Shown here: piece by piece, positions 1 through 64,000 of the stretch
How the letters are laid out: each line of letters begins with the position of its first letter
Position numbering within the stretch: position 1 is the stretch's first letter
DNA from: Phenylobacterium sp.
GTDB lineage: Bacteria; Pseudomonadota; Alphaproteobacteria; Caulobacterales; Caulobacteraceae
Direction of reading: 5' to 3'
NCBI RefSeq assembly: GCF_046291545.1
Contig: NZ_JBKBSM010000001.1
Location: 102,900-166,899, forward strand
Length of the DNA stretch: 64,000 nt
Translations under genes and position numbers: made by a program
The notes under the pieces: generated by a model
The model's database searches: none
The model's input: only the letters and a program-made list of their open reading frames with translations
What the model was told of the DNA's origin: nothing

Positions 1-81
1 GCGCTCAGCCCCCGCCGGTGGCGGGAAGCTCGGGAGCGGCGCTGAAACCGAAGCGGAAGCGGGCACGAAGCGGCCTTTGCA

Positions 82-99
82 AAACTGTGATCACGGTTT
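82..99. promoter_or_regulatory. Near-perfect palindrome AAACTGTGATCACGGTTT, candidate GntR-family operator
   Basis: 18-bp inverted repeat with one mismatched pair, just 3' of the GntR gene; the target gene probably lies left of the window. Confidence 0.4.
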
Positions 100-117
100 C
101 TCACGGCCAAGGCGGAG

Positions 118-816
118 TCAAGCCACGCCGCTCGCCCGCCCCTCCTCTTCGACGGCGGCCCGCATGGCGTTCATGCCCACGGCGATGTCGGCGGCCATGG
201 CGGCGTGCGCGGCCTGGGCGTCGTGCGCGGCCAGGGCGTCCATCACGTCCACATGGTGGTCGCGGGTGAGGTTGACCGTGCCCAGCCGGTCGAACACCAC
301 GCGCATGAAGGGACCGACCTGCAGCCAAAGGCCGCCGGCCATGGCCAGCAGCACCTCGGCCCCGGCGGCCTGGTAGACGCCGAAATGGAACGCATGGTTG
401 GCCGCCATGTAGGCGTTGACGTCCCCATGCACGATGGCGGCGTTGAGGGCCTCGTCCGCCTGGCGCAGGCGCCCGATGAAGGCCGCGTCGGCGCACGGCG
501 CGGCGCGGGCGGCGAGTTCGGGCTCGATCCAGGCGCGGGCGACGGCGAGTTGTTCCAGGCGCTCGGCGGTGAGCGAAGGCGCGGACAGGCGCTTGTTGGC
601 CTGGTTGATCACCAGGGCGTGCTCGGCCACCAGCCGCCGCACGGCGTCGCGCACGGGCATCGGGCTCACCCCCAGCTCGGCCGCCAGGCTGCGCAGGGAG
701 ACCCCGCGGCCAGGGGGGATGCGGCCGGTGAGCAAGGCGTCGCGGATGGCGGCGTAGACCTGGTCGTGCACCGCATGGATGTCGGCGAGGGGGCGGCGCG
801 GCGCAGGCTTGGGCAA
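118..816 (-). CDS. GntR family (FCD domain) transcriptional regulator
   Basis: HTH 'SLRSLAAELGVSPMPVRDAVRRL' plus FCD 'ANHAFHF'; start moved to TTG 816 behind GAGGAAGGG. Confidence 0.88.
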   Translation of the reverse strand: MPKPAPRRPLADIHAVHDQVYAAIRDALLTGRIPPGRGVSLRSLAAELGVSPMPVRDAVRRLVAEHALVINQANKRLSAPSLTAERLEQLAVARAWIEPELAARAAPCADAAFIGRLRQADEALNAAIVHGDVNAYMAANHAFHFGVYQAAGAEVLLAMAGGLWLQVGPFMRVVFDRLGTVNLTRDHHVDVMDALAAHDAQAAHAAMAADIAVGMNAMRAAVEEEGRASGVA

Positions 817-1024
817 GATCGTCCCTTCCTCAGGACGGCGAAGCGGATGTGGGCGCAACCCTGCGTCAAAGACCGGCGCGACGCCAGAGACCGGCGGGCG
901 AGCGCTCACCCGTCCGGCGAGCGGGCGAAATGCGCCGCCGCGGGCCGGTCCGGCGAATTGGGACTTGAAAGGCTGCGGGCGGGCGGCGCAAGGAGCGGCC
1001 CGACGTCAGCATGGGAGCCTGCCG

Positions 1025-2473
1025 ATGACCTACGATTTCGCGCGCGACGGCGTGTTCATCGCTGGACGATGGCGGCCGTCCGGGTCCGGCGACACCCTGC
1101 CGATCGAGGACCCGTCGAGCGGCGAGACCCTGGGCGAGCTGGCCGCAGCCAGCGCCGCCGACGTGGACGAGGCGGTCGCCGCCGCCCGCGCGGCGAGCGA
1201 GGGCGACTGGGGCGCCATGCCAGCCTTCGAGCGCGGGCGGATTCTCAGCCGGATCGGCCAGGCGGTGCTGGCCGAGATGGACGCCCTGGCGGCGCTGGAG
1301 GCCACGGACGTGGGCAAGCCGCTGAGCCAGGCCCGCAACGACGTGGTCGCCCTGGCGCGGTACCTGGAGTTCTACGGCGGGGCGGCCGACAAGCTGCACG
1401 GCGAGACGATCCCGTTCCAGGCCGGCTACACCGTCTACACCCTGCGCGAGCCGCATGGGGTGACGGGGCACATCATCCCCTGGAACTATCCGATGCAGAT
1501 CATCGGCCGCTCGGTGGTGGCGGCCTTGGCCACCGGCAACGCGGCGGTGCTGAAACCGGCCGAGCAGGCGTCGCTGACCGCACTGAGCTTCGCGCGGATC
1601 GCCGCCGAGGCCGGACTGCCCGCCGGGGCGCTCAACGTGGTTCCCGGGACGGGGGCGGTGGCGGGCGCCATCCTCGCCGCGCATCCGGGGGTGGACCACA
1701 TCTCCTTCACCGGCTCGACGGCGGTGGGCCAGGCGATCCAGGCCGCGGCGGCCAGGAACGCCGTGCCGGTGACCCTGGAGCTGGGCGGCAAGTCGCCCCA
1801 GCTCGTGTTCGACGACGCGGACCTGGACAAGGCCCTGCCGTTCCTGGTCAACGCCGGGATCCAGAACGCCGGCCAGACCTGCTCGGCCGGCTCGCGCATC
1901 CTCGTGCAGCGCGGCGTCTACGACCAGGTGGTGGAGCGGATGGCCGCCCGCTACGGCGACCTGCGGGCCGGACCGGCGATGGCCGACCTGGAGGTCGGCC
2001 CGCTGATCAGCGCCAAGCAGCGGGTGATGGTGGAAAGCTATCTGGAGCTGGGCCGGCGCGAGCTGACCGTGGCGGGCGAAGGCAAGATCGCGGCCGAAGC
2101 GCCGGCGGGGGGCCATTATGTCGCCCCGACCCTGTTCGCCGACGTGCGCGGCGACCACGCCCTGGCGCAGGAAGAGATCTTCGGCCCGGCCCAGGTGGTG
2201 ATCCCGTTCGACGACGACGCCCAGGCCGTCGCCATCGCCAACGGCACGCCCTATGGGCTGGTGGCCGGGATCTGGACCGCCGACGGCGGACGGCAGATGC
2301 GCCTCGCCAAGCGGCTTCGCGCAGGCCAGGTGTTCATCAACAACTACGGCGCGGCCGGCGGGGTGGAGCTGCCCTTCGGCGGCGTCGGCCGCTCGGGCCA
2401 CGGGCGGGAGAAGGGGTTCGAAGCGCTCTACGCCTTCACGACCCTGAAGACGGTGGCGGCGCATCATGGGTGA
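1025..2473 (+). CDS. NAD(P)-dependent aldehyde dehydrogenase
   Basis: IIPWNYP, FTGS, LELGGKSP (catalytic Glu), GQTCSAG (catalytic Cys), EEIFGP; ATG 1025 after GGGAG. Confidence 0.95.
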   Translation: MTYDFARDGVFIAGRWRPSGSGDTLPIEDPSSGETLGELAAASAADVDEAVAAARAASEGDWGAMPAFERGRILSRIGQAVLAEMDALAALEATDVGKPLSQARNDVVALARYLEFYGGAADKLHGETIPFQAGYTVYTLREPHGVTGHIIPWNYPMQIIGRSVVAALATGNAAVLKPAEQASLTALSFARIAAEAGLPAGALNVVPGTGAVAGAILAAHPGVDHISFTGSTAVGQAIQAAAARNAVPVTLELGGKSPQLVFDDADLDKALPFLVNAGIQNAGQTCSAGSRILVQRGVYDQVVERMAARYGDLRAGPAMADLEVGPLISAKQRVMVESYLELGRRELTVAGEGKIAAEAPAGGHYVAPTLFADVRGDHALAQEEIFGPAQVVIPFDDDAQAVAIANGTPYGLVAGIWTADGGRQMRLAKRLRAGQVFINNYGAAGGVELPFGGVGRSGHGREKGFEALYAFTTLKTVAAHHG

Positions 2474-3230
2474 GGCGAAGGGCATGCGGCTGACAGGCAG
2501 GACGGCGATCGTGACGGGCGGAGCCTCGGGCTTCGGCGAAGGCATCGTGCGCAGGTTCGTCGAGGAGGGCGCGCGGGTGGCGATCGTCGACCTCAACGTT
2601 TCGGCGGCGCAGGCGCTGGCGGGCGAACTGGGCGACGCCGCCATCGCGGTGGGCGCGGACGTGTCCAAGGACGCGGACGTGGCGCGGCTGGCCGCCGAGG
2701 CGGTGCAGAAGCTGGGGCCGGTGGAGATCCTGGTGAACAACGCCGGCGTCGGGCACACGCCGCAGCCGCTGGAGACCCTGTCGGACGCCGACTTCGACCG
2801 GATCTGGGCGGTCAACGTGAAGTCGGTCTACCTGACGGCGCGGCACATCGTGCCGGCGATGAAGGCGGCCAGGCGCGGAGCGATCCTGAACGTCGCCTCG
2901 ACCGGCGGGGTCAGTCCGCGGCCAAACCTGACCTGGTACAACGCCTCCAAGGGCTGGATGATCACCGCCACCCGGGCGATGGCGGTGGAGCTGGCCCCCT
3001 TCGGCGTGCGGGTGAACGCGATCAATCCGGTCGCCGGGGAGACCCCGCTCCTCAAGACCTTCATGGGCGAGGACACCCCCGAGGTGCGGGCCAGGTTCCT
3101 GGCGTCGATCCCGCTGGGGCGGTTCTCGACGCCGGCGGACATGGGCGCGGCCGCGGCGTTCCTGTGCTCGGACGACGCTTCGATGGTGACGGGCGTGGCG
3201 ATGGAGGTCGACGGTGGCCGCTGCATCTGA
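2466..3230 (+). CDS. Short-chain dehydrogenase/reductase (FabG-like)
   Basis: [17 protein letters not shown]; overlaps the ALDH stop. Confidence 0.93.
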
Positions 3231-4326
3231 GCCCTTCCGCCTGCTGGTCCTGCCCGGGGACGGCATCGGCCCGGAGGTGATCGGTCAGACCCTGCGGGTC
3301 GTCGACTGGTTCGGCCGATTCCTCGGGCGGCCCTTTGCGATCAGCCAGGACCTGGTCGGCGGGGCCTGCCTCGACACGCACGGCGTTCCGGTGACGGACG
3401 CGGTGGTGGAGACCGCGCTCAGCGCCGATGCGGTGCTGTTCGGGGCGGTCGGCGGGGAGAAGTGGGACAGTCAGCCCATCCACCTGCGCCCGGAGGCCGG
3501 GCTGCTGCGGCTGCGCAAGGACCTGGACCTCTTCGCCAACCTGCGCCCGGCGATCTGCTATCCGGAGTTGGCCAGCGCCTCGGCGCTGCGGCCGGAACTG
3601 GTCGAGGGGCTCGATATATTGATCATCCGCGAGCTGACCGCCGGGGTCTACTTCGGCGAGCCGCGGGGCGTGGAGACCCTGGCGAACGGCGTGCGCCGGG
3701 CCTTCGACACCCAGGCCTACACCTCCGAGGAGGTGGAGCGGGTGGTGCGGGCGGGGTTCGACATCGCCCGCGGCCGCAACAGGCGCGTGTGCTCGGTGGA
3801 CAAGGCCAACGTGATGCAGACGGGCGCCTTCTGGCGCGAGATCGCCACCGCCGTCGGCCGCGACTATCCCGACGTGGAGCTGACCCACATGTACGCGGAC
3901 AACTGCGCCATGCAGCTGATGCGCCGGCCCAAGCAGTTCGACGTGGTGGTGACCGACAACCTGTTCGGCGACATCCTCTCGGACGCGGCGGCCATGCTGA
4001 CCGGATCGCTCGGCCTCCTGCCCTCGGCCTCGCTGGGAGCGGCGGGCCCGGACGGCGTCCGCAAGGCGCTCTACGAACCGGTGCACGGCTCGGCGCCGGA
4101 CATCGCCGGGCGGGGGCTGGCCAATCCGCTGGCGACGATCCTGTCGTTCGGCATGTGCCTGCGCCACTCGATGCGCGCGCCCGAGGCGGCCGATCGCCTT
4201 GAAGCCGCCGTGCGCCGCGTCCTGGCCCGGGGCGTTCGCACCGCCGACATCGCCCGTCCCGGCGAGGCGGGGGTGTCGACGACGCAGATGACCGACGCCG
4301 TGCTGGCGGAGTTGGATGCGATGTAG
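3214..4326 (+). CDS. leuB: 3-isopropylmalate dehydrogenase (beta-decarboxylating dehydrogenase)
   Basis: [53 protein letters not shown]. Confidence 0.85.
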
Positions 4327-4327
4327 C

Positions 4328-4345
4328 TGCTCAATCGGTTGAGCA
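4328..4345. promoter_or_regulatory. Perfect palindrome TGCTCAATCGGTTGAGCA, candidate XRE-cupin operator (site 1)
   Basis: 7-4-7 perfect inverted repeat upstream of the hydrolase-aminotransferase-ABC operon; related copies at 18185 and 18798. Confidence 0.7.
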
Positions 4346-4418
4346 CTAAACCCGGTTGGGCGCCGCGGGACGCGGGACTAGACTTGCGCGCTTGGGGACG
4401 CATTCGGCGGAGGGGGCC

Positions 4419-5423
4419 GTGCTGGCGAAGATCGGAATGGGGGTCTTGATCTTCATCGCGGCGCTCGCCGCCCTGGCGGGGCTGGCTTTCGCTGGGCTCT
4501 ACCGGCCAGACATCCCCTATGAGAAGCTTGAGGCCAAGTACGCCCGGCCGACCTCCCATTTCGCCGACCTGCCCGGCGGGGTGCGCATGCACTACCGCGA
4601 CGACGGTCCGCGCGACGCGCCGGTGGTCATGCTGGTGCACGGCTACGGGGACAGCTTCCTGACCTGGGAGCCCTTCATCGAGCGGCTGTCGCCGAATTTC
4701 CGGGTGATCACCATCGACCTGGCGGGCCACGGCCTGACCCGGGCGCCGGCGGGCTATGCGCCGGACATGGACCGCTTCGCCGAGCAGGTGGACGCCCTGG
4801 CTGCCAAGCTCGACCTGCCTCCCTTCGCCATCGTCGGCAACTCCATGGGGGGAGGCGTGGCCTGGCAGACGGCGGTCAGGTTCCCCGAGCGGGTGAAGGC
4901 GCTGGTGCTGGTGGACGCGGCCGGCTGGCCGGCGGACCCGAACAAGCCGGTCCCGGCCGCCTTCAAGATCCTGCAGAGCGACCTAGGCCGCTTCCTGCTG
5001 CAGCGGATCGAGACCCGGCCGCTGACGGCCCAGGGGCTGAAGATGGACGTGGTCGACGATTCCCTGATCACCCCGGCCTTCGTCGACCGCTGGGTCGAGG
5101 TGCAGCGCGCGCCTGGCCACCGGGCCATCCTGATGGGCGTGCGCCCGGGGCGGCACACCGTCGCCAGCGAAGCGGCGCTGGGCCAGATCAAGGCGCCCAC
5201 CCTGGTGCTGCATGGCGAGCAGGACGTGATCATCGATCCCGCGGACGGCCGCAAGTTCGCCGCCGCCATCCCCGGCGCGGCGCTGATCACCTATCCCAAC
5301 GCCGGCCACCTGCCGCAGTATGAAATCCCCGATCGCTCGGCCGCCGACGTGACGGCCTTCCTCCTGGCGCTGCAGGCCCCGCCCGCCGCGCCCGCCCCGC
5401 AACCCGCCAGGGACCCGGCATGA
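4419..5423 (+). CDS. Membrane-anchored alpha/beta-fold hydrolase
   Basis: N-terminal hydrophobic helix, HGYG, GNSMGG nucleophile elbow, GEQD acid, GH base; GTG 4419 after GGAGGGG (ATG 4437 is an alternative). Confidence 0.88.
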   Translation: MLAKIGMGVLIFIAALAALAGLAFAGLYRPDIPYEKLEAKYARPTSHFADLPGGVRMHYRDDGPRDAPVVMLVHGYGDSFLTWEPFIERLSPNFRVITIDLAGHGLTRAPAGYAPDMDRFAEQVDALAAKLDLPPFAIVGNSMGGGVAWQTAVRFPERVKALVLVDAAGWPADPNKPVPAAFKILQSDLGRFLLQRIETRPLTAQGLKMDVVDDSLITPAFVDRWVEVQRAPGHRAILMGVRPGRHTVASEAALGQIKAPTLVLHGEQDVIIDPADGRKFAAAIPGAALITYPNAGHLPQYEIPDRSAADVTAFLLALQAPPAAPAPQPARDPA

Positions 5424-6748
5424 CCACCCACTTCAAGCCCGCCGCCAATTCGCTGGACGCCTATTGGATGCCGTTCACGCCGAACCGGCGGTTCAAGGCC
5501 GATCCCCGGTTCGTCGAACGCGCCGAGGGCATGCACTACTTCACCCCCGACGGGCGGCGGATCCTGGACGCCACCTCGGGCCTTTGGTGCGTGAACGCCG
5601 GCCACAACCGCCCGCGGATCGTCGAGGCGATCCAGAAGCAGGCGGCCGAGATGGGCTACGCCACCACCTTCAACATGGGCCACCCCAAGGCCTTCGAGTT
5701 CGCCAACCGCCTGGCGGCCCTGGCGCCCGGCGACCTGAACCACGTGTTCTTCACCAACTCCGGCTCCGAGGCGGTCGACACGGCGCTGAAGATCGCCGTC
5801 GCCTACCAGCGCAGCCGCGGCAAGGGGACCAAGACCCGGCTGATCGGCCGCGAGCGCGGCTATCACGGCGTCGGCTTCGGCGGCATCTCGGTGGGCGGCA
5901 TCGTCAAGAACCGCATGTACTTCGGCTCGCTGCTGACCGGGGTGGACCATCTGCCGCACACCCACGACCTGGCGCGCAACGCCTTCTCCCGCGGGCAGCC
6001 CGAGCACGGCGCCGAGCTGGCCGACGAGCTGGAGCGGATCGTCACCCTGCACGACGCCTCCAACATCGCCGCGGTGATCGTCGAGCCGGTGGCCGGCTCG
6101 ACCGGGGTCCTGGTCCCGCCCAAGGGCTATCTGCAGCGCCTGCGGGCGATCTGCGACAAGCACGACATCCTCCTCATCTTCGACGAGGTGATCACCGGCT
6201 TCGGGCGGCTGGGCGCCTCGTTCGCGGCCGAGTACTTCGGCGTGCAGCCGGACATGATCACCATGGCCAAGGGCATCACCAACGCGGCGGTGCCGATGGG
6301 CGCGGTGGCCGTGCGGCCGCACATCTACGAGACCATGCTCGACAACGCCGACGCGCCGATCGAGCTGTTCCACGGCTACACCTATTCGGGCCACCCCTTG
6401 GCCTGCGCGGCCGGGCTGGCGACCCTGGACACCTATCGCGATGAAGACCTGTTCGGCCGCGCCGCGCGCCTGGCGCCGATGTGGGAGGAGGCCCTGCACG
6501 GCCTGGCCGACGCCCGCCACGTGATCGACATCCGCAACCTCGGCCTGATCGGCGGAATCGAGCTGGCGCCGCGTCCCGGCGCGCCGGGGGAACGGGCGAT
6601 GGAGGCGTTCCGCGCCAGCTTCGACCGGGGCCTGCTGGTGCGCGTGACCGGCGACATCATCGCCCTGTCGCCCTCGCTGATCATCGAGGAAGCCCAGATC
6701 GGCGAGATCATGGACACCCTGCGCCAGACCCTGGCCGAGATCGCGTGA
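5420..6748 (+). CDS. Class III omega-amino acid:pyruvate aminotransferase
   Basis: YWMPFT, SGLWCVNAGH, SGSEA, GYHG, FDEVITGFGRLG, AKGITN (PLP Lys), HGYTYSGHP. Confidence 0.93.
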   Translation: MTTHFKPAANSLDAYWMPFTPNRRFKADPRFVERAEGMHYFTPDGRRILDATSGLWCVNAGHNRPRIVEAIQKQAAEMGYATTFNMGHPKAFEFANRLAALAPGDLNHVFFTNSGSEAVDTALKIAVAYQRSRGKGTKTRLIGRERGYHGVGFGGISVGGIVKNRMYFGSLLTGVDHLPHTHDLARNAFSRGQPEHGAELADELERIVTLHDASNIAAVIVEPVAGSTGVLVPPKGYLQRLRAICDKHDILLIFDEVITGFGRLGASFAAEYFGVQPDMITMAKGITNAAVPMGAVAVRPHIYETMLDNADAPIELFHGYTYSGHPLACAAGLATLDTYRDEDLFGRAARLAPMWEEALHGLADARHVIDIRNLGLIGGIELAPRPGAPGERAMEAFRASFDRGLLVRVTGDIIALSPSLIIEEAQIGEIMDTLRQTLAEIA

Positions 6749-8148
6749 GCCCCGCCGCCGGCCATAGGACGAGCGGTCCGGCGGACTATCTCGGCAGCCC
6801 GGTGAGCCCGTGCGAGCCGGCGACGCTGGCGGCCGTCGACGACTTCGTCGGCGGCTTCCTCACCTATGAGCCGCGCGCCCTGGCGGTGCTGAAAGCCGCG
6901 GACGCCGACGCCGAGAGCGCCCTGGCCAACGCCTACGCCGGCGTGCTGCACATGCTGGGCGAGCACATGGCCGCGCCAGCCAAGGCCGCGGCCTACCTGG
7001 GCCGCGCAGAGGCGGCGCCCATGGCCAACGAACGCGAGCGGGGGATCATCGCCTTCCTGCGCGCCTGGATCGCCGACGACATCGACGCGGCCCTGGCGAT
7101 CGCCGACGAGGTGGTGGAGGCCTTTCCCACCGATCTGGCGATGGTCAAGCTCAGCCAGTACCTGAACCTGAACCGCGGCGACTTCCCGGCCATGCTGCGC
7201 ATCACCGACGCGGCGCTGGCGGCCAACTTCGCCGTGCCGCAGCTGCACGGCATGCGGGCCTTCGCCTATGAGCAGTGCCACCTCCTGGCCGACGCGGAAG
7301 CCGCCGCGCGCCAGGCGCTGCACATGCACATCCGCGAGCCCTGGGCGCAGCACGCCCTGGCCCACGTGATGCTGACCCAGGGGCGGATCTCCGAAGGCGG
7401 CGAGTTCATGGACGCGGCCTCGGAGACCTGGGCGGGCCTGAACTCGTTCATGTACACCCACAACTGGTGGCACCTGGCGCTGTTCCACCTGAGCCAGGGC
7501 CGCGGCGAAAGGGTGCTGGAGATCTACGACCGGCACTGCTGGACCCAGGACCGCACCTATTCCCAGGACCAGATCGGCGCAGTGTCGCTGCTCGCCCGCC
7601 TGGAGTTCGCCGGGCTGGAGGTGGGCGAGCGCTGGGCCGGCGTGGCCGAGCACCTAGTGGAGCGGGCCGAGGACGTGGTGCAGCCGTTCCTATCGCTGCA
7701 GTACCTGCTGGGCCTTGCCCGCGCCGGCCGGCCGGAGGCCGAGACGCTGATGGCGGCGATCGAGCGGCGCGTGCACGAGGCGCCGGCGCACAGCCGCCGC
7801 GCCTGGGCCGAGGCGGCCCTGCCGGCCGCCCAGGCGATAATGGCCCTGGAGCGGGGGCGGCCCGGCGCGGCGGTGGAGCGGATGGGCGCGGCCCTGCCCC
7901 GGCTGGTGGAGGTGGGCGGCAGCCATGCGCAGCGCGACCTCTTCGAACAGATCTTCCTGGAAGCCCTGCTGCGGGACGGGCGGCTGTCGCGGGCCCAGCA
8001 GGTGCTGGAGCTGCGCCGCGCCTTCGACCCGGACGGCGTTCCCCTCAACCTGGCCCTGGCGCGGGTCTACGACTCCCTCGGGTTGCCGGAACTGGCGGCC
8101 CGCGCCGCCTCCCGCGCCCTGCGTACCCAAGAAAGGCATGCGTGCTGA
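6745..8148 (+). CDS. TTC38-like tetratricopeptide-repeat protein
   Basis: Helical repeats with 'WAQHALAHV', 'HNWWHLALF' and 'GGSHAQRDLFEQ', recalled as typical of the TTC38 family; overlaps both neighbouring genes. Confidence 0.78.
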   Translation: MSPAAGHRTSGPADYLGSPVSPCEPATLAAVDDFVGGFLTYEPRALAVLKAADADAESALANAYAGVLHMLGEHMAAPAKAAAYLGRAEAAPMANERERGIIAFLRAWIADDIDAALAIADEVVEAFPTDLAMVKLSQYLNLNRGDFPAMLRITDAALAANFAVPQLHGMRAFAYEQCHLLADAEAAARQALHMHIREPWAQHALAHVMLTQGRISEGGEFMDAASETWAGLNSFMYTHNWWHLALFHLSQGRGERVLEIYDRHCWTQDRTYSQDQIGAVSLLARLEFAGLEVGERWAGVAEHLVERAEDVVQPFLSLQYLLGLARAGRPEAETLMAAIERRVHEAPAHSRRAWAEAALPAAQAIMALERGRPGAAVERMGAALPRLVEVGGSHAQRDLFEQIFLEALLRDGRLSRAQQVLELRRAFDPDGVPLNLALARVYDSLGLPELAARAASRALRTQERHAC

Positions 8149-9434
8149 TGCCCCATCCCCGTGAAGACGCCCTGCTCCGCGAGATCGAGGCACGGCGCGA
8201 CGACCTGGTGGCCCTGACCCAGGACCTGATCCGGTTTCCGACGATCAATCCGCCGGGGGACGCCTATCGCCCGTGCGCCGAATACCTGGGCGAGCGGCTG
8301 AAGAAGCGCGGCTTCGCCGTGGAGTACGTGCGGGCGGAAGGCTCGCCGGGGGACTGCGAGGCCTATCCCCGGATCAACGTCATCGCTCGCTGGGAGAGCG
8401 GCCGGCCGGGGCCGTGCGTGCACTTCAACAGCCATATCGACGTGGTATCGGTGGGCGAGGGCTGGACGGTGGACCCCTTCGGCGGGGTGGTGAAGGACGG
8501 CAAGGTCTACGGCCGTGGCGCCTGCGACATGAAGGGGGGTCTGGCCGCCTCGGTGATCGCGGTGGAGGCGCTGATCGATTCCGGCGTCGAGCTGCCGGGC
8601 GCGCTGGAGATTTCGGGCACGGCCGACGAGGAGAGCGGCGGCTACGGCGGGGTCGCGTACCTGGCCGAACGCGGCTGGTTCTCCAAGCCCCGCGTGGATC
8701 ACGTCATCATCCCCGAGCCGCTGAACGTGGACCGGGTGTGCATCGGCCACCGCGGCGTCTGGTGGTCGGAGATCACCACCGAAGGCCACATCGCCCACGG
8801 CTCGATGCCGTTCCTGGGGGACAACGCCGTGCGCCACATGGGCGCGGTGATCGCGGAGCTGGAGCGGCGGATCTTCCCGACCCTGAGCGCGCACCAGACC
8901 TCGATGCCGGTGGTGCCGGAAGGCGCGCGCACGCCGACGCTGAACATCAACTCCATCCACGGCGGGGAGCCGGACGTCACCGGCTCGGGCCTGCCCGCGC
9001 CGGTGGTCCCGGACAGCTGCCGGATCGTGCTGGATCGCCGGCTGCTGATTGAGGAGGACCTCGACGAAGTGAAGGCGCAGATGCGCTCGGTGCTCGACGG
9101 CCTCACCCAGACCCGGCCGAACTTCCGCTACCGGATGCGCGACCTGTTCGAGGTGCGTCCCTCGATGACCGAGCCGGACCGGCCGGTGGTGCGCATGACC
9201 TGCGAGGCCATCGAGCAGGTGCTGGGCAAGCCCGCCGACATCTGTTGCTCGCCAGGCACCTACGACCAGAAGCACATCGACCGCATCGGCAAGCTGCGGG
9301 ACTGCATCGCCTATGGCCCCGGAATCCTGGACCTGGCGCACCAGCCGGACGAGTACGTCGGCATCGACGACATGGTGAACTCGGCCAAGGTGATGGCCCT
9401 GTCGGCCTATGCCCTGCTGACCGGCCAGGCGTGA
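8148..9434 (+). CDS. M20 (ArgE/DapE-family) deacylase/amidohydrolase
   Basis: NSHIDVV, GRGACDMKGG, DEESGG, PEP, HGSMP, AHQPDEYV. Confidence 0.92.
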   Translation: MPHPREDALLREIEARRDDLVALTQDLIRFPTINPPGDAYRPCAEYLGERLKKRGFAVEYVRAEGSPGDCEAYPRINVIARWESGRPGPCVHFNSHIDVVSVGEGWTVDPFGGVVKDGKVYGRGACDMKGGLAASVIAVEALIDSGVELPGALEISGTADEESGGYGGVAYLAERGWFSKPRVDHVIIPEPLNVDRVCIGHRGVWWSEITTEGHIAHGSMPFLGDNAVRHMGAVIAELERRIFPTLSAHQTSMPVVPEGARTPTLNINSIHGGEPDVTGSGLPAPVVPDSCRIVLDRRLLIEEDLDEVKAQMRSVLDGLTQTRPNFRYRMRDLFEVRPSMTEPDRPVVRMTCEAIEQVLGKPADICCSPGTYDQKHIDRIGKLRDCIAYGPGILDLAHQPDEYVGIDDMVNSAKVMALSAYALLTGQA

Positions 9435-9441
9435 GCCGCCG

Positions 9442-12003
9442 TTGAGCCGCAGCGCCGACCATAGGGGCCGCTGGGCAGGGCTGCTGGCCCTGCTCTTCGG
9501 CGTGCTGCTGCTGGCGAGCCCGGCGGCGGCGCGCGACGTGCTGCGGATCGGCCAGCAGCTCGAGCCGCCGAACCTGGACCCGACCGCCGGCGCCGCGGCG
9601 GCCGTGGACGAGGTGGTCTACGGCAACGTCTTCGAGGGCCTGATCCACATCGGACGCAACGGCGGCGTGGAGCCGCGGCTGGCAGAGTCCTGGGAGATCT
9701 CGCCGGACGGCAGGATCTATGTCTTCCACCTGCGGCGGGGGGTGCGCTTCCACGACGGCGAGCCGTTCGACGCCAGCGTTGTGAAGTTCACCCTGGACCG
9801 GGCGCGGGCGCCGGAGTCCGCCAACGCCCAGAAGGCCAGTTTCGAGGTGATCGAGCGGGTCGATGTGGTGGACGCCCAGACCGTCCGCCTGGTGCTGAAG
9901 CGGCCGGACACGCGCCTGCTCTACGTGCTGGGCTGGGGCGATGCGGTGATGGTTGCGCCCAGGAGCGCCGCCGACAACGCCGTGACCCCGGTCGGGACAG
10001 GCCCCTACCGGTTCGTGGAATGGCGGCGGGGCGAATCGATCACGCTCGAGCGCTTCGCCGACTACTGGGGCCCTGCGCCCCGCATCGGACGGGTGGTGTT
10101 CAAGTTCATCGCCGACCCGACCGCCGCCTTCGCCGCGGTGAAGGCCGGGGACCTGGACGCCTTCCCCAATTTCCCCGCGCCGGAGAACCTGGCCGACCTT
10201 GCCGCCGACCCGCGCTTTCGGGTGGTGGTCGGTTCGACCGAAGGCGAGACGATCCTGGCGCTGAACAACGCCAAGCCGCCCTTCGACAAGCTGAAGGTCC
10301 GCCAGGCGATCAGCTACGCCATCGACCGCAAGGCGATCATCCAGGGGGCGATGTTCGGCTACGGCAAGCCGATCGGCAGCCATTTCCCGCCGCACAGCCC
10401 CGACTATGTCGACCTGACCGGACTCTATCCGCACGATCCGGCCAAGGCGCGGGCGCTGCTGGCGGAAGCGGGCTATCCCGACGGCTTCGAGGCGACGCTG
10501 AAGCTGCCGCCGCCCAGCTACGCCCGGCGGGGCGGGGAAATCGTCGCCGCGCAACTGGCCCAGATCGGCGTTCGGGTGAAGATCGAGAATCTGGAGTGGT
10601 CCCAGTGGCTGGACCAGGTGCTCGGCAACAAGAGCTTCGACATGACCATCGTCTCGCACACCGAGCCGATGGACTACGACATCTATGCGCGGCCGGACTA
10701 CTACTTCGGCTATCGCAGCCCGGCCTACGACGCGCTCATGGCGAAGCTCAACGCCGCCGTGGATCCGGCCGAGCGGCGCGCCCTGCTGGCGCAGATCCAG
10801 CGCAAGCTCGCCGACGATGCGGTGAACGGCTTCCTCTTCCAGTTCCCCAAGCTGAACGTGTGGGACGCCAAGCTGGAAGGCATGTGGGTCGACGCGCCGG
10901 TGCAGGCCAACGAGGCGGCCGAGGCCTGGTACGACGAACCGGGCGCGGCGGCCGCGCCGGCGGCCAGCCGCCGGACCGGCGGCGCGGGCGCCCTGCTCGG
11001 CTATGGCGTCCTCGCCGCCTGTGCGGCCTTCGCCCTCTACGGGTTCCTGCGGCTGGGGGCGGCCTATGTGGCGGGCCGGCTGGTGTCCCTGGCGCTGACC
11101 TTCCTGGCCGCCACGGTGGTCGTCTTCGCACTGATCCAGATCGTGCCGGGCGATCCGGCCGCCTTCATGATGGGGCTGAACGCAAACCCCGAGGCGGTGG
11201 CCGCCCTGCGCGCGCAGATGGGCCTGGATGCGCCGGCGCCCGAGCGTTACCTGACCTGGATCGCGGGCTTGGCGCACGGCGACTTCGGCGCCAGCTACAC
11301 CTACCGCGTGCCGGTGGCCCAGTTGATCGCCGAGCGGATGGCGGTGTCGCTGCCCCTGGCGCTCCTGGCCCTGGCGATCAGCCTGGCCGTGGCCCTGCCG
11401 ATTGGCGTGTTCGCCGCAAGCCGCCGGGGCAAGGCCTCCGACGCCCTGGTGATGGGCGCGACCCAGGTGGGCATGGCGCTTCCCAACTTCTGGCTGGCGA
11501 TGCTGCTGGTGCTGGTGTTCGCCATCGGCCTTCGCTGGCTGCCGGCGGGCGGCTTCCCGGGCTGGGACGCGGGACTCTGGCGCGGGCTGAAGGCGCTGGT
11601 CCTGCCGGCGACCGCGCTGGCCCTGCCGCAGGCGGCGATCCTGGCCCGGGTGCTGCGCTCGGCGCTGGTGGAGACCCTCGGCGAGGACTATGTGCGCACC
11701 GCGCGGGCCAAGGGCCTCTCGGAGAGCCAGGTCATCCGCCGCCACGCCCTGCGCAACGCCATGATCCCGATGCTGACGATCCTGGGCCTGCAGATCCCCT
11801 TCCTGCTGGCCGGGGCGGTGATCGTGGAGAACGTCTTCTTCCTGCCTGGGCTCGGACGTCTGGTGTTCCAGGCGATCACCCAGCGCGACCTGATCGTCGT
11901 GCAGAGCGTGGTGGTGCTGCTGGTCTTCGCCGTGGTGCTGGTGAACTTCCTGGTCGACCTGGGCTATGCGGCCGTCGACCCGCGGCTGAGGCGGGGGCGA
12001 TGA
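9442..12003 (+). CDS. Peptide ABC transporter: family-5 substrate-binding protein fused to a DppB-type permease
   Basis: Signal peptide; LDP..VYEGL-like and GTGPY SBP motifs; Ala-rich linker and one extra TM helix; then PGDPA...RTARAKGL permease, all in one frame. Confidence 0.88.
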   Translation: MSRSADHRGRWAGLLALLFGVLLLASPAAARDVLRIGQQLEPPNLDPTAGAAAAVDEVVYGNVFEGLIHIGRNGGVEPRLAESWEISPDGRIYVFHLRRGVRFHDGEPFDASVVKFTLDRARAPESANAQKASFEVIERVDVVDAQTVRLVLKRPDTRLLYVLGWGDAVMVAPRSAADNAVTPVGTGPYRFVEWRRGESITLERFADYWGPAPRIGRVVFKFIADPTAAFAAVKAGDLDAFPNFPAPENLADLAADPRFRVVVGSTEGETILALNNAKPPFDKLKVRQAISYAIDRKAIIQGAMFGYGKPIGSHFPPHSPDYVDLTGLYPHDPAKARALLAEAGYPDGFEATLKLPPPSYARRGGEIVAAQLAQIGVRVKIENLEWSQWLDQVLGNKSFDMTIVSHTEPMDYDIYARPDYYFGYRSPAYDALMAKLNAAVDPAERRALLAQIQRKLADDAVNGFLFQFPKLNVWDAKLEGMWVDAPVQANEAAEAWYDEPGAAAAPAASRRTGGAGALLGYGVLAACAAFALYGFLRLGAAYVAGRLVSLALTFLAATVVVFALIQIVPGDPAAFMMGLNANPEAVAALRAQMGLDAPAPERYLTWIAGLAHGDFGASYTYRVPVAQLIAERMAVSLPLALLALAISLAVALPIGVFAASRRGKASDALVMGATQVGMALPNFWLAMLLVLVFAIGLRWLPAGGFPGWDAGLWRGLKALVLPATALALPQAAILARVLRSALVETLGEDYVRTARAKGLSESQVIRRHALRNAMIPMLTILGLQIPFLLAGAVIVENVFFLPGLGRLVFQAITQRDLIVVQSVVVLLVFAVVLVNFLVDLGYAAVDPRLRRGR

Positions 12004-12824
12004 GCGCGCTTCGCCGCAACGCCGGCCTCGCCCTGGGCGCGGCCCTGACCCTGGCCTTCCTGTCCGCGGCGCTGCTGTCGTTCGTGTGGACGCCGTACGA
12101 CGTGGCGGATCTCGACATCGCCGGGCGCCTGCAGGCGCCCTCGGCCGCCCACTGGCTGGGCACCGACCACTTCGGCCGGGACGTCGCCTCGATGATCCTG
12201 GTCGGGGCGCGCAATTCCCTGGCGGTGGCCCTGGTGGCGGCGGGGCTGGGCATGCTGGTGGGCGTGCCCGCGGGGCTGGCGGCGGCCGCGCGCAGGGGCT
12301 GGCTGGACGAGCTGGTGATGCGCACCAACGACCTGATCTTCGCCTTCCCCTCGCTCCTGCTGGCGATCATGATCACGGCGGTGGCCGGGCCGGGGGCGGT
12401 CAACGCGATCATCGCCATCGGCGTCTTCAACATCCCGGTGTTCGCCCGGGTGGCGCGGGGCGCGGCCCTGTCGCTGTGGACGCGCGATTACGTGCTGGCG
12501 GCGCGGGTGGCGGGCAAGGGACCGGCGGCGATCTCGCTGCAGCACATCCTGCCCAACATCGCCGGGCTTCTGATCGTGCAGGGCACCATCCAGTTCTCCA
12601 TGGGCGTGCTGGCCGAGGCGGGCCTGTCCTACGTGGGGCTGGGCGCCCAGCCGCCGATCCCGAGCTGGGGCCGGATGCTGAACGAGGCCCAGACCATGAT
12701 CGGCTTCGCCCCGTGGCTGGCGATCTTCCCGGGGCTGGCGGTGGTGACCACGGTGATCGGCCTCAACCTCCTGGGCGACGGGCTGCGCGACGCCCTGGAC
12801 CCCAAGCTCGACCGGAGCCGCTGA
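12000..12824 (+). CDS. Peptide ABC transporter permease (DppC-type)
   Basis: HWLGTDHFGRDV, HILPN, EAGLSYVGLG, SWGRML, NLLGDGLRDALDP; ATGA overlap. Confidence 0.93.
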   Translation: MSALRRNAGLALGAALTLAFLSAALLSFVWTPYDVADLDIAGRLQAPSAAHWLGTDHFGRDVASMILVGARNSLAVALVAAGLGMLVGVPAGLAAAARRGWLDELVMRTNDLIFAFPSLLLAIMITAVAGPGAVNAIIAIGVFNIPVFARVARGAALSLWTRDYVLAARVAGKGPAAISLQHILPNIAGLLIVQGTIQFSMGVLAEAGLSYVGLGAQPPIPSWGRMLNEAQTMIGFAPWLAIFPGLAVVTTVIGLNLLGDGLRDALDPKLDRSR

Positions 12825-12825
12825 G

Positions 12826-14433
<1,608 letters not shown>

Positions 14434-14498
14434 GCCCCGCCGCCAGATCCGGCCCCGCGCCTGCAGCGGGTGTCGGGCGGCGGCGCACGGGAAAGCCC

Positions 14499-15503
14499 CT
14501 AGCCCTTGAGCGCCTCGTGTACGCCGCGGGCGATGGCGCGGGCGGTGCAGTCGGCGGCGGCCGAGCCGATCGCGGCGAGGCGGACGGCGCGATCGTCGCC
14601 GTGGCCTATCGAGCAGGCGCCGGTGGCGATGGCGAACAGGGTGTCGCCGTCGAAGGGCATGTGCGCCGGCCGCACCGCCCGGGCGAGGCCGTCGTGGGCC
14701 ATCATCGCCAGGCGCTTGCATTCGGCGGTGGTGAGGTCGGCGGTGGTGGCGACGACGCCGATGGTGGTGGCCGCGCCCGGTTGCAGGCGCCCCAGGCTGG
14801 CCAGCCGGCCGTCGTCGGGCACCGGGTCGATGGCGCCGACCGCGGGGTCGGGCCGGCCGCCGCCGAACTCCCCGTCGATCTCGAAGGGCCAGGCCCAGAA
14901 GGCGCGGCCGTCGGGGGTCATCACCGAGCCCACGGGATTGGCGACGATCAGCGCCCCCGCCACAAGGCCCCCGCCCATGTCCAGGGAGGCCGAGCCGACC
15001 CCGCCCTTGATCAGGCCGGCCATGGCGCCCAGTCCTGCGCCCGCCGAGCCCAGGGCGAACTGCGGCCCGGCGGCGTCCAGCGAAGCCATGCCGAGGCGGC
15101 GGTAGGGCGGATCCAGCCCCCAGGCCTTGTCCCCCGGGTTGGCGAGGTCGTGCAGGACCGCGGCGGGGACGATGGGGATGGCCGGAGACCCGGGCTTGAG
15201 ATGCAGACCGACGCCGCGGGCGGACAGGGCGGCGACCACCCCGTCGGCGGCGGCGAGGCCGAACACCGAACCGCCGGACAGAACGACGGCATGGGCGCGG
15301 CCGACCAGGTTCTCGGCCGCCAGGGTCTCGGTCTCCCGCACGCCGGGCCCGCCGCCGCGCACGTCGACGGAGGCGTTGTAGAAGCCCTCGCAGACCAGGG
15401 TGGTGACGCCGGTGCCGGCGGCGGAGTCGTCGGCGTGGCCGACCATGAGGCCGGCCACGTCGGTGATCAGGTTCCGGGGCCCGGGGCGGGGAAGCTGGCG
15501 CAT
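14499..15503 (-). CDS. DmpA/NylC-family (peptidase S58/P1) hydrolase, cytoplasmic copy
   Basis: NLITDVAGL.VGH, DVRGGGPG.RET, GGSVFGL, DGLARA, DGDTLFA; ATG 15503. Confidence 0.9.
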   Translation of the reverse strand: MRQLPRPGPRNLITDVAGLMVGHADDSAAGTGVTTLVCEGFYNASVDVRGGGPGVRETETLAAENLVGRAHAVVLSGGSVFGLAAADGVVAALSARGVGLHLKPGSPAIPIVPAAVLHDLANPGDKAWGLDPPYRRLGMASLDAAGPQFALGSAGAGLGAMAGLIKGGVGSASLDMGGGLVAGALIVANPVGSVMTPDGRAFWAWPFEIDGEFGGGRPDPAVGAIDPVPDDGRLASLGRLQPGAATTIGVVATTADLTTAECKRLAMMAHDGLARAVRPAHMPFDGDTLFAIATGACSIGHGDDRAVRLAAIGSAAADCTARAIARGVHEALKG

Positions 15504-15547
15504 GTCCGCGCCCTTCTGCCTCCTCGCGCCCGGGATGGAAAGCGGCC

Positions 15548-17737
15548 TCAGTAGGCGTAGGTCAGCCGCACCCCGTAGGTGCGCGGCGTGCCCCGCTGAC
15601 CCACCTCGGCTTCGGTGAAGAAGTTCCGGGTGAGGTCGTACTCCTCGTCGAACAGGTTGCGCACCCAGATCGACGCGCCCCAGGGGCCGTCGGCCGGCGT
15701 CACGCCGATGCTGGCGTTGGCCAGCCAGTAGGCCGGGATGTCGTACTTCTCGCCCAGCCAGGAGACCTGGTCGTCGCGCCAGCTGTAGTTCAGCTCGGAC
15801 CGGACCACGAAGTCGCCGACGTCCGCCGTGTAGGCGACGGAGCCGCCGTAGGTCCACTTGCCGAAGGGGATCTCCTGGCCGGACTTGTCGATGTAGACCT
15901 CCACGCCGGCGGCGCGGGTGGCGGGCACGTCGAGATCGCGGAACTCCTTGAACTCGCCGTCCTTGTAGCTGGCGCTCTGGCTGATGGTCAGGCCCGCGGT
16001 GGGGGCCCACACCAGCTCAAGCTCGCCGCCCCAGATCTCCGACTTGGGCGCGTTGACGAAACTGCCGACCAGCCCGTTGGCGGTGAGCCGGGCCGAGAGG
16101 ACCTGCTGGTCGCGGTAGTCGTAGAAGAAGGCCGCGCCGTTGAACTGCAGGGCCGCGGTCGGGTTGGTCTTGAAGCCGACCTCGTAGGCGTAGAGCGTCT
16201 CCGGCTTGAAGGCGGCGATCGCCGCGCGGTTGGCCGTGTTGTAGGTGGTGAAGCCCCCCGACTTCACGCCCTTGCTGGCCGAGGCGTAGATCAGGACGTC
16301 GGCCATCGGCTTGTATTCGAGCGCGATCTTCCCGGTGGTCGGGTTCATGTCGGTCTCGACCGAGCTCTCCGGCAGGGCCGTGGCGCCGCCGAAGGCCGAG
16401 GTGAAGTCCTGCAGCTCGCGGGTCTCCTCCTCGTAGCGCAGGCCGCCGATCAGCTTCCACTGGTCGTTGAAGGCGTATTCGGCCTGGCCGAAGACGCTCG
16501 CGGAGGTCACTTCCTGGGTGTAGCGGACGCGGGCGGTGAGGCCGTAGTTATCCAGGAAGTCGGAGTAGTAGCGCTCGCGCAGGACCTGACGGGAGACATA
16601 GACCCCGGCCACCCACTGCAGCGGCCCCTCGGTGTTGGACGCCAGGCGCAGCTCGTCCGACCAGACCTTCACCTTGGAGCCGAAGAAGACGTCGGCGGCG
16701 ATGGAGGAGGAGGCGTCGTAGTCGCCGTATTCCTCGCGGTGCAGGTAGTCGTAGGCGGCGATGTTGGTGAGCTTGACCGCCCCCAGGTCCCAGGAGGCGT
16801 TGGCCGAGGCGCCCCAGGTCTTGTTGTCGCGGCCAGGCTTGGAATCGACTTCCAGGCGGGTGTCGGCGACGAGGCCGGGCGAGATGCTCCAGCCGGTGCC
16901 GGTGGTGTCGGTGTCGGCCGGGATGGTCGGGCCGGCGCCGAAGCGGGTGGAGAACGGCTCAGTCAGGTAGAGGCCGATGTTCTCGGACTTGTCGATGCCG
17001 GCGTGAACGTCGAGCATCACGCCCAGGTTCGGCGTCACATCGATGTCGAGCATCGCCCGGGCCGCGACCTTGTCGGCGTCGCCCAGGGAATCGCCGGTTT
17101 CCCGGTTGTGCTGCCAGGCGCCGCCCTGCTCGGTCCCGAAGGACAGGCGGCCGCGGATCGATTCGCTGATCGGGCCGGAGATGTAGCCCTCGGCCTTCAG
17201 CGCCTCGAATCGGCCGAACTCCACCGAAGCGCCGGCCGCCACTTCGGCGGTGGGCATGCCGGTGATGAAGTTGATCGCCCCGCCGGTGGTGTTGCGGCCG
17301 TAGAGCGTGCCCTGCGGCCCGCGCAGCACCTCGACCCGCTGGACGTCGAAGATCAGACCCTGGGTCATGACCGGGATCGGATAGGCGACCTCGTTCACAT
17401 AGACGCCGACGGTGGGCGTGTTGTTGGTGGCGTAGTCCTGGAAGCCGACGCCGCGCAGGCGGAACTGGGCCGCGCCCGAGCCGAAGGCGGGCTCGATGTC
17501 CAGGCTCGGCGTCGCGGTCTGCAGCTGATTGACGTTGGTGATGCCCCGCTGGGCGAGGTCGTCGCCGCCGAGCACGGACAGGGCGATGCCCACGTCCTGG
17601 GCCGCCTGCTCCCGCCGCTGGGCCGTGACCACGATTTCTTCGACCGAGGCCTCGGCGGGCCTGGCCTGCGCCGCAGCGGCCCCGGCATGGGCGGCGCCCA
17701 CGATCCCGACGGCTGCGCTCACTAGGAAACGCTTCAT
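15548..17737 (-). CDS. TonB-dependent receptor
   Basis: Signal peptide, EEIVVTAQRR, RVEVLRGPQGTLYGRNTTGGAINF plug, C-terminal PRTYGVRLTYAY. Confidence 0.95.
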   Translation of the reverse strand: MKRFLVSAAVGIVGAAHAGAAAAQARPAEASVEEIVVTAQRREQAAQDVGIALSVLGGDDLAQRGITNVNQLQTATPSLDIEPAFGSGAAQFRLRGVGFQDYATNNTPTVGVYVNEVAYPIPVMTQGLIFDVQRVEVLRGPQGTLYGRNTTGGAINFITGMPTAEVAAGASVEFGRFEALKAEGYISGPISESIRGRLSFGTEQGGAWQHNRETGDSLGDADKVAARAMLDIDVTPNLGVMLDVHAGIDKSENIGLYLTEPFSTRFGAGPTIPADTDTTGTGWSISPGLVADTRLEVDSKPGRDNKTWGASANASWDLGAVKLTNIAAYDYLHREEYGDYDASSSIAADVFFGSKVKVWSDELRLASNTEGPLQWVAGVYVSRQVLRERYYSDFLDNYGLTARVRYTQEVTSASVFGQAEYAFNDQWKLIGGLRYEEETRELQDFTSAFGGATALPESSVETDMNPTTGKIALEYKPMADVLIYASASKGVKSGGFTTYNTANRAAIAAFKPETLYAYEVGFKTNPTAALQFNGAAFFYDYRDQQVLSARLTANGLVGSFVNAPKSEIWGGELELVWAPTAGLTISQSASYKDGEFKEFRDLDVPATRAAGVEVYIDKSGQEIPFGKWTYGGSVAYTADVGDFVVRSELNYSWRDDQVSWLGEKYDIPAYWLANASIGVTPADGPWGASIWVRNLFDEEYDLTRNFFTEAEVGQRGTPRTYGVRLTYAY

Positions 17738-18184
17738 GACTATCCCCGTTCTTCGACGCGCCTGCGCGCGCTCGCGACATGCTCCTCTGGAGCCCATTGG
17801 CCCGCCCGCCGGCGGCGGGACGAGCCTCTCCAGTCTAACCGCTCGATGAAGGATTCTTGAAGACTTACCGGCGTCGAGCGTTGGATGGCTAACAATCAGG
17901 CCTGTTCACGGTCAACGCGCCGAATACAGAACCTCCCCAAGATTCCATTTTTCGACCAATAAAATTGCGCACCCATCCAAATGCTAAGCAACAATATTTC
18001 GAGGGCGGGCTTTTATCGACGAATTCAATCACGTAAGGAGAAGCGGCCGGGTGGGGCAAGTAAGCACCCGCCACGTTCCTTCGCTCTAGTTGTTCGACGG
18101 CATGATCACTCGGCCGCAAGGCGGCGAACAGACTATTTGTTTGAATCGCCAAGCCATTGATTTTGCCCAACTAATGTCGCGACA

Positions 18185-18202
18185 TGCTCAATATTCCGAG
18201 CA
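18185..18202. promoter_or_regulatory. TGCTCAATATTCCGAGCA, candidate XRE-cupin operator (site 2)
   Basis: Two mismatches to the site-1 palindrome; at the far end of the AT-rich region upstream of the TonB receptor. Confidence 0.55.
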
Positions 18203-18230
18203 GGGACATCGTCCGTGGACCGCGCGCGGT

Positions 18231-18779
18231 TCAGAAGGTTGGCGGCGTGCAGGCGCTGACGACGATGCAGACGCCGTCGCCGACGTTGCGGAACCGGTGA
18301 GGGATGGTGCTCTTGAAAAGATAAGCCTCGCCGGCCTTCAGCACCCGGGTCTGCTCGCCGACGGTCACCTCGAGACGACCCTGGATGATGACGCCGCCCT
18401 CTTCACCCTCATGGGTGAGCATCACGCGGCCGCTGTCCGATCCGGGCTGGTAGGTCTCGTAGAGGATCTGCAGGGTGGATAGGCCGTTTCCCGCGCCGAC
18501 CTGCCGGTAAGACACGTCGCCGCTTGAGATTTCCGCCAGCTCGTCGGCGCGGAAGAAGACCTGGGCCTCGGTCTTCAGCTCGAAGCTGAAGAACTCGGCC
18601 AGGGACAGGCCGGCGGCGTCGAGCAGCCGCTTGAGCGAGCCGATCGAGGGATTGGTCCGGCCGCCCTCGATCAGGGAGACGGTGCTGGACGGCACGCCGG
18701 CCCGGCGGGCCAGGGCGCGCTGGGTGATGCCCAGCCGCGTGCGCACCGTACGCAGCCGCGCGCCGACTTCCTGGTCCAT
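18231..18779 (-). CDS. XRE-HTH/cupin transcriptional regulator, PuuR/PauR-like
   Basis: HTH 'QRALARRAGV..STVSLIEGG.TNPSIGSL', cupin 'HEGEEGGVIIQG', 'PHRFRN...TPPTF'. Confidence 0.88.
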   Translation of the reverse strand: MDQEVGARLRTVRTRLGITQRALARRAGVPSSTVSLIEGGRTNPSIGSLKRLLDAAGLSLAEFFSFELKTEAQVFFRADELAEISSGDVSYRQVGAGNGLSTLQILYETYQPGSDSGRVMLTHEGEEGGVIIQGRLEVTVGEQTRVLKAGEAYLFKSTIPHRFRNVGDGVCIVVSACTPPTF

Positions 18780-18797
18780 GGGCGCCTCCGATCAGCC

Positions 18798-18815
18798 TGC
18801 TCAAAACGATGAGCG
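18798..18815. promoter_or_regulatory. TGCTCAAAACGATGAGCG, candidate XRE-cupin operator (site 3, autoregulatory position)
   Basis: Two mismatches to site 1; about 19 bp upstream of the regulator start. Confidence 0.6.
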
Positions 18816-19061
18816 ATCCGGCCAGAATGATGCGCTAATCAGCGATCTAGCCATCGCAAATAATAGGGTTGCGACTGCAGGAACAGTCGGGCCGAATGCT
18901 GTGCGCATGTGTCGTCCGCAGGGCGGGATGGTCAGATCGCAGGCACGGCCCCCCGGCCGGCCGCGCGCGGACGCCTCCACCCCGGCGGGACCCGCAAACC
19001 GGTTGCGCCGCCGCGCGAACCTGACTTCAACCGAGCCCTCGCCCCCAGTCCGGAGCACCAG

Positions 19062-20195
19062 ATGAACCGCCGCGCCCTTCTCGCCTCCCTGATGACCGCG
19101 GCCGCGGGGGCTTCGGCCGCCCGCGCCGCCGAGTCGGCGCCGCCGCGGGCCGTGATGCTCCCGGGCAAGGCCGGTCCCCTGAACCTGATCACCGACGTGC
19201 CCGGGCTGAAGGTGGGCCAGGCCGAGGACGCCAAGGCCCGCACCGGGGTGACCGTGATCCTGCCCGACGAGGCGGCGGTGGCGGCGGTGGACGTGCGCGG
19301 CGGCGGCCCGGGCACCCGCGAGACCGACGCCCTGGACGTGGAGAACCTGGCCCACGTGGCGCACGCGATCTGCCTGTCCGGCGGCTCGGTCTACGGCCTG
19401 GCGGCGGCGGACGGGGTCTGCGCCTGGCTGGGCGCCCAGGGACGCGGCTTCGGCATGGGCGCCCTGCCGCCGGGGGCGCCGCCCTCGCCGATCGTGCCGG
19501 CCGCGATCCTGTTCGACATCCCCAACGGCGGCGACAAGAACTGGGGCCTCGAGCCGCCTTATCGCCGCCTCGGCCTGGAAGCGGTGCAGGCGACGGGGAC
19601 GATGTTCAAGCTGGGCACCGCCGGCGCCGGCTACGGCGCGCGCTCGGGCGGGTTGAAGGGCGGGCTCGGCTCGGCCTCGGCGGTCAGCGCCGACGGGATG
19701 ACCGTGGGCGCGATCGTGGCGGTCAACAGCGCCGGCTCGGTGCTGGCGCCCGGCACCCGGCAGTTCTGGGCCGCGCCGCTGGAGATCGGCCGGGAGTTCG
19801 GCGGTCTCGGCGTCGACCGCCTCGCAGCCCTTCCCGACGAGTGGGGCCCGGCCAAGGCCGACCCGCAGGCGCGCCAGAACACCACAATCGCCTGCATCGC
19901 CACGGACGTGCGGCTGGAGCCCGGCGAGATCAAGCGGGTGGCCATCATGGCCCAGGACGGCCTGGCCCGCGCCATCCGTCCGATCCATGCTCCGTTCGAC
20001 GGCGACGTTGTCTTCGCCCTGTCCACCGGCAAGCGCGAGGCGGCCGAGCCGCGCGCCTTCACCGTGGCGCGAATCGGGGCCCTGGCCGCCGACGTCCTCG
20101 CCCGGGCCGTGGCCCGCGGCGTCTACGAGGCGACCACCTGGCCCGGAAGCCCGACCAAGGCCTGGCGCGACCTGCCGGCGGACGCAAATCCTTAA
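19062..20195 (+). CDS. DmpA/NylC-family hydrolase with Tat-like signal (periplasmic copy)
   Basis: MNRRALL twin-Arg leader ending in AARA; NLITDVPGL, DVRGGGPGTRET, QNTTIACIATD, DGDVVFA. Confidence 0.9.
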   Translation: MNRRALLASLMTAAAGASAARAAESAPPRAVMLPGKAGPLNLITDVPGLKVGQAEDAKARTGVTVILPDEAAVAAVDVRGGGPGTRETDALDVENLAHVAHAICLSGGSVYGLAAADGVCAWLGAQGRGFGMGALPPGAPPSPIVPAAILFDIPNGGDKNWGLEPPYRRLGLEAVQATGTMFKLGTAGAGYGARSGGLKGGLGSASAVSADGMTVGAIVAVNSAGSVLAPGTRQFWAAPLEIGREFGGLGVDRLAALPDEWGPAKADPQARQNTTIACIATDVRLEPGEIKRVAIMAQDGLARAIRPIHAPFDGDVVFALSTGKREAAEPRAFTVARIGALAADVLARAVARGVYEATTWPGSPTKAWRDLPADANP

Positions 20196-20206
20196 CGAGC
20201 GGTTAG
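20192..20206. promoter_or_regulatory. CtrA-like box TTAA-N7-TTAG
   Basis: One mismatch to TTAA-N7-TTAA; upstream of flagellar-type genes and overlapping the preceding stop codon. Confidence 0.45.
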
Positions 20207-20252
20207 GGGCGCTCGCCTAGCCTGGCCGGGCAGAACTTGACGAGGCAGACCC

Positions 20253-21317
20253 GTGGCGATCGCGCCGATCCAGGGCGTCTCCACGACGCTCGTGACGATA
20301 CCGGTCACGCCCATACGGGCGGTGGCGCCGGCCGTGCGCGCCGATGTCGAGATCGCCCAGGCCAAGACCCCGCCGACGCCGGAGGCCGCTGCGGCCGAGG
20401 CCCGCACCCGGGCCGTGGCCGAGGCCGTGCAGACAGCCGCCCCGCGCCAGAGCGCGCTCGCCCCCCTGTTCGCGGACCTGGGCGAGGCCCTGAAGTCGAG
20501 GGCGCTGCCGAGGGAGGTGCAGGCCGCCGCCGCCCAGGTGCTGGCCCAGGCCACGCCGCTGACGGCCCGGCTGGACGGCGCGGCCATCGCCCGCGCGTTC
20601 GCGCAGTCGGGCCTGTTCCTGGAGCACAACCTCGGCGCGCGCCCGAACGCCTCGCCCGCCGGCCGCGACCTGAAGGCCGACCTCCTGTCCCTGCGCGGGG
20701 CCCTGGCCGCCTGGCTCGGCGAGGAGGCGCCCGCCGCCCGTCCGCGCGCCCAGACAGGACCGCCGCCGCCCTTCCGCGGCGGTCCGACCGCGGCCCAGCC
20801 GGCCGTGCGCGCGCAACTGCCGGCGGACGCCTCCCCCACCGCCGTCGGCGCGCGCCTGGCTGAAGACGCCGAGGGCGCGCTGGCTCGCCACGAACTCCTG
20901 CAGGCCGCTTCCCTGCCCGGACGGGCCGATCCGGGAGAGGCCCCTGGCGCGCGCTGGATGTTCGAGATTCCCTTCACCACGCCGCAGGGCGCGCAGGTGG
21001 CGCAGTTCGAGATCAGCCGCGACGATCCCGAGACCGCCGCGCAGCGCTCCGGCCGCGGCGCGACCTTTCGCGCGCGCTTTTCCATCGACCTGGAGCCGCT
21101 GGGCCCCATCCACGCCCAAGTGGCCCTGAGCGGCGAGCGGGCGGGGGTCAACCTGTGGGCCGAGCGGGCCGCGAGCGTGGAGGTGCTGCGCCGGACCCGG
21201 CCGTGGCTGAGCGAGGCGCTGGCGCGGGCGTCCATCACGGCGGACATCGGCATCCACCCCGGGGCGCCGCCAGCCGCCCAAGCCGGGGCCGGCCGCTTCC
21301 TGGACCAGACGACATGA
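20253..21317 (+). CDS. Flagellar hook-length control protein FliK-like
   Basis: Ala/Pro-rich N-terminus, SGLFLE, C-terminal 'WMFEIPF...FSIDLEPLGPIHAQVAL'. Confidence 0.7.
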   Translation: MAIAPIQGVSTTLVTIPVTPIRAVAPAVRADVEIAQAKTPPTPEAAAAEARTRAVAEAVQTAAPRQSALAPLFADLGEALKSRALPREVQAAAAQVLAQATPLTARLDGAAIARAFAQSGLFLEHNLGARPNASPAGRDLKADLLSLRGALAAWLGEEAPAARPRAQTGPPPPFRGGPTAAQPAVRAQLPADASPTAVGARLAEDAEGALARHELLQAASLPGRADPGEAPGARWMFEIPFTTPQGAQVAQFEISRDDPETAAQRSGRGATFRARFSIDLEPLGPIHAQVALSGERAGVNLWAERAASVEVLRRTRPWLSEALARASITADIGIHPGAPPAAQAGAGRFLDQTT

Positions 21318-21580
21318 GCGGCCCTGACAGGCGCACCCTGGCGGTGGCCCTGAAGTACGAGGCGCCGCATGCGCCCAAGGTGGTGGCCGCCGGCCGCGGC
21401 TTCGTCGGCGAGAAGATCATCGCCGCCGCCGAGGCCCATGGCGTGCCGATCGAGAAGAACCCGGCGCTGGCCGAGGCGCTCTCCACCATCGAGCTGGACG
21501 AGGAGATCCCCGAGCAGCTCTACCTGGCCGTGGCCGAGATCCTGGCATTCCTTCTGCGCGCAACACATGCGGAACTTTGA
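21314..21580 (+). CDS. Stand-alone FlhB C-terminal (EscU/YscU-like) protein
   Basis: AVALKYE..APKVVAAG.G..GEKII, IPEQLYLAVAEILAF; ATGA overlap. Confidence 0.88.
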   Translation: MSGPDRRTLAVALKYEAPHAPKVVAAGRGFVGEKIIAAAEAHGVPIEKNPALAEALSTIELDEEIPEQLYLAVAEILAFLLRATHAEL

Positions 21581-21605
21581 AGATGTGCGCCGACTCGGGA
21601 TGGGG

Positions 21606-21620
21606 TTTATCGGGCGTTAA
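21606..21620. promoter_or_regulatory. CtrA-like box TTTA-N7-TTAA
   Basis: One mismatch to consensus; about 40 bp upstream of the hybrid kinase. Confidence 0.35.
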
Positions 21621-21658
21621 GCGGCGACGTACTACCTGAGGGCCGCAGGGGCGCCAGA

Positions 21659-23422
<1,764 letters not shown>

Positions 23423-23502
23423 CCGCACGGGCGCTGACGCGGCCGTCAGGATCGGGCTATCCTTAGCGGGCGCCGCGAAGACGGGCCGCAGGGGGAAGTC
23501 GC

Positions 23503-23856
23503 TTGATCCGTCGTTACGCCATTCTCGTCGCCGCGGCGCTGCCGCTCGCCGCCTGCGCGCAGGCCTCCGGGCCGCCCGCCGATCCCGCCGGCCTGCGCCC
23601 GGCCGATGCGCGCCTGGCTCAGCTCTACGAAGGCTCGTGCAAGACCTGCCACGTCACCGCCGACTCGGGCGCCCCGATCGTGCAGGACAAGGCCGCCTGG
23701 GCGCCGCGCTGGAAACAGGGCGAGGCGGTGCTGCTGGATCACGTGATCCAGGGCTATCGCGGCATGCCGGCCCTCGGCCAGTGCGCGGCCTGCAGCCCCG
23801 ACGACCTGAAGCGCCTGATCCGCTTCCTGGCGGCACAAGAGGAGGATGAGCGATGA
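23503..23856 (+). CDS. Cytochrome c5-like
   Basis: CKTCH heme motif, GMPALGQCAACS, signal or lipoprotein leader. Confidence 0.85.
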   Translation: MIRRYAILVAAALPLAACAQASGPPADPAGLRPADARLAQLYEGSCKTCHVTADSGAPIVQDKAAWAPRWKQGEAVLLDHVIQGYRGMPALGQCAACSPDDLKRLIRFLAAQEEDER

Positions 23857-25259
23857 TCTCCAGGCGAGCGGCCCTCCTGGGCGGCGCGGCGGGCGTCGTG
23901 GCGGCCGGCGCCGGCGGCGTGTGGCTGGCGACCCGCGAAAAGCCCGAACCGCCGGCGCCGCCGAGCGTGGACGGCGAAGGCCGCCTCTTGTGGCGCAACT
24001 GGTCGGGGGTGGAGCACTCCTATCCGACCAGCCGCCTGGCGCCGGCCAGCGAGGCCGAAGCGGCCGAGGCGCTGAAGACGGCCCCCGCCCCGGTGCGCGT
24101 GGTCGGCGCCGGGCACTCCTTCACCGCCCTGGTCCCCACGTCCGGCGCGTTGATGACGCTGGACCAGCTCGCCGGCGTGGCCGGATGGGAGGGGGACGAG
24201 GCCCTGGTCTGGGCCGGCACGCGGCTGGGCGCCCTGGGGCCCGCCCTGGCGGAAAAGGGCCTGGCCATGCCCAACCTGCCCGACATCAACAAGCAGTCGC
24301 TGGGCGGCGCCATGGGCACGGCCACCCACGGCACCGGCGTGAAGCTGGGCGCGATCCATTCGGACGCGCGGATGCTTCGGCTGGCCACCGCCGACGGCCA
24401 GGTCATCGAGTGCGACGCCGAACGCGAGCCGGACGTGTTCCAGGCGGCCAAGGTGTCGATGGGGGCTTTGGGGGTGATCACCCAGGTCCGGCTCGCGACC
24501 TCGCCCAACCGGCGCCTGCACCGCAAGGTCTGGGTGGAGCCGCTGGAGGAGACCCTGGCCCAGGCCGAGGCGCGCTGGGCGGCGCACCGCAATTTCGAGT
24601 TCTACGCCGTCCCCTTCACCGACCTTTGCGCCAACATCACCCACGACGAGACCGACGCGCCCGCCATGGCGGCGAAGGCCTCGAGCGACGACGCCTTCCT
24701 CGAGGCGCTGAGGCAGCTTCGCAACCTGACCGGCTTCTCCACGCCCCTACGCAAGGCCGCGGCCAAGGCGCTGCTGTCGGGGGTGGAGCCCGAGGAGGCG
24801 ATCGACGAGGGCTGGAAGCTGCTGTCGACCGAACGGCCGGTGCGCTTCAACGAGATGGAGTACCACCTGCCGACGGACGCCCAGCTCCCGGCCCTGCGCG
24901 AGGTGCTGGAGGCGATCGAGACGAGCCGGCCGGATGTGTTCTTCCCCATCGAGCTTCGCAGGATCGCCGCCGACGAGGCGTGGCTCTCGCCATTCCAGGG
25001 CGGCCCCCGAGGCTCCATCGCCATCCACGCCTACTACAAGGACGACCACGCCTTTCTGTTCAGCCTGGTAGAGCCGATCCTGCGCCGGCATGGCGGACGC
25101 CCGCACTGGGGCAAGCTGCACAGCCTGAAGGCCGCCGAACTGGCCGCCCTCTATCCGAACTGGAACGACTTCCTGGAGGTGCGTCGGCGGCTCGATCCGC
25201 AGGGCCGGCTGCTCAACCCCTATCTGCGCGCGCTGTTCGGCGTCCAGGCGGGCGGCTGA
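23853..25259 (+). CDS. Tat-exported FAD-linked oxidase (aldonolactone oxidase family)
   Basis: MISRRAALL leader, GAGHSFT, ATHGTG, FNEMEY, GGRPHWGK. Confidence 0.88.
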   Translation: MISRRAALLGGAAGVVAAGAGGVWLATREKPEPPAPPSVDGEGRLLWRNWSGVEHSYPTSRLAPASEAEAAEALKTAPAPVRVVGAGHSFTALVPTSGALMTLDQLAGVAGWEGDEALVWAGTRLGALGPALAEKGLAMPNLPDINKQSLGGAMGTATHGTGVKLGAIHSDARMLRLATADGQVIECDAEREPDVFQAAKVSMGALGVITQVRLATSPNRRLHRKVWVEPLEETLAQAEARWAAHRNFEFYAVPFTDLCANITHDETDAPAMAAKASSDDAFLEALRQLRNLTGFSTPLRKAAAKALLSGVEPEEAIDEGWKLLSTERPVRFNEMEYHLPTDAQLPALREVLEAIETSRPDVFFPIELRRIAADEAWLSPFQGGPRGSIAIHAYYKDDHAFLFSLVEPILRRHGGRPHWGKLHSLKAAELAALYPNWNDFLEVRRRLDPQGRLLNPYLRALFGVQAGG

Positions 25260-25357
25260 CCGAGATTCCCGCCGCAACGGCGTCGATTGCGAATTGCCAG
25301 GACTCGCGCGCGCCGCGAAGGTGCAACCATAGGGGATTGTCCGCAAACGGGGTCGGA

Positions 25358-25972
25358 GTGAACGCGCGCGTAAGGCAGCGGGAGGCGACGCAGGCCAGCA
25401 TTCTCAAGGCGGCGCTGCAGGAGTTCTCGAGCAAGGGGTTCGACGGCGCCTCGACCCGTGAGATCGCCGCCGGGGCCGGCGTGCATCACGCGCTGATCAA
25501 GTACCACTTCAAGAGCAAGGAACTGCTCTGGCGGGCCGTGGTGGCGGAGCTGTTCGACCAGGAGATGGAGGCGCTGGAGCTGCCCTCGCCTGACGATGCG
25601 GCCTTCGCCGATCCCCGGACCTATGGCCGCGAGACGATCCGTCGTCGCGCCCGCTACTGGGCGCGGAACCCCGAGCACGCGCGTCTGATGGTGCAGGAAG
25701 CCTTTCGCGACGGCGACCGGCTGGCCTGGATGATCGAGGAGCACCGCGCCCGGTTCGGCGACGCCGATGAGGCGTTCGTGCGCTTCCTGCAGACACACGG
25801 CCTGGTTCCCGTCAACGCGCCTCTGGCGAGCCTGGTCTATATCATCCTGGGCGCGACTCAGTTCTTCTTCGCCGCGGGGCCGCAGGCCAAGCGGATGTGG
25901 GGCGTCGATCCCGCCGACCGGGAGGTGATCGACCGCCACGTGGAGTCCCTGGCGCAGATGCTGATCCCCTGA
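25358..25972 (+). CDS. TetR family regulator
   Basis: AALQEFSSKGFDGASTREIA..AGV..ALIKYHFKSKELLW; GTG 25358 after GGAG. Confidence 0.88.
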   Translation: MNARVRQREATQASILKAALQEFSSKGFDGASTREIAAGAGVHHALIKYHFKSKELLWRAVVAELFDQEMEALELPSPDDAAFADPRTYGRETIRRRARYWARNPEHARLMVQEAFRDGDRLAWMIEEHRARFGDADEAFVRFLQTHGLVPVNAPLASLVYIILGATQFFFAAGPQAKRMWGVDPADREVIDRHVESLAQMLIP

Positions 25973-25976
25973 CGGG

Positions 25977-26429
25977 TCAGTGGATCGTCGGGGCGGCCGG
26001 GGTGTCGTCGAACAGGCGGACCGGCAGGCTGAGGCCCTCGACGGCGAGCACCGTGTTCAGCGCACGGGCCAGGCAGACCACCGAATCGGCGTCGCGGACG
26101 AGAGGCTCCAGCAGCCGGGCGGCGATGTCCGGCGCGACGGCGCAGACGCCGCAAGCCAGGACCAGGCGCTGCTCGTCGTCGGCGTAGCCGGGGCAGGCGC
26201 CGAGATGGACCTGGAGCGGGCGCCGGCCGCCGCTTTCGACCGCCTGCATCAGGGCCGCGAACAGGGCGCCGACCCGGTCGGAGGACACGCAGGCGATGGC
26301 CTCGCGAACGCTGCGGTCGGGCGCGCGGCGGCTGCAGCGGCTGCGCGCCCAGGCCCTGAGGCCGGCCAGAAGCAGGCGTTCGCCGTCCCACAGTCCGGAC
26401 GGGCCGGGCAAATCGGAACGGGCCCTCAT
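25977..26429 (-). CDS. Hypothetical helical Cys-containing protein (paralog B)
   Basis: ORF with ATGA coupling to the upstream gene; shared ERLLL..LRAW and DEQ motifs. Confidence 0.72.
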   Translation of the reverse strand: MRARSDLPGPSGLWDGERLLLAGLRAWARSRCSRRAPDRSVREAIACVSSDRVGALFAALMQAVESGGRRPLQVHLGACPGYADDEQRLVLACGVCAVAPDIAARLLEPLVRDADSVVCLARALNTVLAVEGLSLPVRLFDDTPAAPTIH

Positions 26430-26920
26430 GCGACCGACCGCCCGGCTGCGACCGCCACTGCACGGGCCTGGGCGGGGCGCGAGCCGACTTCGGCCTGGCG
26501 CAACCGCCGGCCGCTCATGGCCAGGGCCTGGGCGACCACGCCGGCGGCCGCCTGGAACGGGGGCTCTGGCGGGCGGGCGATCAGCCAGGCCAGGCGTGCG
26601 TCGAATCCTGCCTGGTCCCCGGCCTGGGCGTCGGCGAACAGGGCGGCGATCTGCTGTTCGTCTCGGGTCAGGGCCAGCCGGCCGGGCACGCTGACCGCGA
26701 TGCGACGACGGCCGCGCAGGACCAGTTGCTGGGCGAAGACGAGGAAGGCGCGGCGCGCCTCCACCGCCAGGGCGCCGCAGGCGGTTTCGAACTCGCGGAC
26801 CACCACGGGACAGTCGATCCGCCCGGCGACAAAGGCGCGCATGGCCCAGATCACCAGGTGCTCGCCATAGGTGAGTTCGCGCAGATCGCCGGGGGCGGCG
26901 GGATCGGGACGGACGTTCAT
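26426..26920 (-). CDS. Hypothetical helical protein (paralog A)
   Basis: EHLVIWAMRAF...LTRDEQQ; lies directly behind a Fur-type palindrome. Confidence 0.75.
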   Translation of the reverse strand: MNVRPDPAAPGDLRELTYGEHLVIWAMRAFVAGRIDCPVVVREFETACGALAVEARRAFLVFAQQLVLRGRRRIAVSVPGRLALTRDEQQIAALFADAQAGDQAGFDARLAWLIARPPEPPFQAAAGVVAQALAMSGRRLRQAEVGSRPAQARAVAVAAGRSVA

Positions 26921-26932
26921 AGTCTGGCCTTA

Positions 26933-26951
26933 TTTGCGAATGACTCGCAAA
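26933..26951. promoter_or_regulatory. 19-bp palindrome TTTGCGA-ATGAC-TCGCAAA, Caulobacter-type Fur box
   Basis: Perfect 7-5-7 inverted repeat 12 bp upstream of ATG 26920; matches the recalled TGCGA-N5-TCGCA Fur motif of Caulobacterales. Confidence 0.7.
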
Positions 26952-27109
26952 AGCATCCTCCTGCCCTGGGCTCTCGTCAATCTCAAAGACGCGGTCGCAT
27001 GGCGCCGAACGCCCGTTCCCTCGCCCGAAGATTTCCGCTTCGCGTCTGGACGCAGGGCCGTCCCCCTGGGCTAGGGTGGGTTTTCCGCCGCTCCATGGAG
27101 CCCCCCGCC

Positions 27110-29794
27110 ATGCGATCCCGCGACGAAATCCGCCTCCTCGGCCGCATCCTGGGCGATGTGATCCGGCTGGAAAACGGCCAGGCCCTGTTCGACCAGATCG
27201 AGGAAATTCGCAGGGCGTCGGTCGCCCACCACTTCGGCGGCGAGGCCGACGCGGAGGCGCTGGACCGCATGCTGGCGAGCCTCAGCCTGCCGGACACGGT
27301 GCGCTTCGTGCAGAGCTTCGCCTGCTTTTCTCAGCTTGCGAACATCGCCGAGGACCACGGCGCGCGCCGCGCCCTGCGCCAGGGCCGCAGCGACGGCGGG
27401 GTCGACAACCTGAAGGGGGCGCTCGCCGAGCTCGCGCAGCGCGGGTTCGACGCCCGGGCGGTGGCCGATTTCCTCGACCAGGCGCTGATCGCCCCGGTGA
27501 TGACAGCCCATCCGACCGAGGTGCGCCGCCACGCGGTGATCGACAGGGTGAGCGCCATCGCCCGCGACCTGGACGCCCACGACTCCGCCCGCAACGAGGC
27601 GCAGCGCGAACGTGTGGAGCGCGACCTGGCCCGCCAGATCACCATCCTTTGGCAGACGCGGCTCCTGCGCCATGCGGGCCTGGGGGTTAAGGACGAGATC
27701 GAGAACGCCGTCACCTACATGGAGCGCAGCTTCCTGAACGAGCTGCCGGGACTCTATGCGGAGTGGTCGGAGCTGCTGGGCGCGGACCGCCCGCTGGCGA
27801 GCTTCCTGCGGGTCGGCTCGTGGGTCGGCGGCGACCGCGACGGCAACCCCAACGTCACGGCCGACACCCTGCGCGAGGCCTTCCGCCAGCAATCCCGGGC
27901 GGCGATCCGCCGCTATCTGGACGAGATCCACGCCCTGGGAGGGGAACTGTCCTTCTCCGACCGGCTGACGCCGGTGACCGCCGAGCTCGCCGCGCTGGCC
28001 GACAGCTCGGGCGACGATTCCCCGCAGAGGGCGGACGAGCCCTATCGCCGCGCCCTGTTCGGCATGCACCGGCGCCTGACGGCCACGCGCTGGCGGCTGA
28101 CGGGCGAGACGCCGACCACGCGCGCGCCCGCAGGGGTCGTTCCCTACGCCTCGGCGGACGAGCTGATCGCCGACCTGAAGGTGATGCAGGACTCGCTGAC
28201 CCGGGCGCACGGTGCGGTGTTCGCCGAAGGGCGGCTGCCGCGCCTGATCCGTGCGGTGGAGACCTTCGGCTTCCACCTGGCGACGGTCGACCTGCGCCAG
28301 AACGCCGACGTGCACGAACGGGTGGCGGCCGACCTCCTGGCCAGGGCCGGCGCCTGTGCGGACTATCTGGCGCTGGACGAGGCGGCGCGGGTGGCGCTGC
28401 TGGTCGAGGAGCTGCAGAGCCCCAGGCTGCTGTTCTCGCCGTTCAACGCCTACAGCGAGGAGACGCTGAAGGAGTACGAGGTGGCGAAGGCGGCGGCGGA
28501 CATGCGGGCCGCCTACGGCCCCCTGGCCATCGTGACCTATGTGATCTCCAAGACCGACTCGGTGTCCGACCTGCTGGAGGTCTACCTGCTCCTGAAGGAG
28601 GTGGGCCTGTTCCACCCCGGCGAGCCGGCTTCGAGCGACGTCCTGTCGGTGCCGCTGTTCGAGACCATCGCCGACCTGAGAGCCGCGCCGCAGACCATGC
28701 GCGCCTATTTCGGCCTGCCGCTGATCGCCCGGATGCTGAGCGCCCGCGGCGTGCAGGAGGTGATGATCGGCTATTCGGACTCCAACAAGGACGGCAGCTA
28801 TCTGACCTCGACCTGGGAACTGCACCAGGCCTCGATCCGCCTGGTGGCCGTGGCCGCGGACGCCGGGCTGAAGCTGCAGCTCTTTCACGGCCGCGGCGGC
28901 GCGGTGGGACGTGGCGGGGGATCCAGCTTCGAGGCGATCCTGGCCCAGCCGGAGGGCTCGGTCCGCGGGCGCATCCGCATCACCGAACAGGGCGAGGTGG
29001 TGGCCAACAAGTACGCCGACCCCGAGCTGGGCCGGCAGAACCTGGAGAGCCTGACCGCCGGGGTGCTGCTGGCCTCGCTGCGGCCGGCTCGCGCGGGCGC
29101 CGCGCCGCGCACCACCTATGCGCCGGTGATGGAGGAGCTGTCGGCCGCCGCCATGCGGGCCTATCGCGGCCTGGTCTATGAGACGCCAGGGTTTCTGGAG
29201 TTCTTCCGCGCCGCCACGCCGATCTCGGAAATCTCGGACCTGAAGATCGGCAGCCGGCCCGCCTCGCGCACGGCCTCGGCGCGCATCGAGGACCTGCGGG
29301 CGATCCCGTGGGTGTTTTCCTGGGCGCAGGCGCGGATGATGCTGCCCGGCTGGTACGGCTTTTCCGCCGCCGTCGAGGAGACCGGCGCGCCGGTGGAGCA
29401 GCTGGCCGAGATGGCGCACGAATGGCCGGTGTTCGCCACAGCCCTGGCCAACCTGGAGATGGTGCTGGCCAAGTCGGACATGGCGATCGCCCAGCGCTAC
29501 GCCGACCTCGTGCCCGACAAGGATCTGGGCCAGGCGATCTTCGGGCGCATCCGCGGCCGCTGGCAGGCGACCCACGACCTGCTGCTGCAGATCACCGGTC
29601 AGCCGCGCCTGCTGGAATCCAATCCGGCGCTCCAGGCGGCGATCCGCGGCCGCGCCCCCTACATCGACCCGCTGAACCACCTGCAGGTGGAGCTGATCCG
29701 CCGCCGCCGCGGCGGCGACGACGACCCGCTGGTGCACGAGGGCATCCACCTGACGATCAACGGGGTCGCCGCGGGCCTGCGCAACACCGGCTGA
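27110..29794 (+). CDS. ppc: Phosphoenolpyruvate carboxylase
   Basis: TAHPTE, SWVGGDRDGNP, QEVMIGYSDSNKD, FHGRGGAVGRGGG, LRAIPWVFSW, AGLRNTG; start ATG 27110 or 27095. Confidence 0.97.
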   Translation: MRSRDEIRLLGRILGDVIRLENGQALFDQIEEIRRASVAHHFGGEADAEALDRMLASLSLPDTVRFVQSFACFSQLANIAEDHGARRALRQGRSDGGVDNLKGALAELAQRGFDARAVADFLDQALIAPVMTAHPTEVRRHAVIDRVSAIARDLDAHDSARNEAQRERVERDLARQITILWQTRLLRHAGLGVKDEIENAVTYMERSFLNELPGLYAEWSELLGADRPLASFLRVGSWVGGDRDGNPNVTADTLREAFRQQSRAAIRRYLDEIHALGGELSFSDRLTPVTAELAALADSSGDDSPQRADEPYRRALFGMHRRLTATRWRLTGETPTTRAPAGVVPYASADELIADLKVMQDSLTRAHGAVFAEGRLPRLIRAVETFGFHLATVDLRQNADVHERVAADLLARAGACADYLALDEAARVALLVEELQSPRLLFSPFNAYSEETLKEYEVAKAAADMRAAYGPLAIVTYVISKTDSVSDLLEVYLLLKEVGLFHPGEPASSDVLSVPLFETIADLRAAPQTMRAYFGLPLIARMLSARGVQEVMIGYSDSNKDGSYLTSTWELHQASIRLVAVAADAGLKLQLFHGRGGAVGRGGGSSFEAILAQPEGSVRGRIRITEQGEVVANKYADPELGRQNLESLTAGVLLASLRPARAGAAPRTTYAPVMEELSAAAMRAYRGLVYETPGFLEFFRAATPISEISDLKIGSRPASRTASARIEDLRAIPWVFSWAQARMMLPGWYGFSAAVEETGAPVEQLAEMAHEWPVFATALANLEMVLAKSDMAIAQRYADLVPDKDLGQAIFGRIRGRWQATHDLLLQITGQPRLLESNPALQAAIRGRAPYIDPLNHLQVELIRRRRGGDDDPLVHEGIHLTINGVAAGLRNTG

Positions 29795-29800
29795 GCGGCC

Positions 29801-30430
29801 TCAGCCGGCGGCGAAGCTCTGCCGCAGGGCCGCCAGGCTGGTCTCGCGGATGGGCTCGAGGTCCATTTTCGGGTCGATCAGGAGCTGCATGGACAGGCCG
29901 AGCAGCAGGGCGCCGATCATCAGGGCCGCGGCGTCGGCGTCGATCTCCGGGCGGATCGCCCCTTCGGCCTGGCCGCGCAGGACCAGGGACTCCAGCTTTC
30001 GCTCCACCTCCACGTGGGCCTTGGCGAAGGGCGCGCGCTGGTCGGACAGGTCTCCGATCGCCCCGGCCATCAGGATGAAGTAGGCCCGAGCCTCGCCGTC
30101 CTCGGCCAGGTTGCGCAGGAACACGTCGACGAAGGCGAGGATGGCGTCCAGCGCCGGCAGGCCGTCGACGTCGCGGGCGTCGAGCTGGTCCTGCAGGCGC
30201 GCCTGAAGCTGGGCGATGAGCGATTCGATCAGCCCCTGCTTGGAGCCGAACTTCTGCGCCGCTAGCCCGCGGCTGTAGCCGGCCCGCTGGCCGATGTTCT
30301 CGAAGGTGGCCGCGCCGACGCCACGCTCGTCGATCAGGCCGGCGGCCGCCGCCAGCAGCAGGCGCTCGGACTGGTCGCGGCGTTCGGCCTGGGTGCGGCG
30401 GGGCCGTGCGGCTGGACGCGAAGCAGTCAT
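29801..30430 (-). CDS. TetR family regulator
   Basis: RRTQAERR, ATFENIGQRAGYSRGLAAQKFGSKQGL; divergent from the P450. Confidence 0.88.
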   Translation of the reverse strand: MTASRPAARPRRTQAERRDQSERLLLAAAAGLIDERGVGAATFENIGQRAGYSRGLAAQKFGSKQGLIESLIAQLQARLQDQLDARDVDGLPALDAILAFVDVFLRNLAEDGEARAYFILMAGAIGDLSDQRAPFAKAHVEVERKLESLVLRGQAEGAIRPEIDADAAALMIGALLLGLSMQLLIDPKMDLEPIRETSLAALRQSFAAG

Positions 30431-30447
30431 GCGGCGAGCTTACTTAT

Positions 30448-30465
30448 TTGTTGAACGTCCAGCAA
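30448..30465. promoter_or_regulatory. Imperfect palindrome TTGTTGAACGTCCAGCAA, candidate TetR operator
   Basis: Lies in the short divergent tetR/P450 intergenic region. Confidence 0.5.
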
Positions 30466-30528
30466 CTTGATGGAATGCTTCGATCGACGGCCGGCCTGGA
30501 GACCGGCGCGCGCATCAGGGAGCCAGAC

Positions 30529-31809
30529 GTGACCATTCCCCAGGACGTGGCCGACACCATCGTCGATCCGAAGGCCTATGCGGCCGGCAAGCCGGTGGAC
30601 GAAGCCTTTGCGTGGCTGCGGCGCGAGGCGCCGCTCGAACAGGCCCAGCCGGCGGGGTTCGACCCCTTCTGGGTGGTCACGCGCCATGCCGACATCCTGG
30701 AGGTCGAGCGCCAGAACGAACTGTTCCACAACGGCGACCGCTCCACCGTGCTGACCACCATCGAGGCCGACCGCAAGGTGCGCGAGATGATGGGCGGCAG
30801 CCCGCACCTGGTGCGCTCGCTGGTGCAGATGGACAACCCCGACCACATGAACTACCGGCGCCTGACCCAGGGCTCCTTCGTGCCGCAGAACCTGCGGCCC
30901 CTGGAGGCGCGAATCCGCGAGATCGCCAAGAGCTTCGTCGACCGCATGGCCGAGCACGGCGGACGCTGCGACTTCGCCCGGGACGTGGCCTTCCTCTATC
31001 CGCTGCACGTGATCATGGAGGTGCTCGGCGTCCCCGAGAGCGACGAGCCGCGGATGCTGAAGCTGACCCAGGAGCTGTTCGGCAGCGCCGACCCGGAGCT
31101 GAACCGGACGGGGACCGAGGTGCGCGACGCCGACGTCAACACCGGGGTGGACACCATCCAGTCGGTGGTCATGGACTTCATGACCTATTTCAACGCCATC
31201 ACCGAGGACCGCCGGGCCAAGCCGCGCAGCGACATCGCCAGCGTGATCGCCAACGGCAAGATCGACGGCCAGCCGCTCGGCCACCTGGAGGCGATGAGCT
31301 ACTACATCATCGTCGCCACCGCCGGCCACGACACCACCTCCTCGACCACGGCGGGCGCCCTGTGGGCCCTGGCCGAGAACCCCGAGCAGTTCGCCAAGGT
31401 CAAGGCCGACCCCTCGCTGATCGGCGGCCTGATCGAGGAATCCATCCGTTGGGTGACGCCGGTGAAGCACTTCATGCGCACGGCGACCGCCGACGCCGAG
31501 CTGGCCGGGCGCAAGATCGCCAAGGGCGACTGGCTGATGCTGTCCTATCCCTCGGGCAATCGGGACGAGGCGGTGTTCCAGGATCCGTTCAAGTTCGACG
31601 TGCAGCGCACCCCCAACAAGCACGTGGCCTTCGGCTACGGCGCCCACGTGTGCCTGGGCCAGCACCTGGCGCGGATGGAGATGCGCCTGTTGTGGGAAGA
31701 GCTGCTGCCGCGGCTGGAATCGGTGGAGCTGGACGGCGAGCCGAAGAACATGCAGGCGTCCTTCGTCTGCGGCCCCAAGGCGGTGCCGATCCGCTTCAAG
31801 ATGCACTGA
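30529..31809 (+). CDS. Cytochrome P450, CYP108 (P450terp)-like
   Basis: AGHDTT I-helix, EESIR ExxR, FGYGAHVCLG heme motif; 'LYPLHVIMEVLGVPE.DEPRMLKLTQ' recalled as CYP108-like; GTG 30529. Confidence 0.92.
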   Translation: MTIPQDVADTIVDPKAYAAGKPVDEAFAWLRREAPLEQAQPAGFDPFWVVTRHADILEVERQNELFHNGDRSTVLTTIEADRKVREMMGGSPHLVRSLVQMDNPDHMNYRRLTQGSFVPQNLRPLEARIREIAKSFVDRMAEHGGRCDFARDVAFLYPLHVIMEVLGVPESDEPRMLKLTQELFGSADPELNRTGTEVRDADVNTGVDTIQSVVMDFMTYFNAITEDRRAKPRSDIASVIANGKIDGQPLGHLEAMSYYIIVATAGHDTTSSTTAGALWALAENPEQFAKVKADPSLIGGLIEESIRWVTPVKHFMRTATADAELAGRKIAKGDWLMLSYPSGNRDEAVFQDPFKFDVQRTPNKHVAFGYGAHVCLGQHLARMEMRLLWEELLPRLESVELDGEPKNMQASFVCGPKAVPIRFKMH

Positions 31810-31819
31810 GGCGGCGCGC

Positions 31820-31999
31820 GTGACGGCAGAGCCCTACAAGACCTGGCAGTGCCGCACCTGCGGCTATCTCTACGACGAGGAAGCGGGCGACCCGGGCGAA
31901 GGCTTGGCGCCGGGAACCCGCTGGGCGGACATTCCCGACACTTGGATCTGTCCGCTCTGCGGCACGCCGAAGGCCGACTTCGACATGGTGGAGATCTAG
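31820..31999 (+). CDS. Rubredoxin (59 aa; absent from the ORF track)
   Basis: Manual translation MTAEPYKTWQCRTCGYLYDEEAGDPGEGLAPGTRWADIPDTWICPLCGTPKADFDMVEI; two CxxCG knuckles. Confidence 0.95.
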   Translation: MTAEPYKTWQCRTCGYLYDEEAGDPGEGLAPGTRWADIPDTWICPLCGTPKADFDMVEI

Positions 32000-32004
32000 G
32001 GCCC

Positions 32005-32033
32005 GGCGCCCTCCCCGGCGGGGGAAGGGCGCC
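32005..32033. terminator. GC-rich hairpin between convergent genes
   Basis: GGCGCCCTCCCC/GGGG-A-AGGGCGCC stem; no U tract. Confidence 0.35.
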
Positions 32034-32045
32034 TTCCCGCCCGTC

Positions 32046-32456
32046 TCAGCCGGCGGCCATGGCCCGGGTCTCGATGTTGAGCTGGCCGGCCAGGCCGGCG
32101 GCGCGGTGCACCTCGATCTCGTGGAACTCCGGCATCTGGGTCATCGCCAGGAAGGCCGCGCGGGAGGGGTATTCCATCAGGGCCACCGCATCCCACAGCT
32201 CCTCGACCTGGCCCAGCATCAGGCCAGTCACCGCGCCGGAATAGATCACGCGCCCGCCGAGGGATTCGGCCAGGACCCGCACCCGGTCGCCGTAGCGCAG
32301 GTAGGCCTCGCGCCCGGACACCTTCTCGCCGCTGGCGTAGTCGGCGACCTCACGGAACTTGAGCAGATTGACCATCACGAACGGGCCCGCTTCCGGCGCG
32401 TGGAAGGTGGCGGCGATCTGGTCCATGGTGGGCATGACGGCGTTTTCGACGTTCAT
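32046..32456 (-). CDS. DUF1330-like protein
   Basis: PFVMVNLLKFR, REAYLRYG, WDAVALMEYPSRAAF, HRAAGL. Confidence 0.8.
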   Translation of the reverse strand: MNVENAVMPTMDQIAATFHAPEAGPFVMVNLLKFREVADYASGEKVSGREAYLRYGDRVRVLAESLGGRVIYSGAVTGLMLGQVEELWDAVALMEYPSRAAFLAMTQMPEFHEIEVHRAAGLAGQLNIETRAMAAG

Positions 32457-32468
32457 GGGGGCTCCTCC

Positions 32469-33365
32469 TCAGGCTTTGGCCAGGCGATCAAGCAGGGCGG
32501 CGATTTCGGCGGGGCTGTCCTCCTGCAGGAAGTGCCCGCCGCGCAGGGTCACGTGGGCCTGGCCCATCGCGCCGGGCACGCGCGCCTGGAACGGGGCGTC
32601 CGCGCCCTTGGTTACGGGATCGGCGTCGCTGAAGGCGGTGACGAACGGCTTGTCGAACGCTTCCAGCACCTTCCAGGCTTCCAGGTTCTCGGCCACTGAA
32701 GGATGCTGGGGGGTGATCGGCACTAGGGCCGGGAACTGGCGGGCGCCGGCCTTGTAGCTCTCGTCCGGGAACGGGGCGTCGTAGGCCGCCACTTCGGCGT
32801 CGGTCAGCTCGCGCACCGAACCGGCCTGCAGCAGGGCCCCGACGGCCAGCACCGGCACGTTCTGGCTGAACGCCAGCCACTGGTCGAAGCCCGCCGAGGA
32901 GCCGGTCCCCGTGGGCAGGAAGGTGTTGGCGGCGACCACCGCCTTGAAGCGCTCGGGGAAGGCGGCGACCAGGCGCAGGCCGATCAGCCCGCCCCAGTCC
33001 TGGCAAAATAGGGTGATGTTCCTCAGGTCCAGGGCGGTGACCCAGGCGCTCATCCAGGCGACGTGCCGCTCGTAGGTGTAGTCGGCGCGGGCGGCCGGCT
33101 TGTCGGAGCGGCCGAAGCCGATCAGGTCGGGCGCCACGACTCGATGCCCGCCCGCCGCCAGCGGCGGAATGATCTTGCGGTAGAGGTAGCTCCAGGAGGG
33201 CTCCCCGTGCATCAGCAGGATCGGGTCGGCGGCGCCGGGCCCCTCGTCGACATAGTGGATGCGAAGCGAGGTCCCGTCGGCGTCGCGGACCTCCCGATAA
33301 TGCGGTTCGAACGGCCAGTCGGCCAAACCCTCGAAGCGCTCATCCGGCGTGCGCAGGACGTTCAT
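32469..33365 (-). CDS. Haloalkane dehalogenase
   Basis: [24 protein letters not shown] (Asp nucleophile and Trp), GHFLQED; ATG 33365. Confidence 0.9.
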
Positions 33366-33408
33366 GTCTCCACCCCTGGCTTGACATCGCCCGCCTGAGG
33401 GCGAAGTT

Positions 33409-33427
33409 ATGACAATATCCGTGTCAT
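33409..33427. promoter_or_regulatory. Perfect inverted repeat ATGACA-N7-TGTCAT, candidate TetR operator
   Basis: Lies in the divergent dehalogenase/MBL promoter region, downstream of a TTGACA at 33381. Confidence 0.55.
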
Positions 33428-33459
33428 TATATCCCGACGCGGTCAACAGGGAGGCGGCG

Positions 33460-34563
33460 ATGGCGGCCCGGGGTTCGATCAGAATTGTCCTGCTCGTGGC
33501 GTTGGGGCTGGTCCTGGCGGCCGGCGCGGCGGCGTGGCTGGCCCGTGGCCAGCTTGCGACCGGCATGATGCGCCGGGTGCTGGCGGCGAACCTGGGGCGC
33601 GATCCGATCGCGGCCCTTCCGGACGGGCTGCACGTGGGGCTGTGCGGCACCGGCTCGCCCCTGCCCGACCCCAAGCGCAACGGCCCCTGCGCCATGGTGA
33701 TCGCCGGAAAGCGCATGTTCATCGTCGACTCCGGGGAAGGCGCGGCCAAGGGCCTGACGATGATGGGCTTCCGGCCCGCACGGGCGGAGGCGCTGCTGCT
33801 GACCCACTACCACTCCGACCACATCGACGGCCTGGGCGGCGTGATGCTGCAGCACTGGGCCGGCGGAGCGGCGCGGGCGCCGCTGCCCGTCTACGGCCCG
33901 CCGGGCGTCGAGGCCGTGGTCAAGGGCTTCATGGACGCCTACGCCCTGGACCAGGGCTACCGGATCGCCCACCACGGCCCGGCGGTCGTGCCGCCCGAGG
34001 GCTTCGGCGCCGCGCCGCGCCCATTCACCGTGGCGGCGGACGGAGGCGAGACGGTGCTGATCCAGTCCCCCGACCTGAAGGTCACGGCCTTCGCCGTGGA
34101 TCACGACCCGGTCGAACCGGCGGTCGGCTACAAGTTCGTCTACAAGGGCCGCAGCGTCGTGATCAGCGGCGACACCGCCCCGTCCAAGGCCGTCGAAACC
34201 GCCGCCAGGGGCGCCGACGTGCTGGTGCACGAAGCGCTGTCGCCGACGCTGGTGGGCCTGCAGGAAGAGGCCGCGCGCAAGGCGGGCGCGGCCAACCTGG
34301 CCAAGGTGTTCCACGACATCCTCGATTACCACACCAGCCCCGAGCAGGCCGCGGACGTCGCCCAGGCCGCAGGGGTCAAGATGCTGCTCCTGACCCACAT
34401 CGTTCCGGCCCTGCCTGTCGCCGCCCTGGAGGGGCCGTTCCTGGGCGAGGCGCGCATGCGGTTCGACGGCCGCCTGCGCCTTGGGCGGGACGGGGACCTC
34501 GTGAGCCTGCCGGCGAACGAAGCGACGATCAGCCTGTCGAATCGCTCGGCGATGCGCCCCTGA
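33460..34563 (+). CDS. MBL-fold metallo-hydrolase (RNase Z/AtsA-like), membrane-anchored
   Basis: CGTGSP, THYHSDH, SGDT, HEA, YHTSP, LTHIVP. Confidence 0.88.
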
Positions 34564-34619
34564 CCCCTGGCCCTCGGCCTCCAGCCTCGCTAATCACGGC
34601 GCAAGGCAAGGAGACGGCG

Positions 34620-35231
34620 TTGAGCGGCGAGCGCACGGCCACGATCGAGACGAAACCTCAGCCGTCTGAGGAAAAGGACGGCCGGCGCCTGCGCTCGCAG
34701 GACAGCCGCGCGCGCATTGTGGCGGCCATGCTTGCCCTGATCCGCGAGGGCGAGGTCTCCCCGAGCGCCGAACAGGTGGCCGGCCGCGCCCAGGTGGGCC
34801 TGCGCACGGTGTTTCGCCACTTCAAGGACATGGACAGCCTGTACCGCGAGATGTCCGAGGTCATCGAGACCGAGGTCCACCGCATCAAGGACGCGCCGTT
34901 CATCGCCGCGGACTGGCGGGGGCGGGTGCTGGAACTGGTGGACCGCCGCTTTACGGTGTTCGAGCGGATCGCTCCCTTCAAGCGCGCCTCGGACGTCTAT
35001 CGCCACCGCTCCCGCTTCCTGGGCAACGACAACCGCCGTCTGGTGGTGGGCCTGCGCGAGATCCTGGAGCGGGTGGTTCCGATCGAGGAACTGCCGGATC
35101 CCAGGTTGTTCGAGGCGCTGGACCTTCTGCTCAGTTTCGAGGCCTGGGCCCGACTGCGCTTCGAACAGAACCTCTCCCAGGCCGAGGCGAGCGAGGTGCT
35201 GCGCGCCGCCGTGGCGCGGCTGATCGCCTGA
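34620..35231 (+). CDS. TetR family regulator
   Basis: DGRRLRS..SRARIV, SAEQVAGRAQVGLRTVFRHF; TTG 34620 after AAGGAG. Confidence 0.85.
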   Translation: MSGERTATIETKPQPSEEKDGRRLRSQDSRARIVAAMLALIREGEVSPSAEQVAGRAQVGLRTVFRHFKDMDSLYREMSEVIETEVHRIKDAPFIAADWRGRVLELVDRRFTVFERIAPFKRASDVYRHRSRFLGNDNRRLVVGLREILERVVPIEELPDPRLFEALDLLLSFEAWARLRFEQNLSQAEASEVLRAAVARLIA

Positions 35232-35321
35232 GCCGCACGCCGCCGGACGTTGCCAGCGGCCCCCGCGCCTGATCAGCTAGGCGCGGAATCCGGATCACGC
35301 CGGAAACAGGGGGAGCCGCGC

Positions 35322-37709
35322 ATGACCCATCGAACCTTCGACGTCCGCCGCCCGGCCCTGGCCGCCCTGGCCGCGGCCCTGCTGTCGAGCGCCGCCCACG
35401 CCGCCCCGCCCGCCGAGGAGAGCCGGGCGGTGGCGGGCCTGGGTGCGCCGGCGGAGATCCGCGTAGACCGCTGGGGGGTGCCCCACATCTATGCAGCCAG
35501 CGTGCGCGACGCCCTGTTCCTGCAGGGCTACAACGTGGCCCGCGACCGGCTGTGGCAGGTGGACCTGTGGCGCAAGCGGGGCCTGGGCCTGCTCGCCCGC
35601 GATTTCGGCCCGGCCTATGTGGAGCAGGACCGCGCCGCGCGGCTGTTCCTTTATCGCGGCGACATGGACGCCGAATGGGCCGCCTACGGTCCGCACGCCA
35701 AGACCTACGCCGAGGCGTTCACCGCCGGCGTCAACGCCTTCGTCCAGGAGATCCGCGACGGCGAGCGCCCACTGCCGGAGGAGTTCGTCATCGCCGGCTC
35801 GCAGCCCGACCTATGGCGGCCGGAAGACGTCGTGCGCATCCGCAGCCACGGCCTGACCCGCAACCTGTCCGCCGAGGTTAAGCGCGCGCAGATCGCCTGC
35901 GCGGCGGGGCTGGAGGCCGCGCAGCTCTACAAGAAGCTGGAGCCGGCCTGGACCCCGGCCGTGCCGGCCGGCCTCGATCCCTGCGACGTGCCGGCCGACG
36001 TGCTGAAGGACTATGACCTGGCCACCGCCTCGGTCGCGTTCAGCGCAGGGCCGGGCAAGACCGCAGAGCTGGCCAGCGACCTGCCGCCCGAAGCGATCGG
36101 CTCCAACAACTGGACGGTGTCGGGGTCGCGCACGGCCACCGGGCGGCCGATCCTGGCCAATGACCCGCACCGGGCGCACGGCGCGCCCTCTCTGCGCTAC
36201 ATCGTGCACATGGAGGCGCCGGGCTTTTCGGTGATCGGCGCGGGGGAGCCGGCGCTGCCGGGGGTCTCCATCGGCCACAACGGCACGATCGCCTTCGGCC
36301 TGACGATCTTCGCCGCCGACCAGGAGGACCTCTACGTCTACGAGACCGACCCGCAGGAGCTGGGCCGCTATCGCTACGGCGACGGCTGGGAGCCCTTCCG
36401 CGTCGAGCGCGAGACCATCGAGGTCAAGGGCGAGGCGCCGCGGGAGGTGACCCTGCAGTTCACTCGCCACGGGCCGGTGCTCGCCGTCGAAGCGGCCAAG
36501 CGCCGGGCCTTCGCCGTGCGCAGCGTCTGGGCCGAGCCCGGGACCTCCGCCTATTTCGGCTCGGCCGGCTACATGACCGCCAAGGACTGGGCCGGCTTCA
36601 CCGCGGCCCTGGAGACCTGGGGCGCCCCATCCGAGAACCAGGTCTACGCCGACACCTCCGGCCACATCGGCTGGATGGCCGCCGGGCGGGCGCCCCGGCG
36701 CGGGAACTGGGACGGCCTGCTGCCGGTCCCCGGGGACGGCCGGTTCGAATGGAGCGGCTTCCTGAAAGCCAGCGAACTGCCCAGCCTCTACGATCCGGCG
36801 CAGGGCTGGATCGCCACCGCCAACCAGATGAACCTGCCCGAGGGCTATCCCTACGCCGAGCGCAAGGTCGGTTTCGAATGGTCCAACAATGCCCGGATGA
36901 CGCGGATCGCCGAGGTGCTCGCGGCCAAGACCGAGCTGACGGTCGCCGACGCCATGGCCCTGCAGACCGACGTGGTGGACGTCACCGCCCGGCCGCTGCT
37001 GGCGCTGACGGCGCGGCTCGAGGGGCGGGACCGGGACGCCAAGGCCGCGCTGGACCTGCTGCGCAACTGGGACCGGCATGTGAGCGCCGACAGCGCGGGC
37101 GCTGCGCTGTTCGAGACCTGGACCACCAAGCACCTCGGGCGGGCGACGGTCGCCCACGCCGCGCCCAAGGCCGCGCAGGCCCTGATCGGCGCCGGCGACC
37201 TGGCGGCGGTGATCGACTATCTGGAGGCGCTCGGACCGGGGGCGCAGGGCGAGCGCGACGCGATCCTCACCGACAGCCTGAAGGCCGCCTACGCCGAACT
37301 TCGCGAGCGGATGGGGCCCGACGTCTCCACCTGGTCGTGGGGGCGCCTGCACCAGGTCAAGTTCGAGCACGCCCTTACGCCGCTGGCCGATCCTGCGACC
37401 AAGGCGCGCATGACCGCGGGCCCGGCGCCCTTGGCCGGCACGGCGCTTACGCCGCTGGCGGCGACCTGGCGGCCCAACGACTTCCGCGTAACGGCAGGCG
37501 CCTCGTTCCGAATGGTCCTGGACGTGGGCGACTGGGACAAGAGCCGGGTGGTGAACACCCCTGGCCAGTCGGGAAACCCGTCCAGCCCGCACTACAAGGA
37601 CCTGTTCCCCCTCTGGGCGGCGGGGGAATACGTGCCGCTGGTCTACTCCCGCGGCGCCGTCGAGGAAGCCACCGAGACCGTGATCCGCCTGACGCCGGCC
37701 CAGCCGTGA
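35322..37709 (+). CDS. Penicillin/acyl-homoserine-lactone acylase family Ntn hydrolase
   Basis: DRWGVPHIYA, DRLWQ, GSNNW (Ser nucleophile), ANDPH, PGQSG. Confidence 0.92.
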   Translation: MTHRTFDVRRPALAALAAALLSSAAHAAPPAEESRAVAGLGAPAEIRVDRWGVPHIYAASVRDALFLQGYNVARDRLWQVDLWRKRGLGLLARDFGPAYVEQDRAARLFLYRGDMDAEWAAYGPHAKTYAEAFTAGVNAFVQEIRDGERPLPEEFVIAGSQPDLWRPEDVVRIRSHGLTRNLSAEVKRAQIACAAGLEAAQLYKKLEPAWTPAVPAGLDPCDVPADVLKDYDLATASVAFSAGPGKTAELASDLPPEAIGSNNWTVSGSRTATGRPILANDPHRAHGAPSLRYIVHMEAPGFSVIGAGEPALPGVSIGHNGTIAFGLTIFAADQEDLYVYETDPQELGRYRYGDGWEPFRVERETIEVKGEAPREVTLQFTRHGPVLAVEAAKRRAFAVRSVWAEPGTSAYFGSAGYMTAKDWAGFTAALETWGAPSENQVYADTSGHIGWMAAGRAPRRGNWDGLLPVPGDGRFEWSGFLKASELPSLYDPAQGWIATANQMNLPEGYPYAERKVGFEWSNNARMTRIAEVLAAKTELTVADAMALQTDVVDVTARPLLALTARLEGRDRDAKAALDLLRNWDRHVSADSAGAALFETWTTKHLGRATVAHAAPKAAQALIGAGDLAAVIDYLEALGPGAQGERDAILTDSLKAAYAELRERMGPDVSTWSWGRLHQVKFEHALTPLADPATKARMTAGPAPLAGTALTPLAATWRPNDFRVTAGASFRMVLDVGDWDKSRVVNTPGQSGNPSSPHYKDLFPLWAAGEYVPLVYSRGAVEEATETVIRLTPAQP

Positions 37710-37839
37710 CGCCGCCCCGTCGCGGGGCCGCCTCAATCTCTCGTCAAGGTTGACGGGGCTTCACCGCGTTTGTTCGCGGTTGCGCAAGTTCTCGCTCCGT
37801 ATCGTGAAGGCCGCACAAACGGTCCGTAGCGTGGGGGCG

Positions 37840-38688
37840 ATGCGGGTAGTCACGATTGCAAGTCTGGGGGCTTCGGCCCTGCTGGGCCTGGCGGCCCTGG
37901 TCGTCGCCAAGGCGGTGCTGCCGAACAAGACCGCGGCCGCCGCCTCGGCGGCGAGCGCGGCCGTCCAGGCGCCGCCCCGCGGCGAGCCGGTGGTGGTGGC
38001 GGCCAAGGCCATCCCCTATGGCGAACGGCTCGAAGCCAGCCACCTGAAGCTCGTCCACTATCCGCAAAGCGCCGTGCCCGAAGGGGCGTTCGGCTCGATC
38101 GAGGCGGTGCTCTCGCAGGACAACGGCGGCCCGCCCGTGGCCATCACGCCGATGGCCGAGCGCGAGCCCCTGCTGCCGGCCAAGCTGAGCGGCCCCGGCG
38201 CGCGCGCCTCGGTGGCCGCCGAGATCGCCGAGGGCATGCGGGCCTACACCATCCGCGTCACCGACGTCTCCGGCGTGGGCGGCCACGCCCTGCCCGGGGA
38301 TCACGTCGACGTGGTGCTGACCCGCGACCTGTCCACCGACGACGTGCAGAAGCAGCTGGTGAGCCAGGTGGTGATCCAGAACATCCGGGTCCTAGGCGTG
38401 GACCTGAACGCGGACCCGACGTCGAACAAGCCGACCATGCCCAACACCGCGACCCTGGAGGTCACCATGGCTGACGCCCAGAAGCTGGCCGTCGCCGGGG
38501 ACATGGGCACCCTTTCACTGGCGCTTCGGCCCACCGGCTCCACCGAAGTGGCGCAGGTCCGCACCCTGCAGAGCCGCGAAGTCATCGCGGGCGCGCCGGC
38601 GCGCAGCGCTCGATCGCCGGCCTCCGCCGCGGCCCCCGCGCCGCGGGCCTCTCGTCTGATCACCGTGGTGGAGGGCGAAGGCCAATGA
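37840..38688 (+). CDS. cpaB: Flp pilus assembly protein CpaB/RcpC
   Basis: SAF domain (VVVAAKAIPYG), GMRAYTIRV..VSGVGG..LPGDHVDV. Confidence 0.9.
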   Translation: MRVVTIASLGASALLGLAALVVAKAVLPNKTAAAASAASAAVQAPPRGEPVVVAAKAIPYGERLEASHLKLVHYPQSAVPEGAFGSIEAVLSQDNGGPPVAITPMAEREPLLPAKLSGPGARASVAAEIAEGMRAYTIRVTDVSGVGGHALPGDHVDVVLTRDLSTDDVQKQLVSQVVIQNIRVLGVDLNADPTSNKPTMPNTATLEVTMADAQKLAVAGDMGTLSLALRPTGSTEVAQVRTLQSREVIAGAPARSARSPASAAAPAPRASRLITVVEGEGQ

Positions 38689-40010
38689 TCCGCAAGCCGC
38701 TCGTGGCCGCCGGCGCGCTCGCCGCGGCCCTCCTCGCCTGCGCCGGACCGGCCGGCGCCGACGCCTTCCCGACCGAGGCGGCGACCAGCCGCACGATCCA
38801 CGTGCCCAAGGACAAATCCCTGTCCTTCCGCCTGGACGGCCCGGCCTCGCGCATCGTGGTGGCCCAGCCGGAGACGGCGCAGATCGTCGCCACCACCGAT
38901 CGCAGCTTCTATGTGCGCGGCAAGGCGCTGGGCTCGACAAACCTGCTGGTCTACGGCGACAACGGCGTGCTGCACGAAGTGATCGACGTGGAAGTCGGCC
39001 ATGACGTGCAGTCGATCCAGGCCGACCTGGCCGCAGCCCTGCCGGGCGAGATGATCACCGTGCGCAATCTCGGCCAGGGGGTGATCCTGACCGGCGAGGT
39101 GTCGAACACCTCGGTCGCGGCCCGAGCCAAGAGCCTGGCCGAAAAGATGGCGCCCGAGGCGGTCACCTCGGCTCTGACCGTGCGCGCGGCCCAGCAGGTG
39201 CTGCTCGAGGTGCGGGTGCTCGAGGCGGGCCGCTCGGCGCTGCAGGACCTGGGCTTCAACATCGCCGCCGCCAACAACTCCACCTTCTCCTTCGCCTCGG
39301 GGACCGGGCTCCTGGGCAACTCCGACCCGCAGGCGGCCCTGACCGTGGGCGGCGCGGTGGGCACCGCCCGCCTGGACGTGACCCTGCAGGTGCTGGAGGA
39401 AAAGGGAATCCTGCGCACCCTGGCGCGGCCGAACCTGGTGGCCCTGTCCGGGGAGAAGGCCAGCTTCCTGGCCGGGGGCGAGTTCCCCTATCCCGTGCCG
39501 GCCGGCAACAACCAGGTCGGGATCGAGTTCCGGCCCTTCGGCGTGAAGCTCGGCTTCCAGCCCCTGGTCGAGGACAACGGCCTGATCCGCCTGCAGGTGA
39601 GCCCGGAGGTCAGCCAGATCGACGGCCGCACGAGCCTGACGATCGAGGGCTACGACATGCCGAGCCTGACGGTGCGGCGGGCGGAGACCACGGTGGAGCT
39701 GCGCAGCGGCGAGAGCTTCGCCATCGCCGGCCTCTTCCAGCAGGACTACTCCAACGCCGTGCGCAAGGTGCCCGGCGCGGGCGACCTGCCGGTGCTGGGA
39801 ATGCTGTTCCGCTCTGCACGCTGGAAGCGCCAGGAGACCGAGCTGGTCATCATCGTCACCCCAAGGCTGGCCTCGGCCGCCGAGGTCAACGCCCTGGCGC
39901 CGGCCCCGTTCGCCAACAGCCGCGAACCCTCGGCGGCCTCGGTCATGCTGGGCGGCCAGCCCCTGGACCGGCTCCTGGAGCCGACGGTCGGCGGGGAGCC
40001 CACGACGTGA
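38685..40010 (+). CDS. cpaC: Tad secretin CpaC/RcpA
   Basis: QVLLEVRVLE, ARPNLVALSGEKASFLAGGEFP, ETELVIIVTP. Confidence 0.92.
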   Translation: MIRKPLVAAGALAAALLACAGPAGADAFPTEAATSRTIHVPKDKSLSFRLDGPASRIVVAQPETAQIVATTDRSFYVRGKALGSTNLLVYGDNGVLHEVIDVEVGHDVQSIQADLAAALPGEMITVRNLGQGVILTGEVSNTSVAARAKSLAEKMAPEAVTSALTVRAAQQVLLEVRVLEAGRSALQDLGFNIAAANNSTFSFASGTGLLGNSDPQAALTVGGAVGTARLDVTLQVLEEKGILRTLARPNLVALSGEKASFLAGGEFPYPVPAGNNQVGIEFRPFGVKLGFQPLVEDNGLIRLQVSPEVSQIDGRTSLTIEGYDMPSLTVRRAETTVELRSGESFAIAGLFQQDYSNAVRKVPGAGDLPVLGMLFRSARWKRQETELVIIVTPRLASAAEVNALAPAPFANSREPSAASVMLGGQPLDRLLEPTVGGEPTT

Positions 40011-40047
40011 CGGGCCCAGAGTTCCACAAGTATCGGAGTAGCCGGGC

Positions 40048-41222
40048 GTGACGCACTGGAGCCTGCTCGGCCGGCGCGTGCTGGCCATCGGACCGGACCT
40101 GCCCGCCCTTGCGCGGGGCCCGCTTTTCGGCGCGGCGCTGGAGCTGGGCCGGCTGGAGCGCCTGGGCGAGGCGCGGGCGGAGACCACCGACCTTCTGCTG
40201 ATCGACGCCGACGGGGCGGACGAGGCGGCCCTGGCGAGCGCCCTGGCGGAACTGGCCTCCCAGGGGGCGCCGCCGCCGACCCTGCTGCTCGGCTCGCGCC
40301 TGCCCGCCAGCCTGGTGCGCACCCTTCTGCGCCTGCCGGTGTCGGACGTGCTGGAGACGCCCTTCAGCGACGAGGACCTGCTTAACGCGGTTTACGCCCT
40401 GCTGGACGCGGCCGGTGCGCAGGCGAGCGCCGCAGCGGGGCCCCGCTCGCGCTGCTGGACGATCATGGGCGCGGTGGGCGGCGCGGGCGCCACCACCATA
40501 GCCATCGAGGCCGCCTGCGCCCTCGCCCGCCGCAGCCGCAAGGACCGCAGCGTCTGCCTCGTGGACCTGAACCTCGCCGACGGGGCGACGGCGGCCTATC
40601 TGGGCGCGACGCCGGCGATGGGGCTGGCCTCGTTCGGCCCGGCGGCCGAGCGCATGGACGCGGCCCTGCTGGCCGCCTTCGCCACGCCCATCGGCAAGGG
40701 GCTGGACCTGCTGGCCTGTCCCCGCGACCCGCAGGGGTTCGACGAGATCAGCCGCGAGGCGGTGCTGCGCATCCTGGAGATCGCCTGCGAGGCCTATGAC
40801 CACGTGGTGGTCGACATGCCCCGCCACCGGCGCGGCTGGACCCTGGAGGTGCTGGCCGGCTCGGACGAGGTGCTGATCATCTCCGAGCTGACGGTGCCGG
40901 CCCTGCTGGCCGCCCGCGCCCTGTCCGAGGAGATCGAGCAGGCGCTGCCCACCGGCGCGCGGCCGCGGATCGTGCTGAACCGCCTGGCCAGCCGGATGTT
41001 CGGGGCCGCGCCGTCGCTGGCGGAGGCCGAGCGGGCGCTGCAGCGCAAGGCCGACGGCGGCGTCAGCTCCGACTGGGACGCGGCCGCCGCCTCGGTCAAC
41101 CTGGGCGGGCCGATCAGCCAGCACCGGCCCAAGTCGAAGATCGTGCGCGACGTAGACGCCCTGGTCGAGCGCATCGCCGGCCGCGAGGAGCGGCGCGCGG
41201 GCGCCGCGCCGAGAGCCGCCTG

Positions 41223-41223
<1 letters not shown>
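40048..41223 (+). CDS. cpaE: CpaE/TadZ pilus localisation protein
   Basis: Degenerate receiver domain plus MinD-like GAVGGAGATT, VDLNL, YDHVVVDMP. Confidence 0.82.
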
Positions 41224-42605
<1,382 letters not shown>

Positions 42606-42612
42606 GGCGGCC

Positions 42613-43566
42613 ATGGACCTGCGCGCCGTCTATCTGATCCTGGTGTTCGCCGCGGTGTTCTCCGCGGCCCAGGCGCTGATCGGCCTGGTGCGCGTGGTGG
42701 ACGTCAAGCGCAAGGTGAACCGCCGCCTGGTGGTGGCCGAGCGCGTCGGCGGCATCTCCGAACTGGTGGTCGAGCTGCGCAAGCAGCGGGGCCTGACCGC
42801 GACGGGGGAGCGCGGGACGCAATGGCGTTGGCTGTCCGACCTGATCCTGCGCTCTGGCGTGCCCTACGACCCCAAGGTCTGGGCCGCGGCGGCGGCCGGA
42901 GCGGCGATCGCCGGGGCGATCCTGGGGCTTCTCCTGACGCACAAGTTCCTGGGCGCGGCGGCGGGCGCGGTCGTGCTGGGCGCGGGCGGGCCGTTCGGGT
43001 TCCTGAAGTTCATGGCCGGACGTCGCACCAAGCAGCTCAGCCTGCAGCTTCCCCAGGCGCTGGACATCGTGGTGCGCAGCCTGGAGGCTGGCCACCCCGT
43101 GCCGACCGCCGTGGCCCTGGTGGGGCGCGAGATGCCCGATCCCATCGGCTCGGAATTCGGCCTGGCGGGCGACGAGATCGCCTATGGCGCCACCCTGGAG
43201 CAGGCGGTGGCCCGGATAAGCGAGCGCTGCCAGCACCCCGACGTCGACCTGTTCGCGGCCACCGTTCGCCTGCAGGAACGTGCCGGCGGCAATCTGACCG
43301 GGCTCCTGAAGCTGAACGCCCAGACCGTACGCGAGCGGCACAAGATGCGCCTGAAGATCAAGGCCGCGTCCTCGGAAGGTCGCGCCTCGGCGATGATCCT
43401 GACCGCTGCGCCGATCGCGGCGGCGGCCTTCATCCAGATCACCTCGCCGCATTTCTATGGCGAGGTCATCCACGAGCGCTTCATCCAGGTGGGCCTGGCC
43501 GGCCTGGGCGTGTGGATGCTGATCGGCAACATGGTCATCCGCAAGATGATCAACATGCGGATCTGA
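42613..43566 (+). CDS. tadB: TadB-type T2SS F-family membrane protein
   Basis: LPQALDIVVRSLEAGHP, AGGNL, SSEGRAS; ATG 42613. Confidence 0.9.
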   Translation: MDLRAVYLILVFAAVFSAAQALIGLVRVVDVKRKVNRRLVVAERVGGISELVVELRKQRGLTATGERGTQWRWLSDLILRSGVPYDPKVWAAAAAGAAIAGAILGLLLTHKFLGAAAGAVVLGAGGPFGFLKFMAGRRTKQLSLQLPQALDIVVRSLEAGHPVPTAVALVGREMPDPIGSEFGLAGDEIAYGATLEQAVARISERCQHPDVDLFAATVRLQERAGGNLTGLLKLNAQTVRERHKMRLKIKAASSEGRASAMILTAAPIAAAAFIQITSPHFYGEVIHERFIQVGLAGLGVWMLIGNMVIRKMINMRI

Positions 43567-43569
43567 GGC

Positions 43570-44517
43570 ATGGACGCGGCCGGCCTTCAGCAGATCCTGA
43601 CCCTGGCCGCAGGGGTGTTGCTGGCGTTCGCCGGCGGCGGCGCCCTGCTGGTGGCGTCCAGCGAGGTGCGCATGCGCGCCCAGCGCCGCGCGCGCCTGAC
43701 CGCCCAGGTCGAGGCCGCCCGCGCCGCCACCTTCCGGTCCGACGACACCTTGGGCGGCAAGGTCACTGCGGGATTCCTGCGCATGGGCCAGCGGGCGGCG
43801 GTGAAAGATCCGGCCAAGCTGTCGGCGGTGCGCAGCAAGCTGATGCGGGCCGGCTTCTTCAGCCGGGAGTCGGCCGCCGTCTACCTCGGCGCCCGGGCGG
43901 CGGCGCTGATCGTGGCGACCATCGGCACGGTGCTGCTGCTGCCGCTGGTGATGAAGGGCGGCGGGCTCGGCCCCCTGCTGCTCGCCGGAGGGCTGTCGGC
44001 TGCGGCGGTGCTGGGACCCGACCAGGTGCTGAAGATGCGCCGCCAGGCCCGGGAGCTGGAGTACACCGAGGGCTTCCCCGACCTTCTGGACCTGCTGGTC
44101 GCCTCGGTGGAGGCCGGCCTGAGCCTGGACGCGGCGGTGAGCCGGGTGACCGATGAGCTGGTGCGCCGCTACCCGAACCTGGCCGTCCATCTGCGGTTCC
44201 TGACCCTGGAGCTGCGCGCCGGCAAGTCGCGCAAGGAAGCCTGGCTCGGCTTCGCCGACCGCCTCGGCATCGACGACGCGCGGGCCCTGGCCACCATGCT
44301 GCGCCAGGCCGAGGACATGGGCACCAGCCTGGGGGAGACCCTGTCGGTGTTCTCCAGCGACATGCGCGCCAAGCGCATGCTGCGGGCGGAGGAAAAGGCC
44401 TTGGCGCTTCCGGCCAAGCTGACCGTGCCCTTGATCCTGTTCATCTTTCCCTGCCTGCTCGGCGTGCTGTTGCTGCCGGCCATCTTCCGCCTGGTCGGGG
44501 CGCTGGGCGGCCAATAG
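43570..44517 (+). CDS. tadC: TadC-type T2SS F-family membrane protein
   Basis: FPDLLDLL...EAGLSL, AEEKA..LPAKLTVPL. Confidence 0.9.
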   Translation: MDAAGLQQILTLAAGVLLAFAGGGALLVASSEVRMRAQRRARLTAQVEAARAATFRSDDTLGGKVTAGFLRMGQRAAVKDPAKLSAVRSKLMRAGFFSRESAAVYLGARAAALIVATIGTVLLLPLVMKGGGLGPLLLAGGLSAAAVLGPDQVLKMRRQARELEYTEGFPDLLDLLVASVEAGLSLDAAVSRVTDELVRRYPNLAVHLRFLTLELRAGKSRKEAWLGFADRLGIDDARALATMLRQAEDMGTSLGETLSVFSSDMRAKRMLRAEEKALALPAKLTVPLILFIFPCLLGVLLLPAIFRLVGALGGQ

Positions 44518-44797
44518 CCGCCCGAGGCCTTCCCGAGGCCGATTCTTGAACAGCTGAGCCTGTGACTGCCCTTCGATGAGGCGGAATTGGCGCGGGCCGG
44601 GTGCGGCCGGGCGCCGGGCTTGAGACGACGCGGCCGGGCGGGTTCAACCGCTTGCACGGGCGACGCGGGGGCTGGGCCAAAATCCTCATCCGCCGCGCCG
44701 CGCGCCACCTTACCGCCCCTGCGACGGGACCTTGCATTTTGTGTGAAAACAACGGCTCGCTGGTGTCTACCCGGGCCCCATTCCTGGATTTCCAATC

Positions 44798-46396
44798 ATG
44801 AACAGCGACAGCTTCGCCAGCGCCTTCGGCGGCATGTCCCGCCGGATGTTCCTGGAGCGTTTGGGCGGCGTGGGCGGCTCGGCCCTGCTGCTGGCGGGCA
44901 TGAGCGCACTGGGCTTCGGCATCGCCTCGGCCAGCGAGCGGCCCCCCACCCTCGGCGGGGGCGGCGGCAAGAAGGTGGTGGTTCTGGGCGCGGGCCTGGC
45001 CGGGCTGACCTCGGCCTACGAGCTCTCCAGGGCCGGCTATGAGGTGACCGTGCTGGAGGCGCGCGGCTTCGCCGGCGGCCGCTGCCAGACCGCGCGCAAA
45101 GGCTTCAAGCTGCAGGAACTGGGCGGCGAAGAGCAGGTCTGCGACTTCGACGACGGGCTCTACCTGAACCACGGGCCCTGGCGGATCCCCTATCACCACC
45201 GCTCGACCCTGCACTACACGCGGGAGTTCAACGTGCCGCTGGAGGTCGTGGTCAATGACAACGACGCGGCCTACGTCTACTTTGAAAAGGGCTCCGGCCC
45301 CCTGGCCGGCAAGCCGGTGCGCAAGGGGCAGGTGGCCGCCGACATCCGCGGCTACTCGGCCGAGATCCTCGCCAAGCAGGTCAAGCAGGGCGCCCTGGAC
45401 CAGCAGATGACCGCCGAGGACCGCGAGCAGTTCATCGCCTACCTGCGCCGCGAGGGCTATCTGACTGAGGATCTGGCCTACAAGGGCACCGACGGGCGGG
45501 GCTTCGCGGTGAACCCGGGTGCAGGGACCGACCCCGGTCCGGGCAAGGAATCCACGCCCTTCGCCATGACCGACGTGCTGCATTCCAACGCCTGGCGCAC
45601 CCTGTCCTCGGTCGCCGGGTACGAACAGCAGCGCACGATGTTCCAGCCTATCGGCGGCATGGACCAGATCCCCAAGGCCTTCGAGAAGCGCGTCGGCCAG
45701 ATGATCAAGTACTCCAGCCTGGTGAAGCAGATCCGCCAGGACGGCTCGGGCGTCTCGGTCACCTACACGGACGGGACGGGCAAGACCTCGACCCTGCAGG
45801 CCGACTACTGCATCTGCACCATCCCGCTATCGGTGCTGCGCCAGATGGACGTCGGCGTCTCGCAGAAGTTCAAGGACGCCATCGGCGCGGTCTCCTACTC
45901 GCTGGTCGGCAAGATCGGGCTGCAGATGAAGACCCGCTTCTGGGAGGAGAACCACCACATCTACGGCGGCCACATCTATACCGACGACCCGAACGTGGGG
46001 ACGATCTCCCTGCCTTCGACCGGCTGGCAAGGCCGAAAAGGGGTGATCCTCGGCTACTACAACTTCGGCTCCAACGCGGCCAAGGTCAGCGCCCTGGACG
46101 TGTCCGGCCGCGCCGCCCTGGCCCTGGCCACCGGCCAGAAGGTGTTCCCCGAGTACAAGGACAGCTTCGAGACGGCTTTCGCCGCCTCCTGGCACCGGAT
46201 CGAGCACAACCTCGGCGGCTGGGCCCAATGGGACGAGCAGGCCCGGGCCGAGGCCTACCCGGTGCTGTGCGAGCCGGACGGCCGGATCTACCTGGCCGGC
46301 GAGCACCTCAGCTACCTGACCGGTTGGCAGGCCGGCGCCATCGAGTCCGCCTGGCAGCAGATCGCCAAGCTGGACCAGCGCGTCCACGCCGCCTGA
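44798..46396 (+). CDS. Tat-exported flavin amine oxidase / L-amino acid oxidase family
   Basis: SRRMFL leader, GAGLAGL, EAR..AGGR, GPWRIP, AGEHLS..GWQAGAI. Confidence 0.9.
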   Translation: MNSDSFASAFGGMSRRMFLERLGGVGGSALLLAGMSALGFGIASASERPPTLGGGGGKKVVVLGAGLAGLTSAYELSRAGYEVTVLEARGFAGGRCQTARKGFKLQELGGEEQVCDFDDGLYLNHGPWRIPYHHRSTLHYTREFNVPLEVVVNDNDAAYVYFEKGSGPLAGKPVRKGQVAADIRGYSAEILAKQVKQGALDQQMTAEDREQFIAYLRREGYLTEDLAYKGTDGRGFAVNPGAGTDPGPGKESTPFAMTDVLHSNAWRTLSSVAGYEQQRTMFQPIGGMDQIPKAFEKRVGQMIKYSSLVKQIRQDGSGVSVTYTDGTGKTSTLQADYCICTIPLSVLRQMDVGVSQKFKDAIGAVSYSLVGKIGLQMKTRFWEENHHIYGGHIYTDDPNVGTISLPSTGWQGRKGVILGYYNFGSNAAKVSALDVSGRAALALATGQKVFPEYKDSFETAFAASWHRIEHNLGGWAQWDEQARAEAYPVLCEPDGRIYLAGEHLSYLTGWQAGAIESAWQQIAKLDQRVHAA

Positions 46397-46421
46397 GCGC
46401 TTAGACAATCCGGAGCTGCAG

Positions 46422-46814
46422 ATGATCCGTATGAGAACCCTGGCCCTGGCCTTCGCCGGCCTGGCGCTCGGCGCCTCGGGAGCCGCCGCCGCGGACGGGC
46501 GCCAACTCTTCCTCGACAACTGCTCGGCCTGCCACCAGGTGACCGGCAAGGGCATTCCCGGCGCCTTTCCGGCCCTGGCCGGCAGCAAGGTGGCCCTCGG
46601 CCCGGCGCCGGCCGCGGCGAGCATCGTATTGAACGGCAAGGGCGGGATGCCGGCCTTCCGCGACGATCTGTCGGACGCAGACATCGCCGCGGTGCTCAGC
46701 TACGTCCGCACGGCCTGGGGCAACAAGGCCCCGCCGCTGACCGCGGCGCTGGTCAATCCCGTGCGCCGCACCGGCAAGCGCGAGAATCCGAAGGCGGCGC
46801 TCACCGCCCACTGA
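46422..46814 (+). CDS. Monoheme class I cytochrome c
   Basis: Signal peptide, CSACH, GMPAF, YVRTAWGN. Confidence 0.9.
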   Translation: MIRMRTLALAFAGLALGASGAAAADGRQLFLDNCSACHQVTGKGIPGAFPALAGSKVALGPAPAAASIVLNGKGGMPAFRDDLSDADIAAVLSYVRTAWGNKAPPLTAALVNPVRRTGKRENPKAALTAH

Positions 46815-46868
46815 TCCGTCGGCCCGCAAGCCCAGGTCCACTTTCGCCTTTCTTCACTTCCATCGGGC

Positions 46869-49250
46869 ATGATGGTGGTTCAGGAGGGGGGCATGGACGG
46901 CGATTGGCGCGGTGAGTCGCTGACTGGCGCGGACGCCAGGATCGCGGCCCGGCTGGCCCGGGCGGCCGAGACCACGCGCCATGGGGTCATCCTGTGCGAT
47001 CCGGACGGCCGGGTGGAGTGGGTCAACGAGGGCTTCACCGCCATCACCGGCTTCACCCTGGACGACGCCGCCGGCCGCCGTCCGGGCGAGCTCCTGCAGT
47101 GCGAGGCGACGGACCCGGCGACGCGGAACCTGATGGCGGCGCGCATCGCCGCACAGGAAGGCTTCCGGGTCGAGATCCTGAACCAGGGCAAGGACGGCCG
47201 CCGCTTCTGGATCGACCTGGAGGTGCGGCCCACCTACGCCGCGGACGGCGCCCTGGAGGGTTTCCAGGGCACGCTGGTGGAGAACATCCATTCGGCGCAG
47301 ATCGAGCAGAGCAACGTGGCGACGCCGGTCGCCGTCCGCTCGGCCGCACGGCTGGCCCGGGTGGGCGGCTGGGACATCGACCTGAAGACCCGCACGGTTC
47401 GCTGGGGCGGCGAGCTGTGGAAGCTGCTGGGCCGGCCGAGCCAGGTGGAGAGCGCCGCGGACAGCCTGACCCTCTACGCCGAGGAGGAACGCGACCGGGT
47501 CGAGGCGCACATCAGCGAGAGCATCCGGACCGGCCGGATGGTCGACCTCGAGGCCCGGGCGGTGGCCGGCGACGGCAAGCCGCTGTGGCTTCGGATCATC
47601 GGCGAGCCGGAGTTCGTCGATGGGGTCTGCGTGGCGGTGCGCGGCGCCTCGCAGGACATCACCGCCCAGCGGAACGCCACCGAGGAGTTGCGCGAACAGC
47701 AGCGCTTCGCCCAGGGCGTGGTCGACGGGGTGCCGGCCCTGCTCACCGTCATCGACCAGGACGGACACATCGTCGCCGCCAACCGGGCGTTCAAGGCGCT
47801 GGGCGCGGCCCTGCGCGGCGAGGACGTCTACCCCATGGGCGGCAATCTCTTCGAGATCGTCGCGCGTCTGCCCGGTGCGCACGGGCGCGCGATCGAGCGC
47901 GGCCTGCGCAAGGTGCTGGACGGGCGAAAGGACGCCTATTCGCGCGCCTACCACGCCCGCAGCGGCGAGTGGTTCCGCATGAGCGCGGCGCGTTTCGCCG
48001 GCGAGGGGCCGGTGCGCTGCGTGGTGATCACCCAGTCGATCGAGGACCTGAAGCGCTCGGAACGGCGGCTGCGCCAGCTGAACGCCAATCTCAAGAAAGC
48101 CCGCGATGAGGCCGACGCGGCCAACGCCGCCAAGTCGGCGTTCCTGGCCACCATGAGCCACGAGATCCGCACGCCGCTGAACGGCGTGCTGGGCATGGCC
48201 CAGGCGATGGCCCGCGACGCCCTGCCCGCGCGCCAGCGCGAGCGGCTGTCGGTCATCCGCCAGGCCGGGGAGACCCTGCTGGCCCTGCTCAACGATCTTC
48301 TGGACCTGTCGCGGATCGAGGCGGGCCGGCTGGAGCTGGAGGACGGGGTCATCGACGTGCGCCGCCTGCTGGAGAGCGTGCGCGGCACCTTCGAGAGCCT
48401 GGCCCTGGAGAAGAACCTCGCCTTCACCGTGGCTGTCGAGCCGCAGGCCGAGGGCGCCTGGCGAGGCGACGCCACCCGCGTACGCCAGATTCTCTACAAC
48501 CTGGCCTCCAACGCGGTGAAGTTCACGGCGGCGGGCTCGGTGCAGGTGAAAGCCTACGTGGACGGGGGCCGTCTGGCGCTCGAGGTGCGGGACACCGGTC
48601 CTGGCATTGCGGCGGACCGGCTCGACGCCCTGTTCGAGAAGTTCGTCCAGGCCGACGCCTCCACCACCCGAAGGTTCGGCGGCTCCGGCCTGGGCCTGGC
48701 GATCTGCCGCGAACTGGCGACCCTGATGGGCGGCGAGATCACGGCGCGCAGCGTCGAGGGTCAGGGCTCGGTGTTCACCGTCCGCCTGCCGCTGGCGCGG
48801 GCGCCGCACGCCACGGCGCCGGCCGATCCGGCCGCCCGGCCGCTGCTGGAGGCCCGCCGCGAACGGCTGCGCATCCTGGCGGTGGACGACAACCCCATGA
48901 ACCAGTTGGTGCTTCGCACCCTGCTCGAGCAACTGGACATCGAGGTGCGGGTGGTCGCGGACGGCCTGCAGGCGCTGCAGGCCTGGGAGCAGGAGACCTG
49001 GAGCGCGATCCTTATGGACGTGCAGATGCCGGTCATGGACGGTCCGACCGCGACTCGGGCGATCCGCGAACGGGAACAAGACTCCGGACGGCGCCGCACG
49101 CCGATCATCGCCCTGACGGCCAACGCCATGGCCCACCACGAGGCCGAGTACCTGGCCGCCGGCATGGACGCCCTGTCGCCCAAGCCGATCGAGCTGGAAC
49201 GCCTCCTGGACACGCTTGAGGCGCTGCTGGACGCGCCCCGCGACGCCTGA
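46869..49250 (+). CDS. Cytoplasmic multi-PAS hybrid histidine kinase
   Basis: About three PAS/PAC repeats, MSHEIRTPLNG, HATPase, REC LMDVQMPVMDG. Confidence 0.93.
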   Translation: MMVVQEGGMDGDWRGESLTGADARIAARLARAAETTRHGVILCDPDGRVEWVNEGFTAITGFTLDDAAGRRPGELLQCEATDPATRNLMAARIAAQEGFRVEILNQGKDGRRFWIDLEVRPTYAADGALEGFQGTLVENIHSAQIEQSNVATPVAVRSAARLARVGGWDIDLKTRTVRWGGELWKLLGRPSQVESAADSLTLYAEEERDRVEAHISESIRTGRMVDLEARAVAGDGKPLWLRIIGEPEFVDGVCVAVRGASQDITAQRNATEELREQQRFAQGVVDGVPALLTVIDQDGHIVAANRAFKALGAALRGEDVYPMGGNLFEIVARLPGAHGRAIERGLRKVLDGRKDAYSRAYHARSGEWFRMSAARFAGEGPVRCVVITQSIEDLKRSERRLRQLNANLKKARDEADAANAAKSAFLATMSHEIRTPLNGVLGMAQAMARDALPARQRERLSVIRQAGETLLALLNDLLDLSRIEAGRLELEDGVIDVRRLLESVRGTFESLALEKNLAFTVAVEPQAEGAWRGDATRVRQILYNLASNAVKFTAAGSVQVKAYVDGGRLALEVRDTGPGIAADRLDALFEKFVQADASTTRRFGGSGLGLAICRELATLMGGEITARSVEGQGSVFTVRLPLARAPHATAPADPAARPLLEARRERLRILAVDDNPMNQLVLRTLLEQLDIEVRVVADGLQALQAWEQETWSAILMDVQMPVMDGPTATRAIREREQDSGRRRTPIIALTANAMAHHEAEYLAAGMDALSPKPIELERLLDTLEALLDAPRDA

Positions 49251-49268
49251 GGCGCAGGCGGGATCGAT

Positions 49269-49577
49269 CTAGCGCTTGTAGAGGCGCGCCCTCAGCCGCT
49301 CGGTGCGCGGCGGGTCGGCGCGGAAATCCTCGGCCTTGCCCAGGCGGGCGTTGCAGCCCGGACAGCGCACGTCGCCCTCCAGCGGCATGTCGGCCAGGGC
49401 GATGGCGGCGCCGCAGGGCTTGCACTTCCACACCTCGCCCGTCAGCGCAGGCGCCGCCGGCTTGGCGGGCCGGGCGGGGGCGGCCTTGACCGGCGCCGCA
49501 GGAACCGCCGGGATCGGCGGCGGGCGGTCCGGATTGAGCTTGAGATGCAGGATGGGCCGACGGGGGCGCTCGGTCAT
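49269..49577 (-). CDS. Hypothetical protein with zinc-ribbon motif
   Basis: CKPC...CPGC; Pro/Ala-rich linker. Confidence 0.65.
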   Translation of the reverse strand: MTERPRRPILHLKLNPDRPPPIPAVPAAPVKAAPARPAKPAAPALTGEVWKCKPCGAAIALADMPLEGDVRCPGCNARLGKAEDFRADPPRTERLRARLYKR

Positions 49578-49746
49578 GGGTTCGGATGGATTGGCAGCGA
49601 TGCGGCGCTTGCACCACTAATCTGTGACAGGCTCAACCCCATGGGCAGGATTCCGTGGCTGGACAAGCGGTTTGTGGGCGTCGTACCGCCGCAGGGGCGC
49701 AAGGTGCGGCGCCGGCGACACGGCCAAGCTTGGCCTGACGCCGCGC

Positions 49747-50760
49747 TCAGGCGCGCTCGGCGCGCCGGGCGGCCTGGCCGAACGCCGGCGCGGCCTGCTC
49801 CGCCGCCGCCACGCCGCGGGCCTTGAGATAGGCGAAGGTGCGGACCGTCTGGGCGTAGAGGTGCTCGCCCGAGACGATCGGCGGATAGCGGGCGGGCCGC
49901 CCGGGGCCGACGAACCGCGGGTGGGGCGCCACGACGGTGTGATAGTCGCAGGTCGCGAAGAACGGGAAGCTGTAGCGCTCCTCGGCGACCTTCCGCACCC
50001 GGTGCGAGGTGGCCACGAACTCGCCGTTGGACCACGCCTCCAGCATGTCGCCGATGTTGATGACGAAGGCGCCGGGCACGGGCGGGGCGTCGATCCAGCG
50101 ACCCTGGCCGTTCATCACCTCCAGCCCCGGCGCGGTGCCCCGCAGGATGGTGAAGAACTCATAGTCGGTGTGGGCGCCGATCCCTTCCTGGTCAGGCGAG
50201 GGGACGGCGTCGAAAGGATAGTGGATCAGGCGAAGCTGACTGGGCGGACGCGTCAGGTGCGGCTCGAAGTGGTCTTCCGGCAGGTCCAGGGCCAGGGCGA
50301 AGCCGGCGAACAGCCGACGGGCGAGGGCCGCGACCGCGGCGTAGTAGGCCGAGACCGCCTGCTTGAACCCGGCCAGGTCGGGCCACAGGTTGGCCCCCAG
50401 CATCGGCGCCGAAGCATCCCCCTGCGGGCAGTCGAGGCTGATGTCGTAGGCTTCCTTTCGGTCGATCTTGCCGGAGGCGAACACCTCCTCGCCCTCCGGC
50501 ACATAGCCGGTGTGGTTCGCCGAGCGGCCGATGTACCAGTCCATCTTGCGCTCGAGCGGCTCGGCGAAGAGCGTCCTGGCCGCGACCAGCAGATCCTGGA
50601 AGAGCGTCTCGGAGAGCCCGTGGCCGGTGACGTAGATGAAGCCGACCTCCCGCGCCGCCGCCCCCAGCCGCTCGGCGACGAGACGGCGCGCCTCGGGCGA
50701 GGGCGAGGCGAGGTCGGCGATGTCGACCACCGGAACGGACTGGAAATCGCGATCGGTCAC
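49747..50760 (-). CDS. IPNS-family 2-oxoglutarate/Fe(II) oxygenase
   Basis: VPVVDI, GFIYVTGHG, HTD (HxD), SHRV, RYS (RxS); GTG 50760 after GGAGG. Confidence 0.92.
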   Translation of the reverse strand: MTDRDFQSVPVVDIADLASPSPEARRLVAERLGAAAREVGFIYVTGHGLSETLFQDLLVAARTLFAEPLERKMDWYIGRSANHTGYVPEGEEVFASGKIDRKEAYDISLDCPQGDASAPMLGANLWPDLAGFKQAVSAYYAAVAALARRLFAGFALALDLPEDHFEPHLTRPPSQLRLIHYPFDAVPSPDQEGIGAHTDYEFFTILRGTAPGLEVMNGQGRWIDAPPVPGAFVINIGDMLEAWSNGEFVATSHRVRKVAEERYSFPFFATCDYHTVVAPHPRFVGPGRPARYPPIVSGEHLYAQTVRTFAYLKARGVAAAEQAAPAFGQAARRAERA

Positions 50761-50785
50761 GGCGCTGCTGCCTCCATGCCCGGAT

Positions 50786-50809
50786 ATTACGAAGGCGCGC
50801 GGACGTAAC
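50786..50809. promoter_or_regulatory. Inverted repeat TTACG-N12-CGTAA (site A)
   Basis: ATTACGAAGGCGCGCGGACGTAAC, about 26 bp upstream of the oxygenase start. Confidence 0.5.
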
Positions 50810-50940
50810 ACCCGGCGAGGGCCCGCCGCCGGCTCGCAGACGTCGCCTGTGACCGCCCCGCACGCAATCCGAGGCGCCGGCGCCTGCTTTCTCGGCGCCG
50901 TGGCCGGCGGTGGCGATCCTGCGCGGTCGCCTGTTGGATT

Positions 50941-50964
50941 ATTACGAATGCGCCGGTCTGTAAT
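50941..50964. promoter_or_regulatory. Inverted repeat ATTAC-N14-GTAAT (site B)
   Basis: ATTACGAATGCGCCGGTCTGTAAT, about 48 bp upstream of the SBP start; aligns with site A. Confidence 0.5.
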
Positions 50965-51011
50965 ACCGACGGGCGGACGCAGAGCAGCCCCGCCGAGAGC
51001 AAGGGGATCCG

Positions 51012-52112
51012 ATGATGGGATGGCTTAAGGGTGTGCGTATCGCCGCCGCCGCCGCCGTGTGCGGCCTGGCCCTGGCGAGCTGCGGGCAGAAGCCGGCCGA
51101 GAAGGCCGAGGCGAGCGCGCCGGCGGGCAAGGAGTACCAGATCGGCTGGACGATCTATGCGGGCTGGATGCCGTGGCCCTACGCCGAGCAGGCCGGGATC
51201 GTGAAGAAGTGGTCCGACAAGTACGGCGTGAAGATCAAGTTCGTGCAGGTGAACGACTACGTCGAGAGCCTGAACCAGTTCACCGCCGGAAAGCTGGACG
51301 GGGTGACCTCCACCAACATGGACGCCCTGACCATCCCCGCCGCCGCCGGCAAGGACTCCACCGTCGTCATGATCGGCGACTACTCCAACGGCAACGACGG
51401 CATCGTGCTGAAGGGCGGCGCGACCCTCGCCGCCATCAAGGGCCGCTCGGTGAACCTGGTGGAGAACTCGGTGTCCCACTACCTCCTGGCCCGCGGCCTG
51501 GAGACCGCCGGGCTGAAGCTGAGCGACGTGAAGGTGGTCAACACCTCCGACGCCGACATCGTCGCCGCCTTCGCCGCGCCGGAGACCACGGCGGTGGTGC
51601 CCTGGAACCCGCAGCTCTCCGAGATCAAGAAGCAGCCGGGCGCGGTCGAGGTGTTCGATTCCTCCAAGATCCCCGGCGAGATCCTCGACATGCTGATCGT
51701 CTCGACCGATGAGCTGAAGGCCAACCCCAACCTCGGCAAGGCGCTGGCCGGCATCTGGTACGAGACCATGGCCCTGATGCAGCAGCAGGACGCCGCCGGC
51801 GCCGCCGCCCGCGAGGCGATGGCCAAGCTCTCCGGCACCGACCTCGCCGGCTACGAGGCCCAACTGAAGACCACGCACCTCTACTACTCGCCCAAGGACG
51901 CCCTGGCCGCGACCGTCAGCCCCGACCTCGTCGCGGCCAACGACAAGGTGCGCCAGTTCAGCTTCCAGGCCGGGCTCTTCGGCCAGGGCGCCAAGTCGGT
52001 GGACGACATCGGCATCGAGTTTCCCGGCGGCAAGATCCTCGGCGATCCGCAGAACGTGAAGCTGCGCTTCGATCCGAGCTTTGTGACCCTGGCCGCGGAC
52101 GGCGCCCTCTAA
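51012..52112 (+). CDS. ABC substrate-binding protein, 'putative urea / urea-carboxylase-region' family (SsuA/NMT1-like)
   Basis: Lipobox LASC, WTIYAGWMPW, NDYVES.NQFTAG, DYSNGNDGI, SSKIPGEILD. Confidence 0.85.
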   Translation: MMGWLKGVRIAAAAAVCGLALASCGQKPAEKAEASAPAGKEYQIGWTIYAGWMPWPYAEQAGIVKKWSDKYGVKIKFVQVNDYVESLNQFTAGKLDGVTSTNMDALTIPAAAGKDSTVVMIGDYSNGNDGIVLKGGATLAAIKGRSVNLVENSVSHYLLARGLETAGLKLSDVKVVNTSDADIVAAFAAPETTAVVPWNPQLSEIKKQPGAVEVFDSSKIPGEILDMLIVSTDELKANPNLGKALAGIWYETMALMQQQDAAGAAAREAMAKLSGTDLAGYEAQLKTTHLYYSPKDALAATVSPDLVAANDKVRQFSFQAGLFGQGAKSVDDIGIEFPGGKILGDPQNVKLRFDPSFVTLAADGAL

Positions 52113-52141
52113 CGTCCGCGCTCCCTGAAGGCGACCACCCT

Positions 52142-52963
52142 ATGCGACGCTTGCTCAACGTCAGGCCCAGCCGGGGTGGTCGCCTCTTTCTCGGCCTCGC
52201 CCCGATCCTGGCCCTGGTGATGCTCTACCTCGTCGCCTCGGCGGCGCGGCACGCCGACAATCCCGCCGACCGCATCCTGCCGACCCCGGCGGCCATGGGC
52301 GAAGCGGTCAAGGTCATGGCCTTCCAGGCCGACCCGCGCACCGGCGAGATTCCCCTAATCGCAGACACCCGCGCCAGCCTGCGGCGGCTGGGAGCGGCCC
52401 TCACCCTCTCCACTGCCACCACGCTGATCCTCGGACTGGGCATTGGCCTGATGCCCCTGGCCCGCTCCGGGCTGGGGCCGCTGGTCTCCGCCATCGCGGT
52501 CGTCCCGCCGGTCGCCGTGCTGCCGATCCTGTTCATCGTGTTCGGCCTGGGCGAGACCGCCAAGATCGCCCTGATCTTCATAGGCCTGACGCCGGTGATG
52601 GTGCGCGATCTCGCCGGACACGTGGCCGCGATTCCCGAGGAGCAGATCGTCAAGGCCCAGACCCTGGGCGCCTCCACCTGGCAGGTGCTGCTGCGTGTCG
52701 CCCTGCCCCAGGCCATGCCCCGCCTGATCGAGAGCCTGCGCCTGTCGCTGTGCCCGGCCTGGGTGTACCTGATCTCCGCCGAGGCGATCGCCGCCGATGT
52801 CGGGCTGGGCTACCGGATCTTCCTGGTGCGGCGCTATCTGGCGATGGACGTGATCCTGCCCTACGTCGTCTGGATCTCGCTGCTGGCGGTGGCGATGGAC
52901 CTGGCGCTCAGCCTCCTCAGCCGCTCGGCCTACGCCTGGGCCCATCCGAGGCCGGCCAGATGA
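52142..52963 (+). CDS. ABC permease (TauC/SsuC-like)
   Basis: PPVAVLPILFI.FGLGE, KAQTLGAS, AEAIAA..GLGYRIFLVRRY. Confidence 0.9.
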   Translation: MRRLLNVRPSRGGRLFLGLAPILALVMLYLVASAARHADNPADRILPTPAAMGEAVKVMAFQADPRTGEIPLIADTRASLRRLGAALTLSTATTLILGLGIGLMPLARSGLGPLVSAIAVVPPVAVLPILFIVFGLGETAKIALIFIGLTPVMVRDLAGHVAAIPEEQIVKAQTLGASTWQVLLRVALPQAMPRLIESLRLSLCPAWVYLISAEAIAADVGLGYRIFLVRRYLAMDVILPYVVWISLLAVAMDLALSLLSRSAYAWAHPRPAR

Positions 52964-53739
52964 GCGGTCCGGTGCTGTCGTTCCGCGACGTGTGGGTCGA
53001 GTACGGCGAAAAGATCGTGCTCGAGAAGGTGAGCCTGGAGGTGGACGAAGGCGCCTTCGTCTCCATCGTCGGCCCGTCCGGCGCAGGCAAGAGCACCTTC
53101 CTGCGGCTGGTCCTCGGCCAGGAGGCGCCGAGCCGCGGACGCGTGCTGCTCGACGGCGAGCCCCTGCGCGCCGAGCCGGACGCCGACCGCGGCGTGGTGT
53201 TCCAGCGCTATTCGGTGTTTCCGCACATGAGCGCGCTGGACAACGTGGTGTTCGGCCTGGAATGCGCCCGCGCGCCGGTGCTGGCCCGGCTCTTCGGCGG
53301 CCGGCGGCGAGCCGCGCGCGAGGAGGCCGCCGCCATGCTCGCGCATGTGGGCCTCGGCGACAGCCTGGACATCTTCCCGCGCGAAATGAGCGGGGGCATG
53401 CAGCAGCGGCTGGCGATCGCCCAGGCGCTGATCAAGCGCCCGCGCATCCTGCTGCTCGACGAGCCCTTCGGCGCCCTGGACCCCGGCGTGCGGCTGGACA
53501 TGCACGCCCTGATCACGGGCCTGTGGCGCGAGCACGGCCTGACGATCCTGATGGTCACCCACGACATCAAGGAGGCGTTCGTGCTGGGCACCCGGGTGTT
53601 GGCCTTCGACAAGCGCCGGCGCGATCCCCAGGCGCCGCATCGCTACGGCGCGACCGTGGTCTACGACTTTCCCCTGGACGAGAAGAAGAAGCGCGCCGTC
53701 CCGGCTGAACTGGAGGCCATGCCGGCCCAGGTGAGCTGA
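52960..53739 (+). CDS. ABC ATPase (TauB/SsuB-like)
   Basis: [28 protein letters not shown]; ATGA overlap. Confidence 0.93.
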
Positions 53740-53813
53740 GCGCGGCACGCGCGTGGGTGACAGGGCCGCCCGCGTCGGTTATCGCACGGCGCCGATCAGC
53801 CGGAGCCGCCGAA

Positions 53814-54728
53814 GTGACCGACAACCCCCAGGAGCAGGGCTGGGCGACCGCCAAGACGCTCGCGGAGTCCCTGCCGTACATCCAGATCTATGACCGCGAG
53901 ACCGTGGTCATCAAATACGGCGGCCACGCCATGGGCGAGGAGTCGGTGGCCAAGCTGTTCGCCGCCGACGTGGTGCTGCTGAAGATGCTGGGCGTCCATC
54001 CGGTGGTGGTGCACGGCGGCGGGCCGCAGATCTCGGCCATGCTGGACAAGGCGGGTGTGAAATCGACCTTCGTCGACGGCCTGCGGGTGACAGACGCGGC
54101 CACCATGGAGGTCGCCGAGATGGTGCTGTCCGGCGCCATCAACAAGGAGATCGCCAACTGGATCACCCTGGCCGGGGCCGAGGCCGACGTGCGCGGCGTG
54201 GGCCTGTCGGGCAAGGACGCGCGGCTGATCACCGTGGAAAAGGCCCGGCGCACCAAGAAGGACCCGGACAGCCAGATCGAGCAGGTGGTGGACCTGGGCT
54301 TCGTCGGCGAGCCGACGCGGATCGATCCCAAGCTGCTCGAAGCCCTGATCTACGCCGACGAGGACTACATCCCCGTGGTCGCGCCGATCGGCGTGTCGAT
54401 CGAGGGCGAGACCTACAACATCAACGCCGACACCGTGGCCGGCGCCCTGGCCGGGGCGCTTAACGCCAAGCGCATGCTGCTGCTGACCGACGTGGCCGGC
54501 GTGCTCGACAAGAACGGCGAGCTGATCCGCCAGATGACCGTGGCCGAGGCGCGCGAGGCGATCGCGTCCGGCGTCGCCACCGGCGGCATGATTCCCAAGC
54601 TGGAGACTGCGATCGCGGCCGTTGAGAGCGGGGTTCAGGCCGTGGTGATCCTGGACGGCCGGCGGCCGCACGCGATGTTGGTCGAACTGTTCACCGAGCA
54701 TGGCGCCGGCACGATGATCCGCCCATGA
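53814..54728 (+). CDS. argB: Acetylglutamate kinase
   Basis: [36 protein letters not shown]. Confidence 0.96.
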
Positions 54729-55390
54729 CAATCGATCTGCGGCACGTCGACACCTGGCTCTTCGACCTGGACAACACGCTCTACCCCGCGGAGACCGGCT
54801 TCATGCGCCAGGTCGAGGCGCGGATGACCGAGTTCGTGATCCGGGTCACCGGCCTGGCGCGCCCAGAGGCCTACGCCCTGCAAAAGAAGTACCTGGCCGA
54901 GCACGGACTGACCCTGGGCGGACTGATCGCCCACCACGGCGTCGATCCGGCCGACTTCCACGCCATGTTCCACGACCTGTCGCTGGACGCCCTGGCGCAT
55001 GATCCGGAGCTGGTGGCGGGGCTCGAGCGCCTGCCGGGGCGGCGGCTGATCTTCACCAACGCCGACGCGATCCATGCGGAGCGGGTGATGGCGCACCTGG
55101 GCCTGTCGCACCTGTTCGACGAGGTGTTCCACATCCACTCCTTCGGATTTGCGCCCAAGCCCTCGGCCGAAGGCTTCGAGCGGATGGTCGCCGAGCACGG
55201 GGTCGATCCCGCGGCCACCGCCTTCTTCGAGGATTCCGAGCGCAACCTGGCGCCGGCCGCCGGCCTGGGCATGACCACCGTGCTGGTCGGGGCCCATGCG
55301 CCCGGCTCCGCCGCCCCCTTCGTCCACCACAAGACCGAGAAGCTCGCGCCGTTCCTGGCGAGCGCGAGCCTGAAGGAAACCGCCCGATGA
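54725..55390 (+). CDS. Pyrimidine 5'-nucleotidase (HAD)
   Basis: [25 protein letters not shown]. Confidence 0.9.
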
Positions 55391-56226
55391 CCGCGATCAC
55401 CCTCGACGACCTGAAGACCGAGATCGAAGCCGCCTGGGAGGCCCGGGACGGCGTCTCCACCGCCACCACCGGCCCCGTCCGCACCGCCGTCGAGGAAACC
55501 CTGCGCCTGCTCGACCAAGGCAAGCTGCGGGTGGCCGAGCGCCAGGCCGACGGCCAGTGGCTGGTCCATCAGTGGGCCAAGCAGGCGATCCTGCTGTCCT
55601 TCCGCCTGAACCCCAACAGCGTGATGCACGCCGGCGCGCCGGGCCCCTACTGGGACAAGGTCCCGACCAAGTTCGAGGGGTGGGGCGCGCCGCAGTTCGA
55701 GGAAGCCGGCTTTCGCGCCGTGCCGGGCTGCGTGGTGCGCCGGGGCAGCTTCGTGGCCCGCAACGTCGTGCTGATGCCCTCGTTCGTGAACATCGGCGCC
55801 TATGTCGACGAAGGCACGATGGTCGACACCTGGGCGACGGTCGGCTCCTGCGCGCAGATCGGCAAGAACGTGCACCTGTCTGGCGGCGTCGGCATCGGCG
55901 GGGTCCTGGAGCCGCTGCAGGCCAATCCGACGATCATCGAGGACAACTGCTTCATCGGCGCCCGCTCGGAGGTCGCCGAAGGCGTGATCGTGCGCGAGGG
56001 CTCGGTGCTGTCGATGGGCGTCTACCTGACCTCCACCACGCCGATCATCGACCGCAAGACCGGCGCGGTCACCACCGGCGAGGTGCCGCCCTACTCGGTG
56101 GTGATGTCCGGCTCGCGCCCGAGCCCGCACGAGGGCATGCCGTCCACCTATTGCGCGGTGATCATGAAGACGGTGGACGCGCGGACCCGCTCCAAGACCA
56201 GCATCAACGAGCTGCTTCGCGACTGA
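55387..56226 (+). CDS. dapD: Tetrahydrodipicolinate N-succinyltransferase
   Basis: [19 protein letters not shown], hexapeptide repeats, [16 protein letters not shown]. Confidence 0.97.
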
Positions 56227-56251
56227 CGCGCACACCCCGCAACCGGAACAC

Positions 56252-56283
56252 GAGCCCGGCGCGACCCCGCGCCGGGCTCTTTG
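56252..56283 (+). terminator. Intrinsic terminator after dapD
   Basis: Perfect 12-bp stem GAGCCCGGCGCG/CGCGCCGGGCTC followed by TTTG. Confidence 0.7.
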
Positions 56284-56501
56284 CGATTCGTCCTTAAGTC
56301 CACAGGAAAGGCGCCCCGCAGACGCCTGGTCCACCCATTTTGGGCGAAGGGCGGCTTCTCGCGCCACGAGTGTGCGGATAGAATAATTTCAGTCAGGACA
56401 CGATTAAGCCGCACTATAGGAAGATAAATCTTTCGCAGCGCGGCGATGCTGAAAATAAATAACAAAGGAAAACAAAAGCATCAAATCCGTGTCTACTGTG
56501 G

Positions 56502-56516
56502 TTAATTGGGCGTTAA
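56502..56516. promoter_or_regulatory. Perfect CtrA box TTAA-TTGGGCG-TTAA
   Basis: Exact TTAA-N7-TTAA in an AT-rich promoter, 17 bp upstream of ATG 56534. Confidence 0.7.
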
Positions 56517-56533
56517 TTGGCAAGATCCGGCAC

Positions 56534-57028
56534 ATGCTTCCTGCACACATCCCCAACGACGAACCGAACTCCCGGCAGGAGCGCGCCAGCGCCAACAGTG
56601 GTCGCGCAATAGACGCCGCGTCCGAGCCGGTCCCCGGCTATCTGGATCAGGACGTTTCGCGCTTCTTCTACCGCTGGGGCGGCCATCTCTCCGCGACGCT
56701 GGTGCGGGTGCGCTCGCGCTTCGACGGGGACCTGGACCAGTACCTGCTGTACCTGGTCTTCCTGCTGTCGGAGCTGCAGCAGACCATCGCCGCCGGCGGC
56801 CAGGACCGGAGCTTTGCGCCTCGCCGCGGGCTCAACGCCCTGAGCCTGTCGGACATCACCCAGATCCCGCGGGAGACCGCCCGGCGCAAGCTGCTGGCGC
56901 TGGCCGACCGGGGCTTCCTGGTGCGCGACGACCAGGGGCTGTTCGTGCTGGGCGACCGCTACGGCCTGGACGACTTCTTTCGCGACCTGAAGCCGCTGTT
57001 CTGGGACGCCGTGCGGGTCGAGCGCTGA
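56534..57028 (+). CDS. Uncharacterised winged-helix DNA-binding protein
   Basis: NALSLSDITQIPRETARRKLLALADRGFL wHTH; N-terminal FDGDLDQYL region. Confidence 0.78.
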   Translation: MLPAHIPNDEPNSRQERASANSGRAIDAASEPVPGYLDQDVSRFFYRWGGHLSATLVRVRSRFDGDLDQYLLYLVFLLSELQQTIAAGGQDRSFAPRRGLNALSLSDITQIPRETARRKLLALADRGFLVRDDQGLFVLGDRYGLDDFFRDLKPLFWDAVRVER

Positions 57029-57089
57029 GGCGGAGCTCCTCTTGCGGACGGGGCCTGGAGCCGCCTTGTCCGCGAACGTGGGAGATGAG

Positions 57090-57114
57090 CGGACGCGCCG
57101 GCCCGGCGCGTCCG
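57090..57114. terminator. Hairpin between convergent genes
   Basis: CGGACGCGCCG-GCC-CGGCGCGTCCG, 11-bp stem. Confidence 0.5.
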
Positions 57115-57118
57115 TTCC

Positions 57119-57739
57119 TCATTCCACCTCGTCCATCCAGCGCCAGAGCTCGCCGACCGACAGGGCGCGCAGGGCCGCGTCTTCGGAAGGCGGCGGCGCG
57201 AGGCCGGCCTGCGCCAGGCAGTCGGCCAGGCTGAGCGGGGCGCCGCGGTCGACCCGCAGGCCCCTGGTGTGCGCCACGCGCTGGAAGCGCCGCCACGCGC
57301 ACTCGACCCCGCCCGCGGCCGCCAGCCCCGCCGGCGGCAGGAGGCCGGCCTGCAGCACCCGGTGGAAGGTCACCAGCCGGGCGCCGCGGCAGATCCGGCT
57401 CACAAGCTCGTCCACGGCCCCCGCCTCCATCGGCTCGACGGCGAGGTCGTGCGGCGGCGTGGCCAGGACCAGGGCCACCGGGCTCGGCGAGCGGGCGAAG
57501 ACGCTGGCGGCCACATTGCCGCGGTCGTCGGCGAAGGCGTACTGCAGGACGTGCTCGCGGGCGCTGGCGGCGACCGAGCGCACAGCGAAGTAGAGCCGGT
57601 CGCCGGCGCACGGCCTGGGCGGGCGCCTGGCGAAGCGGCCGAGCCGGCCCTCCCGCGGCGGCGTGGGGCGGCCCAGGGCGAAGGCGATCCGCTCGGCGGA
57701 GGGCCTGGCGGCCCCAAGACCCAGACGAGAGAAGATCAT
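57119..57739 (-). CDS. Hypothetical protein with a degenerate DEDDh 3'-5' exonuclease-like pattern
   Basis: Pattern LYFAVRS / VLQYAFADDRGNV / LVTFH / SLADCL / ALSVGELW; ATG 57739; fold assignment by eye only. Confidence 0.6.
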   Translation of the reverse strand: MIFSRLGLGAARPSAERIAFALGRPTPPREGRLGRFARRPPRPCAGDRLYFAVRSVAASAREHVLQYAFADDRGNVAASVFARSPSPVALVLATPPHDLAVEPMEAGAVDELVSRICRGARLVTFHRVLQAGLLPPAGLAAAGGVECAWRRFQRVAHTRGLRVDRGAPLSLADCLAQAGLAPPPSEDAALRALSVGELWRWMDEVE

Positions 57740-57868
57740 CGGACAGCTCCTGACGACAGGCTCCTGTGATCGTTCCTCGACCTCAGATTGTCGATGAACT
57801 GGGGCCTCAGTCTGGGGCGATCGGGACGCCCCATTGCCGCGGCCGGCGCCGGGAGCTACCAGCAGGCC

Positions 57869-59023
57869 ATGACCGCGCTCGACCCCGTCCTCCTCACCCA
57901 GGACCTGATCCGCCGCCCCTCCGTCACCCCGGCTGACGCCGGCGCCATGGACGTGCTGCAGGCCGCCCTCTCCGGCCTCGGCTTCACCTGCCGGCGGATG
58001 CGGTTCGGCGAGATCGAGAACCTCTACGCCCGCTACGGGACGGCGCGGCCGAACCTCTGCTTCGCCGGCCATACGGACGTGGTGCCGGTGGGCGACGCCG
58101 GCGCCTGGAGCCGCGACGCCTTCGCCGCCGACATCGTCGACGAGGTGCTGATCGGCCGGGGGGCCGTGGACATGAAGAGCGCCCTGGCCGCCTTCGCCGC
58201 GGCGGCCGCCAAGGCGATCGCGTCCGGCCAGGCGAAGGGCTCGATCTCCTTCCTGATCACCGGCGACGAGGAGGGCGTGGCCACCCACGGCACCAAGAAG
58301 GTGGTCGAGGCGCTGATGGCCGAGGGCGAGATCATCGACCACTGCGTGGTGGGCGAGCCGACCAGCGCCGAGAGCTTCGGCGACATGATCAAGATCGGCC
58401 GGCGCGGCTCGATCAACGTCGAGATCCGCGTCGAGGGCGTCCAGGGCCACGTCGCCTATCCGCACCGCGCCGCCAACCCGGTGCCGGTGCTGATCCGGCT
58501 GCTGGAGCGCCTGCAGAGCCGCGTGCTCGACGAGGGCTACACCGACTTCCAGCCTTCGAACCTGGAGGTCACGACGATCGACGTGGGCAATCCGACGACC
58601 AACCTGATCCCGGGGCTGGCCACGGCCCGTCTGAACATCCGCTTCAACCCGGCGCACACGGGCGCCGAGCTGGCCGACTGGATCCGGCGGGAGGCGGACG
58701 CCGCCGCCGAGGGCTTTCCCGGGCGCATCGAGCTGAAGCCGGCCATCAGCGGCGAGGCCTTCCTGACCGAGCAGGGCCCGTTCACCGAGTTGGTCGCGGC
58801 CGCGGTGCGCGACGTGACGGGACGCGAGCCGGAGCTCTCCACCAGCGGCGGCACCTCCGACGCCCGCTTCATCCGGGCCATGTGCCCGGTGGTGGAGCTG
58901 GGCTTGGTGGGCAAGACCATGCACTCGGTGGACGAGCGCGCGCCGGTGGCCGAGATCCGCCAGCTGCAGGCGGTCTACGAACGCCTGATCGCCCGGTACT
59001 TCGAGACCTTCGCGCCGGCCTGA
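57869..59023 (+). CDS. dapE: Succinyl-diaminopimelate desuccinylase
   Basis: FAGHTDVVP, GRGAVDMK, GDEEG, GRRGS, GHVAYPH, STSGGTSDARF. Confidence 0.96.
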   Translation: MTALDPVLLTQDLIRRPSVTPADAGAMDVLQAALSGLGFTCRRMRFGEIENLYARYGTARPNLCFAGHTDVVPVGDAGAWSRDAFAADIVDEVLIGRGAVDMKSALAAFAAAAAKAIASGQAKGSISFLITGDEEGVATHGTKKVVEALMAEGEIIDHCVVGEPTSAESFGDMIKIGRRGSINVEIRVEGVQGHVAYPHRAANPVPVLIRLLERLQSRVLDEGYTDFQPSNLEVTTIDVGNPTTNLIPGLATARLNIRFNPAHTGAELADWIRREADAAAEGFPGRIELKPAISGEAFLTEQGPFTELVAAAVRDVTGREPELSTSGGTSDARFIRAMCPVVELGLVGKTMHSVDERAPVAEIRQLQAVYERLIARYFETFAPA

Positions 59024-59032
59024 GGCGCCGCC

Positions 59033-59770
59033 TCAGTAGCGCACGCCGGTCAGATAGAGCCCCTCGGCGGGGGCGACCGGGCCGCAGGCCCTGCGGTCGC
59101 GCGCATCGAGCGCGGCCTTGAGGTCCTCGGCGCTCCAGCGGCCGACGCCGACCTCCGCCAGGCTGCCGGTCATGGAGCGGACCTGGCGGTGCAGGAAGGA
59201 ACGCGAGGCGAACTCCAGCAGCACGTAATCGCCCTCGCGGCGCACGGCGGCGAGGTCGAGGGTCTTCATCGGCGTCTTGGCCTGGCACTGCAGGTCGCGG
59301 AAGGTGGTGAAGTCGTGGTGGCCGACCAGCGCCTGGGCGGCGGCGTGCATCGCCTCGGCGTCCAGCGGCTTCTTGACGTGCCAGACGCGCCCCTGGTCCA
59401 GAGCCGGCGGGCTCTTGCGGTTGAGGATTCGGTAGAGGTAGCGCCGCTCCTTGGCGGAGAAGCGCGCGTGCCAGTCGCCGCCGGGGACGTCGACCGCAAG
59501 CACGCTGATCGGCTCGGGCACGAGGTGCGCGTTCATGGCGTCGCGCACCACCTCGCACTTCCAGTCCCGCTCCAGGTCGATGTGCACCACCTGGCCGGTG
59601 GCGTGGACGCCGGTGTCGGTGCGGCCGGCGGCCTGCAGGCGCAGAGCCTGGCCGCTGAAGCCCTTCACCGCGCGCTCGAGAGAGGCCTGGACGGAGGGCA
59701 GGTCGCCCTGGGCCTGGAAGCCCTTGTAGGGCGCGCCGTCGTACTCGACGACCAGCCTGTAGCGCGGCAT
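59033..59770 (-). CDS. truA: tRNA pseudouridine(38-40) synthase
   Basis: EYDG, AAGRTDTGVHA, HDFTTFR, FLHRQVR, GLYL. Confidence 0.97.
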   Translation of the reverse strand: MPRYRLVVEYDGAPYKGFQAQGDLPSVQASLERAVKGFSGQALRLQAAGRTDTGVHATGQVVHIDLERDWKCEVVRDAMNAHLVPEPISVLAVDVPGGDWHARFSAKERRYLYRILNRKSPPALDQGRVWHVKKPLDAEAMHAAAQALVGHHDFTTFRDLQCQAKTPMKTLDLAAVRREGDYVLLEFASRSFLHRQVRSMTGSLAEVGVGRWSAEDLKAALDARDRRACGPVAPAEGLYLTGVRY

Positions 59771-60699
59771 CAGCCGAGCCTCGCGCCGCGCTTCAGCGGA
59801 AAGCCGCGCAGGAACACCTCGGCGTCCTGAGGCCCCTTGCCCTCGCGCTGCACGCGCAGCAGCCGCACCGCAGCGTCGCCGCAGGCCACCAGCAGCTCGT
59901 CGTCCAGGAGCTCGCCCGGCGCGCCCTCGGCCCCTGGCTCGAAGCGGCTGAGCAGGGCCTTCACGCGCACCGGCCCCTTGTCGCTGGGGGCCTCGAACCA
60001 GGCGCCGGGGAACGGGGACAGTCCGCGGATCTTGCAGTCCACCACCTCGCCCGGGCGCTCCCAGTCGATGCGGGCTTCGCGGCCGCGGATCTTCTTGGCG
60101 TAGGTCACGCCCTCGGCCAACTGCGGCGTCTCCTTCGCCTCCCCCCGGGCCACGGCGGCCAGGGTGTCCGCCAGGAGCTCCGCGCCAGCGGCGGCCATGC
60201 GGTCGTGCAGCGACCCGGCGGTGTCGAGCGGTCCGATGCGCAAGGTGGCGGTGGCCAGCACCGGCCCCTCGTCCAGCCCCTCGGTCATGCGCATGACCTG
60301 CACGCCGGTGACAGGATCGCCGGCCATGATGGCGCGCTGGATGGGCGCGGCGCCCCGCCAGCGCGGCAGAAGCGAGCCGTGCAGGTTGAACGAGCCCAGG
60401 CGGGGCGCCTCCAGCACCTCGGCCGGCAGGATCTGGCCGAAGGCGACGACGGCGGCCGCGTCCAGCCCCAGGGCCTTGAAGGCCGCGATCTCCACCGGGT
60501 CCCGCATCGAGGCCGGGGTGCGCACGACAAGGCCGTGGGCCTCGGCGAAGGCGTGCACCGGCGAAGGCTTCAGGACCTGGCCGCGGCCGCGGGGGGCCGG
60601 CGGCTGCGAATAGACGCAGGCGATGTCGTGACCGGCCTGCACCAATCGGGCGAGGGCCGCCACGGCGAAGTCGGGGGTTCCCAGGAACGCGAGACGCAT
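59770..60699 (-). CDS. fmt: Methionyl-tRNA formyltransferase
   Basis: [28 protein letters not shown]. Confidence 0.97.
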
Positions 60700-60784
60700 G
60701 CCGGCGGTTTATCCCTTCCCGCCGCCGGCGGGAACCAGGACCGAGCTTGACCGTTGAAGCTCCCGGGAAAGGGAGCACTCCATC

Positions 60785-61081
60785 ATGCGCAACATCCTGA
60801 TCGTTTCCGCCGCGGCGCTCGGCCTGGGCCTCGCCGCCTGCAGCCAGTCCGAACAGGCCGAGGTGAAGGCCGACACCAACGAAATGGCGGCCGACGCCGG
60901 CCAGGCGATCGAGGAAGCCGCCGACGCCACCCGGGAAGCGGCCTCCGACGCGGTCGACGCCACCAAGGACGCGGCCGAAGAAGCCGGCGACGCCATGTCC
61001 GCGGCGGGTTCGGAGATCAAGGAAGGCGCGACGGACGCCAAGGATGCGACCGCCGACGCCGTGGACGGCGACAACCGCTAA
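60785..61081 (+). CDS. Small acidic Ala-rich lipoprotein
   Basis: Lipobox LAAC followed by repetitive A/D/E helix. Confidence 0.8.
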   Translation: MRNILIVSAAALGLGLAACSQSEQAEVKADTNEMAADAGQAIEEAADATREAASDAVDATKDAAEEAGDAMSAAGSEIKEGATDAKDATADAVDGDNR

Positions 61082-61121
61082 GCTGGCCGGCCCGGCTCGC
61101 GAGCCGGTCGCCTCAGCCCAG

Positions 61122-61631
61122 TCAGGCCGCCTTGACCTGCTTGCGGACCTTCTTGACCGCCTGCTCGCGCTTCAGCCGCGACAGATAGTCGATGAACAGG
61201 ACCCCCTCGAGGTGGTCCATCTCATGCTGGATGCAGACGGCGTAGAGGCCCTCGGCGTCCTCCTCCACCAGTTCGCCCTGATAGTTGAGGTAGCGCAGGC
61301 GCACCCGCGCCGGCCGCTCCACCTCGTCATAGATTTCGGGCACCGACAGGCAGCCTTCCTCGTAGGGCGCCGTCTCCTCGGACTTCCAGAGGATCTCCGG
61401 ATTGACGAAATAGCGGGGCTGCTTGTCCTCGTCCGGCCGCGCCAGGTCCATGACGATCACGCGTTTGGGCACGCCGATCTGGATCGCCGCCAGCCCTATG
61501 CCCGGCGCGGCGTACATGGTCTCCAGCATGTCGTCCATCAGGGCGCGCAGCTCGTCGTCCACCTGCGCCACGGGCAGGGAGGTCTGCTTCAGCACCGGAT
61601 TGGGAACGGTGAGGATCTCGCGAATGGCCAT
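61122..61631 (-). CDS. def: Peptide deformylase
   Basis: [20 protein letters not shown]. Confidence 0.98.
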
Positions 61632-61686
61632 GATCGGGAGGTAAGGGCCTCAATCCTGAGCGTCAAGGTGGGGCATGGCGCGGGGA

Positions 61687-62955
61687 CTATTCGCCGCCCG
61701 CCACGCGGAACTTCGGCGCCTCGGCCGGCGGCGCCAGCTTGCTGAGCGGACGCACGCCCGCCTCCACGGGCGCGAGTTCGGGCAGCTCGCGCCCCTCGTG
61801 GTCCACCTTGAGGTCCTCGAATCGGCGGGCCTGCGTCATCACCTGGGTCTCCAGGGAGCCGACGAAGGCGTTGTAGCGGCTGACCGCGGCCTCCAGGGCC
61901 TTGCCGACCGACGCGGCGTGACCGCCCATCACCGACAGGCGCTTGTAGAGCTCGCGGCCGAGCTTGGAGATCTCCTGGGCGTTCTTGGCCTGCTCCTCCA
62001 CCCGCCAGCCGTAGACCACCGCCTTGCACAGCGCGAAGAGCGTCGTGGGCGTCACCACCAGCACGCGCCGGTCCATGGCCTCGGTCATCAGGTCGGGGGC
62101 CCGCTCCAGGGCCGCGGCCAGGAAGCTGTCGCCGGGGATGAACATGGCCACGAAGTCGGGCGAGGCCTCGAACTGGTCCCAGTAGGCCTTGGCCGACAGG
62201 CTCTGGACATGGCTGCGCACGCTCTGGGCGTGGCGGGCGTAAGCCGCCTCGCGCGCCGCCTCGTCGGCGGCGTCCTGGGCGTCGAGGAAGGCGTTCAGCG
62301 AGCACTTGGCGTCGATCACGAACACGGCGCCGCCCGGCAGGCGCACCGTCACGTCGGGGCGGCGGCGGCCCTCCTCGGTGTCCAGCGAGAACTGCTCGTC
62401 GAAGTCGTAGCGGTGGGCCAGGCCCGCCGCCTCCAGCACGTTGCGCAGGGTCTGCTCGCCCCAGCGCCCCTGTACGCCGGCCCCGCGGCGCAGGGCGGCC
62501 GAGAGCTTGCGCGCCTCGTCCTGGGTGGCCGTGGAGGCGGCCAGGAGCTGGGCGATCTGGGCCTTCAGGCCGCCGGTCTCCTCGATGCGCGTCTTCTCGA
62601 CGGCCGCGACCTGTTCCTGGAACTTCATCAGGGTCTCGGCCACCGGCTTCAGCTGGGCCTCCAGGCGGGCCTGGGCAAGCTGCTCGCGGGTGCGGAAGGT
62701 CTCGTCGGCGCGCTTCAGCAGGTCCTCGGCCACGGCGTTGGCCGACTGGGCGGCCTGGGCGCGCAGGATCTGGGCCTGCTGCTCGCCCTGCTCCTCCAGC
62801 AGGCGCACCCGCGCCTCGGCGCTGGCGGCGCGGTCGGCGAGCTCCCAGGCGCGGGCGTCGGCCTGGGCGGCGCGGCGACGTTCCAGAAGCGCCCAGACCA
62901 GGGCGAGGAGGGCGACCACGCCGCAGGCGGCCGCGACGACGAGAGAGGCGTTCAT
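61687..62955 (-). CDS. rmuC: DNA recombination protein RmuC
   Basis: TM anchor, coiled coil, GRWGEQTL, RPDVTV.LP, IDAK, DFVAMFIP. Confidence 0.93.
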   Translation of the reverse strand: MNASLVVAAACGVVALLALVWALLERRRAAQADARAWELADRAASAEARVRLLEEQGEQQAQILRAQAAQSANAVAEDLLKRADETFRTREQLAQARLEAQLKPVAETLMKFQEQVAAVEKTRIEETGGLKAQIAQLLAASTATQDEARKLSAALRRGAGVQGRWGEQTLRNVLEAAGLAHRYDFDEQFSLDTEEGRRRPDVTVRLPGGAVFVIDAKCSLNAFLDAQDAADEAAREAAYARHAQSVRSHVQSLSAKAYWDQFEASPDFVAMFIPGDSFLAAALERAPDLMTEAMDRRVLVVTPTTLFALCKAVVYGWRVEEQAKNAQEISKLGRELYKRLSVMGGHAASVGKALEAAVSRYNAFVGSLETQVMTQARRFEDLKVDHEGRELPELAPVEAGVRPLSKLAPPAEAPKFRVAGGE

Positions 62956-63017
62956 GTTGCGTTCTTTAGCCGGAGTCGGGCGTCAGGGCCAGGGCGCCCC
63001 GCCCCGCCCCGCCGCCG

Positions 63018-63620
63018 TCAGGCCGGCCTGCGGGCGCGCAAGGCCTGGGCGATGGTGCCGTCGTCCAGCCAGTCGAGCTCGCCGCCTACCGGCACGCCGC
63101 GGGCCAGCATGGTGACGGCCACGCCGCTGGGGGCGAGCCGCTCGGCCAGGTAATGGGCCGTGGTCTGGCCGTCGACGGTGGCCGGAAGCGCCAGGATCAC
63201 CTCGCGCACGGCGCCGTCGGCGGCCCGGGCGGTCAGGGGGCCGATGCGCAGGGCTTCGGGTCCCACCCCGTCGAGCGCCGACAGGAGGCCGCCCAGCACG
63301 TGGTAGCGGCCGCGGAAGGCGCCGGCCCGCTCCATCGCCCACAGGGCGCCGACCTCCTCGACCACGCAGATCAGGGATGCGTCGCGCGTCCGATCGGCGC
63401 AGACGGCGCAGGGGTCCTGGGTGTCGAGGGAGCCGCAGACCGAGCAGGTCTTCACCCGCTCCGCCGCCTCGGCCAGGGCGGCGGCGAGGGGCGACAGCAG
63501 TTGTTCGCGCTTCTTCAGAAGGGCCAGGGCCGCGCGCCGGGCCGAACGGGGGCCCAGGCCCGGCAGCTTGGCCAGCAGGCTGATCAGGCGTTCGATTTCG
63601 GGTCCGGCGGACGCAGCCAA
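63018..63620 (-). CDS. recR: Recombination mediator RecR
   Basis: [10 protein letters not shown]4 zinc finger, YHVLGG, TOPRIM domain. Confidence 0.97.
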
Positions 63621-63621
63621 G

Positions 63622-63945
63622 TTAGAACGGCATCCCCGGCAGCTTCATGCCCGCCAGCGGGCCGGCGGCCTCGCGCATCAGCTCGGCCTGCTTCTCGTCG
63701 AGCTTGCGCTTGGCGTCGGCATGGGCGGCGACGATCAGGTCGGACACCACCTCGCCCTCGCCGGGCGCCAGGAGGCTCTCGTCCAGCACCACGCCGGTCA
63801 GGGCGCCGGTTCCCTGCAGGGTGACCTTGACCATGCCGCCGCCGGAGGTGCCCTCCACGCTCAGCTCGGCCAGCCGCGCCTGGGCGTCGGCCAGTTTCTG
63901 CTGCATGGCCTGGGCCTGCTTCATCAGTGAGCCCAAATCCTTCAT
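63622..63945 (-). CDS. ybaB: YbaB/EbfC nucleoid-associated protein
   Basis: [18 protein letters not shown]; canonical position before recR. Confidence 0.93.
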
Positions 63946-63951
63946 CGGCGA

Positions 63952-64000
63952 TCAGTCCTCGTCAGCTTCGGTTTCGGCGTCTTCCAGGGCCGGCGCCTCG
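63952..64000 (-). CDS. dnaX: 3' end of probable DNA polymerase III gamma/tau (partial)
   Basis: Frame ...EAPALEDAETEADED* ends 6 bp before ybaB; inferred only from the dnaX-ybaB-recR order. Confidence 0.55.
   Translation of the reverse strand, partial: EAPALEDAETEADED

Follow-up and report, generated by a model that had tools for sequence, protein, structure and literature searches.

We propose that a gene cluster of Phenylobacterium sp., spanning about positions 118-20195 of the 64,000-nucleotide stretch of DNA analysed here (the window), encodes the regulated uptake and catabolism of coenzyme A (CoA) fragments, pantetheine and pantothenate (vitamin B5), a reading to which we give a probability of roughly 55%. 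It is based on two ThnT-like hydrolases of the S58 family, a unit of genes for an aldehyde dehydrogenase (ALDH), a short-chain dehydrogenase (SDR), a LeuB-like enzyme and an M20 hydrolase, the clade of the LeuB-like enzyme, an aminotransferase of the AptA type, the neighborhood of coaX and of phosphatase genes in relatives, and the placement of a shared operator. All substrates and reactions named below are assigned from homology and gene context.

The gene map (Table 1) was built from codon-position GC, a codon-likelihood gene caller, Pfam and NCBIfam, and was compared to about 80 related loci (labeled L001, L002 and so on; WIN denotes the window), while the sequence of the window itself was matched only in metagenome DNA runs. 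Every gene named in the first-pass annotation was recovered by the gene caller, Pfam and NCBIfam, and, in the type of neighborhood check proposed there, the cluster genes co-occur in the approximately 80 loci; the opinion given there, that no described pathway has this combination, is in line with our literature searches. Its left boundary at position 4328, however, needs to be moved, as it excludes the ALDH, SDR, and LeuB-like genes (1025-4326), which together with the M20 gene form a conserved four-gene unit.

Table 1. Features of the proposed system, with positions in the window.
Feature	Position	Strand	Basis or placement
GntR/FCD-family regulator	118..771	-	Pfam GntR + FCD; divergent from ALDH operon
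NAD(P) aldehyde dehydrogenase (ALDH)	1025..2473	+	Pfam Aldedh, 518 bits
Short-chain dehydrogenase (SDR)	2466..3230	+	Pfam adh_short
Isopropylmalate-dehydrogenase-family enzyme (LeuB-like)	3214..4326	+	TIGR00169, 459 bits (cut-off 353)
Operator-like site inside LeuB-like gene, GGCTCGATATATTGATCA	3608..3625		Matches relaxed operator
Operator O1, perfect palindrome, TGCTCAATCGGTTGAGCA	4328..4345		2 nt past LeuB-like stop, ~80 nt before hydrolase gene
Alpha/beta-fold hydrolase, N-terminal membrane helix	4419/4431..5423	+	Pfam Abhydrolase_1, 120 bits
Class III aminotransferase, beta-alanine/omega-amino acid:pyruvate (AptA orthologue)	5420..6748	+	NCBIfam NF052567 'omega-aminotransferase AptA'
All-helical conserved TPR-solenoid protein	6745..8148	+	AF2 model
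M20 ArgE/DapE-type amidohydrolase	8142/8163..9434	+	PRK13013, 738 bits
Substrate-binding protein (SBP, family 5) fused in frame to DppB-type permease	9442..12003	+	Pfam SBP_bac_5 + BPD_transp_1_N + BPD_transp_1, one 853-aa ORF
DppC-type permease	12000..12824	+	Domain search
Fused double ABC ATPase, oligo_HPY tail	12826..14433	+	Pfam
Cytoplasmic S58 (ThnT-like) Ntn amidohydrolase	14499..15503	-	Pfam S58, 160 bits
TonB-dependent outer-membrane receptor	15548..17737	-	Plug + beta-barrel
Second conserved element, long receptor leader, AAACAAATAGTCTGTTC on - strand	18126..18142		Invariant block in WIN/L001/L002 alignment
Operator O2, TGCTCAATATTCCGAGCA	18185..18202		29 nt past regulator stop, ~450 nt before receptor start
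XRE-HTH + cupin regulator (PuuR-like)	18231..18779	-	Pfam HTH_3/HTH_31 + Cupin_2
Operator O3, TGCTCAAAACGATGAGCG	18798..18815		Divergent promoter region; 19 nt before regulator start, ~250 nt before exported S58
Exported S58 (ThnT-like) Ntn amidohydrolase, twin-arginine leader MNRRALL	19062..20195	+	Pfam S58, 199 bits

An 18-bp palindrome, TGCTCAA-N4-TTGAGCA, is present at three promoter regions, all three sites being intergenic, and its exact core, GCTCAA-N6-GAGC, has six matches in 64 kb versus 0.21 expected, a number reached in none of 100 shuffles. In the Phenylobacterium relatives L001 and L002, the three sites are found at the same places, their arms conserved and their spacers variable; O1 is kept also in L003, and O2 also about 25 nt after the XRE gene in Brevundimonas-type loci, where a variant of the palindrome marks the equivalent promoters. 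Across 22 loci, the density of a relaxed form, G[AC]TC[AG]-N6-[CT]GA[GT]C, in intergenic DNA is 10 times that in coding DNA, and 37 of the 38 intergenic matches fall at cluster promoters. In relatives, the operator precedes ALDH (L017, L018, L020, L081) or an amidase-ALDH-SDR-LeuB operon (L084), as well as the receptor and AptA genes, and thus both branches of the pathway form one regulon there. The earlier claims of a common palindrome and of a single XRE-cupin regulon joining the receptor, both S58 enzymes, the ABC importer, M20 and the aminotransferase are upheld by this conservation and by gene co-occurrence. The regulator scores 152 bits with the NCBIfam PuuR model, under the cut-off of 211; most likely, it would bind the palindrome at each promoter and repress, to be released by a pathway metabolite. 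The operator-like site within the LeuB-like gene is spelled with rare codons, GAT-ATA-TTG (ATA makes up 3 of 278 Ile codons and TTG 13 of 608 Leu codons), and is identical in L001 and L002 but absent in Brevundimonas. The GntR/FCD gene keeps its position in L001, and the region between it and ALDH contains a conserved block; its product is probably a local regulator of the acid branch, whose operon would thus be under additional control in this organism.

As to the S58 hydrolases, they had been annotated as DmpA/NylC enzymes. However, at E <= 1e-5 neither finds DmpA or BapA; among solved structures, both are closest to ThnT (E 3e-46 for the cytoplasmic enzyme; E 3e-59, 204 bits over residues 43-416, for the exported one), to which both align near full length, NylC and the nylon hydrolases being much weaker matches (63 bits for NylC versus the 204 for ThnT). 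The N|T self-cleavage site of ThnT is conserved in the exported enzyme, predicted to be a Tat substrate from its leader, whose pattern MNRR..AxA is common to the Brevundimonas orthologues. In the cytoplasmic enzyme, the nucleophile Thr is preceded by Ala in the window and in L001, and by Asn in 34 of 36 relatives. According to PMC13602198, no microbial pantetheine hydrolase other than ThnT is known. We propose that both S58 enzymes may be pantetheine hydrolases, one periplasmic and one cytoplasmic; homology to ThnT at about 50% identity leaves substrate specificity unfixed, which counts against the CoA-fragment reading.

The original suggestion that the substrate is a non-standard amide containing an omega- or beta-amino acid is supported by these data. 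It is improbable, in our judgment, that this amide is one of the candidates named at the time, carnosine-like beta-peptides, nylon-type omega-aminoacyl oligomers or acyl-polyamines, with ALDH, SDR, and LeuB as unrelated neighbors. S58 membership, the weak similarity to NylC and the nylon hydrolases, the beta-alanine/omega-amino acid transaminase, the PuuR-like regulator, and an amine-dehydrogenase operon found behind the cluster operator in L001 and L002 would all agree with such substrates. These substrates are, however, at odds with the S58 comparisons above, and they explain neither the conserved ALDH-SDR-LeuB-M20 unit with the operator before ALDH in relatives, nor why an amidase stands in for M20 just before ALDH, nor why pantothenate kinase genes abut the cluster in two arrangements. 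The operon in question, methylamine-dehydrogenase-like and faced by the regulator, may point to a broader amine theme of the regulon, against the CoA-fragment reading.

The juxtapositions with coaX, encoding type III pantothenate kinase, are of two independent arrangements. In Steroidobacteraceae-type loci (L024, L046, L077, L079), coaX is followed by, and putatively co-transcribed with, the orthologue of the cytoplasmic S58 gene, with gaps of 0-7 nt; in L088, ALDH starts 28 nt after a birA-coaX pair. In Brevundimonas loci, genes for PhoD and PAP2 phosphatases lie between the receptors and the importer, which fits dephosphorylation of CoA or 4'-phosphopantetheine.

The receptor is present in about 52 of the 80 loci. 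The SBP and permease of the importer are joined via an extra membrane helix, and the fusion, 810-870 aa long, is conserved among Caulobacterales, Steroidobacteraceae and other groups. The best solved relatives of the SBP domain are AgaA and GsiB/YliB, and, as AgaA binds agropinic acid, one may think of a metallophore of the opine or polycarboxylate type that is taken up and recycled, with the receptor and the family-5 SBP importing it, the hydrolases dismantling it, and the isocitrate/isopropylmalate-type dehydrogenase processing its acid part. Weaker SBP matches to NikA and CntA and a sub-threshold match of the receptor to a siderophore-receptor model point the same way, but the cluster showed neither a metal-responsive regulator nor any other gene related to metals, its regulator is of a PuuR-like amine-catabolism type, and the ThnT-like enzymes, AptA and the coaX links would be left unexplained, making this scenario highly improbable.

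The ALDH, SDR, and LeuB-like genes overlap at their junctions (ALDH stop and SDR start by 8 nt), in each of 8 contexts inspected ALDH is followed by the other two, and the trio adjoins M20 or an amidase wherever this was examined, namely in Brevundimonas, Phenylobacterium, Hyphococcus, and four metagenome lineages. The whole unit lies behind the cluster operator in Brevundimonas-type loci, L081 and L084. Snell's group reportedly described, in 1966, three steps from pantoate to 2-oxoisovalerate. The enzyme types of the trio match these step for step, and we propose SDR as pantoate 4-dehydrogenase (EC 1.1.1.106), ALDH as 4-dehydropantoate (aldopantoate) dehydrogenase (EC 1.2.1.33) and the LeuB-like enzyme as 3,3-dimethylmalate dehydrogenase (EC 1.1.1.84). 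The latter activity is recorded as acting also on (R)-malate, and in L077 a dehydrogenase of the tartrate/D-malate type occupies the LeuB-like position. The series by Snell's group is cited in PMC10393543, and no published genes for the 1966 pathway were found in literature searches. ALDH and SDR belong to generic families, which speaks against the CoA-fragment reading, and ALDH reaches no specific NCBIfam equivalog.

The LeuB-like enzyme also lends itself to a different view, one of general scavenging of small unusual peptides or N-acyl amino acids, such as D-amino-acid or cell-wall-derived peptides, with LeuB an ordinary leucine biosynthesis gene and ALDH and SDR syntenic by descent only. 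The enzyme passes the NCBI LeuB equivalog cut-off and reveals no active-site change compared to housekeeping LeuB, both points counting against the CoA-fragment reading, and a genome with both the cluster gene and a housekeeping leuB was sought, with none demonstrated. Moreover, the importer is of the SBP_bac_5/Dpp type, with nearest solved relatives binding glutathione, dipeptides or opines, M20 and S58 are peptidase families, and Rhizobiales loci retain M20 and the importer alone, which is a further argument against the CoA-fragment reading. Nevertheless, a housekeeping leuB ending the operator-controlled amidase-ALDH-SDR-LeuB operon of L084, or placed within ALDH-SDR-LeuB-M20-XRE in L087, sits poorly with constitutive leucine synthesis; genes of the cluster clade always follow ALDH-SDR (identical in 8 of 8 contexts), while the sister clade resides in classical leuC-leuD-leuB-asd or leuB-asd contexts; and the different subfamily in L077 would be unexpected. 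We thus consider such scavenging doubtful.

Among the partners of the importer, M20 is conserved most widely (about 61 of 80 loci). It adjoins ALDH-SDR-LeuB in many lineages, and in L084 and Caulobacter loci its place is taken by an amidase-signature enzyme; we propose M20 as a pantothenase (EC 3.5.1.22), converting pantothenate to pantoate and beta-alanine. A separate dapD-M20 pair elsewhere in the window probably covers the housekeeping DapE function. The Pseudomonas pantothenase reportedly works through an acyl-enzyme, which suits a serine/threonine hydrolase better than an M20 metalloenzyme, and it is therefore uncertain which hydrolase cuts which bond, again to the disadvantage of the CoA-fragment reading. 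The predicted omega-aminotransferase is of the beta-alanine:pyruvate type by homology; it matches a beta-amino-acid transaminase at equivalog level, scoring 766 bits with the AptA model (cut-off 500), and has beta-alanine-pyruvate transaminase 4B98 as its best solved relative (481 bits). The alpha/beta hydrolase, with the nucleophile motif GNSMG, partially matches enol-lactonase models, under their cut-offs; lactonase or thioesterase functions are guesses. The TPR protein, previously termed TTC38-like, has no Pfam, NCBIfam or PDB sequence match, and its relatives are named only 'tetratricopeptide repeat protein'; its all-alpha model (pLDDT 94.5) finds only generic TPR folds (TM <= 0.52), and among its invariant residues are His, Glu, and Asp, suggestive of a site for binding or catalysis.

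Overall, the initial logic of import, trimming, further import, hydrolysis, and transamination stands, with the boundary and the candidate substrates changed. The receptor would carry a CoA-derived compound (pantetheine, pantethine or a phosphorylated form) across the outer membrane; the exported S58 enzyme would cleave the cysteamine-beta-alanine amide in the periplasm, releasing pantothenate and cysteamine; the importer would move pantothenate and/or pantetheine into the cytoplasm, where the S58 paralogue would make the same cut; M20, or the amidase in some relatives, would split pantothenate; AptA would convert beta-alanine to malonate semialdehyde; and SDR, ALDH and the LeuB-like enzyme would oxidize pantoate, via 4-dehydropantoate and 3,3-dimethylmalate, to 2-oxoisovalerate and CO2. 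No step disposing of cysteamine is found in the window, which weighs against this scheme. If the scheme is correct, the cluster would provide genes for the breakdown of pantetheine and pantothenate, unreported in the literature searched.

We favor, at a probability of roughly 0.55 and from sequence evidence, a reading of this cluster as a regulon for the uptake and catabolism of pantetheine and pantothenate; in kind, it is an ordinary receptor-plus-ABC catabolic regulon. As the G+C content of the window (71%) leaves raw lists of open reading frames swamped by spurious frames, genes were mapped using codon-position GC and a codon-likelihood caller trained on clear genes, and the Pfam and NCBIfam matches agree with the resulting map. 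Every gene listed in the first-pass annotation was found in this way. The plus-strand operon is tightly packed over ~10 kb, its neighboring genes overlapping by 4 nt or lying no more than 7 nt apart, and O1, a perfect palindrome, starts 2 bases past the stop codon of the preceding LeuB-like gene. Downstream of the cluster are unrelated genes, FliK-like and FlhB-C-like, and a hybrid kinase. The FliK-like gene (Flg_hook domain) is an orphan lying between the cluster and this hybrid histidine kinase, an 88-aa gene in the same region matches the C-terminal part of FlhB/YscU only, and no other flagellar genes were found near them. Among sequencing runs, the window is matched by metagenome DNA runs only (hot spring, sludge, subsurface), and by no RNA run.

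Features of the cluster and of other segments discussed (window coordinates unless a relative's locus is named)
Feature	Position	Strand	Remarks
GntR/FCD regulator	118-771	-	divergent from the three overlapping genes ALDH, SDR and LeuB-like
GntR-ALDH intergenic region	772-1024		contains conserved block
Aldehyde dehydrogenase (ALDH)	1025-2473	+	generic family
SDR	2466-3230	+	generic family
Isopropylmalate-dehydrogenase-family gene (LeuB-like)	3214-4326	+	TIGR00169
Operator-like site inside LeuB-like gene	3608-3625		L001, 4076-4093; L002, 5427-5444
O1	4328-4345		18-bp palindrome site
Operon	4419-14433	+	in order: membrane-anchored alpha/beta hydrolase, AptA-type aminotransferase, TPR protein, M20 hydrolase, family-5 binding protein-permease fusion, second permease, double ATPase
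AptA-type aminotransferase	5420-6748	+	class III
TPR protein	6745-8148	+	
M20 hydrolase	8142-9434	+	ArgE/DapE-type
Importer	9442-14433	+	
Binding protein-permease fusion	9442-12003	+	one 853-aa ORF
TonB-dependent receptor and cytoplasmic S58 hydrolase	17737-14499	-	convergent with the plus-strand operon
Cytoplasmic S58 hydrolase	14499-15503	-	
Second conserved element	18126-18142	-	in receptor-gene leader
O2	18185-18202		18-bp palindrome site
XRE-cupin regulator	18779-18231	-	divergent from exported S58 gene
O3	18798-18815		18-bp palindrome site
S58 hydrolase with twin-arginine leader	19062-20195	+	right end of cluster
FliK-like gene region	20253-21580		
dapD and second M20 gene	55387-59023		
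PhoD/PAP2 insertion, L005 (Brevundimonas)	~7360-9700		
PhoD/PAP2 insertion, L013 (Brevundimonas)	7363-8943		

One clue to the substrate comes from the two S58 hydrolases. Both score well above the cut-off of Pfam family PF03576 (23.9), at 159.7 bits for 14499-15539 and 198.8 bits for 19062-20195, and they are 53% identical to each other. In a PDB sequence search, the best solved relative of both, over nearly the full length, is ThnT, the pantetheine hydrolase of the thienamycin pathway of Streptomyces cattleya (PDB 3S3U, 3TM1), with which they have the S58/Ntn fold family in common. The exported enzyme matches ThnT at 204 bits (E 2.5e-59, residues 31-372 on ThnT 43-416), and shares with it the nucleophile site and the Asn/Thr self-cleavage site (QN/TTIACIATD, aligned to LN/TTLAVVATD), while the cytoplasmic enzyme matches at 161 bits (E 2.8e-46). 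The first-pass annotation had labeled both as DmpA/NylC hydrolases; the S58 family stands, and PF03576 is indeed common to DmpA, BapA, NylC and the enzymes of the window, but NylC and nylon hydrolases match far more weakly (~60 bits for NylC against 160-204 bits for ThnT), and membership of the DmpA/BapA beta-aminopeptidase subfamily is not supported, no DmpA or BapA chain matching either protein at E <= 1e-5 in this search. There are also differences from ThnT. One copy carries an export leader, predicting passage through the Tat system, and the cytoplasmic copy, while keeping Thr-Thr (at about residue 240), has Ala at P1, as does L001, one of the two nearest relatives, where ThnT and 34 of 36 relatives have Asn; this may point to altered self-processing. 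ThnT, in addition, supplies cysteamine for antibiotic biosynthesis in an actinomycete, whereas the enzymes of the window belong to a proteobacterial transport and catabolic regulon. Outside the cytoplasm, the exported enzyme would share its reaction, pantetheine to pantothenate and cysteamine, with the animal pantetheinase Vanin-1, although vanins are members of the nitrilase superfamily and share no homology with S58. Both S58 enzymes are thus candidate pantetheine hydrolases, releasing pantothenate and cysteamine, an activity for which ThnT is the only microbial example known according to a 2026 review (PMC13602198).

The second line of evidence comes from the ALDH, SDR and LeuB-like genes, which appear to belong to the same system. 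The first-pass annotation, whose architecture of the cluster is otherwise upheld, had placed the boundaries at 4328-20195 and so omitted this trio; these limits are too narrow, as the ALDH-SDR-LeuB-M20 unit is conserved and an operator precedes ALDH in relatives. The alternative is that the LeuB-like protein serves leucine biosynthesis: it scores 459 bits against the TIGR00169 equivalog, above the cut-off of 353, and a comparison of clade-specific residues turned up four differences only, of which none falls clearly in the substrate pocket; no telling change in the active site is apparent. Genomic contexts and a neighbor-joining tree of its relatives point the other way. All eight contexts examined within its clade are of the ALDH-SDR-LeuB type with an M20 or an amidase gene before or after, examples being Hyphococcus lacteus (L082), a compact ALDH-SDR-LeuB-M20-XRE cluster (L087), an amidase-ALDH-SDR-LeuB cluster (L084) and a birA-coaX-ALDH-SDR-LeuB-M20-importer-S58 cluster (L088), and a biosynthetic leuC/leuD/asd context was seen neither for these eight nor for the gene in the window. 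The sister clade occupies the classical leuC-leuD-leuB-asd or leuB-asd contexts (L083, L086). A housekeeping role in leucine synthesis would be unexpected because the gene is the last of operator-controlled catabolic operons in several lineages. At one further locus (L077), the position before ALDH-SDR is taken by a superfamily member of the tartrate/D-malate dehydrogenase type (TIGR02089, 561 bits).

The aminotransferase scores 766 bits against NF052567, the Caulobacter omega-aminotransferase equivalog (cut-off 500), and its nearest solved relative is the beta-alanine:pyruvate transaminase 4B98 (481 bits), making it comparable to Caulobacter AptA and to BauA (PA0132); unlike bauA, which presumably sits in a beta-alanine operon under a LysR regulator in Pseudomonas, the gene in the window is part of a transporter and hydrolase operon. 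The M20 enzyme, which falls into the uncharacterized PRK13013 group, is unlikely to be the housekeeping DapE of the lysine pathway: elsewhere in the window, dapD is paired with another M20 gene that probably encodes the genuine DapE; a 176-aa gene and, on the opposite strand, a 206-aa gene lie between the two. The importer is of the peptide/opine/nickel (Dpp/Opp) type (SBP_bac_5, two BPD_transp_1 permeases and two ABC_tran domains with oligo_HPY), and the nearest solved relatives of its binding domain, AgaA and GsiB/YliB, do not settle which ligand it takes. In an unusual arrangement, an extra hydrophobic helix joins the binding protein in frame to a DppB-type permease, and fusions of this kind (810-870 aa) are kept in Caulobacterales, Steroidobacteraceae, Hyphococcus and metagenome relatives. 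The TPR protein, previously called TTC38-like, has no match in Pfam, NCBIfam or the PDB sequence search, and its relatives are named tetratricopeptide repeat protein only. Its confident AF2 model predicts a TPR solenoid with generic TPR structure matches only. Invariant across 34 homologs are seven histidines (H168, H179, H203, H207, H239, H243, H394), along with E176, E185, E198, D262, D275, D398 and C178, a set of polar residues that suggests a ligand or metal site rather than a scaffold.

The genes also co-occur in relatives. When species-representative genomes were scanned with the binding domain, 80 loci (55-81% identity) were recovered from Phenylobacterium, Caulobacter, Brevundimonas, Steroidobacteraceae and other Gammaproteobacteria, and Rhizobiales. 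As these loci span 10 kb to each side of the binding domain, partner counts are lower bounds: the importer is accompanied by M20 in at least ~61, by the receptor in at least ~52, by S58 in at least ~37, by AptA in at least ~27, by the TPR protein in at least ~26, by the alpha/beta hydrolase in at least ~22 and by the regulator in at least ~21. Gene order varies among lineages. In Brevundimonas, a single strand carries ALDH-SDR-LeuB-M20-XRE-receptor-AptA-(receptor-PhoD-PAP2)-importer-S58; at three loci (L032, L034, L006), the regulator is divergent from ALDH-SDR-LeuB-M20; in Caulobacter, an amidase adjoining S58 takes the place of M20; and in Steroidobacteraceae, receptor-hydrolase-TPR-M20-importer is convergent with coaX-S58. 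Rhizobiales keep only M20 and the importer, with the binding protein and the permease as separate genes. Beside these Rhizobiales loci are genes that we take, by eye from their sequences, to be of the acpXL/lpxXL families, judged to be chance neighbors as they form a well-known unrelated cluster, and the valine-catabolism genes downstream are suggestive, but too distant to count.

Some of these arrangements link the cluster to pantothenate. One example is coaX, the type III pantothenate kinase gene (TIGR00671; PF03309), which in Steroidobacteraceae-type loci is co-directional with the cytoplasmic S58 gene at a distance of 0-7 nt. Another is L088, of unrelated arrangement, where such a kinase gene lies 28 nt upstream of ALDH. 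A third is found in Brevundimonas, where the importer is separated from a second TonB receptor by an inserted PhoD phosphatase/phosphodiesterase with a Tat signal and a PAP2 acid phosphatase. Coenzyme A fragments are one compound family that would explain the ThnT-like S58 enzymes, AptA, the trio, the coaX links and the phosphatases. Pantetheine has two amide bonds, and cutting the first gives cysteamine and pantothenate; in the proposed pathway this cut would be made in the fashion of ThnT, a second cut would yield pantoate and beta-alanine, the substrate of AptA, and the SDR, ALDH and LeuB-like proteins would be of the enzyme classes matching a route from pantoate to 2-oxoisovalerate. Such a route, via aldopantoate and dimethylmalate, was reportedly described in Pseudomonas by Snell's group in 1966, with an alcohol dehydrogenase, an aldehyde dehydrogenase and a decarboxylating dehydrogenase said also to accept D-malate. 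An acyl-enzyme intermediate is also ascribed to Pseudomonas pantothenase; an amidase or S58 enzyme would suit this better than M20, and the assignment of hydrolases to bonds is for this reason uncertain. The enzyme classes of the Pseudomonas P-2/P. fluorescens pathway (Snell, Airas; EC 3.5.1.22, 1.1.1.106, 1.2.1.33, 1.1.1.84), consisting of an amide hydrolase, alcohol and aldehyde dehydrogenases, a decarboxylating 3-alkylmalate dehydrogenase and beta-alanine disposal, match those of the cluster step by step, a likeness in reaction logic and not in homology, as that pathway is known as enzyme activities alone. A suitable class for each of the four pantothenate-catabolic steps (M20 or amidase, SDR, ALDH, IPMDH family) is encoded contiguously in many lineages. 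The 64-kb window holds no gene for cysteamine disposal. The first-pass logic of import, hydrolysis and transamination survives along with its architecture, while its candidate substrates (beta-peptides, acyl-polyamines and nylon-like oligomers) have weaker support than pantetheine and pantothenate, which would be the cargo brought inward by the receptor and importer. The pantothenase protein was still unidentified according to a 2023 paper (PMC10393543), which also cites the series of Snell's group, and the literature searched contained no gene-level report for pantothenase, for the other three steps (pantoate and dimethylmalate dehydrogenases among them) or for pantothenate catabolism, nor a gene-level description of a bacterial pantetheinase or of an XRE-cupin/beta-alanine regulon.

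The claim that the cluster promoters share one palindrome is confirmed by both its enrichment and its conservation. The sequence TGCTCAA-N4-YBGAGCR occurs at O1, O2 and O3, all intergenic, and the exact core GCTCAA-N6-GAGC has 6 matches in the 64-kb window against 0.21 expected, a number reached in none of 100 shuffles. The three sites recur at matching places in the two nearest relatives, L001 and L002 from Phenylobacterium MAGs, with arms kept and spacers varying, a pattern that, by sequence comparison, is a phylogenetic footprint. In Brevundimonas-type loci the motif is looser (G[AC]TC[AG]-N6-[CT]GA[GT]C). Over 22 loci, the density of this relaxed motif in intergenic DNA is 10 times that in coding DNA, with 37 of 38 intergenic matches at cluster promoters: ~25 nt past the regulator gene and before the receptor, 114-165 nt before AptA, ~130 nt before ALDH and, in Phenylobacterium, ~82 nt before the hydrolase gene. 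Two more loci carry it, in one case between the regulator and a divergent amidase-ALDH-SDR-LeuB operon. The palindrome is thus the putative operator of the XRE-cupin regulator, which would act as a repressor. The regulator (N-terminal HTH_3/HTH_31, C-terminal Cupin_2) scores 152.4 bits against the PuuR equivalog NF007408, under the cut-off of 211, and is on this basis PuuR-like, not PuuR. With PuuR of the E. coli putrescine (puu) regulon and related XRE-cupin regulators it shares the HTH_3 and Cupin_2 domains, palindromic operators at several promoters, its own among them, and the theme of amine and omega-amino acid catabolism, while operator sequence and target genes differ. Operator and regulator together define a testable regulon, mainly in Caulobacterales. 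This regulon may cover amines more widely, because in L001 (19813-21519) and L002 (18439-21328) the divergent neighbor of the XRE-cupin gene is not the exported S58 gene but an operon resembling that of methylamine dehydrogenase (heavy chain PF06433; the following genes mauE-, mauD- and mauA-like by eye), with the operator between them.

Further conserved elements were observed. An operator-like sequence, GGCTCGATATATTGATCA, lies inside the LeuB-like gene and is identical in all three loci in which LeuB directly precedes O1; it is spelled in the very rare codons GAT-ATA-TTG (ATA making up 1% of Ile codons), while Brevundimonas keeps the encoded peptide written in common codons. The sequence lies ~720 bp upstream of O1 and may serve as a second operator, through looping or as a roadblock. 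The receptor-gene leader, unusually long (~450 nt) and AT-richer, holds another element, AAACAAATAGTCTGTTC, whose L001 version is a perfect GAACA..TGTTC palindrome. No Rfam family matches this leader, no known RNA element came near threshold in window positions 1-24000, and scans for sigma-70 promoters and terminators around the operators gave nothing useful. Between GntR and ALDH, a block conserved with L001, CACCCTGCGTCAAAGACCGGCGCGACGCCAGAGACCGGCGG, contains the repeated GACCGGCG and is a candidate GntR operator.

Tentatively, and at slightly less than even odds, we propose that this cluster contains the missing genes by which bacteria break down coenzyme A fragments. If so, it would provide sequences for four enzymes known as activities alone since 1966 (pantothenase, pantoate 4-dehydrogenase, dehydropantoate dehydrogenase and dimethylmalate dehydrogenase), tying genes to a textbook-era pathway of vitamin B5 degradation, and it would include the first catabolic, non-biosynthetic microbial pantetheine hydrolases, along with TonB-dependent uptake. 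In Brevundimonas, it would imply periplasmic dephosphorylation of extracellular CoA or 4'-phosphopantetheine, and the TPR protein, conserved and carrying invariant His, Glu and Asp residues, would add a pathway component of a new kind. Type III pantothenate kinase is not known to accept pantetheine, and the proposal would bear on possible pantetheine salvage by organisms possessing this kinase only. It would also bear on how environmental and host-associated bacteria contend for vitamin B5 and CoA precursors or destroy them, and on the annotation of thousands of genes now called LeuB, DapE/ArgE or P1 peptidase.

Follow-up and report, generated by a model that had tools for sequence, protein, structure and literature searches.

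Three inverted repeats in the window, by which we mean the whole 64-kb stretch of DNA analysed here, are in all probability the operators of the adjacent 182-aa XRE-cupin regulator, and judging from sequence this protein would repress an amino-amide regulon locally until released by a ligand. That the repeats belong to this regulator is very probable, because related bacteria carry each of them in the corresponding position. The regulator and the three sites are as follows.

18231-18779, reverse strand: PuuR-like regulator of 182 aa, N-terminal XRE HTH and C-terminal cupin_2 domain (Pfam)
4328-4345: operator 1, TGCTCAATCGGTTGAGCA, a perfect inverted repeat, past the Iso_dh stop codon and ahead of the alpha/beta-hydrolase gene
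18185-18202: operator 2, TGCTCAATATTCCGAGCA, 28 nt past the regulator stop codon and ahead of the receptor operon
18798-18815: operator 3, TGCTCAAAACGATGAGCG, putatively autoregulatory, 18 nt upstream of the regulator ATG (18779), in a region shared with a divergent S58 amidase

The initial annotation had reported three copies of TGCTCAA-N4-TTGAGCA, all of them intergenic, and a motif scan of the window bore this out. Four matches were present, at 4328-4345 (no mismatch) and at 18185-18202, 18798-18815 and 41557-41574 (two mismatches each), while dinucleotide-preserving shuffles of the window gave a mean of 0.05 matches and none of 100 contained four. The form TGCTCA-N6-TGAGCA matches the same positions with 0, 1, 1 and 1 mismatches, respectively (0.12 matches expected), and the non-coding share of the window, at most 13.5%, holds three of the four (P ~0.009). 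The motif had been proposed as 7-N4-7; the inverted repeat stands, but the arm length does not, and 6-N6-6 is the better description, with arms conserved and spacer free in alignments. The consensus in the window is yGCTCr-N6-yGAGCr, and the ideal form TGCTCA-N6-TGAGCA. The fourth match was rejected as an operator; it encodes PLLKDESI within a CpaF-like ATPase gene and is therefore considered a chance match. The notion that the other sites are chance palindromes too can practically be dismissed: it is true that the pattern was picked after the sequence had been read and that the match at 41557 is clearly fortuitous, but both the shuffles and the positional conservation of each site in other genomes contradict it.

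In addition, the 64 kb were scanned with a family matrix built from sites of other genomes, those of the window being excluded. Site 2 ranked first (24.1 bits). Site 1 scored only 9.7 bits, which is explained by its G+C-rich spacer, as the matrix favours an A+T-rich one. Matches at 56447, 41671, 12358 and 19510 were rejected as false positives in A+T-rich or coding DNA. The second-best match is a further candidate.

3608-3625: possible extra operator, GGCTCGATATATTGATCA, uncertain, inside the Iso_dh coding sequence (22.0 bits)

This stretch uses the rare codons ATA (5 of 361 Ile codons) and TTG (20 of 857 Leu codons), where orthologs have GAC-ATC-CTG. The 18-mer is identical in the related locus L081, yet so are 11% of all 18-mers between both Iso_dh genes.

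The regulator is the only XRE-cupin protein encoded in the window, and the three intergenic sites flank its gene. Its HTH (residues 4-63) was detected by Pfam HTH_31 (5e-14) and HTH_3 (6e-12), and its cupin (residues 107-175) by Cupin_2 (6.7e-18). Its full-length identity to E. coli PuuR is 41%, and its score on the NCBIfam PuuR equivalog NF007408, 152.4 bits, stays below the cutoff of 211. As is characteristic of XRE-cupin factors, palindromes occupy the intergenic regions next to its own gene (18798-18815 and 18185-18202). A link between protein and motif is suggested by HTH residue 31, which is Ser in the 8 loci with TGCTCA/TGATCA and Asn in the 27 loci with TGTTCA/TTTCGA, with no exceptions, a pattern that may reflect only two independent evolutionary events. 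The third base of the half-site thus tracks residue 31, C or A accompanying Ser and T accompanying Asn.

Site 3 takes the form (C/T)GCTCA-N6-TG(A/G)GC(A/G) in close relatives, and its equivalent starts 34-38 nt before the regulator start codon in L001, L093 and L097 and ~74 nt before it in L095. The GCTCA/TGAGC arms are near-invariant in these four loci and the window, the single change being in L093; the 6-nt spacer varies freely. Conserved blocks further upstream may constitute the regulator promoter; they persist in the same five sequences even where the divergent gene is a different one. With them as promoter, operator 3 would span roughly +13 to +30.

18836-18868, reverse strand: putative regulator promoter, conserved CCTATTATTT, 16 nt, TGATTA
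19062-20195, forward strand: Tat-secreted S58 family amidase, probable target (Pfam, signal peptide, PDB sequence search)

The closest solved relatives of this amidase, annotated at first as a periplasmic hydrolase, are ThnT and NylC (PDB sequence search). Its start is most likely ATG 19062, as indicated by the Tat-like NRRALL signal, and site 3 would then lie ~250 bp away. In L093, L095 and L096 the unit divergent from the regulator includes an S58 gene, as it does in L097 and L098, there at the end of a mau-like cluster; in L001 the divergent unit opens with a methylamine-dehydrogenase-like gene, and an S58 gene is further upstream on the same strand.

Across the Alphaproteobacteria, a TGTTCA-N6-TGAACA-type palindrome occurs between -62 and -25 of the regulator start in 22 of 80 loci, where 0.69 would be expected. 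Examples, 28-57 nt upstream of the start, come from Caenispirillum, Ferrovibrio, Aureimonas, Agrobacterium/Rhizobium, Shinella, Hoeflea, Paracoccus, Rhodobacteraceae and Sphingomonadales; at the expected place no such palindrome was found in most of the 80 loci, notably those of Bradyrhizobium, Brucella/Ochrobactrum and Methylobacterium. In most of the loci the regulator adjoins an aminotransferase that is 59-70% identical to the AptA-type enzyme of the window.

These data also bear on the proposal that another factor, either the GntR/FCD regulator encoded at 118-909 or a global regulator, binds the palindromes and that their linkage to the XRE-cupin gene is indirect. It is true that the GntR/FCD gene, 3.4 kb from site 1, heads the ALDH-SDR-IsoDH unit. 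However, the motif accompanies the XRE-cupin gene even in loci without a detected GntR homolog, keeps a fixed distance to the XRE-cupin start and stop codons across orders of Alphaproteobacteria, covaries in its half-site with the XRE-cupin HTH and resembles the E. coli PuuR boxes. Furthermore, it is unlike the GT-N-AC core of FadR-type operators, and no operator was found in the GntR-ALDH intergenic region of the window. We consider this proposal very unlikely. The assignment of the sites to the 18231-18779 protein, made at first from the window, is strongly backed in silico by positional conservation and by the covariation of half-site and HTH.

Site 2 lies between the regulator gene and an operon on the same strand (14499-17737, Pfam).

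15548-17737, reverse strand: TonB-dependent receptor
14499-15545, reverse strand: S58/DmpA-family amidase

An operator directly follows the regulator stop codon in about a dozen loci (L001, L003-L009, L093, L095/96 and L097), whether the next gene encodes a TonB receptor or an aminotransferase; no recognisable operator was found in L002. The pair of receptor and S58 amidase also follows the regulator in L093, L095, L096 and L097. For the receptor, the signal peptide MKRFLVSAAV points to ATG 17737 as the most likely start, and site 2 would consequently be ~450 bp upstream of it. Promoter searches around site 2 did not locate a receptor promoter, and a sigma-54 -24/-12 motif noticed by eye downstream of the site was rejected, being not conserved. 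An Rfam scan of the whole window matched no family, so no riboswitch or leader of this kind accounts for the long spacer between regulator and receptor, and the folding of this 447-nt leader was not significant (z = -1.4). Alignments show a conserved IHF-like WATCAA-N4-TTR some 20-25 nt past site 2.

The positions of sites 1 and 2, respectively 1 nt and 28 nt past stop codons, together with predicted folding energies of -7 to -10 kcal/mol, might suggest RNA hairpins that terminate or stabilise the 3' ends of the Iso_dh and regulator transcripts. This is highly improbable, given that U-tracts (T runs) are missing and a terminator scan gave no match at any of the three sites, unlike intrinsic terminators. 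Moreover, it is the sequence of the arms that is conserved, with no compensatory changes, whereas the loop varies; the same sequence stands upstream of the regulator start codon, where a terminator would make no sense; and no Rfam family corresponds to the repeats.

Site 1 precedes another predicted target, an operon on the forward strand (4410-14433; Pfam, NCBIfam) whose gene order is also found in L081-L083 and L093-L096.

start at GTG 4410 or ATG 4437, forward strand: membrane-anchored alpha/beta hydrolase, first gene of the operon
5420-6748, forward strand: AptA-type omega-aminotransferase (766.3 bits on the NCBIfam AptA equivalog NF052567, cutoff 500)
6745-8148, forward strand: TPR-like protein, function not assigned by profile (weak TPR matches only)
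8151-9434, forward strand: M20 ArgE/DapE-type deacylase
9442-12003, forward strand: fused SBP_bac_5-permease
between the 9442-12003 and 12826-14433 genes, forward strand: permease
12826-14433, forward strand: double ABC ATPase
4356-4383, forward strand: putative operon promoter by consensus, TTGGGCG (4356-4362), 14-nt spacer, ACTAGAC (4377-4383)

The TPR-like protein has many invariant histidines. Site 1 begins 1 nt past the Iso_dh TAG, 64 nt before GTG 4410 and 91 nt before ATG 4437, and equivalents precede the hydrolase gene in three metagenomic relatives (TGCTCATTTTCTTGAGCA in L081, CGCTCATTTTATTGAGCA in L082 and TGCTCAATATGTTGAGCA in L083). The motif is absent from the more distant hydrolase loci L084-L087, in which the regulator gene was not detected either. 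Downstream of site 1, a CTTAACCCGGTTGGGC...GCTA block is conserved in alignments of the window, L081, L082 and L083, while the bases around it vary. The block resembles the Caulobacter housekeeping promoter consensus, which Malakooti et al. in 1995 reportedly gave as TTGACGS-N10-14-GCTANAWC.

The initial annotation had also held that site 1 separates the GntR-ALDH-SDR-leuB unit from the downstream operon. As regards regulation within this clade the statement holds, since no operator precedes ALDH and a promoter-like block follows site 1. Upstream of ALDH in L082 an operator was likewise absent. As regards function it does not: in Brevundimonas the same operator precedes ALDH-SDR-IsoDH-M20-regulator (in B. 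diminuta the aminotransferase as well), and the ALDH-SDR-IsoDH genes consequently appear to belong to the same pathway.

The geometry of two of the three operators (1 and 2) is atypical for a plain repressor. It could be that the regulator binds all sites but activates, or loops or bends the DNA, at the hydrolase/ABC and receptor promoters and represses only its own. The promoter-like block, with its -35-like TTGGGC, begins 10 nt downstream of site 1, which would put the operator centre near -55, a class-I activator position. The IHF-like element after site 2, the candidate operator 720 bp upstream inside Iso_dh and a second site across the hydrolase start codon in L082 are consistent with the same idea. 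Against it, all characterised XRE-cupin factors (PuuR, PauR, PsdR, ErfA and further P. aeruginosa members) are inhibitors of transcription (PMC7901475). Besides, the promoter positions are consensus-based guesses rather than mapped transcription starts, as a scan with the sigma-70 consensus of E. coli found no match around the sites; a search for RNA-seq data covering transcription starts returned sequencing runs of metagenomic DNA only. Activation or looping is accordingly an unlikely alternative to repression in our view.

In the preferred reading, repression, the regulator would bind as a dimer with one HTH per 6-bp arm. The ligand-free protein would stay on the DNA and repress its own gene through site 3, just past the likely promoter, while occupancy of site 2 would hold down the TonB-receptor/S58-amidase operon and that of site 1 the hydrolase/AptA-aminotransferase/M20/ABC-importer operon; the regulator probably also controls the divergent secreted S58 amidase. 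On binding to the cupin, a small amine or amino acid from the pathway would release the regulator. That the protein physically binds the sites, that it does so as a dimer and that it represses rather than activates are inferences, as are the effector and the substrate. Taken as a whole, the regulon resembles a route for taking up and breaking down amides or oligoamides of beta- or omega-amino acids. The initial proposal of autoregulation plus control of both flanking operons is strongly supported in silico by the phylogenetic footprinting of orthologous promoters, in which all three sites kept their positions. Direct control of the receptor (site 2 ~450 bp away) and of the S58 hydrolase (site 3 ~250 bp away) is less secure than autoregulation.

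These results offer a concrete predicted operator for a widespread alphaproteobacterial PuuR-like regulator that is almost always paired with an AptA-type omega-aminotransferase, namely TGCTCA-N6-TGAGCA in this clade and TGTTCA-N6-TGAACA in most others, and the motif allows the regulon to be traced genome-wide. They also join a TonB receptor, two NylC/ThnT/DmpA-family amidases, an M20 deacylase, a peptide-type ABC importer and a TPR-like protein in one probable amino-amide pathway, with possible relevance to omega-transaminases, beta-peptide turnover and polyamide breakdown. The link between Ser/Asn-31 and the third half-site base provides a handle on DNA specificity. More speculatively, and with a rather low but appreciable probability, this may be an undescribed alphaproteobacterial regulon for the TonB-dependent uptake and breakdown of beta-/omega-aminoacyl amides or oligoamides, run by a PuuR relative retuned by Asn31 to Ser, with activation or looping from about -55, in place of simple occlusion, possible at target promoters. 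If so, the substrates would be natural analogues of nylon oligomers, beta-peptides or pantetheine-like amides, the enzymes NylC/ThnT-like S58 amidases, the AptA omega-aminotransferase, an aldehyde dehydrogenase and the TPR-like protein, and the specificity shift, T to C/A at arm position 3, would go back to a single HTH change. Otherwise the analysis is a routine prediction of a regulon, in agreement with existing knowledge of XRE-cupin regulators.

E. coli PuuR shares the XRE HTH and cupin architecture, and both proteins, the one in the window by prediction, combine autoregulation with control of neighbouring amine-catabolic genes. When 5 kb around E. coli puuR were scanned with the alphaproteobacterial matrix, the top three half-site matches (ATATAATGAACA, AAATATTGAACA and ATATAATGACCA) all fell in the puuA-puuD control region and are PuuR-box-like. 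The E. coli boxes carry the half-site TGAACA after an A+T-rich stretch, whereas the arm in the clade of the window is TGAGCA. Nemoto et al. in 2012 are said to have described these boxes as asymmetric 15-mers; in contrast, the sites of the window are full 6-N6-6 palindromes with C rather than T at arm position 3. The targets differ as well. E. coli PuuR represses the puu putrescine-utilisation genes, while no puuA/puuD-type gamma-glutamylation genes, and by Pfam no domains of the gamma-glutamyl-putrescine pathway, were detected among the genes searched around the regulator of the window (118 to 29794).

A 'PuuR' of Rhizobium phaseoli, predicted computationally and conserved across Hyphomicrobiales, has the same length (182 aa) and architecture (PMC12645834) and probably belongs to the same orthologous group. 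Its authors worked by projecting the E. coli PuuR matrix, with nodI as proposed target and putrescine as proposed ligand; they neither derived a native palindrome nor noted the conserved aminotransferase partner (PMC12645834). In the Agrobacterium/Rhizobium loci we found TTTTCGATATTTCGAACA about 38 nt before the regulator gene. The literature searched contained no earlier description of this regulon or motif and no experimental data for this alphaproteobacterial clade.

In general, XRE-cupin factors are local repressors of adjacent metabolic genes that bind palindromes as dimers, often beside their own gene (PMC7901475, PMC10965056). Targets of PsdR are a dipeptidase and a dipeptide-binding protein, and PauR controls the catabolism of polyamines and omega-amino acids, aminotransferases included (PMC7901475, PMC10965056). 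The operator of PsdR, TTAAG-N5-CTTAA (PMC10965056), is unlike TGCTCA-N6-TGAGCA. P. aeruginosa PauR, PsdR, ErfA and PA0535 have intergenic palindromes by their own genes and adjacent metabolic or transport targets, as is the case here (Trouillon et al., 2021, PMC7901475). Unlike those of the P. aeruginosa factors, however, the predicted targets in the window comprise a TonB receptor, S58 amidases and an AptA aminotransferase, and the lineage is alphaproteobacterial.

The inverted repeat TGCTCAA-N4-TTGAGCA occurs four times in the window, as a perfect copy at 4328-4345 (site 1) and with two mismatches each at 18185-18202 (site 2), 18798-18815 (site 3) and 41557-41574. Dinucleotide-preserving shuffles gave a mean of 0.05 matches, and four were reached in 0 of 100; that the sites are palindromes formed by chance is exceedingly improbable. 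The initial annotation had listed sites 1-3 as intergenic and as probable operators of a PuuR-like regulator, and both their coordinates and their intergenic location were borne out by pattern search and gene map. With a rough gene map, in which non-coding sequence makes up at most 13.5% of the window, P is ~0.009 for three of four matches being intergenic. The fourth (TGCTCAAGGACGAGAGCA) codes for the conserved PLLKDESI segment of a CpaF/TadA-like ATPase (gene at 41223-42605); it was rejected as an operator and taken as coincidence. The motif is a 6-N6-6 repeat, because across related loci the half-site arms hold and the spacer varies; the seventh base on each side belongs to this spacer, which is often A+T-rich yet unconstrained. 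The repeat reported initially is real, but better described as 6-N6-6 than as 7-N4-7. In this form, each of sites 2 and 3 has a single mismatch.

The G+C content of the window is ~71%, and genes were clearly identified by third-position G+C, with families assigned using Pfam and NCBIfam.

Features around the sites (window positions)
118-909, minus strand, GntR/FCD regulator
1025-2473, plus strand, aldehyde dehydrogenase (ALDH)
2466-3230, plus strand, SDR
3214-4326, plus strand, LeuB-like Iso_dh
4328-4345, site 1
4410 or 4437 to 5423, plus strand, membrane-anchored alpha/beta hydrolase
5420-6748, plus strand, omega-aminotransferase (NCBIfam AptA equivalog, 766 bits, cutoff 500)
6745-8148, plus strand, 467-aa protein without family match
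8151-9434, plus strand, M20 ArgE/DapE-type deacylase
9442-12003, plus strand, fused SBP_bac_5-permease
about 12000-12824, plus strand, second permease
12826-14433, plus strand, double ABC ATPase
14499-15545, minus strand, S58/DmpA-family amidase
15548-17737, minus strand, TonB-dependent receptor
18185-18202, site 2
18231-18779, minus strand, XRE-HTH and cupin regulator
18798-18815, site 3
19062-20195, plus strand, Tat-secreted S58 amidase (Tat-type signal NRRALL)

The start codons of the TonB receptor and the secreted amidase were reset to the Met opening each signal peptide. Sites 2 and 3, initially described as lying upstream of the receptor operon and in the divergent region of the secreted amidase (there called a periplasmic hydrolase), are indeed intergenic there, but therefore ~450 bp and ~250 bp, respectively, from the start codons. 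At 9442-12003 a solute-binding domain of family 5 (Dpp/Opp-type) and a DppB-like permease share a single 853-aa ORF, an arrangement that looks uncommon among peptide-type ABC importers; the fusion is kept in related loci (labelled L001-L098), where L093, L095 and L096 each have it as a called gene (853-855 aa) and L001, L007 and L084-L087 show continuous matches. The 467-aa protein had no match of its own in Pfam, NCBIfam or a PDB sequence search. Its abundant homologs are annotated as 'tetratricopeptide repeat protein' or 'predicted Zn-dependent protease', TPR models match weakly, and the many invariant His, Glu and Asp in their alignment suggest that it acts as an enzyme, not as a scaffold.

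An alignment of regulator homologs yielded 80 genomic loci. The nearest named relative was a Phenylobacterium MAG (86% identity), and the window therefore comes from a Caulobacteraceae bacterium. When window proteins were mapped onto the loci, in most of them the regulator was found to adjoin, or diverge from, an aminotransferase 59-70% identical to the window AptA, which is its conserved partner. Further loci were obtained by a metagenome scan with the window hydrolase (L081-L087) or are contigs whose regulators are 84-90% identical (L093-L098); the latter share the window synteny. In the metagenomic contig L095 (13261-14268) the S58 gene behind the TonB receptor is divided between two ORFs, of 127 and 175 aa, while in the otherwise near-identical L096 it is intact (335 aa), so that a frameshift or assembly error is probable.

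Between the end of site 3 and the regulator ATG lie 18 nt. The upstream region is alignable in the window, L093, L095, L001 and L097, all of which carry (C/T)GCTCA-N6-TG(A/G)GC(A/G) at this position, beginning 34-38 nt ahead of the start codon (~74 nt in L095). The arms are nearly invariant, with a single change in L093, and the spacer is wholly variable. Members of more distant orders have a palindrome at the equivalent place, 28-57 nt before the regulator start, for example TGTTCAGGATCGTGAACA in Caenispirillum and Ferrovibrio, TGTTCAATATATTGAACA in Ferrovibrio, TTTTCGATATTTCGAACA in Agrobacterium, Rhizobium and Shinella, TGTTCGATATGTCGAACG in Aureimonas and TGATTAATATATTGATCA in a Sphingomonadales MAG. 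Using TGHTCR-N6-YGADCA with at most one mismatch, a site starting at -62 to -25 was found in 22 of the 80 loci, versus 0.69 predicted from the overall match rate. Conserved blocks upstream of site 3 on the minus strand (CCTATTATTT, 16 nt, TGATTA), read as a promoter, would put it at about +13 to +30. Characterised XRE-cupin factors are local transcription inhibitors that act as dimers on palindromes beside their own gene, and PuuR and PauR are released by polyamines (PMC7901475; PMC10965056). By analogy, a regulator dimer would occupy both arms, and a pathway amine may bind the cupin domain and release it. Autorepression via site 3 is the firmest part of this proposed mechanism.

An operator-like site was also found ~20-50 nt past the regulator stop codon in L001, L003-L009, L093, L095/96 and L097, with either the TonB receptor or the aminotransferase as next gene. 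Counterparts of site 2 include TGCTCAATGAATTGAGCG (L001), TGCTCGATATATCGAGCA (L093), TGATCAGTATTCCGATCA (B. diminuta) and TGCTCAATATGCTGATCG (Novosphingobium). With a matrix built from other genomes' sites only, site 2 is top-ranked in the 64 kb (24.1 bits). The spacer between regulator and receptor is unusually long, about 490 bp (17738-18184, minus strand, being the stretch beyond site 2). Past site 2 it holds an IHF-like AATCAATGGCTTG (18162-18150) and then AAACAAATAGTCTGTT (18142-18127), both kept across Caulobacterales, as well as an A+T-rich patch at ~17940-18010. In distant loci (e.g., L010, L011, L014) the interval from operator to aptA contains a related element, AACAAG...TTTTCT or AAACAG-CTGTTT. 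The spacer had no Rfam match, and its fold gave a z-score of -1.4. That the palindromes are RNA hairpins or terminators is very improbable, as there is no U-tract, the arms are kept as sequence with compensatory changes absent, predicted hairpin energies do not go beyond -7 to -10 kcal/mol, and the element also stands upstream of a start codon.

It is likewise improbable, to a lesser degree, that a different transcription factor binds the palindromes, which are very probably operators of the XRE-cupin regulator. The motif accompanies the gene of this regulator, the only XRE-cupin gene in the window, and keeps a fixed distance to the gene's start and stop codons, also in loci without a detected GntR homolog. 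Furthermore, the third arm base tracks HTH residue 31 of this protein perfectly: in 8 loci Ser (VPSST...) is paired with C or A, and in 27 loci Asn (VTNAT/VTNST/VPNST) is paired with T. Since perhaps two independent changes are involved, this correlation is only suggestive of the XRE-cupin protein as reader.

Regarding site 1, the orthologous gap ahead of the hydrolase gene contains TGCTCATTTTCTTGAGCA in L081, CGCTCATTTTATTGAGCA in L082, where the upstream gene is SDR and not IsoDH, and TGCTCAATATGTTGAGCA in L083. The alignment of this region revealed a conserved block directly downstream (CTTAACCCGGTTGGGC, ~14 nt, GCTA). The Caulobacter housekeeping promoter consensus is TTGACGS-N10-14-GCTANAWC; the block resembles it, which speaks for the hydrolase-to-ABC operon having a promoter of its own. 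Site 1 would then be centred near -55 relative to the predicted start, which is atypical for occlusion, and the promoter at site 2 could not be placed; for these reasons action of the regulator at sites 1 and 2 by activation or looping is kept as a live, albeit unlikely, alternative to repression.

In Brevundimonas and relatives the gene order is ALDH-SDR-IsoDH-M20-regulator-TonB receptor-aminotransferase, and in Brevundimonas the same operator lies ahead of ALDH (L005 5213, L006 5218, L007 5217) and, in B. diminuta, also ahead of the aminotransferase (L005 13040, L006 13043). No operator was found before ALDH in the window or in L082, and in this clade site 1 is thus a regulatory boundary. 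The initial separation of a GntR-ALDH-SDR-leuB unit holds in that regulatory sense, but in other lineages ALDH-SDR-IsoDH genes belong to the same pathway. In L082 the first operator (5881) is followed 91 bp further downstream by a second operator-like site, TGATCAAAATTTTCAGCA (5972-5989), which overlaps the start of the hydrolase gene; no counterpart exists in the window. An operator-like 18-mer, GGCTCGATATATTGATCA (3608-3625; 22 bits with the family matrix built from other genomes' sites), lies inside the Iso_dh coding sequence; it contains ATA and TTG, both rare codons, at positions that are ATC and CTG in orthologs. L081 carries the identical 18-mer (655-672), but 11% of all 18-mers are identical between both genes, and this match therefore counts for little. 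The element could be coincidental or could serve as an auxiliary operator, 720 bp upstream of site 1.

Concerning function, the window encodes two S58 (DmpA/BapA/NylC-family) N-terminal-nucleophile amidases (19062-20195 and 14499-15545). A PDB sequence search gave ThnT, a pantetheine-cleaving amidohydrolase, and NylC-type nylon-oligomer hydrolases as closest solved relatives of the secreted one, which hints at an amide or oligoamide as regulon substrate. AptA-type enzymes deaminate beta- and omega-amino acids. In L001, L097 and L098 the regulator diverges from a methylamine-dehydrogenase-like cluster, where the window has a lone S58 gene. The cluster comprises heavy and light chains and MauE, with an S58 amidase gene last, in L097 (2838-7330) and L098 (2371-6863); in L001 a heavy-chain-like gene (8585-9757) was the sole gene checked. 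Together with the TonB receptor, peptide-type ABC importer, M20 deacylase and aldehyde dehydrogenase, these S58 relatives, AptA and mau-like clusters suggest a pathway of import of beta-/omega-amino acid amides or oligoamides, hydrolysis, transamination of the freed amino acid and aldehyde oxidation.

The regulator fits the architectural definition of XRE-cupin regulators, and we consider the predicted regulon well-supported and useful, if unsurprising. In the literature searched, neither this alphaproteobacterial regulon nor its palindrome was described; for a 182-aa 'PuuR' of R. phaseoli, a 2025 computational paper projected the E. coli matrix and did not derive a native site (PMC12645834). 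The regulator is not PuuR in the strict sense, because it scores below the strict PuuR cutoff (152 vs 211 bits) and neighbourhood domain searches found no puu genes nearby. A further point for this protein as the binder of the palindromes is its full-length identity of 41% to E. coli PuuR, and the best three half-site matches of the alphaproteobacterial matrix in 5 kb around E. coli puuR (ATATAATGAACA, AAATATTGAACA and ATATAATGACCA) all fall in the puuA-puuD control region. Nemoto et al. reportedly described, in 2012, PuuR footprints at AAAATATAATGAACA-like boxes in this same region.

What the first reader, a model, noticed from the sequence alone, without database searches (positions are those of the whole stretch)
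6745..8148. TTC38-like TPR protein translationally coupled inside a catabolic operon
Seen: it overlaps the aminotransferase stop (GTGA) and the M20 start (TGATG), and carries His/Trp clusters (QHALAH, HNWWH, GGSHAQR) unusual for a pure scaffold. Known: TTC38-type proteins exist in eukaryotes and their function is poorly defined. Inference: it is an enzyme, ligand binder or partner in this amide catabolism, so the bacterial context could hint at the family's function.
Basis: partly seen in the sequence, partly recalled or inferred. Interest (0 to 1): 0.62.

Follow-up and report, generated by a model that had tools for sequence, protein, structure and literature searches.

The report
TTC38-like protein in amide-catabolic operon
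This gene encodes a true bacterial relative of the uncharacterised human protein TTC38; it has four invariant histidines and sits in a gene cluster, conserved across many Proteobacteria, for importing and breaking down an amide compound, which gives a practical way to find out what the family does.

Summary
A 467-aa gene at 6745-8148(+) overlaps the stop of an AptA-type aminotransferase (GTGA) and the start of an M20 deacylase (TGATG). It carries the quoted His/Trp motifs.

TTC38 homology is confirmed over the full length (BLASTP E 3e-32; profile-profile 99.9%, E 6e-37). The AlphaFold model (pLDDT 95.6) is an all-helical TPR-like solenoid, and no relative has a solved structure.

Four histidines, in two HxxxH motifs 36 residues apart, are invariant from bacteria to mammals, as are Gly391 and Ser393 of the GGSxAQRD motif (Gln396 99%).

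The genomic context is not random. In 60 species-level loci with full flanks, 58% have an amide/ester hydrolase directly adjacent and 63% a peptide-type ABC importer within 7 kb. Of 30 alphaproteobacterial genomes with the gene, 29 also carry the ThnT-like S58 hydrolase, against 28% of the others.

Published human data point the same way: damaging TTC38 variants raise an unknown metabolite whose mass fits only C5H11NO2S, and TTC38 binds hydroxamate drugs.

Best reading, inferred and not shown: a metal-dependent enzyme acting on a small amine intermediate of a beta/omega-aminoacyl-amide pathway, possibly pantetheine/pantothenate. The reaction and substrate are unknown.

The parts
6745..8148 (+). 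TTC38-family protein (P0001, 467 aa), cytoplasmic, all-helical; invariant H203/H207/H239/H243 and the GGSxAQRD motif
5420..6748 (+). Class-III omega-aminotransferase, AptA type; its stop overlaps the TTC38-like start (GTGA)
   Evidence: NF052567, 766 bits, cut-off 500
8148..9434 (+). M20 ArgE/DapE-family deacylase (PRK13013); its start overlaps the TTC38-like stop (TGATG)
4420..5423 (+). Alpha/beta-hydrolase. The ORF opens at 4356; the likely start is GTG 4420, after a GGAGG. It has a hydrophobic N-terminus. Closest solved chain is 6i8w (an alpha/beta-fold hydrolase).
4328..4345 (.). Perfect palindrome TGCTCAATCGGTTGAGCA in front of the hydrolase-to-ABC unit. Two-mismatch copies lie at 18185-18202 and 18798-18815, flanking the regulator.
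   Evidence: 4 matches in the window, three of them in this locus; 0.05 expected by chance
9442..12003 (+). Family-5 solute-binding protein fused in one frame to a DppB-type permease (853 aa)
   Evidence: the same 852-855 aa fusion in L090 and L091
12000..12824 (+). Second ABC permease; ATGA overlap with the preceding gene
12826..14433 (+). ABC ATPase with two fused nucleotide-binding domains (Dpp/Opp type)
14499..15506 (-). Cytoplasmic S58 (DmpA/NylC-fold) Ntn hydrolase. Closest solved relative is the ThnT pantetheine hydrolase; the TT nucleophile site is conserved.
15548..17797 (-). TonB-dependent outer-membrane receptor
18231..18779 (-). XRE-HTH plus cupin regulator
19062..20195 (+). Second S58 hydrolase (about 52-54% identical to the first) with a twin-arginine signal (MNRRALL...), so presumably periplasmic
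1025..2473 (+). Aldehyde dehydrogenase (start approximate)
2466..3230 (+). Short-chain dehydrogenase
3214..4326 (+). Extra LeuB-like 3-alkylmalate dehydrogenase. The only other copy in the genome, 57% identical, lies elsewhere on the same contig.

Best explanation
Shown: the gene encodes a cytoplasmic, full-length member of the TTC38 (StaR-like) family. It is a 24-helix TPR-like solenoid. Two HxxxH motifs (H203/H207 and H239/H243) lie 36 residues apart, which places them at equivalent positions on the first helices of two consecutive repeats. The gene is translationally coupled inside a conserved regulon: TonB receptor, periplasmic S58 hydrolase, fused SBP-permease ABC importer, then cytoplasmic S58, M20, alpha/beta-hydrolase and AptA transaminase, with an adjacent aldehyde dehydrogenase / SDR / LeuB-like unit.

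Inferred: the four histidines, with the Ser-x-x-Gln helix cap, Arg, Glu and Asp, form a metal and small-molecule site on the concave face. The protein would then be a metal-dependent enzyme rather than a scaffold. It would convert a small polar amine-bearing intermediate that the neighbouring amide hydrolases release or need. Hydrolases of at least four unrelated folds recur beside it, so what they share with it is most simply a metabolite and not a protein surface.

Most speculative: the pathway degrades a pantetheine/pantothenate-like beta-alanyl amide. The S58 would release a cysteamine-type amine. Another amidase would release beta-alanine for AptA. SDR, ALDH and the LeuB-like enzyme would oxidise the pantoate-like acid. 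The TTC38-like protein would handle the sulfur-containing amine.
For: TTC38 homology.

Fold: high-confidence all-helical model; no solved relative by structure or sequence beyond generic TPR hits (TM <= 0.52).

Conservation: in 88 sequences down to 27% identity, including 4 mammalian TTC38, H203, H207, H239, H243, G391 and S393 are 100% conserved. Q396, W200, W242 and R285 are >= 98%. W229, E98, D130, R97 and D398 are >= 85%.

Neighbourhood: of 60 species-level loci with at least 3 kb on both sides, 35 have a hydrolase (alpha/beta, S58, amidase-signature or M20) within 500 bp, 47 have one within 7 kb, and 38 have the peptide-type ABC importer within 7 kb. Gene order differs between alpha-, beta- and gamma-proteobacterial lineages.

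Genome co-occurrence: 29 of 30 alphaproteobacterial genomes with the gene also have the S58 hydrolase, against 76 of 271 without it (Fisher p 7e-14).

Paralogue: the 33%-identical copy in the same genome sits beside a beta-lactamase-fold serine hydrolase, judged from its SxxK motif only.

Operon: order and 4-nt overlaps are conserved at 79% and 68% identity.

S58: closest solved relative is ThnT, E 1.6e-46. ThnT cleaves the pantetheinyl group to cysteamine (PMC6097109).

Human data: rare damaging TTC38 variants raise urinary X-22162 (burden p 1.9e-22, positive effect; PMC7878905). Its m/z of 150.058 fits only C5H11NO2S among CHNOPS formulas. TTC38 is a reproducible thermal-profiling target of the hydroxamate panobinostat, listed with iron and zinc enzymes (PMC7666118).
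Against: No activity, metal content or substrate has been measured for any family member. I could not see the model coordinates, so the spatial clustering of the four histidines is inferred from repeat register and not observed. TPR-like solenoids usually bind proteins. About a fifth of orthologue loci show none of the recurrent neighbours. Distant family members have varied contexts: TauD, aldo-keto reductase, S49 peptidase, GNAT. The pantetheine/pantothenate assignment rests on family-level homology only. The LeuB-like gene is absent from all 80 species-level loci (it recurs only in the 79%-identical Phenylobacterium locus), and the aminotransferase from most. The S58 is also related to nylon-oligomer hydrolases. 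Mammals are not known to catabolise pantothenate, so the human and bacterial substrates may differ.
Confidence: 0.5

Rival explanations
1. It is a non-catalytic TPR adaptor or chaperone. It would bind and stabilise, assemble or regulate one of the pathway hydrolases or the ABC importer, and the conserved residues would form a peptide-binding groove.
For: The fold is TPR-like, and the best structural matches are all scaffolds such as NOT10, TTC7B, IFT-A and the OGT TPR domain. The gene is tightly translationally coupled to its neighbours. One long ORF in the database runs the TTC38-like part into the SBP-permease (P0125).
Against: The neighbouring hydrolases belong to at least four unrelated folds, which is hard to reconcile with one protein-binding surface. 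Four 100%-invariant histidines in two HxxxH motifs, conserved from bacteria to mammals, are atypical of peptide-binding TPR grooves. Human loss of function raises a small metabolite (PMC7878905), and a hydroxamate drug binds the protein directly (PMC7666118). P0001 matches no Pfam TPR model.
Confidence: 0.2
2. It is itself an amide hydrolase, a new helical metallo-amidase. It could be the long-sought pantothenase or a related deacylase, with the neighbouring hydrolases cutting other bonds of the same substrate.
For: HxxxH on a helix resembles the metal-binding helix of zincins. Hydroxamates typically inhibit zinc hydrolases (PMC7666118). As of 2023 the protein responsible for pantothenase activity was still unknown (PMC10393543). 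The operon has candidates for every step after pantothenate hydrolysis.
Against: The catalytic Glu of HExxH is absent (HALAH, HNWWH). The locus already encodes four hydrolases (ABH, M20 and two S58). From memory, older enzymology of pantothenase describes an acyl-enzyme intermediate, which fits a Ser/Thr nucleophile better than a metal site.
Confidence: 0.15
3. The protein is an enzyme as proposed, but the pathway is not pantetheine/pantothenate. It degrades oligomers of beta- or omega-amino acids (beta-peptides, or natural nylon-like oligoamides), in the manner of the NylA/B/C plus NylD/E system.
For: The S58 also matches nylon hydrolases (9cxr, E 5e-34; NylC, about 1e-16). Amidase-signature (NylA-type family) and apparent beta-lactamase-fold (NylB-type) hydrolases recur beside orthologues or the paralogue. 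An aminotransferase plus aldehyde dehydrogenase mirror NylD/NylE (my own knowledge). A TonB receptor and a periplasmic S58 copy suggest an oligomer trimmed outside the cytoplasm.
Against: ThnT is the closer S58 relative (E 1.6e-46). This scheme leaves no obvious role for SDR, the LeuB-like dehydrogenase or a sulfur-linked TTC38 function. No substrate data exist.
Confidence: 0.25
4. It is a small-molecule sensor or ligand-binding regulatory protein that reports the pathway substrate to the XRE-cupin regulator or the transporter.
For: The polar site is conserved without a recognisable catalytic motif. A dedicated regulator and operator sites are present in the locus.
Against: It has no DNA-binding or signalling domain. 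It is not adjacent to the regulator in most loci. The cupin domain of the regulator already provides a ligand sensor. The human metabolite phenotype fits turnover better.
Confidence: 0.08

Closest known systems
Animal TTC38 (tetratricopeptide repeat protein 38; e.g. macaque UniRef A0A2K6DRN0 = P0299)
   Same: Homologous over the whole length: same size (467 vs 469 aa), E 3e-32 pairwise and E 6e-37 profile-profile. Both have the WxxHxxAH, HNxWH and GGSxAQRD motifs.
   Different: Only 24-25% identical. The His of GGSHAQRD is Asn in mammals and E176 is Met. The animal protein has no operon context and its function is unknown. It is known only from omics: the X-22162 mQTL and panobinostat binding.
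StaR of the Streptomyces toyocaensis A47934 glycopeptide cluster (CDD cd05804 'StaR_like'; recalled from memory, not tested)
   Same: CDD places it in the same family as TTC38. Like P0001, it is a bacterial member encoded inside a metabolic gene cluster.
   Different: Its context is biosynthetic, not catabolic. I could not retrieve the sequence or the CDD model, so membership of P0001 in cd05804 is inferred through TTC38 only.
Canonical TPR scaffolds (OGT TPR domain, TTC7B, NOT10, IFT-A)
   Same: Helix-turn-helix solenoid architecture; Foldseek probability 1.0.
   Different: Low TM-scores (<= 0.52) and 9-17% identity. P0001 matches no Pfam TPR model. It has an invariant four-His cluster and a metabolic operon context.
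ThnT / ThnR / ThnH coenzyme-A breakdown in thienamycin biosynthesis
   Same: The neighbouring S58 hydrolase is the closest relative of ThnT among solved structures (E 1.6e-46, nucleophile TT conserved).
   Different: ThnT belongs to a biosynthetic cluster. No Nudix or HAD partner was seen here. From memory, a TTC38-like protein is not part of that system.
Classical pantothenate catabolism of Pseudomonas (pantothenase EC 3.5.1.22; pantoate 4-dehydrogenase 1.1.1.106; dehydropantoate dehydrogenase 1.2.1.33; dimethylmalate dehydrogenase 1.1.1.84; my own knowledge)
   Same: The operon holds one candidate of the right enzyme class for each step, plus a beta-alanine-type transaminase.
   Different: No gene has been assigned to pantothenase (PMC10393543), and the searched library holds no paper assigning genes to the pathway, so nothing can be compared by sequence. 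The match is by enzyme class only.
Nylon-oligomer system NylA/NylB/NylC with NylD/NylE
   Same: The same three hydrolase families, plus a transaminase and an aldehyde dehydrogenase, recur around TTC38-like genes.
   Different: From memory, no TTC38-like component is described in Nyl systems. The S58 here is nearer to ThnT.

Membership tests
TTC38 / StaR-like family | Significant, full-length sequence similarity to animal TTC38 | tested here: met
   BLASTP against P0299: 25% identity over 385 aa, E 3e-32. hhalign of A1 against A2: probability 99.94%, E 6e-37, 419 columns, 16-440 against 16-460. The TTC38 sequences came from the database and are named by NCBI/UniRef.
TTC38 / StaR-like family | Single-domain, all-helical protein of about 440-470 aa | tested here: met
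   467 aa; AlphaFold model with 24 helices and pLDDT 95.6. Homologues are mostly 430-470 aa.
TTC38 / StaR-like family | Shared invariant motifs (two HxxxH, GGSxAQRD) | tested here: met
   H203, H207, H239, H243, G391 and S393 are 100% conserved and Q396 99% in 88 sequences including 4 mammals.
TTC38 / StaR-like family | Match to the curated family models (CDD cd05804, PANTHER PTHR16263) | not testable with these tools
   These libraries are not available here. Pfam-A and NCBIfam have no family-specific model.
Canonical TPR repeat proteins (Pfam TPR clan) | Match to TPR sequence models | tested here: not met
   P0001 matches no Pfam family at E <= 0.1. Only some relatives carry weak TPR hits. 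The resemblance is at fold level only.
Zincin metallopeptidases | HExxH with a catalytic Glu | tested here: not met
   The motifs are H-A-L-A-H and H-N-W-W-H, with no Glu at +1.
Pantetheine/pantothenate catabolic cluster (hypothetical) | Pantetheine-hydrolase-type S58 enzyme | tested here: inconclusive
   ThnT is the closest solved relative, E 1.6e-46 over residues 24-314 of 351, with the TT site conserved. Substrate specificity cannot be read from this.
Pantetheine/pantothenate catabolic cluster (hypothetical) | Enzymes for pantoate to dimethylmalate to 2-oxoisovalerate, and for beta-alanine removal | tested here: inconclusive
   SDR, ALDH, an extra LeuB-like dehydrogenase and AptA are present. 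The LeuB-like gene is absent from all 80 species-level loci; it recurs only in the 79%-identical Phenylobacterium locus L090.
Pantetheine/pantothenate catabolic cluster (hypothetical) | Growth on, or induction by, pantothenate or pantetheine | not testable with these tools
   Needs culture work.
Nylon-oligomer (Nyl) type degradation system | NylC-type S58 endo-hydrolase | tested here: inconclusive
   Matches to 9cxr (E 5e-34) and NylC (about 1e-16) are real but weaker than the match to ThnT.

The most novel reading that the evidence does not exclude
The TTC38 family is a previously unrecognised class of all-helical, four-histidine metalloenzymes acting on small sulfur-containing amines of the cysteamine type. 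This operon is the genetically undescribed bacterial route for pantetheine/pantothenate catabolism and includes the orphan pantothenase. The same chemistry explains why human TTC38 loss raises the unidentified C5H11NO2S metabolite X-22162.
Probability: 0.15. Interest if true: 0.85.

Novelty: new member of a known kind. Interest (0 to 1): 0.62.

Why it matters
TTC38 is conserved from bacteria to humans. In the 8.4-million-paper library searched no biochemical function is reported for it, and no relative has a solved structure in the PDB copy used. Human genetics and drug-target profiling indicate that it handles a small metabolite and binds metal-chelating drugs.

The bacterial orthologues sit in a compact, inducible catabolic regulon in culturable organisms such as Caulobacter, Variovorax, Pseudomonas and Sulfitobacter. 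The family's function can therefore be approached with knockouts, metabolomics and simple enzymology.

The same locus is also a concrete candidate for the pantothenate/pantetheine degradation pathway. The pantothenase gene has been missing since the 1960s.

Tried and rejected
- Pfam and NCBIfam scans of P0001 found nothing useful: 0 Pfam families and a sub-threshold PilW hit.
- Sequence and profile searches of the PDB found no relative. Foldseek against the PDB found only generic TPR solenoids with TM <= 0.52, so no enzyme fold could be assigned.
- Model coordinates are not exposed, so pocket and metal-site geometry could not be computed.
- Looking up names for ten distant representatives yielded only bacterial 'TPR repeat protein' labels. 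I then typed human TTC38 from memory solely as bait and used the database sequences it retrieved for all tests.
- Fusions:
  - A GNAT-TTC38-like fusion exists on one 3-kb metagenomic contig only. This is weak evidence.
  - A TTC38-SBP-permease read-through ORF (P0125) is probably a gene-calling or frameshift artefact.
- Distant homologue contexts are heterogeneous, with TauD seen twice. They give no consistent signal.
- Literature searches for a bacterial TTC38 function, for an identification of X-22162 and for genes of pantothenate catabolism returned nothing decisive.
- A regulator role was rejected because there is no DNA-binding domain.
- A zincin was rejected because there is no HExxH.
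- A secreted protein was rejected because there is no signal peptide.
Full report
**Observation.** The reading frame at 6745-8148(+) gives a 467-aa protein (P0001).
- Its GTG start (6745-6747) overlaps the TGA (6746-6748) of the upstream gene 5420-6748. Its TGA (8146-8148) overlaps the ATG (8148-8150) of the downstream gene 8148-9434.
- The quoted motifs are present: QHALAH at 202-207, HNWWH at 239-243 and GGSHAQR at 391-397.
- The upstream gene is a class-III aminotransferase that scores as the AptA omega-aminotransferase equivalog (766 bits, cut-off 500). The downstream gene is an M20 ArgE/DapE-family deacylase (PRK13013, 739 bits).
- The same GTGA junction occurs in relatives at 79% and 68% identity, and all genes from the aminotransferase to the ABC importer overlap by 4-8 nt there.

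**Is it TTC38-like?** P0001 matches no Pfam family and nothing useful in NCBIfam.
- Names of distant representatives did not help. I therefore used a TTC38 sequence recalled from memory only as bait.
- It retrieved database proteins that NCBI and UniRef name 'tetratricopeptide repeat protein 38', and every test used those database sequences.
- BLASTP of P0001 against macaque TTC38 gives 25% identity over 385 residues, E 3e-32.
- A profile of 53 bacterial orthologues against a profile of 12 mammalian TTC38 gives probability 99.94%, E 6e-37, over 419 columns, covering residues 16-440 against 16-460.
- Homology is therefore full-length and secure.

**Structure.** AlphaFold2 with the orthologue alignment gives mean pLDDT 95.6 and pTM 0.92, with 24 helices and no strands of note.
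- Foldseek against the PDB finds only generic TPR solenoids at TM <= 0.52 and 9-17% identity.
- Sequence and profile searches of the PDB find nothing.
- The family thus has no solved structure in this PDB copy.

**Conservation.** I aligned 88 sequences: P0001, 83 near-full-length (420-490 aa) representatives down to 27% identity, and 4 mammalian TTC38.
- H203, H207, H239, H243, G391 and S393 are invariant.
- Q396, W200, W242 and R285 are >= 98% conserved. W229, E98, D130, R97 and D398 are >= 85%.
- The His inside GGSHAQRD is Asn in mammals, so it is not a family feature.
- The two HxxxH motifs lie on helices 199-211 and 234-250, exactly 36 residues apart. That is about one TPR-like repeat, so the four histidines should sit side by side on neighbouring helices.
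- There is no signal peptide or membrane segment, so the protein is cytoplasmic.

**The locus.**
- Upstream unit: aldehyde dehydrogenase, SDR and a LeuB-like dehydrogenase. The LeuB-like gene is an extra copy; the only other copy in the genome is 57% identical and lies elsewhere.
- A perfect palindrome, TGCTCAATCGGTTGAGCA, follows at 4328-4345.
- Main unit: alpha/beta-hydrolase, AptA, the TTC38-like gene, M20, a solute-binding protein fused in frame to a permease, a second permease and a double ATPase.
- Convergent genes: a cytoplasmic S58 hydrolase and a TonB-dependent receptor.
- Beyond them: an XRE-cupin regulator flanked by two imperfect copies of the palindrome, and a second S58 hydrolase with a twin-arginine signal.
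- This reads as outer-membrane uptake, periplasmic trimming, ABC import and cytoplasmic breakdown of an amide-linked compound.

**Is the context conserved?** A scan of one genome per species returned 80 orthologue loci (44-63% identity over the best aligned segment) from alpha-, beta- and gammaproteobacteria. I checked neighbours by tblastn with the window's proteins and by de novo clustering of neighbouring ORFs.
- 60 loci have at least 3 kb on both sides.
- Hydrolases (alpha/beta, S58, amidase-signature or M20):
  - 35 loci (58%) have one within 500 bp, and 47 (78%) have one within 7 kb.
  - Alpha/beta-hydrolases are the commonest immediate neighbour: 24 adjacent and 37 within 7 kb.
  - S58 lies within 7 kb in 26, and within 10 kb in 36 of the 83 loci scanned by tblastn.
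- 38 loci (63%) have the peptide-type ABC importer within 7 kb.
- M20, ALDH, SDR and the aminotransferase each occur in roughly 5-15 loci.
- Gene order differs between lineages, which argues for selection rather than shared descent.
- The window's own genome has only two S58 genes in 3.9 Mb, and both lie in this locus.
- Across 301 alphaproteobacterial genomes, 30 carry the TTC38-like gene and 29 of these carry the S58 homologue, against 76 of the 271 others (Fisher p 7e-14). Genome size confounds this comparison.
- The 33%-identical paralogue in this genome sits beside what looks like a beta-lactamase-fold serine hydrolase (SxxK motif; not scanned against any family library) and what appears to be a TetR-type regulator, judged from the translation only.

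**What the neighbours suggest.**
- The S58 protein's closest solved relative is ThnT (E 1.6e-46; the Thr-Thr nucleophile site aligns). Nylon-oligomer hydrolases come next (5e-34 to 1e-16).
- ThnT cuts the pantetheinyl group to release cysteamine (PMC6097109).
- From my own knowledge, classical pantothenate degradation in Pseudomonas runs as follows: pantothenase yields pantoate plus beta-alanine. Pantoate 4-dehydrogenase, dehydropantoate dehydrogenase and dimethylmalate dehydrogenase then lead to 2-oxoisovalerate.
- The locus has one candidate of the right class for every step, plus a beta-alanine-type transaminase.
- The identity of pantothenase was still unknown in 2023 (PMC10393543), and I found no paper assigning genes to the pathway.
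- This is a class-level match only. The LeuB-like gene recurs only in the closest relative.
- An equally coherent alternative is breakdown of beta- or omega-amino-acid oligomers. The three hydrolase families seen around TTC38-like genes are the NylA, NylB and NylC families, and a transaminase plus an aldehyde dehydrogenase mirror NylD/NylE.

**Independent evidence from the human protein.**
- Rare damaging TTC38 variants raise urinary X-22162 (burden p 1.9e-22, positive effect; PMC7878905). A missense variant is a plasma mQTL for the same unknown (PMC5780481).
- The supplement lists X-22162 at m/z 150.058 in positive mode with very early elution. Enumerating formulas leaves a single CHNOPS candidate within 2.5 mDa, C5H11NO2S, an isomer of methionine, assuming the ion is [M+H]+.
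- TTC38 is repeatedly recovered as a direct thermal-profiling target of the hydroxamate panobinostat, alongside HDACs and the iron enzymes PAH and FADS1/2 (PMC7666118).
- Accumulation on loss of function points to turnover of a small molecule. Binding of a hydroxamate drug suggests a metal site.
- Two of four sampled distant bacterial homologues lie near TauD-type dioxygenases, and one lies by an NMT1-type binding protein. This is a weak hint towards organosulfur amines.

**Mechanism I commit to.**
- The protein is a metal-dependent enzyme, not a scaffold.
- Its active site is formed by the four-histidine cluster and the Ser-x-x-Gln helix cap.
- It acts on a small amine-bearing intermediate shared with the neighbouring amide hydrolases. 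Confidence is about 0.5.
- Within that reading, I favour action on a cysteamine-type sulfur amine in a pantetheine/pantothenate-like pathway, at roughly 0.15 overall.
- Shown: homology, fold class, the invariant residues, conserved coupling and conserved neighbourhood.
- Inferred: metal binding, catalysis, the substrate and the pathway identity.

**Rivals.**
- A non-catalytic TPR adaptor for the hydrolases or the importer (0.2). This is weakened by the unrelated folds of the neighbours and by the human metabolite phenotype.
- The protein is itself a new metallo-amidase, possibly pantothenase (0.15). This is weakened by the lack of a catalytic Glu and by four hydrolases already being present.
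- A ligand sensor (0.08).
- Separately, the operon may target beta- or omega-amino-acid oligomers rather than pantetheine (0.25).

**Novelty and verdict.**
- The protein is a new, well-supported member of a known but functionally blank family.
- The value of the finding is that it turns the question 'what does TTC38 do?' into ordinary bacterial genetics and enzymology, and it flags a candidate locus for an orphan vitamin-degradation pathway.
- Earlier unverified notes from this scan independently list TTC38-like genes beside amidases and ABC importers in other genomes. They agree with my neighbourhood analysis but are not counted as evidence.

Noticed in passing
window 9442-12003 (+): One 853-aa frame joins a family-5 solute-binding protein to a DppB-type permease. 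The same 852-855 aa fusion is called in two relatives, so it is a real evolved fusion and not a sequencing error.
   Followed up: partly
window 19062-20195 (+) and 14499-15506 (-): Two S58 (ThnT/NylC-like) hydrolases about 52-54% identical to each other. One has a twin-arginine signal (MNRRALL...) and one has none, which suggests sequential periplasmic and cytoplasmic cleavage. These are the only two S58 genes in the 3.9-Mb genome.
   Followed up: partly
window 4328-4345, 18185-18202, 18798-18815: The palindrome TGCTCAA-N4-TTGAGCA occurs once perfectly before the hydrolase-to-ABC unit and twice with 2 mismatches around the XRE-cupin regulator (0.05 matches expected by chance). It is probably the regulator's operator. 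A fourth 2-mismatch copy lies at 41557-41574.
   Followed up: partly
window 3214-4326 (+): A LeuB-like 3-isopropylmalate dehydrogenase (TIGR00169, 459 bits) sits in a catabolic cluster. The only other copy, 57% identical, lies elsewhere on the same contig (C15:612245-613285). It is a candidate dimethylmalate/alkylmalate dehydrogenase.
   Followed up: partly
G000 contig C14:23481-24701 (-) = L086 1501-2970 (-): A 33%-identical TTC38-like paralogue carries the same His motifs. It lies next to a secreted hydrolase with an SxxK motif, apparently of the beta-lactamase fold, and an apparently TetR-type regulator transcribed divergently; neither neighbour was scanned against a family library.
   Followed up: partly
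window 4420-4480 (+): The alpha/beta-hydrolase starts with a hydrophobic stretch (GVLIFIAALAALAG). Its best solved match is 6i8w, which I recall as a membrane-anchored phospholipase of Pseudomonas. It may be membrane-tethered.
   Followed up: no
L092 257-2203 (P0256): A 648-aa protein on a 3-kb metagenomic contig fuses a GNAT N-acetyltransferase domain to a TTC38-like domain. This hints that the family's substrate or product is an amine.
   Followed up: partly
window 20253-21317 (+): An ORF with a FliK (flagellar hook-length control) C-terminal domain lies directly after the catabolic locus.
   Followed up: no
L037, L039, L054, L055 (Pseudodonghicola and a Paracoccaceae MAG): In these loci the TTC38-like gene follows Liv-type ABC permeases and a GMC (choline-dehydrogenase-like) oxidoreductase instead of the Dpp-type importer and S58 hydrolase.
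   Followed up: no

Follow-up and report, generated by a model that had tools for sequence, protein, structure and literature searches.

The stretch analysed here (the window) comprises 64,000 nucleotides from Phenylobacterium sp. and carries on its minus strand two small genes, called A and B (Table 1). As had been reported from the sequence, the stop codon of A and the start codon of B share an ATGA. Such an overlap, either ATGA or GTGA, was found in the four genome loci that contain both genes (4/4), and was kept in L002, L003, L047, L062 and L073-L075. The same-strand, overlapping arrangement and its maintenance in relatives correspond to the layout of a bicistronic operon, with translational coupling between both genes as a prediction. 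The pair is surrounded by genes for a PEP carboxylase, two TetR regulators, an FAD/ALO oxidase, a cytochrome c, a hybrid kinase and a P450, while no TonB-dependent receptor or siderophore gene lies within ~4 kb of A-B, in agreement with what the earlier note had stated. Public runs labelled as RNA yielded only scattered contigs, at 2-4x depth, which could derive from DNA.

Table 1. Features of the A-B locus (positions in the 64,000-nucleotide window).
Feature	Position	Strand	Basis
Gene B, 150 aa, CC_2367/CCNA_02452 ortholog	25977..26429	minus	46% identity to P0258; 92 homologs
ATGA stop/start overlap of A and B	26426..26429	minus	Sequence; kept in relatives
Gene A, 164 aa, diverged A-type paralog, pI 11	26426..26920	minus	ORF, homologs, hhalign
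Probable ribosome-binding site AAGG	26928..26931	minus	7 nt before the ATG of A; suggested by the sequence
Fur box (Fur-alpha type) TTTGCGAATGACTCGCAAA	26933..26951	.	Matrix score, chance count, conservation upstream of the family
GANTC (GACTC), CcrM-type methylation site within the Fur box	26942..26946	.	Sequence
Candidate -10 hexamer GATGCT	26952..26957	minus	Upstream-region alignment; 17 bp after the -35; abuts the Fur box
Candidate -35 hexamer TTGACG	26975..26980	minus	Fits the Caulobacter sigma-70 -35 TTGAC

The 19-bp palindrome described earlier as a perfect Fur-type box is indeed present, separated from the ATG of gene A (26920, minus strand) by a spacer of 12 bp (26921-26932). Read as a 7-5-7 inverted repeat, TTTGCGAATGACTCGCAAA has no mismatch (arms TTTGCGA and TCGCAAA), so in this form the word perfect holds; read in the 9-1-9 Fur-box form it has one mismatch, which makes the wording slightly generous. 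We scored Fur boxes with a matrix built from the 27 C. crescentus sites, some of them validated, that are given in PMC2724300. The box of the window reached 27.6 bits with this matrix, and the 27 training sites themselves scored between 15.9 and 30.2 bits. The runner-up in the 64 kb window, at 38018-38036, gave 14.9 bits and is located inside coding ORFs, so it is probably a chance match. When up to two mismatches were allowed, the box pattern was found once in the window, against 0.08 occurrences expected from shuffles. The palindrome also fits the form of a Caulobacter-type Fur operator, with its 19-bp 9-1-9 architecture, its TGCGA half-site and a score in the range of validated sites. Judged by this match to published sites, the palindrome before gene A is a Fur box of the Caulobacter kind, and control of A-B by Fur or iron is very probable.

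Regarding the promoter, the hexamer TTGACG fits the -35 element of the Caulobacter sigma-70 consensus (TTGAC, as quoted in PMC2724300) and occurs at an equal distance from the box in the upstream regions of L002, L003 and L027. At the position of the candidate -10 hexamer, relatives carry AATGTT, TACCGC or TATCGA. Since a generic E. coli-type scan of the region found no promoter, we infer the -35 element, and with it the position of the promoter before gene A, from these alignments.

The closest link to published work comes from gene B. Its product is 46% identical over 143 aa (E 2e-38) to P0258, a protein whose gene is preceded at -95 and -129 by the exact published Fur sites of CC_2367, which identifies P0258 as CC_2367/CCNA_02452 (UniProt Q9A5T0). 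The similarity extends over the full length, and all the hallmarks of the CC_2367 group are found in B (GERLLL..R.WA, RRP[IL], DEQRL, ARALN, LP.R and the C-terminal T-x-H), making it a member of this orthologous group. H75, C79, C93 and His150, the last residue, are conserved in B, and at its C-terminus T148 and H150 are invariant among homologs. Like B, CC_2367 lacks a Pfam domain and is preceded by a Fur box of the same kind with an identical internal GACTC. Unlike the genes of the window, it is a single gene without an A-type partner, in another neighbourhood; its Fur boxes number two, at -129 and -95, and its leader is long.

Iron limitation with dipyridyl raised the expression of CC_2367 23.6-fold, and mutation of fur raised it 26.7-fold (PMC3751524); the gene appears again among the Fur-repressed genes in PMC10715135. 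Its own Fur site is a predicted one in PMC2724300, where 11 C. crescentus sites were tested by gel shift. Through orthology, these data back the induction by iron limitation that the earlier note had proposed. They also mean that iron and Fur control of the family is known and not new, and that calling the system undescribed was an overstatement: B-type proteins have figured in the Caulobacter Fur regulon since 2009/2013, albeit only under the label of hypothetical protein. A literature search with the CC_2367/CCNA_02452 locus tags found mentions in tables only. Within the family, iron- and fur-dependent expression has been shown by microarray and for C. crescentus only.

What is new in this analysis is how consistently the box accompanies the family. 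Checking the conservation of the upstream motif, we found a strong Fur box directly upstream of the gene in 59 of the 61 B-family loci, the other two being contigs that end at the gene, and in all the distant family loci as well (7/7). Elsewhere, ~390 kb of flanks contained only ~5 comparable matches. Hence, a Fur box precedes the members of this family almost always, across deep divergence.

The box of the window also contains the CcrM-type GANTC noted before in its centre; more exactly, the first base of the GACTC is the central base of the box. A box with an internal GANTC was kept in 42 of 58 family loci, as compared with 3 of the 27 published Fur sites in general. Given that only these 3 of 27 sites have one, the GANTC was ruled out as a built-in part of the Fur consensus. 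In C. crescentus, the intergenic region upstream of the ortholog has a single GANTC, located in its Fur box, and the list of the top 50 hypomethylated GANTC sites of this species includes one assigned to CCNA_02452. The conserved GANTC of the box, hypomethylated in C. crescentus, thus lends itself to testing for an interplay between Fur occupancy and CcrM methylation.

The relationship between both genes, claimed as paralogy from a shared pattern, was confirmed at the profile level. Pairwise BLASTP between A and B gave no significant match (E 0.085), so profiles were needed: hhalign aligned both families over 119 columns with a probability of 92% (E 5e-7), and the A and B HMMs matched each other reciprocally. 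As for the pattern, the elements GE[HR]L..., RR.[IL].V and DEQ hold up, and the first one had been written one residue too short, because the gap between L-[LV] and [LM]-R-A-[WF] measures three residues instead of two. A is 26% identical to CC_2367 (E 1e-4), which places it as a paralog and not as a member of the CC_2367 group; among the hallmarks of that group, it retains altered versions of the first three, and its terminal His is missing.

The family is large, with 1573 clusters at 50% identity. A genome scan with the B sequence alone gave no match and an alignment-based scan recovered the loci, while a third homolog search from a broad alignment returned mostly proteins already found. Nothing above noise came out of Pfam and NCBIfam searches with A and B (DUF5073 at E 0.05, and ribosomal protein and acyl-CoA synthetase entries at E ~0.1). 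DUF6628 (PF20333), an uncharacterised domain like the A/B family itself, for which a literature search found no paper that mentions it, did not match A or B at E values up to 1, nor their close relatives. Collinear matches to it were detected in 6 of 118 family members, all of them below the 27-bit gathering score, the best one being P0148 with 21.4 bits over profile positions 55-127 of 137. The A/B family thus has no Pfam membership, only sub-threshold similarity to DUF6628.

Among the members of the family we found ten natural proteins of 296-376 aa whose N-terminal domain is of the A type and whose C-terminal domain is of the B type, with ..LH at its end. These fused proteins (e.g. P0152, P0165 and P0233) resemble the pair of the window in the order of their domains, in having Fur boxes upstream (L066 and L070) and, according to the predicted model, in a common helical domain. 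They differ from it in being one polypeptide with a linker of ~20-30 residues, and are only ~20-27% identical to A and B of the window; their A-type half is usually devoid of Cys, while the B-type half has an ECG Cys and a CxxC. A separate A-then-B pair is found in the distant L069, downstream of a TonB-dependent receptor. The recurrence of the A-then-B pair, together with the fused forms, supports a heteromer as plausible, and from these sequence arrangements we regard the formation of an A-B complex as fairly likely.

Gene A has ten close homologs, with 52 invariant columns and H21, C37 and C48 conserved. The dN/dS values of A against L002, L003 and L047 were 0.39-0.72; values of 0.4-0.7 denote moderate constraint only, and we counted them against our best explanation. 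B has six cysteines, in line with the several that had been noted, and A has two.

One could argue that B functions alone, as a homodimer of the CC_2367 type, presumably also the form in Caulobacter, and that A is a lineage-specific duplicate that drifts or does another job, for instance as a basic, nucleic-acid-binding or chaperone-like partner for other targets, with no obligate heterodimer. Most genomes contain B alone, which shows that it can do without A; an A-type gene accompanies it in just 4 of the 61 genome loci. Besides, A has lost C79, C93 and the terminal His of B, it is very basic (pI 11.05, compared with a near-neutral B), and its dN/dS rises up to the 0.72 given above. However, a drifting duplicate sits poorly with the invariant columns of the A homologs, which include H21 and C48, with the conserved 4-bp overlap, and with the reappearance of the A-then-B order in L069 and in the ten fusions. 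On balance, we consider this explanation unlikely, and favour the reading in which A and B work as a pair.

A profile search of the family against PDB sequences gave nothing below E 0.46, and Foldseek comparisons with the PDB found no match either for the model of B (pLDDT 65.7, best E 1.3) or for the confident one of a natural fusion (pLDDT 86.7, best E 0.94, TM <=0.2). The fold of the fusion was predicted leaving the single-domain sequences out of its alignment, because all the A-type ones had aligned to the wrong domain; with a pTM of 0.52, the packing of its domains is weakly constrained. In the model of B, it is precisely the Cys loop that is predicted with low confidence. Nothing in the proteins suggests a signal peptide or a membrane segment, their maximum 19-residue hydropathy being 1.4-1.9.

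The conserved Cys and His columns form two sets, of which A retains one and B the other. These sets vary between subfamilies and the Cys positions are not invariant; B of the window, for example, has no Cys at the first position of the CxxC that most B-type proteins have. The Pfam, NCBIfam, PDB profile and Foldseek searches returned no known metal-binding family or fold. On the pattern of candidate ligands, binding of a metal or an Fe-S cluster by A-B is a tentative proposal, to which we give slightly less than an even chance. Other small Fur-repressed proteins invite comparison. The bacterioferritin-associated ferredoxin Bfd binds a Cys-ligated [2Fe-2S] cluster, and the Fur-repressed FbpA/B/C of B. 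subtilis are small, basic proteins that act in iron sparing. As proposed for A/B, Bfd (CC_3263) and FbpA/B/C are small, reside in the cytoplasm and are strongly derepressed when iron is low; they share no sequence or fold similarity with A/B, so the analogy is functional only.

Taken as a whole, we give somewhat better than an even chance to A-B being a Fur-repressed, iron-starvation-induced operon of two genes whose proteins pair and bind metal. When iron is sufficient, Fe2+-Fur would occupy the 19-bp box and, as the box begins right after the probable -10 and covers the probable transcription start, RNA polymerase would be blocked. Under iron scarcity Fur would depart, allowing the synthesis of a single A-B messenger, and the ATGA overlap would couple translation so that A and B are produced in roughly equal amounts. 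Both proteins would be diverged copies of one all-helical domain of ~150 residues, most likely assembled as a pseudo-symmetric heteromer that matches the fused A-B polypeptide of other bacteria. H75, C79, C93 and His150 of B, together with H21, C37 and C48 of A, could coordinate iron, an Fe-S cluster or a different metal. The complex would be present in the cytoplasm during iron starvation, where it might handle or sense iron, or adjust its use. In this scheme we infer the repression in this organism, the formation of the heteromer, the binding of a cofactor and the cellular role.

A and B could also be regulators rather than metal handlers, for instance modulating Fur, an iron-starvation ECF sigma factor or iron-using enzymes at the protein level, as an iron-sparing switch in which the Cys/His site acts as a sensor. 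Family genes adjoin ECF sigma-FecR-TonB receptor clusters in L064 and L065, and fur itself plus another ECF sigma in L047; expression in low iron is very high, and the proteins are predicted to be small, helical and cytoplasmic. Yet these neighbourhoods are not conserved, with unrelated neighbours in C. crescentus, the window and L062, and no DNA-binding or anti-sigma domain was detected, so we hold a regulatory role to be quite improbable. Far less credible still is that the palindrome is an operator of a neighbouring TetR regulator or serves the divergent ppc instead of Fur: although two TetR genes flank the region, the box lies ~145-160 bp upstream of ppc in a shared intergenic region and Caulobacter Fur activates some central-metabolism genes from upstream sites (according to PMC2724300), the palindrome matches validated Fur sites with 27.6 bits and accompanies the A/B family in dozens of genomes without an adjacent TetR or ppc. 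The idea of a TetR operator was discarded because, from genome to genome, the box follows the gene family rather than the TetR genes. A secondary effect of the box on ppc may exist.

Returning to the Fur-repressed, metal-binding A-B pair, a bolder version, which we put forward as a long shot, is that the A/B family in its single-gene and fused forms (~1,500 clusters) represents a new fold and an iron-starvation Fe-S or iron sensor-effector of Fur-using alphaproteobacteria. It would act as a Cys/His-ligated dimer, produced only upon release of Fur, that re-allocates or releases iron at the protein level, and its expression would be tied to the cell cycle through the CcrM site of the box.

Few members of the Caulobacter Fur regulon are derepressed as strongly as the CC_2367 family, which has been annotated as a hypothetical protein for more than 15 years. 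This analysis adds that the family is large, Fur-boxed and without a detectable fold relative in the PDB, that single genes, coupled A-B pairs and fusions all occur in it, and that its two types carry complementary Cys/His sets. The picture gained is that of a dimeric, probably metal-binding module, which may be a missing piece of alphaproteobacterial iron homeostasis, and for which CCNA_02452 of C. crescentus offers a tractable model.

Genes A and B overlap in an ATGA that holds the stop codon of A and the start codon of B, in DNA of 71% G+C. An earlier note on this DNA had described this overlap, together with a 19-bp palindrome 12 bp before A and a GANTC site inside it, and we found all three where it had placed them. 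It had also called the palindrome perfect, which holds for the 7-5-7 inverted repeat but not for the 9-1-9 reading, with one mismatch. Published Fur sites of C. crescentus are 19-bp 9-1-9 palindromes around a conserved TGCGA (da Silva Neto et al. 2009, PMC2724300, Table 3). Using a weight matrix made from the 27 sites of that table, which themselves score 15.9 to 30.2 bits, TTTGCGAATGACTCGCAAA gave 27.6 bits, in the upper part of the training range, against 14.9 bits for the runner-up on both strands of the 64 kb; the chance expectation for the palindrome pattern with up to two mismatches is 0.08. Its closest published site is TTTGCGATTGACTCGCAAT, 5' of CC_2367 (‘hypothetical protein’). These scores, and the retention of the box upstream of the family, agree with the Fur-type assignment of the earlier note. 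The runner-up, ATGGCGAACGGCTCGAAGC (38018–38036), falls within long ORFs on both strands and is probably a chance match.

The locus recurs, identical or nearly so, only in environmental metagenomes (hot springs, subsurface and sludge), and its closest named genomes are Phenylobacterium MAGs. The end of B lies 4 bp from that of a convergent TetR gene (~25340–25972; gap 25972–25977), with no terminator-like hairpin between them, so the two transcripts may overlap at their 3' ends.

Features of the A–B locus and of related loci (coordinates without prefix refer to the window; L-numbers denote other genome or metagenome loci)
Feature	Location	Strand	Details
Gene A	26426–26920	minus	164 aa
Gene B	25977–26429	minus	150 aa
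Fur box TTTGCGAATGACTCGCAAA	26933–26951		12 bp before the ATG of A
GACTC (GANTC)	26942–26946		within TTTGCGAATGACTCGCAAA
Candidate -10-like hexamer	26952–26957		upstream alignment
Candidate -35, TTGACG	26975–26980		upstream alignment
fur	L047:3578–3988	minus	Pfam FUR, 4e-38
Fur box	L047:4220		27.5 bits; between fur and the family-like ORF 4294–4950
Third family-like ORF	L047:4294–4950		very weak
Fur box	L047:5140		19 bits; precedes the ECF sigma gene 5223–5828
ECF sigma gene	L047:5223–5828		
Upstream Fur box	L066		25.6 bits
Upstream Fur box	L068 (Asticcacaulis)		26.2 bits
Fur box	L069		26.5 bits; 5' of the TonB-receptor–A–B cluster
Upstream Fur boxes	L070		26.0 and 22.6 bits
Upstream Fur box	L071		20.4 bits
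Upstream Fur box	L076		28.7 bits
Upstream Fur box	L077		17.8 bits

Searches of Pfam and NCBIfam gave no match for A or B. Regarding B, we found 92 homologs, named Caulobacter proteins among them, and scanning genomes with the family alignment yielded 60 loci in Caulobacter, Phenylobacterium and unclassified Caulobacteraceae. A C. vibrioides DSM 9893 protein (P0258; same cluster as AAK24338.1, ACL95917.1 and Q9A5T0) is CC_2367/CCNA_02452, because in a C. vibrioides chromosome its gene has the published CC_2367 sites, matching exactly in both sequence and position (-95 and -129). B shares 46% identity with it (E 2e-38) and A just 26% (E 1e-4). CC_2367 expression rises 23.6-fold with dipyridyl and is 26.7-fold higher in a fur mutant (PMC3751524, Table 1), and the gene appears again among the Fur-repressed genes in PMC10715135. 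That iron and Fur control the B family is thus already known from Caulobacter: the regulation proposed in the earlier note was right, but its word ‘undescribed’ is too strong. In the four relevant papers that name the locus tags of CC_2367, these appear in tables only. For the A–B pair itself, control by Fur or iron is very probable.

Of 61 B-family loci, 59 have one or two Fur boxes scoring 14 bits or more (mostly 20–31) immediately 5' of B, or of A if the locus includes it; the other two are contigs cut at the gene. Elsewhere in the flanks (~390 kb) only about five comparable hits occurred, of which three are in L047 beside fur and the ECF sigma gene. All seven distant family members examined with their DNA also have an upstream box; the earlier note had proposed to check such motif conservation. 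The annotated start of one family protein, P0146, falls within its own 28.7-bit box (L076:3000–3018); its N-terminal ‘MRIVRNI...’ is therefore probably translated operator, and the true start is probably a Met ~16 codons downstream. Caulobacter loci typically have two boxes 34–38 bp apart and a leader of ~100 nt, and the window and its relatives have a single box near the start. A generic E. coli-type scan found no promoter; aligning the upstream regions revealed a conserved TTGACG, 17 bp and then a -10-like hexamer abutting the box, which would thus cover the likely transcription start, the classical position of a repressor.

GANTC is not part of the Fur consensus, being present in 3 of the 27 published sites. 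A GANTC-containing box is kept in 42 of 58 family loci, and in C. crescentus the stretch that separates CC_2367 from the gene upstream has a single GANTC, the GACTC in Fur box 1. By REC-Seq, a GANTC assigned to CCNA_02452 ranks in the top 50 (least methylated) of the genome; it scored 2365 in the wild type versus 124 in the mucR1/2 mutant and carries no MucR-target flag (PMC5172544, Table 1), and that paper does not tie it to Fur. We infer that Fur may shield this site from methylation, and the methylation-versus-Fur question of the earlier note is therefore real and testable.

In both the window and the syntenic locus L062, A is divergent from a PEP carboxylase gene; also nearby are two TetR genes and genes for an FAD/ALO oxidase, a cytochrome c and a hybrid kinase, plus one for a chloride channel in L062. 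None is iron-related, in line with the earlier remark that no TonB receptor or siderophore gene is adjacent. The box and the divergent ppc (from ~27095) share a ~175–190 bp intergenic region (window 26933–27110), a synteny kept in L062; Fur might also affect ppc, much as it activates some central-metabolism genes in Caulobacter (PMC2724300). In some Caulobacter loci, B is divergent from an ECF sigma–FecR–TonB receptor cluster, as in the Caulobacter-like L064 (5288–6480) and L065, whose shared 173-bp intergenic region holds two Fur boxes (24.9 and 21.8 bits). The family gene of L068 is divergent from a TonB-dependent receptor, the L069 pair follows a TonB receptor and adjoins DUF4198 and EF-hand genes, and the L047 pair adjoins fur itself. 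In this last locus (L047:2477–5828, a MAG contig labelled Alsobacter soli), A–B lies tail-to-tail with fur, in what looks like a small iron-regulatory island. Given these differing neighbours, the neighbourhood is variable across loci and the Fur box is the sole constant.

The earlier note had also proposed that A and B are paralogs. Although direct BLASTP between them was not significant (E 0.085), profile methods bear this out: the A-HMM matched B-family ORFs at 5e-8 to 1e-3, the B-HMM matched A-family ORFs at 4e-8 to 3e-4, and hhalign aligned both families over 119 collinear columns (probability 92%, E 5e-7). A has just 10 close homologs, all from Phenylobacterium-like sources, and an A-type gene precedes B only in the window, L002, L003, L047 and a few metagenome contigs; in all other loci B stands alone. 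Where both occur, stop and start overlap as ATGA or GTGA in every case. The 52 invariant columns across its 10 homologs argue that A is a maintained gene; dN/dS values against three relatives were 0.39–0.72 for A and 0.41–0.59 for B. Four RNA-labelled public runs gave short contigs on the locus at 2–4x depth, one crossing the A/B junction (26311–26513) and another running from A through the box to upstream of the putative promoter, all of which could reflect DNA carry-over.

We examined 12 matches of 296–376 aa. Ten are tandem fusions of an A-type N-terminal and a B-type C-terminal domain, the latter closing in ..LH, the invariant C-terminus of the family; P0146 has the reverse order and P0209 a single matching stretch. 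The A-then-B order, which L069 shows with two separate genes, thus recurs in coupled, spaced and fused form, a pattern that usually marks functional partners. The model of the natural fusion P0152 (mean pLDDT 86.7; 242 of 323 residues above 90) has 5–6 helices per domain, with a pTM of 0.52, a value that does not settle how the two domains pack. B modelled alone reached a pLDDT of 65.7, weak at residues 69–98 (the Cys-containing loop) and at the C-terminus. Foldseek against the PDB returned nothing significant for either model (best E 0.94–1.3, TM ≤0.28), nor did a PDB sequence-profile search find a match. On balance, we favour an A–B complex.

Recurrent Cys/His columns of the broad family form an N-terminal group (His of GEH, Cys of DCP, Cys of ACG) and a C-terminal group (His/Cys before P-G-C, Cys of PGC/CxxC, Cys in ..ACG.., and a last-residue His), and some single-gene proteins have both. 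A keeps only the former (H21 and C48 invariant, C37 nearly so) and B only the latter (H75, C79, C93, H150), with T148 and H150 invariant across 24 B-family sequences. Such complementary retention would fit subfunctionalised partners. We read these residues as candidate metal or Fe-S ligands, a reading limited because their positions differ between subfamilies, the first Cys of the common CxxC is missing from B and a cofactor is not inferable from sequence alone; metal binding is a tentative proposal, somewhat short of an even chance. A is strongly basic (pI 11.05) and B near neutral (7.6), and neither shows any sign of a signal peptide or membrane segment.

With the combined A+B profile, an exhaustive HMM search retrieved 1573 representatives (50%-identity clusters) at E ≤1e-3, 307 of them at E ≤1e-10. 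When 118 were scanned against Pfam, six gave collinear DUF6628 matches (best 5e-5), all sub-threshold (P0148, 21.4 bits, cut-off 27), so the family would be at most a distant relative of this uncharacterised one.

In our working model, A and B would form a Fur-repressed, stoichiometrically co-translated heteromer that would work in the cytoplasm of iron-starved cells and may bind iron, an Fe-S cluster or some other metal there. As its regulation is documented for the Caulobacter ortholog, the system is not new in kind. The novelty lies in the A-type paralog, which is coupled to B, in naturally occurring A–B fusions, in how large the family is and how nearly universal its Fur boxes are, in its lack of Pfam membership or a PDB fold relative, and in the split Cys/His pattern and the GANTC conserved within the box. 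If not surprising in kind, the A/B family is a good, well-defined target for specialists in bacterial iron homeostasis.
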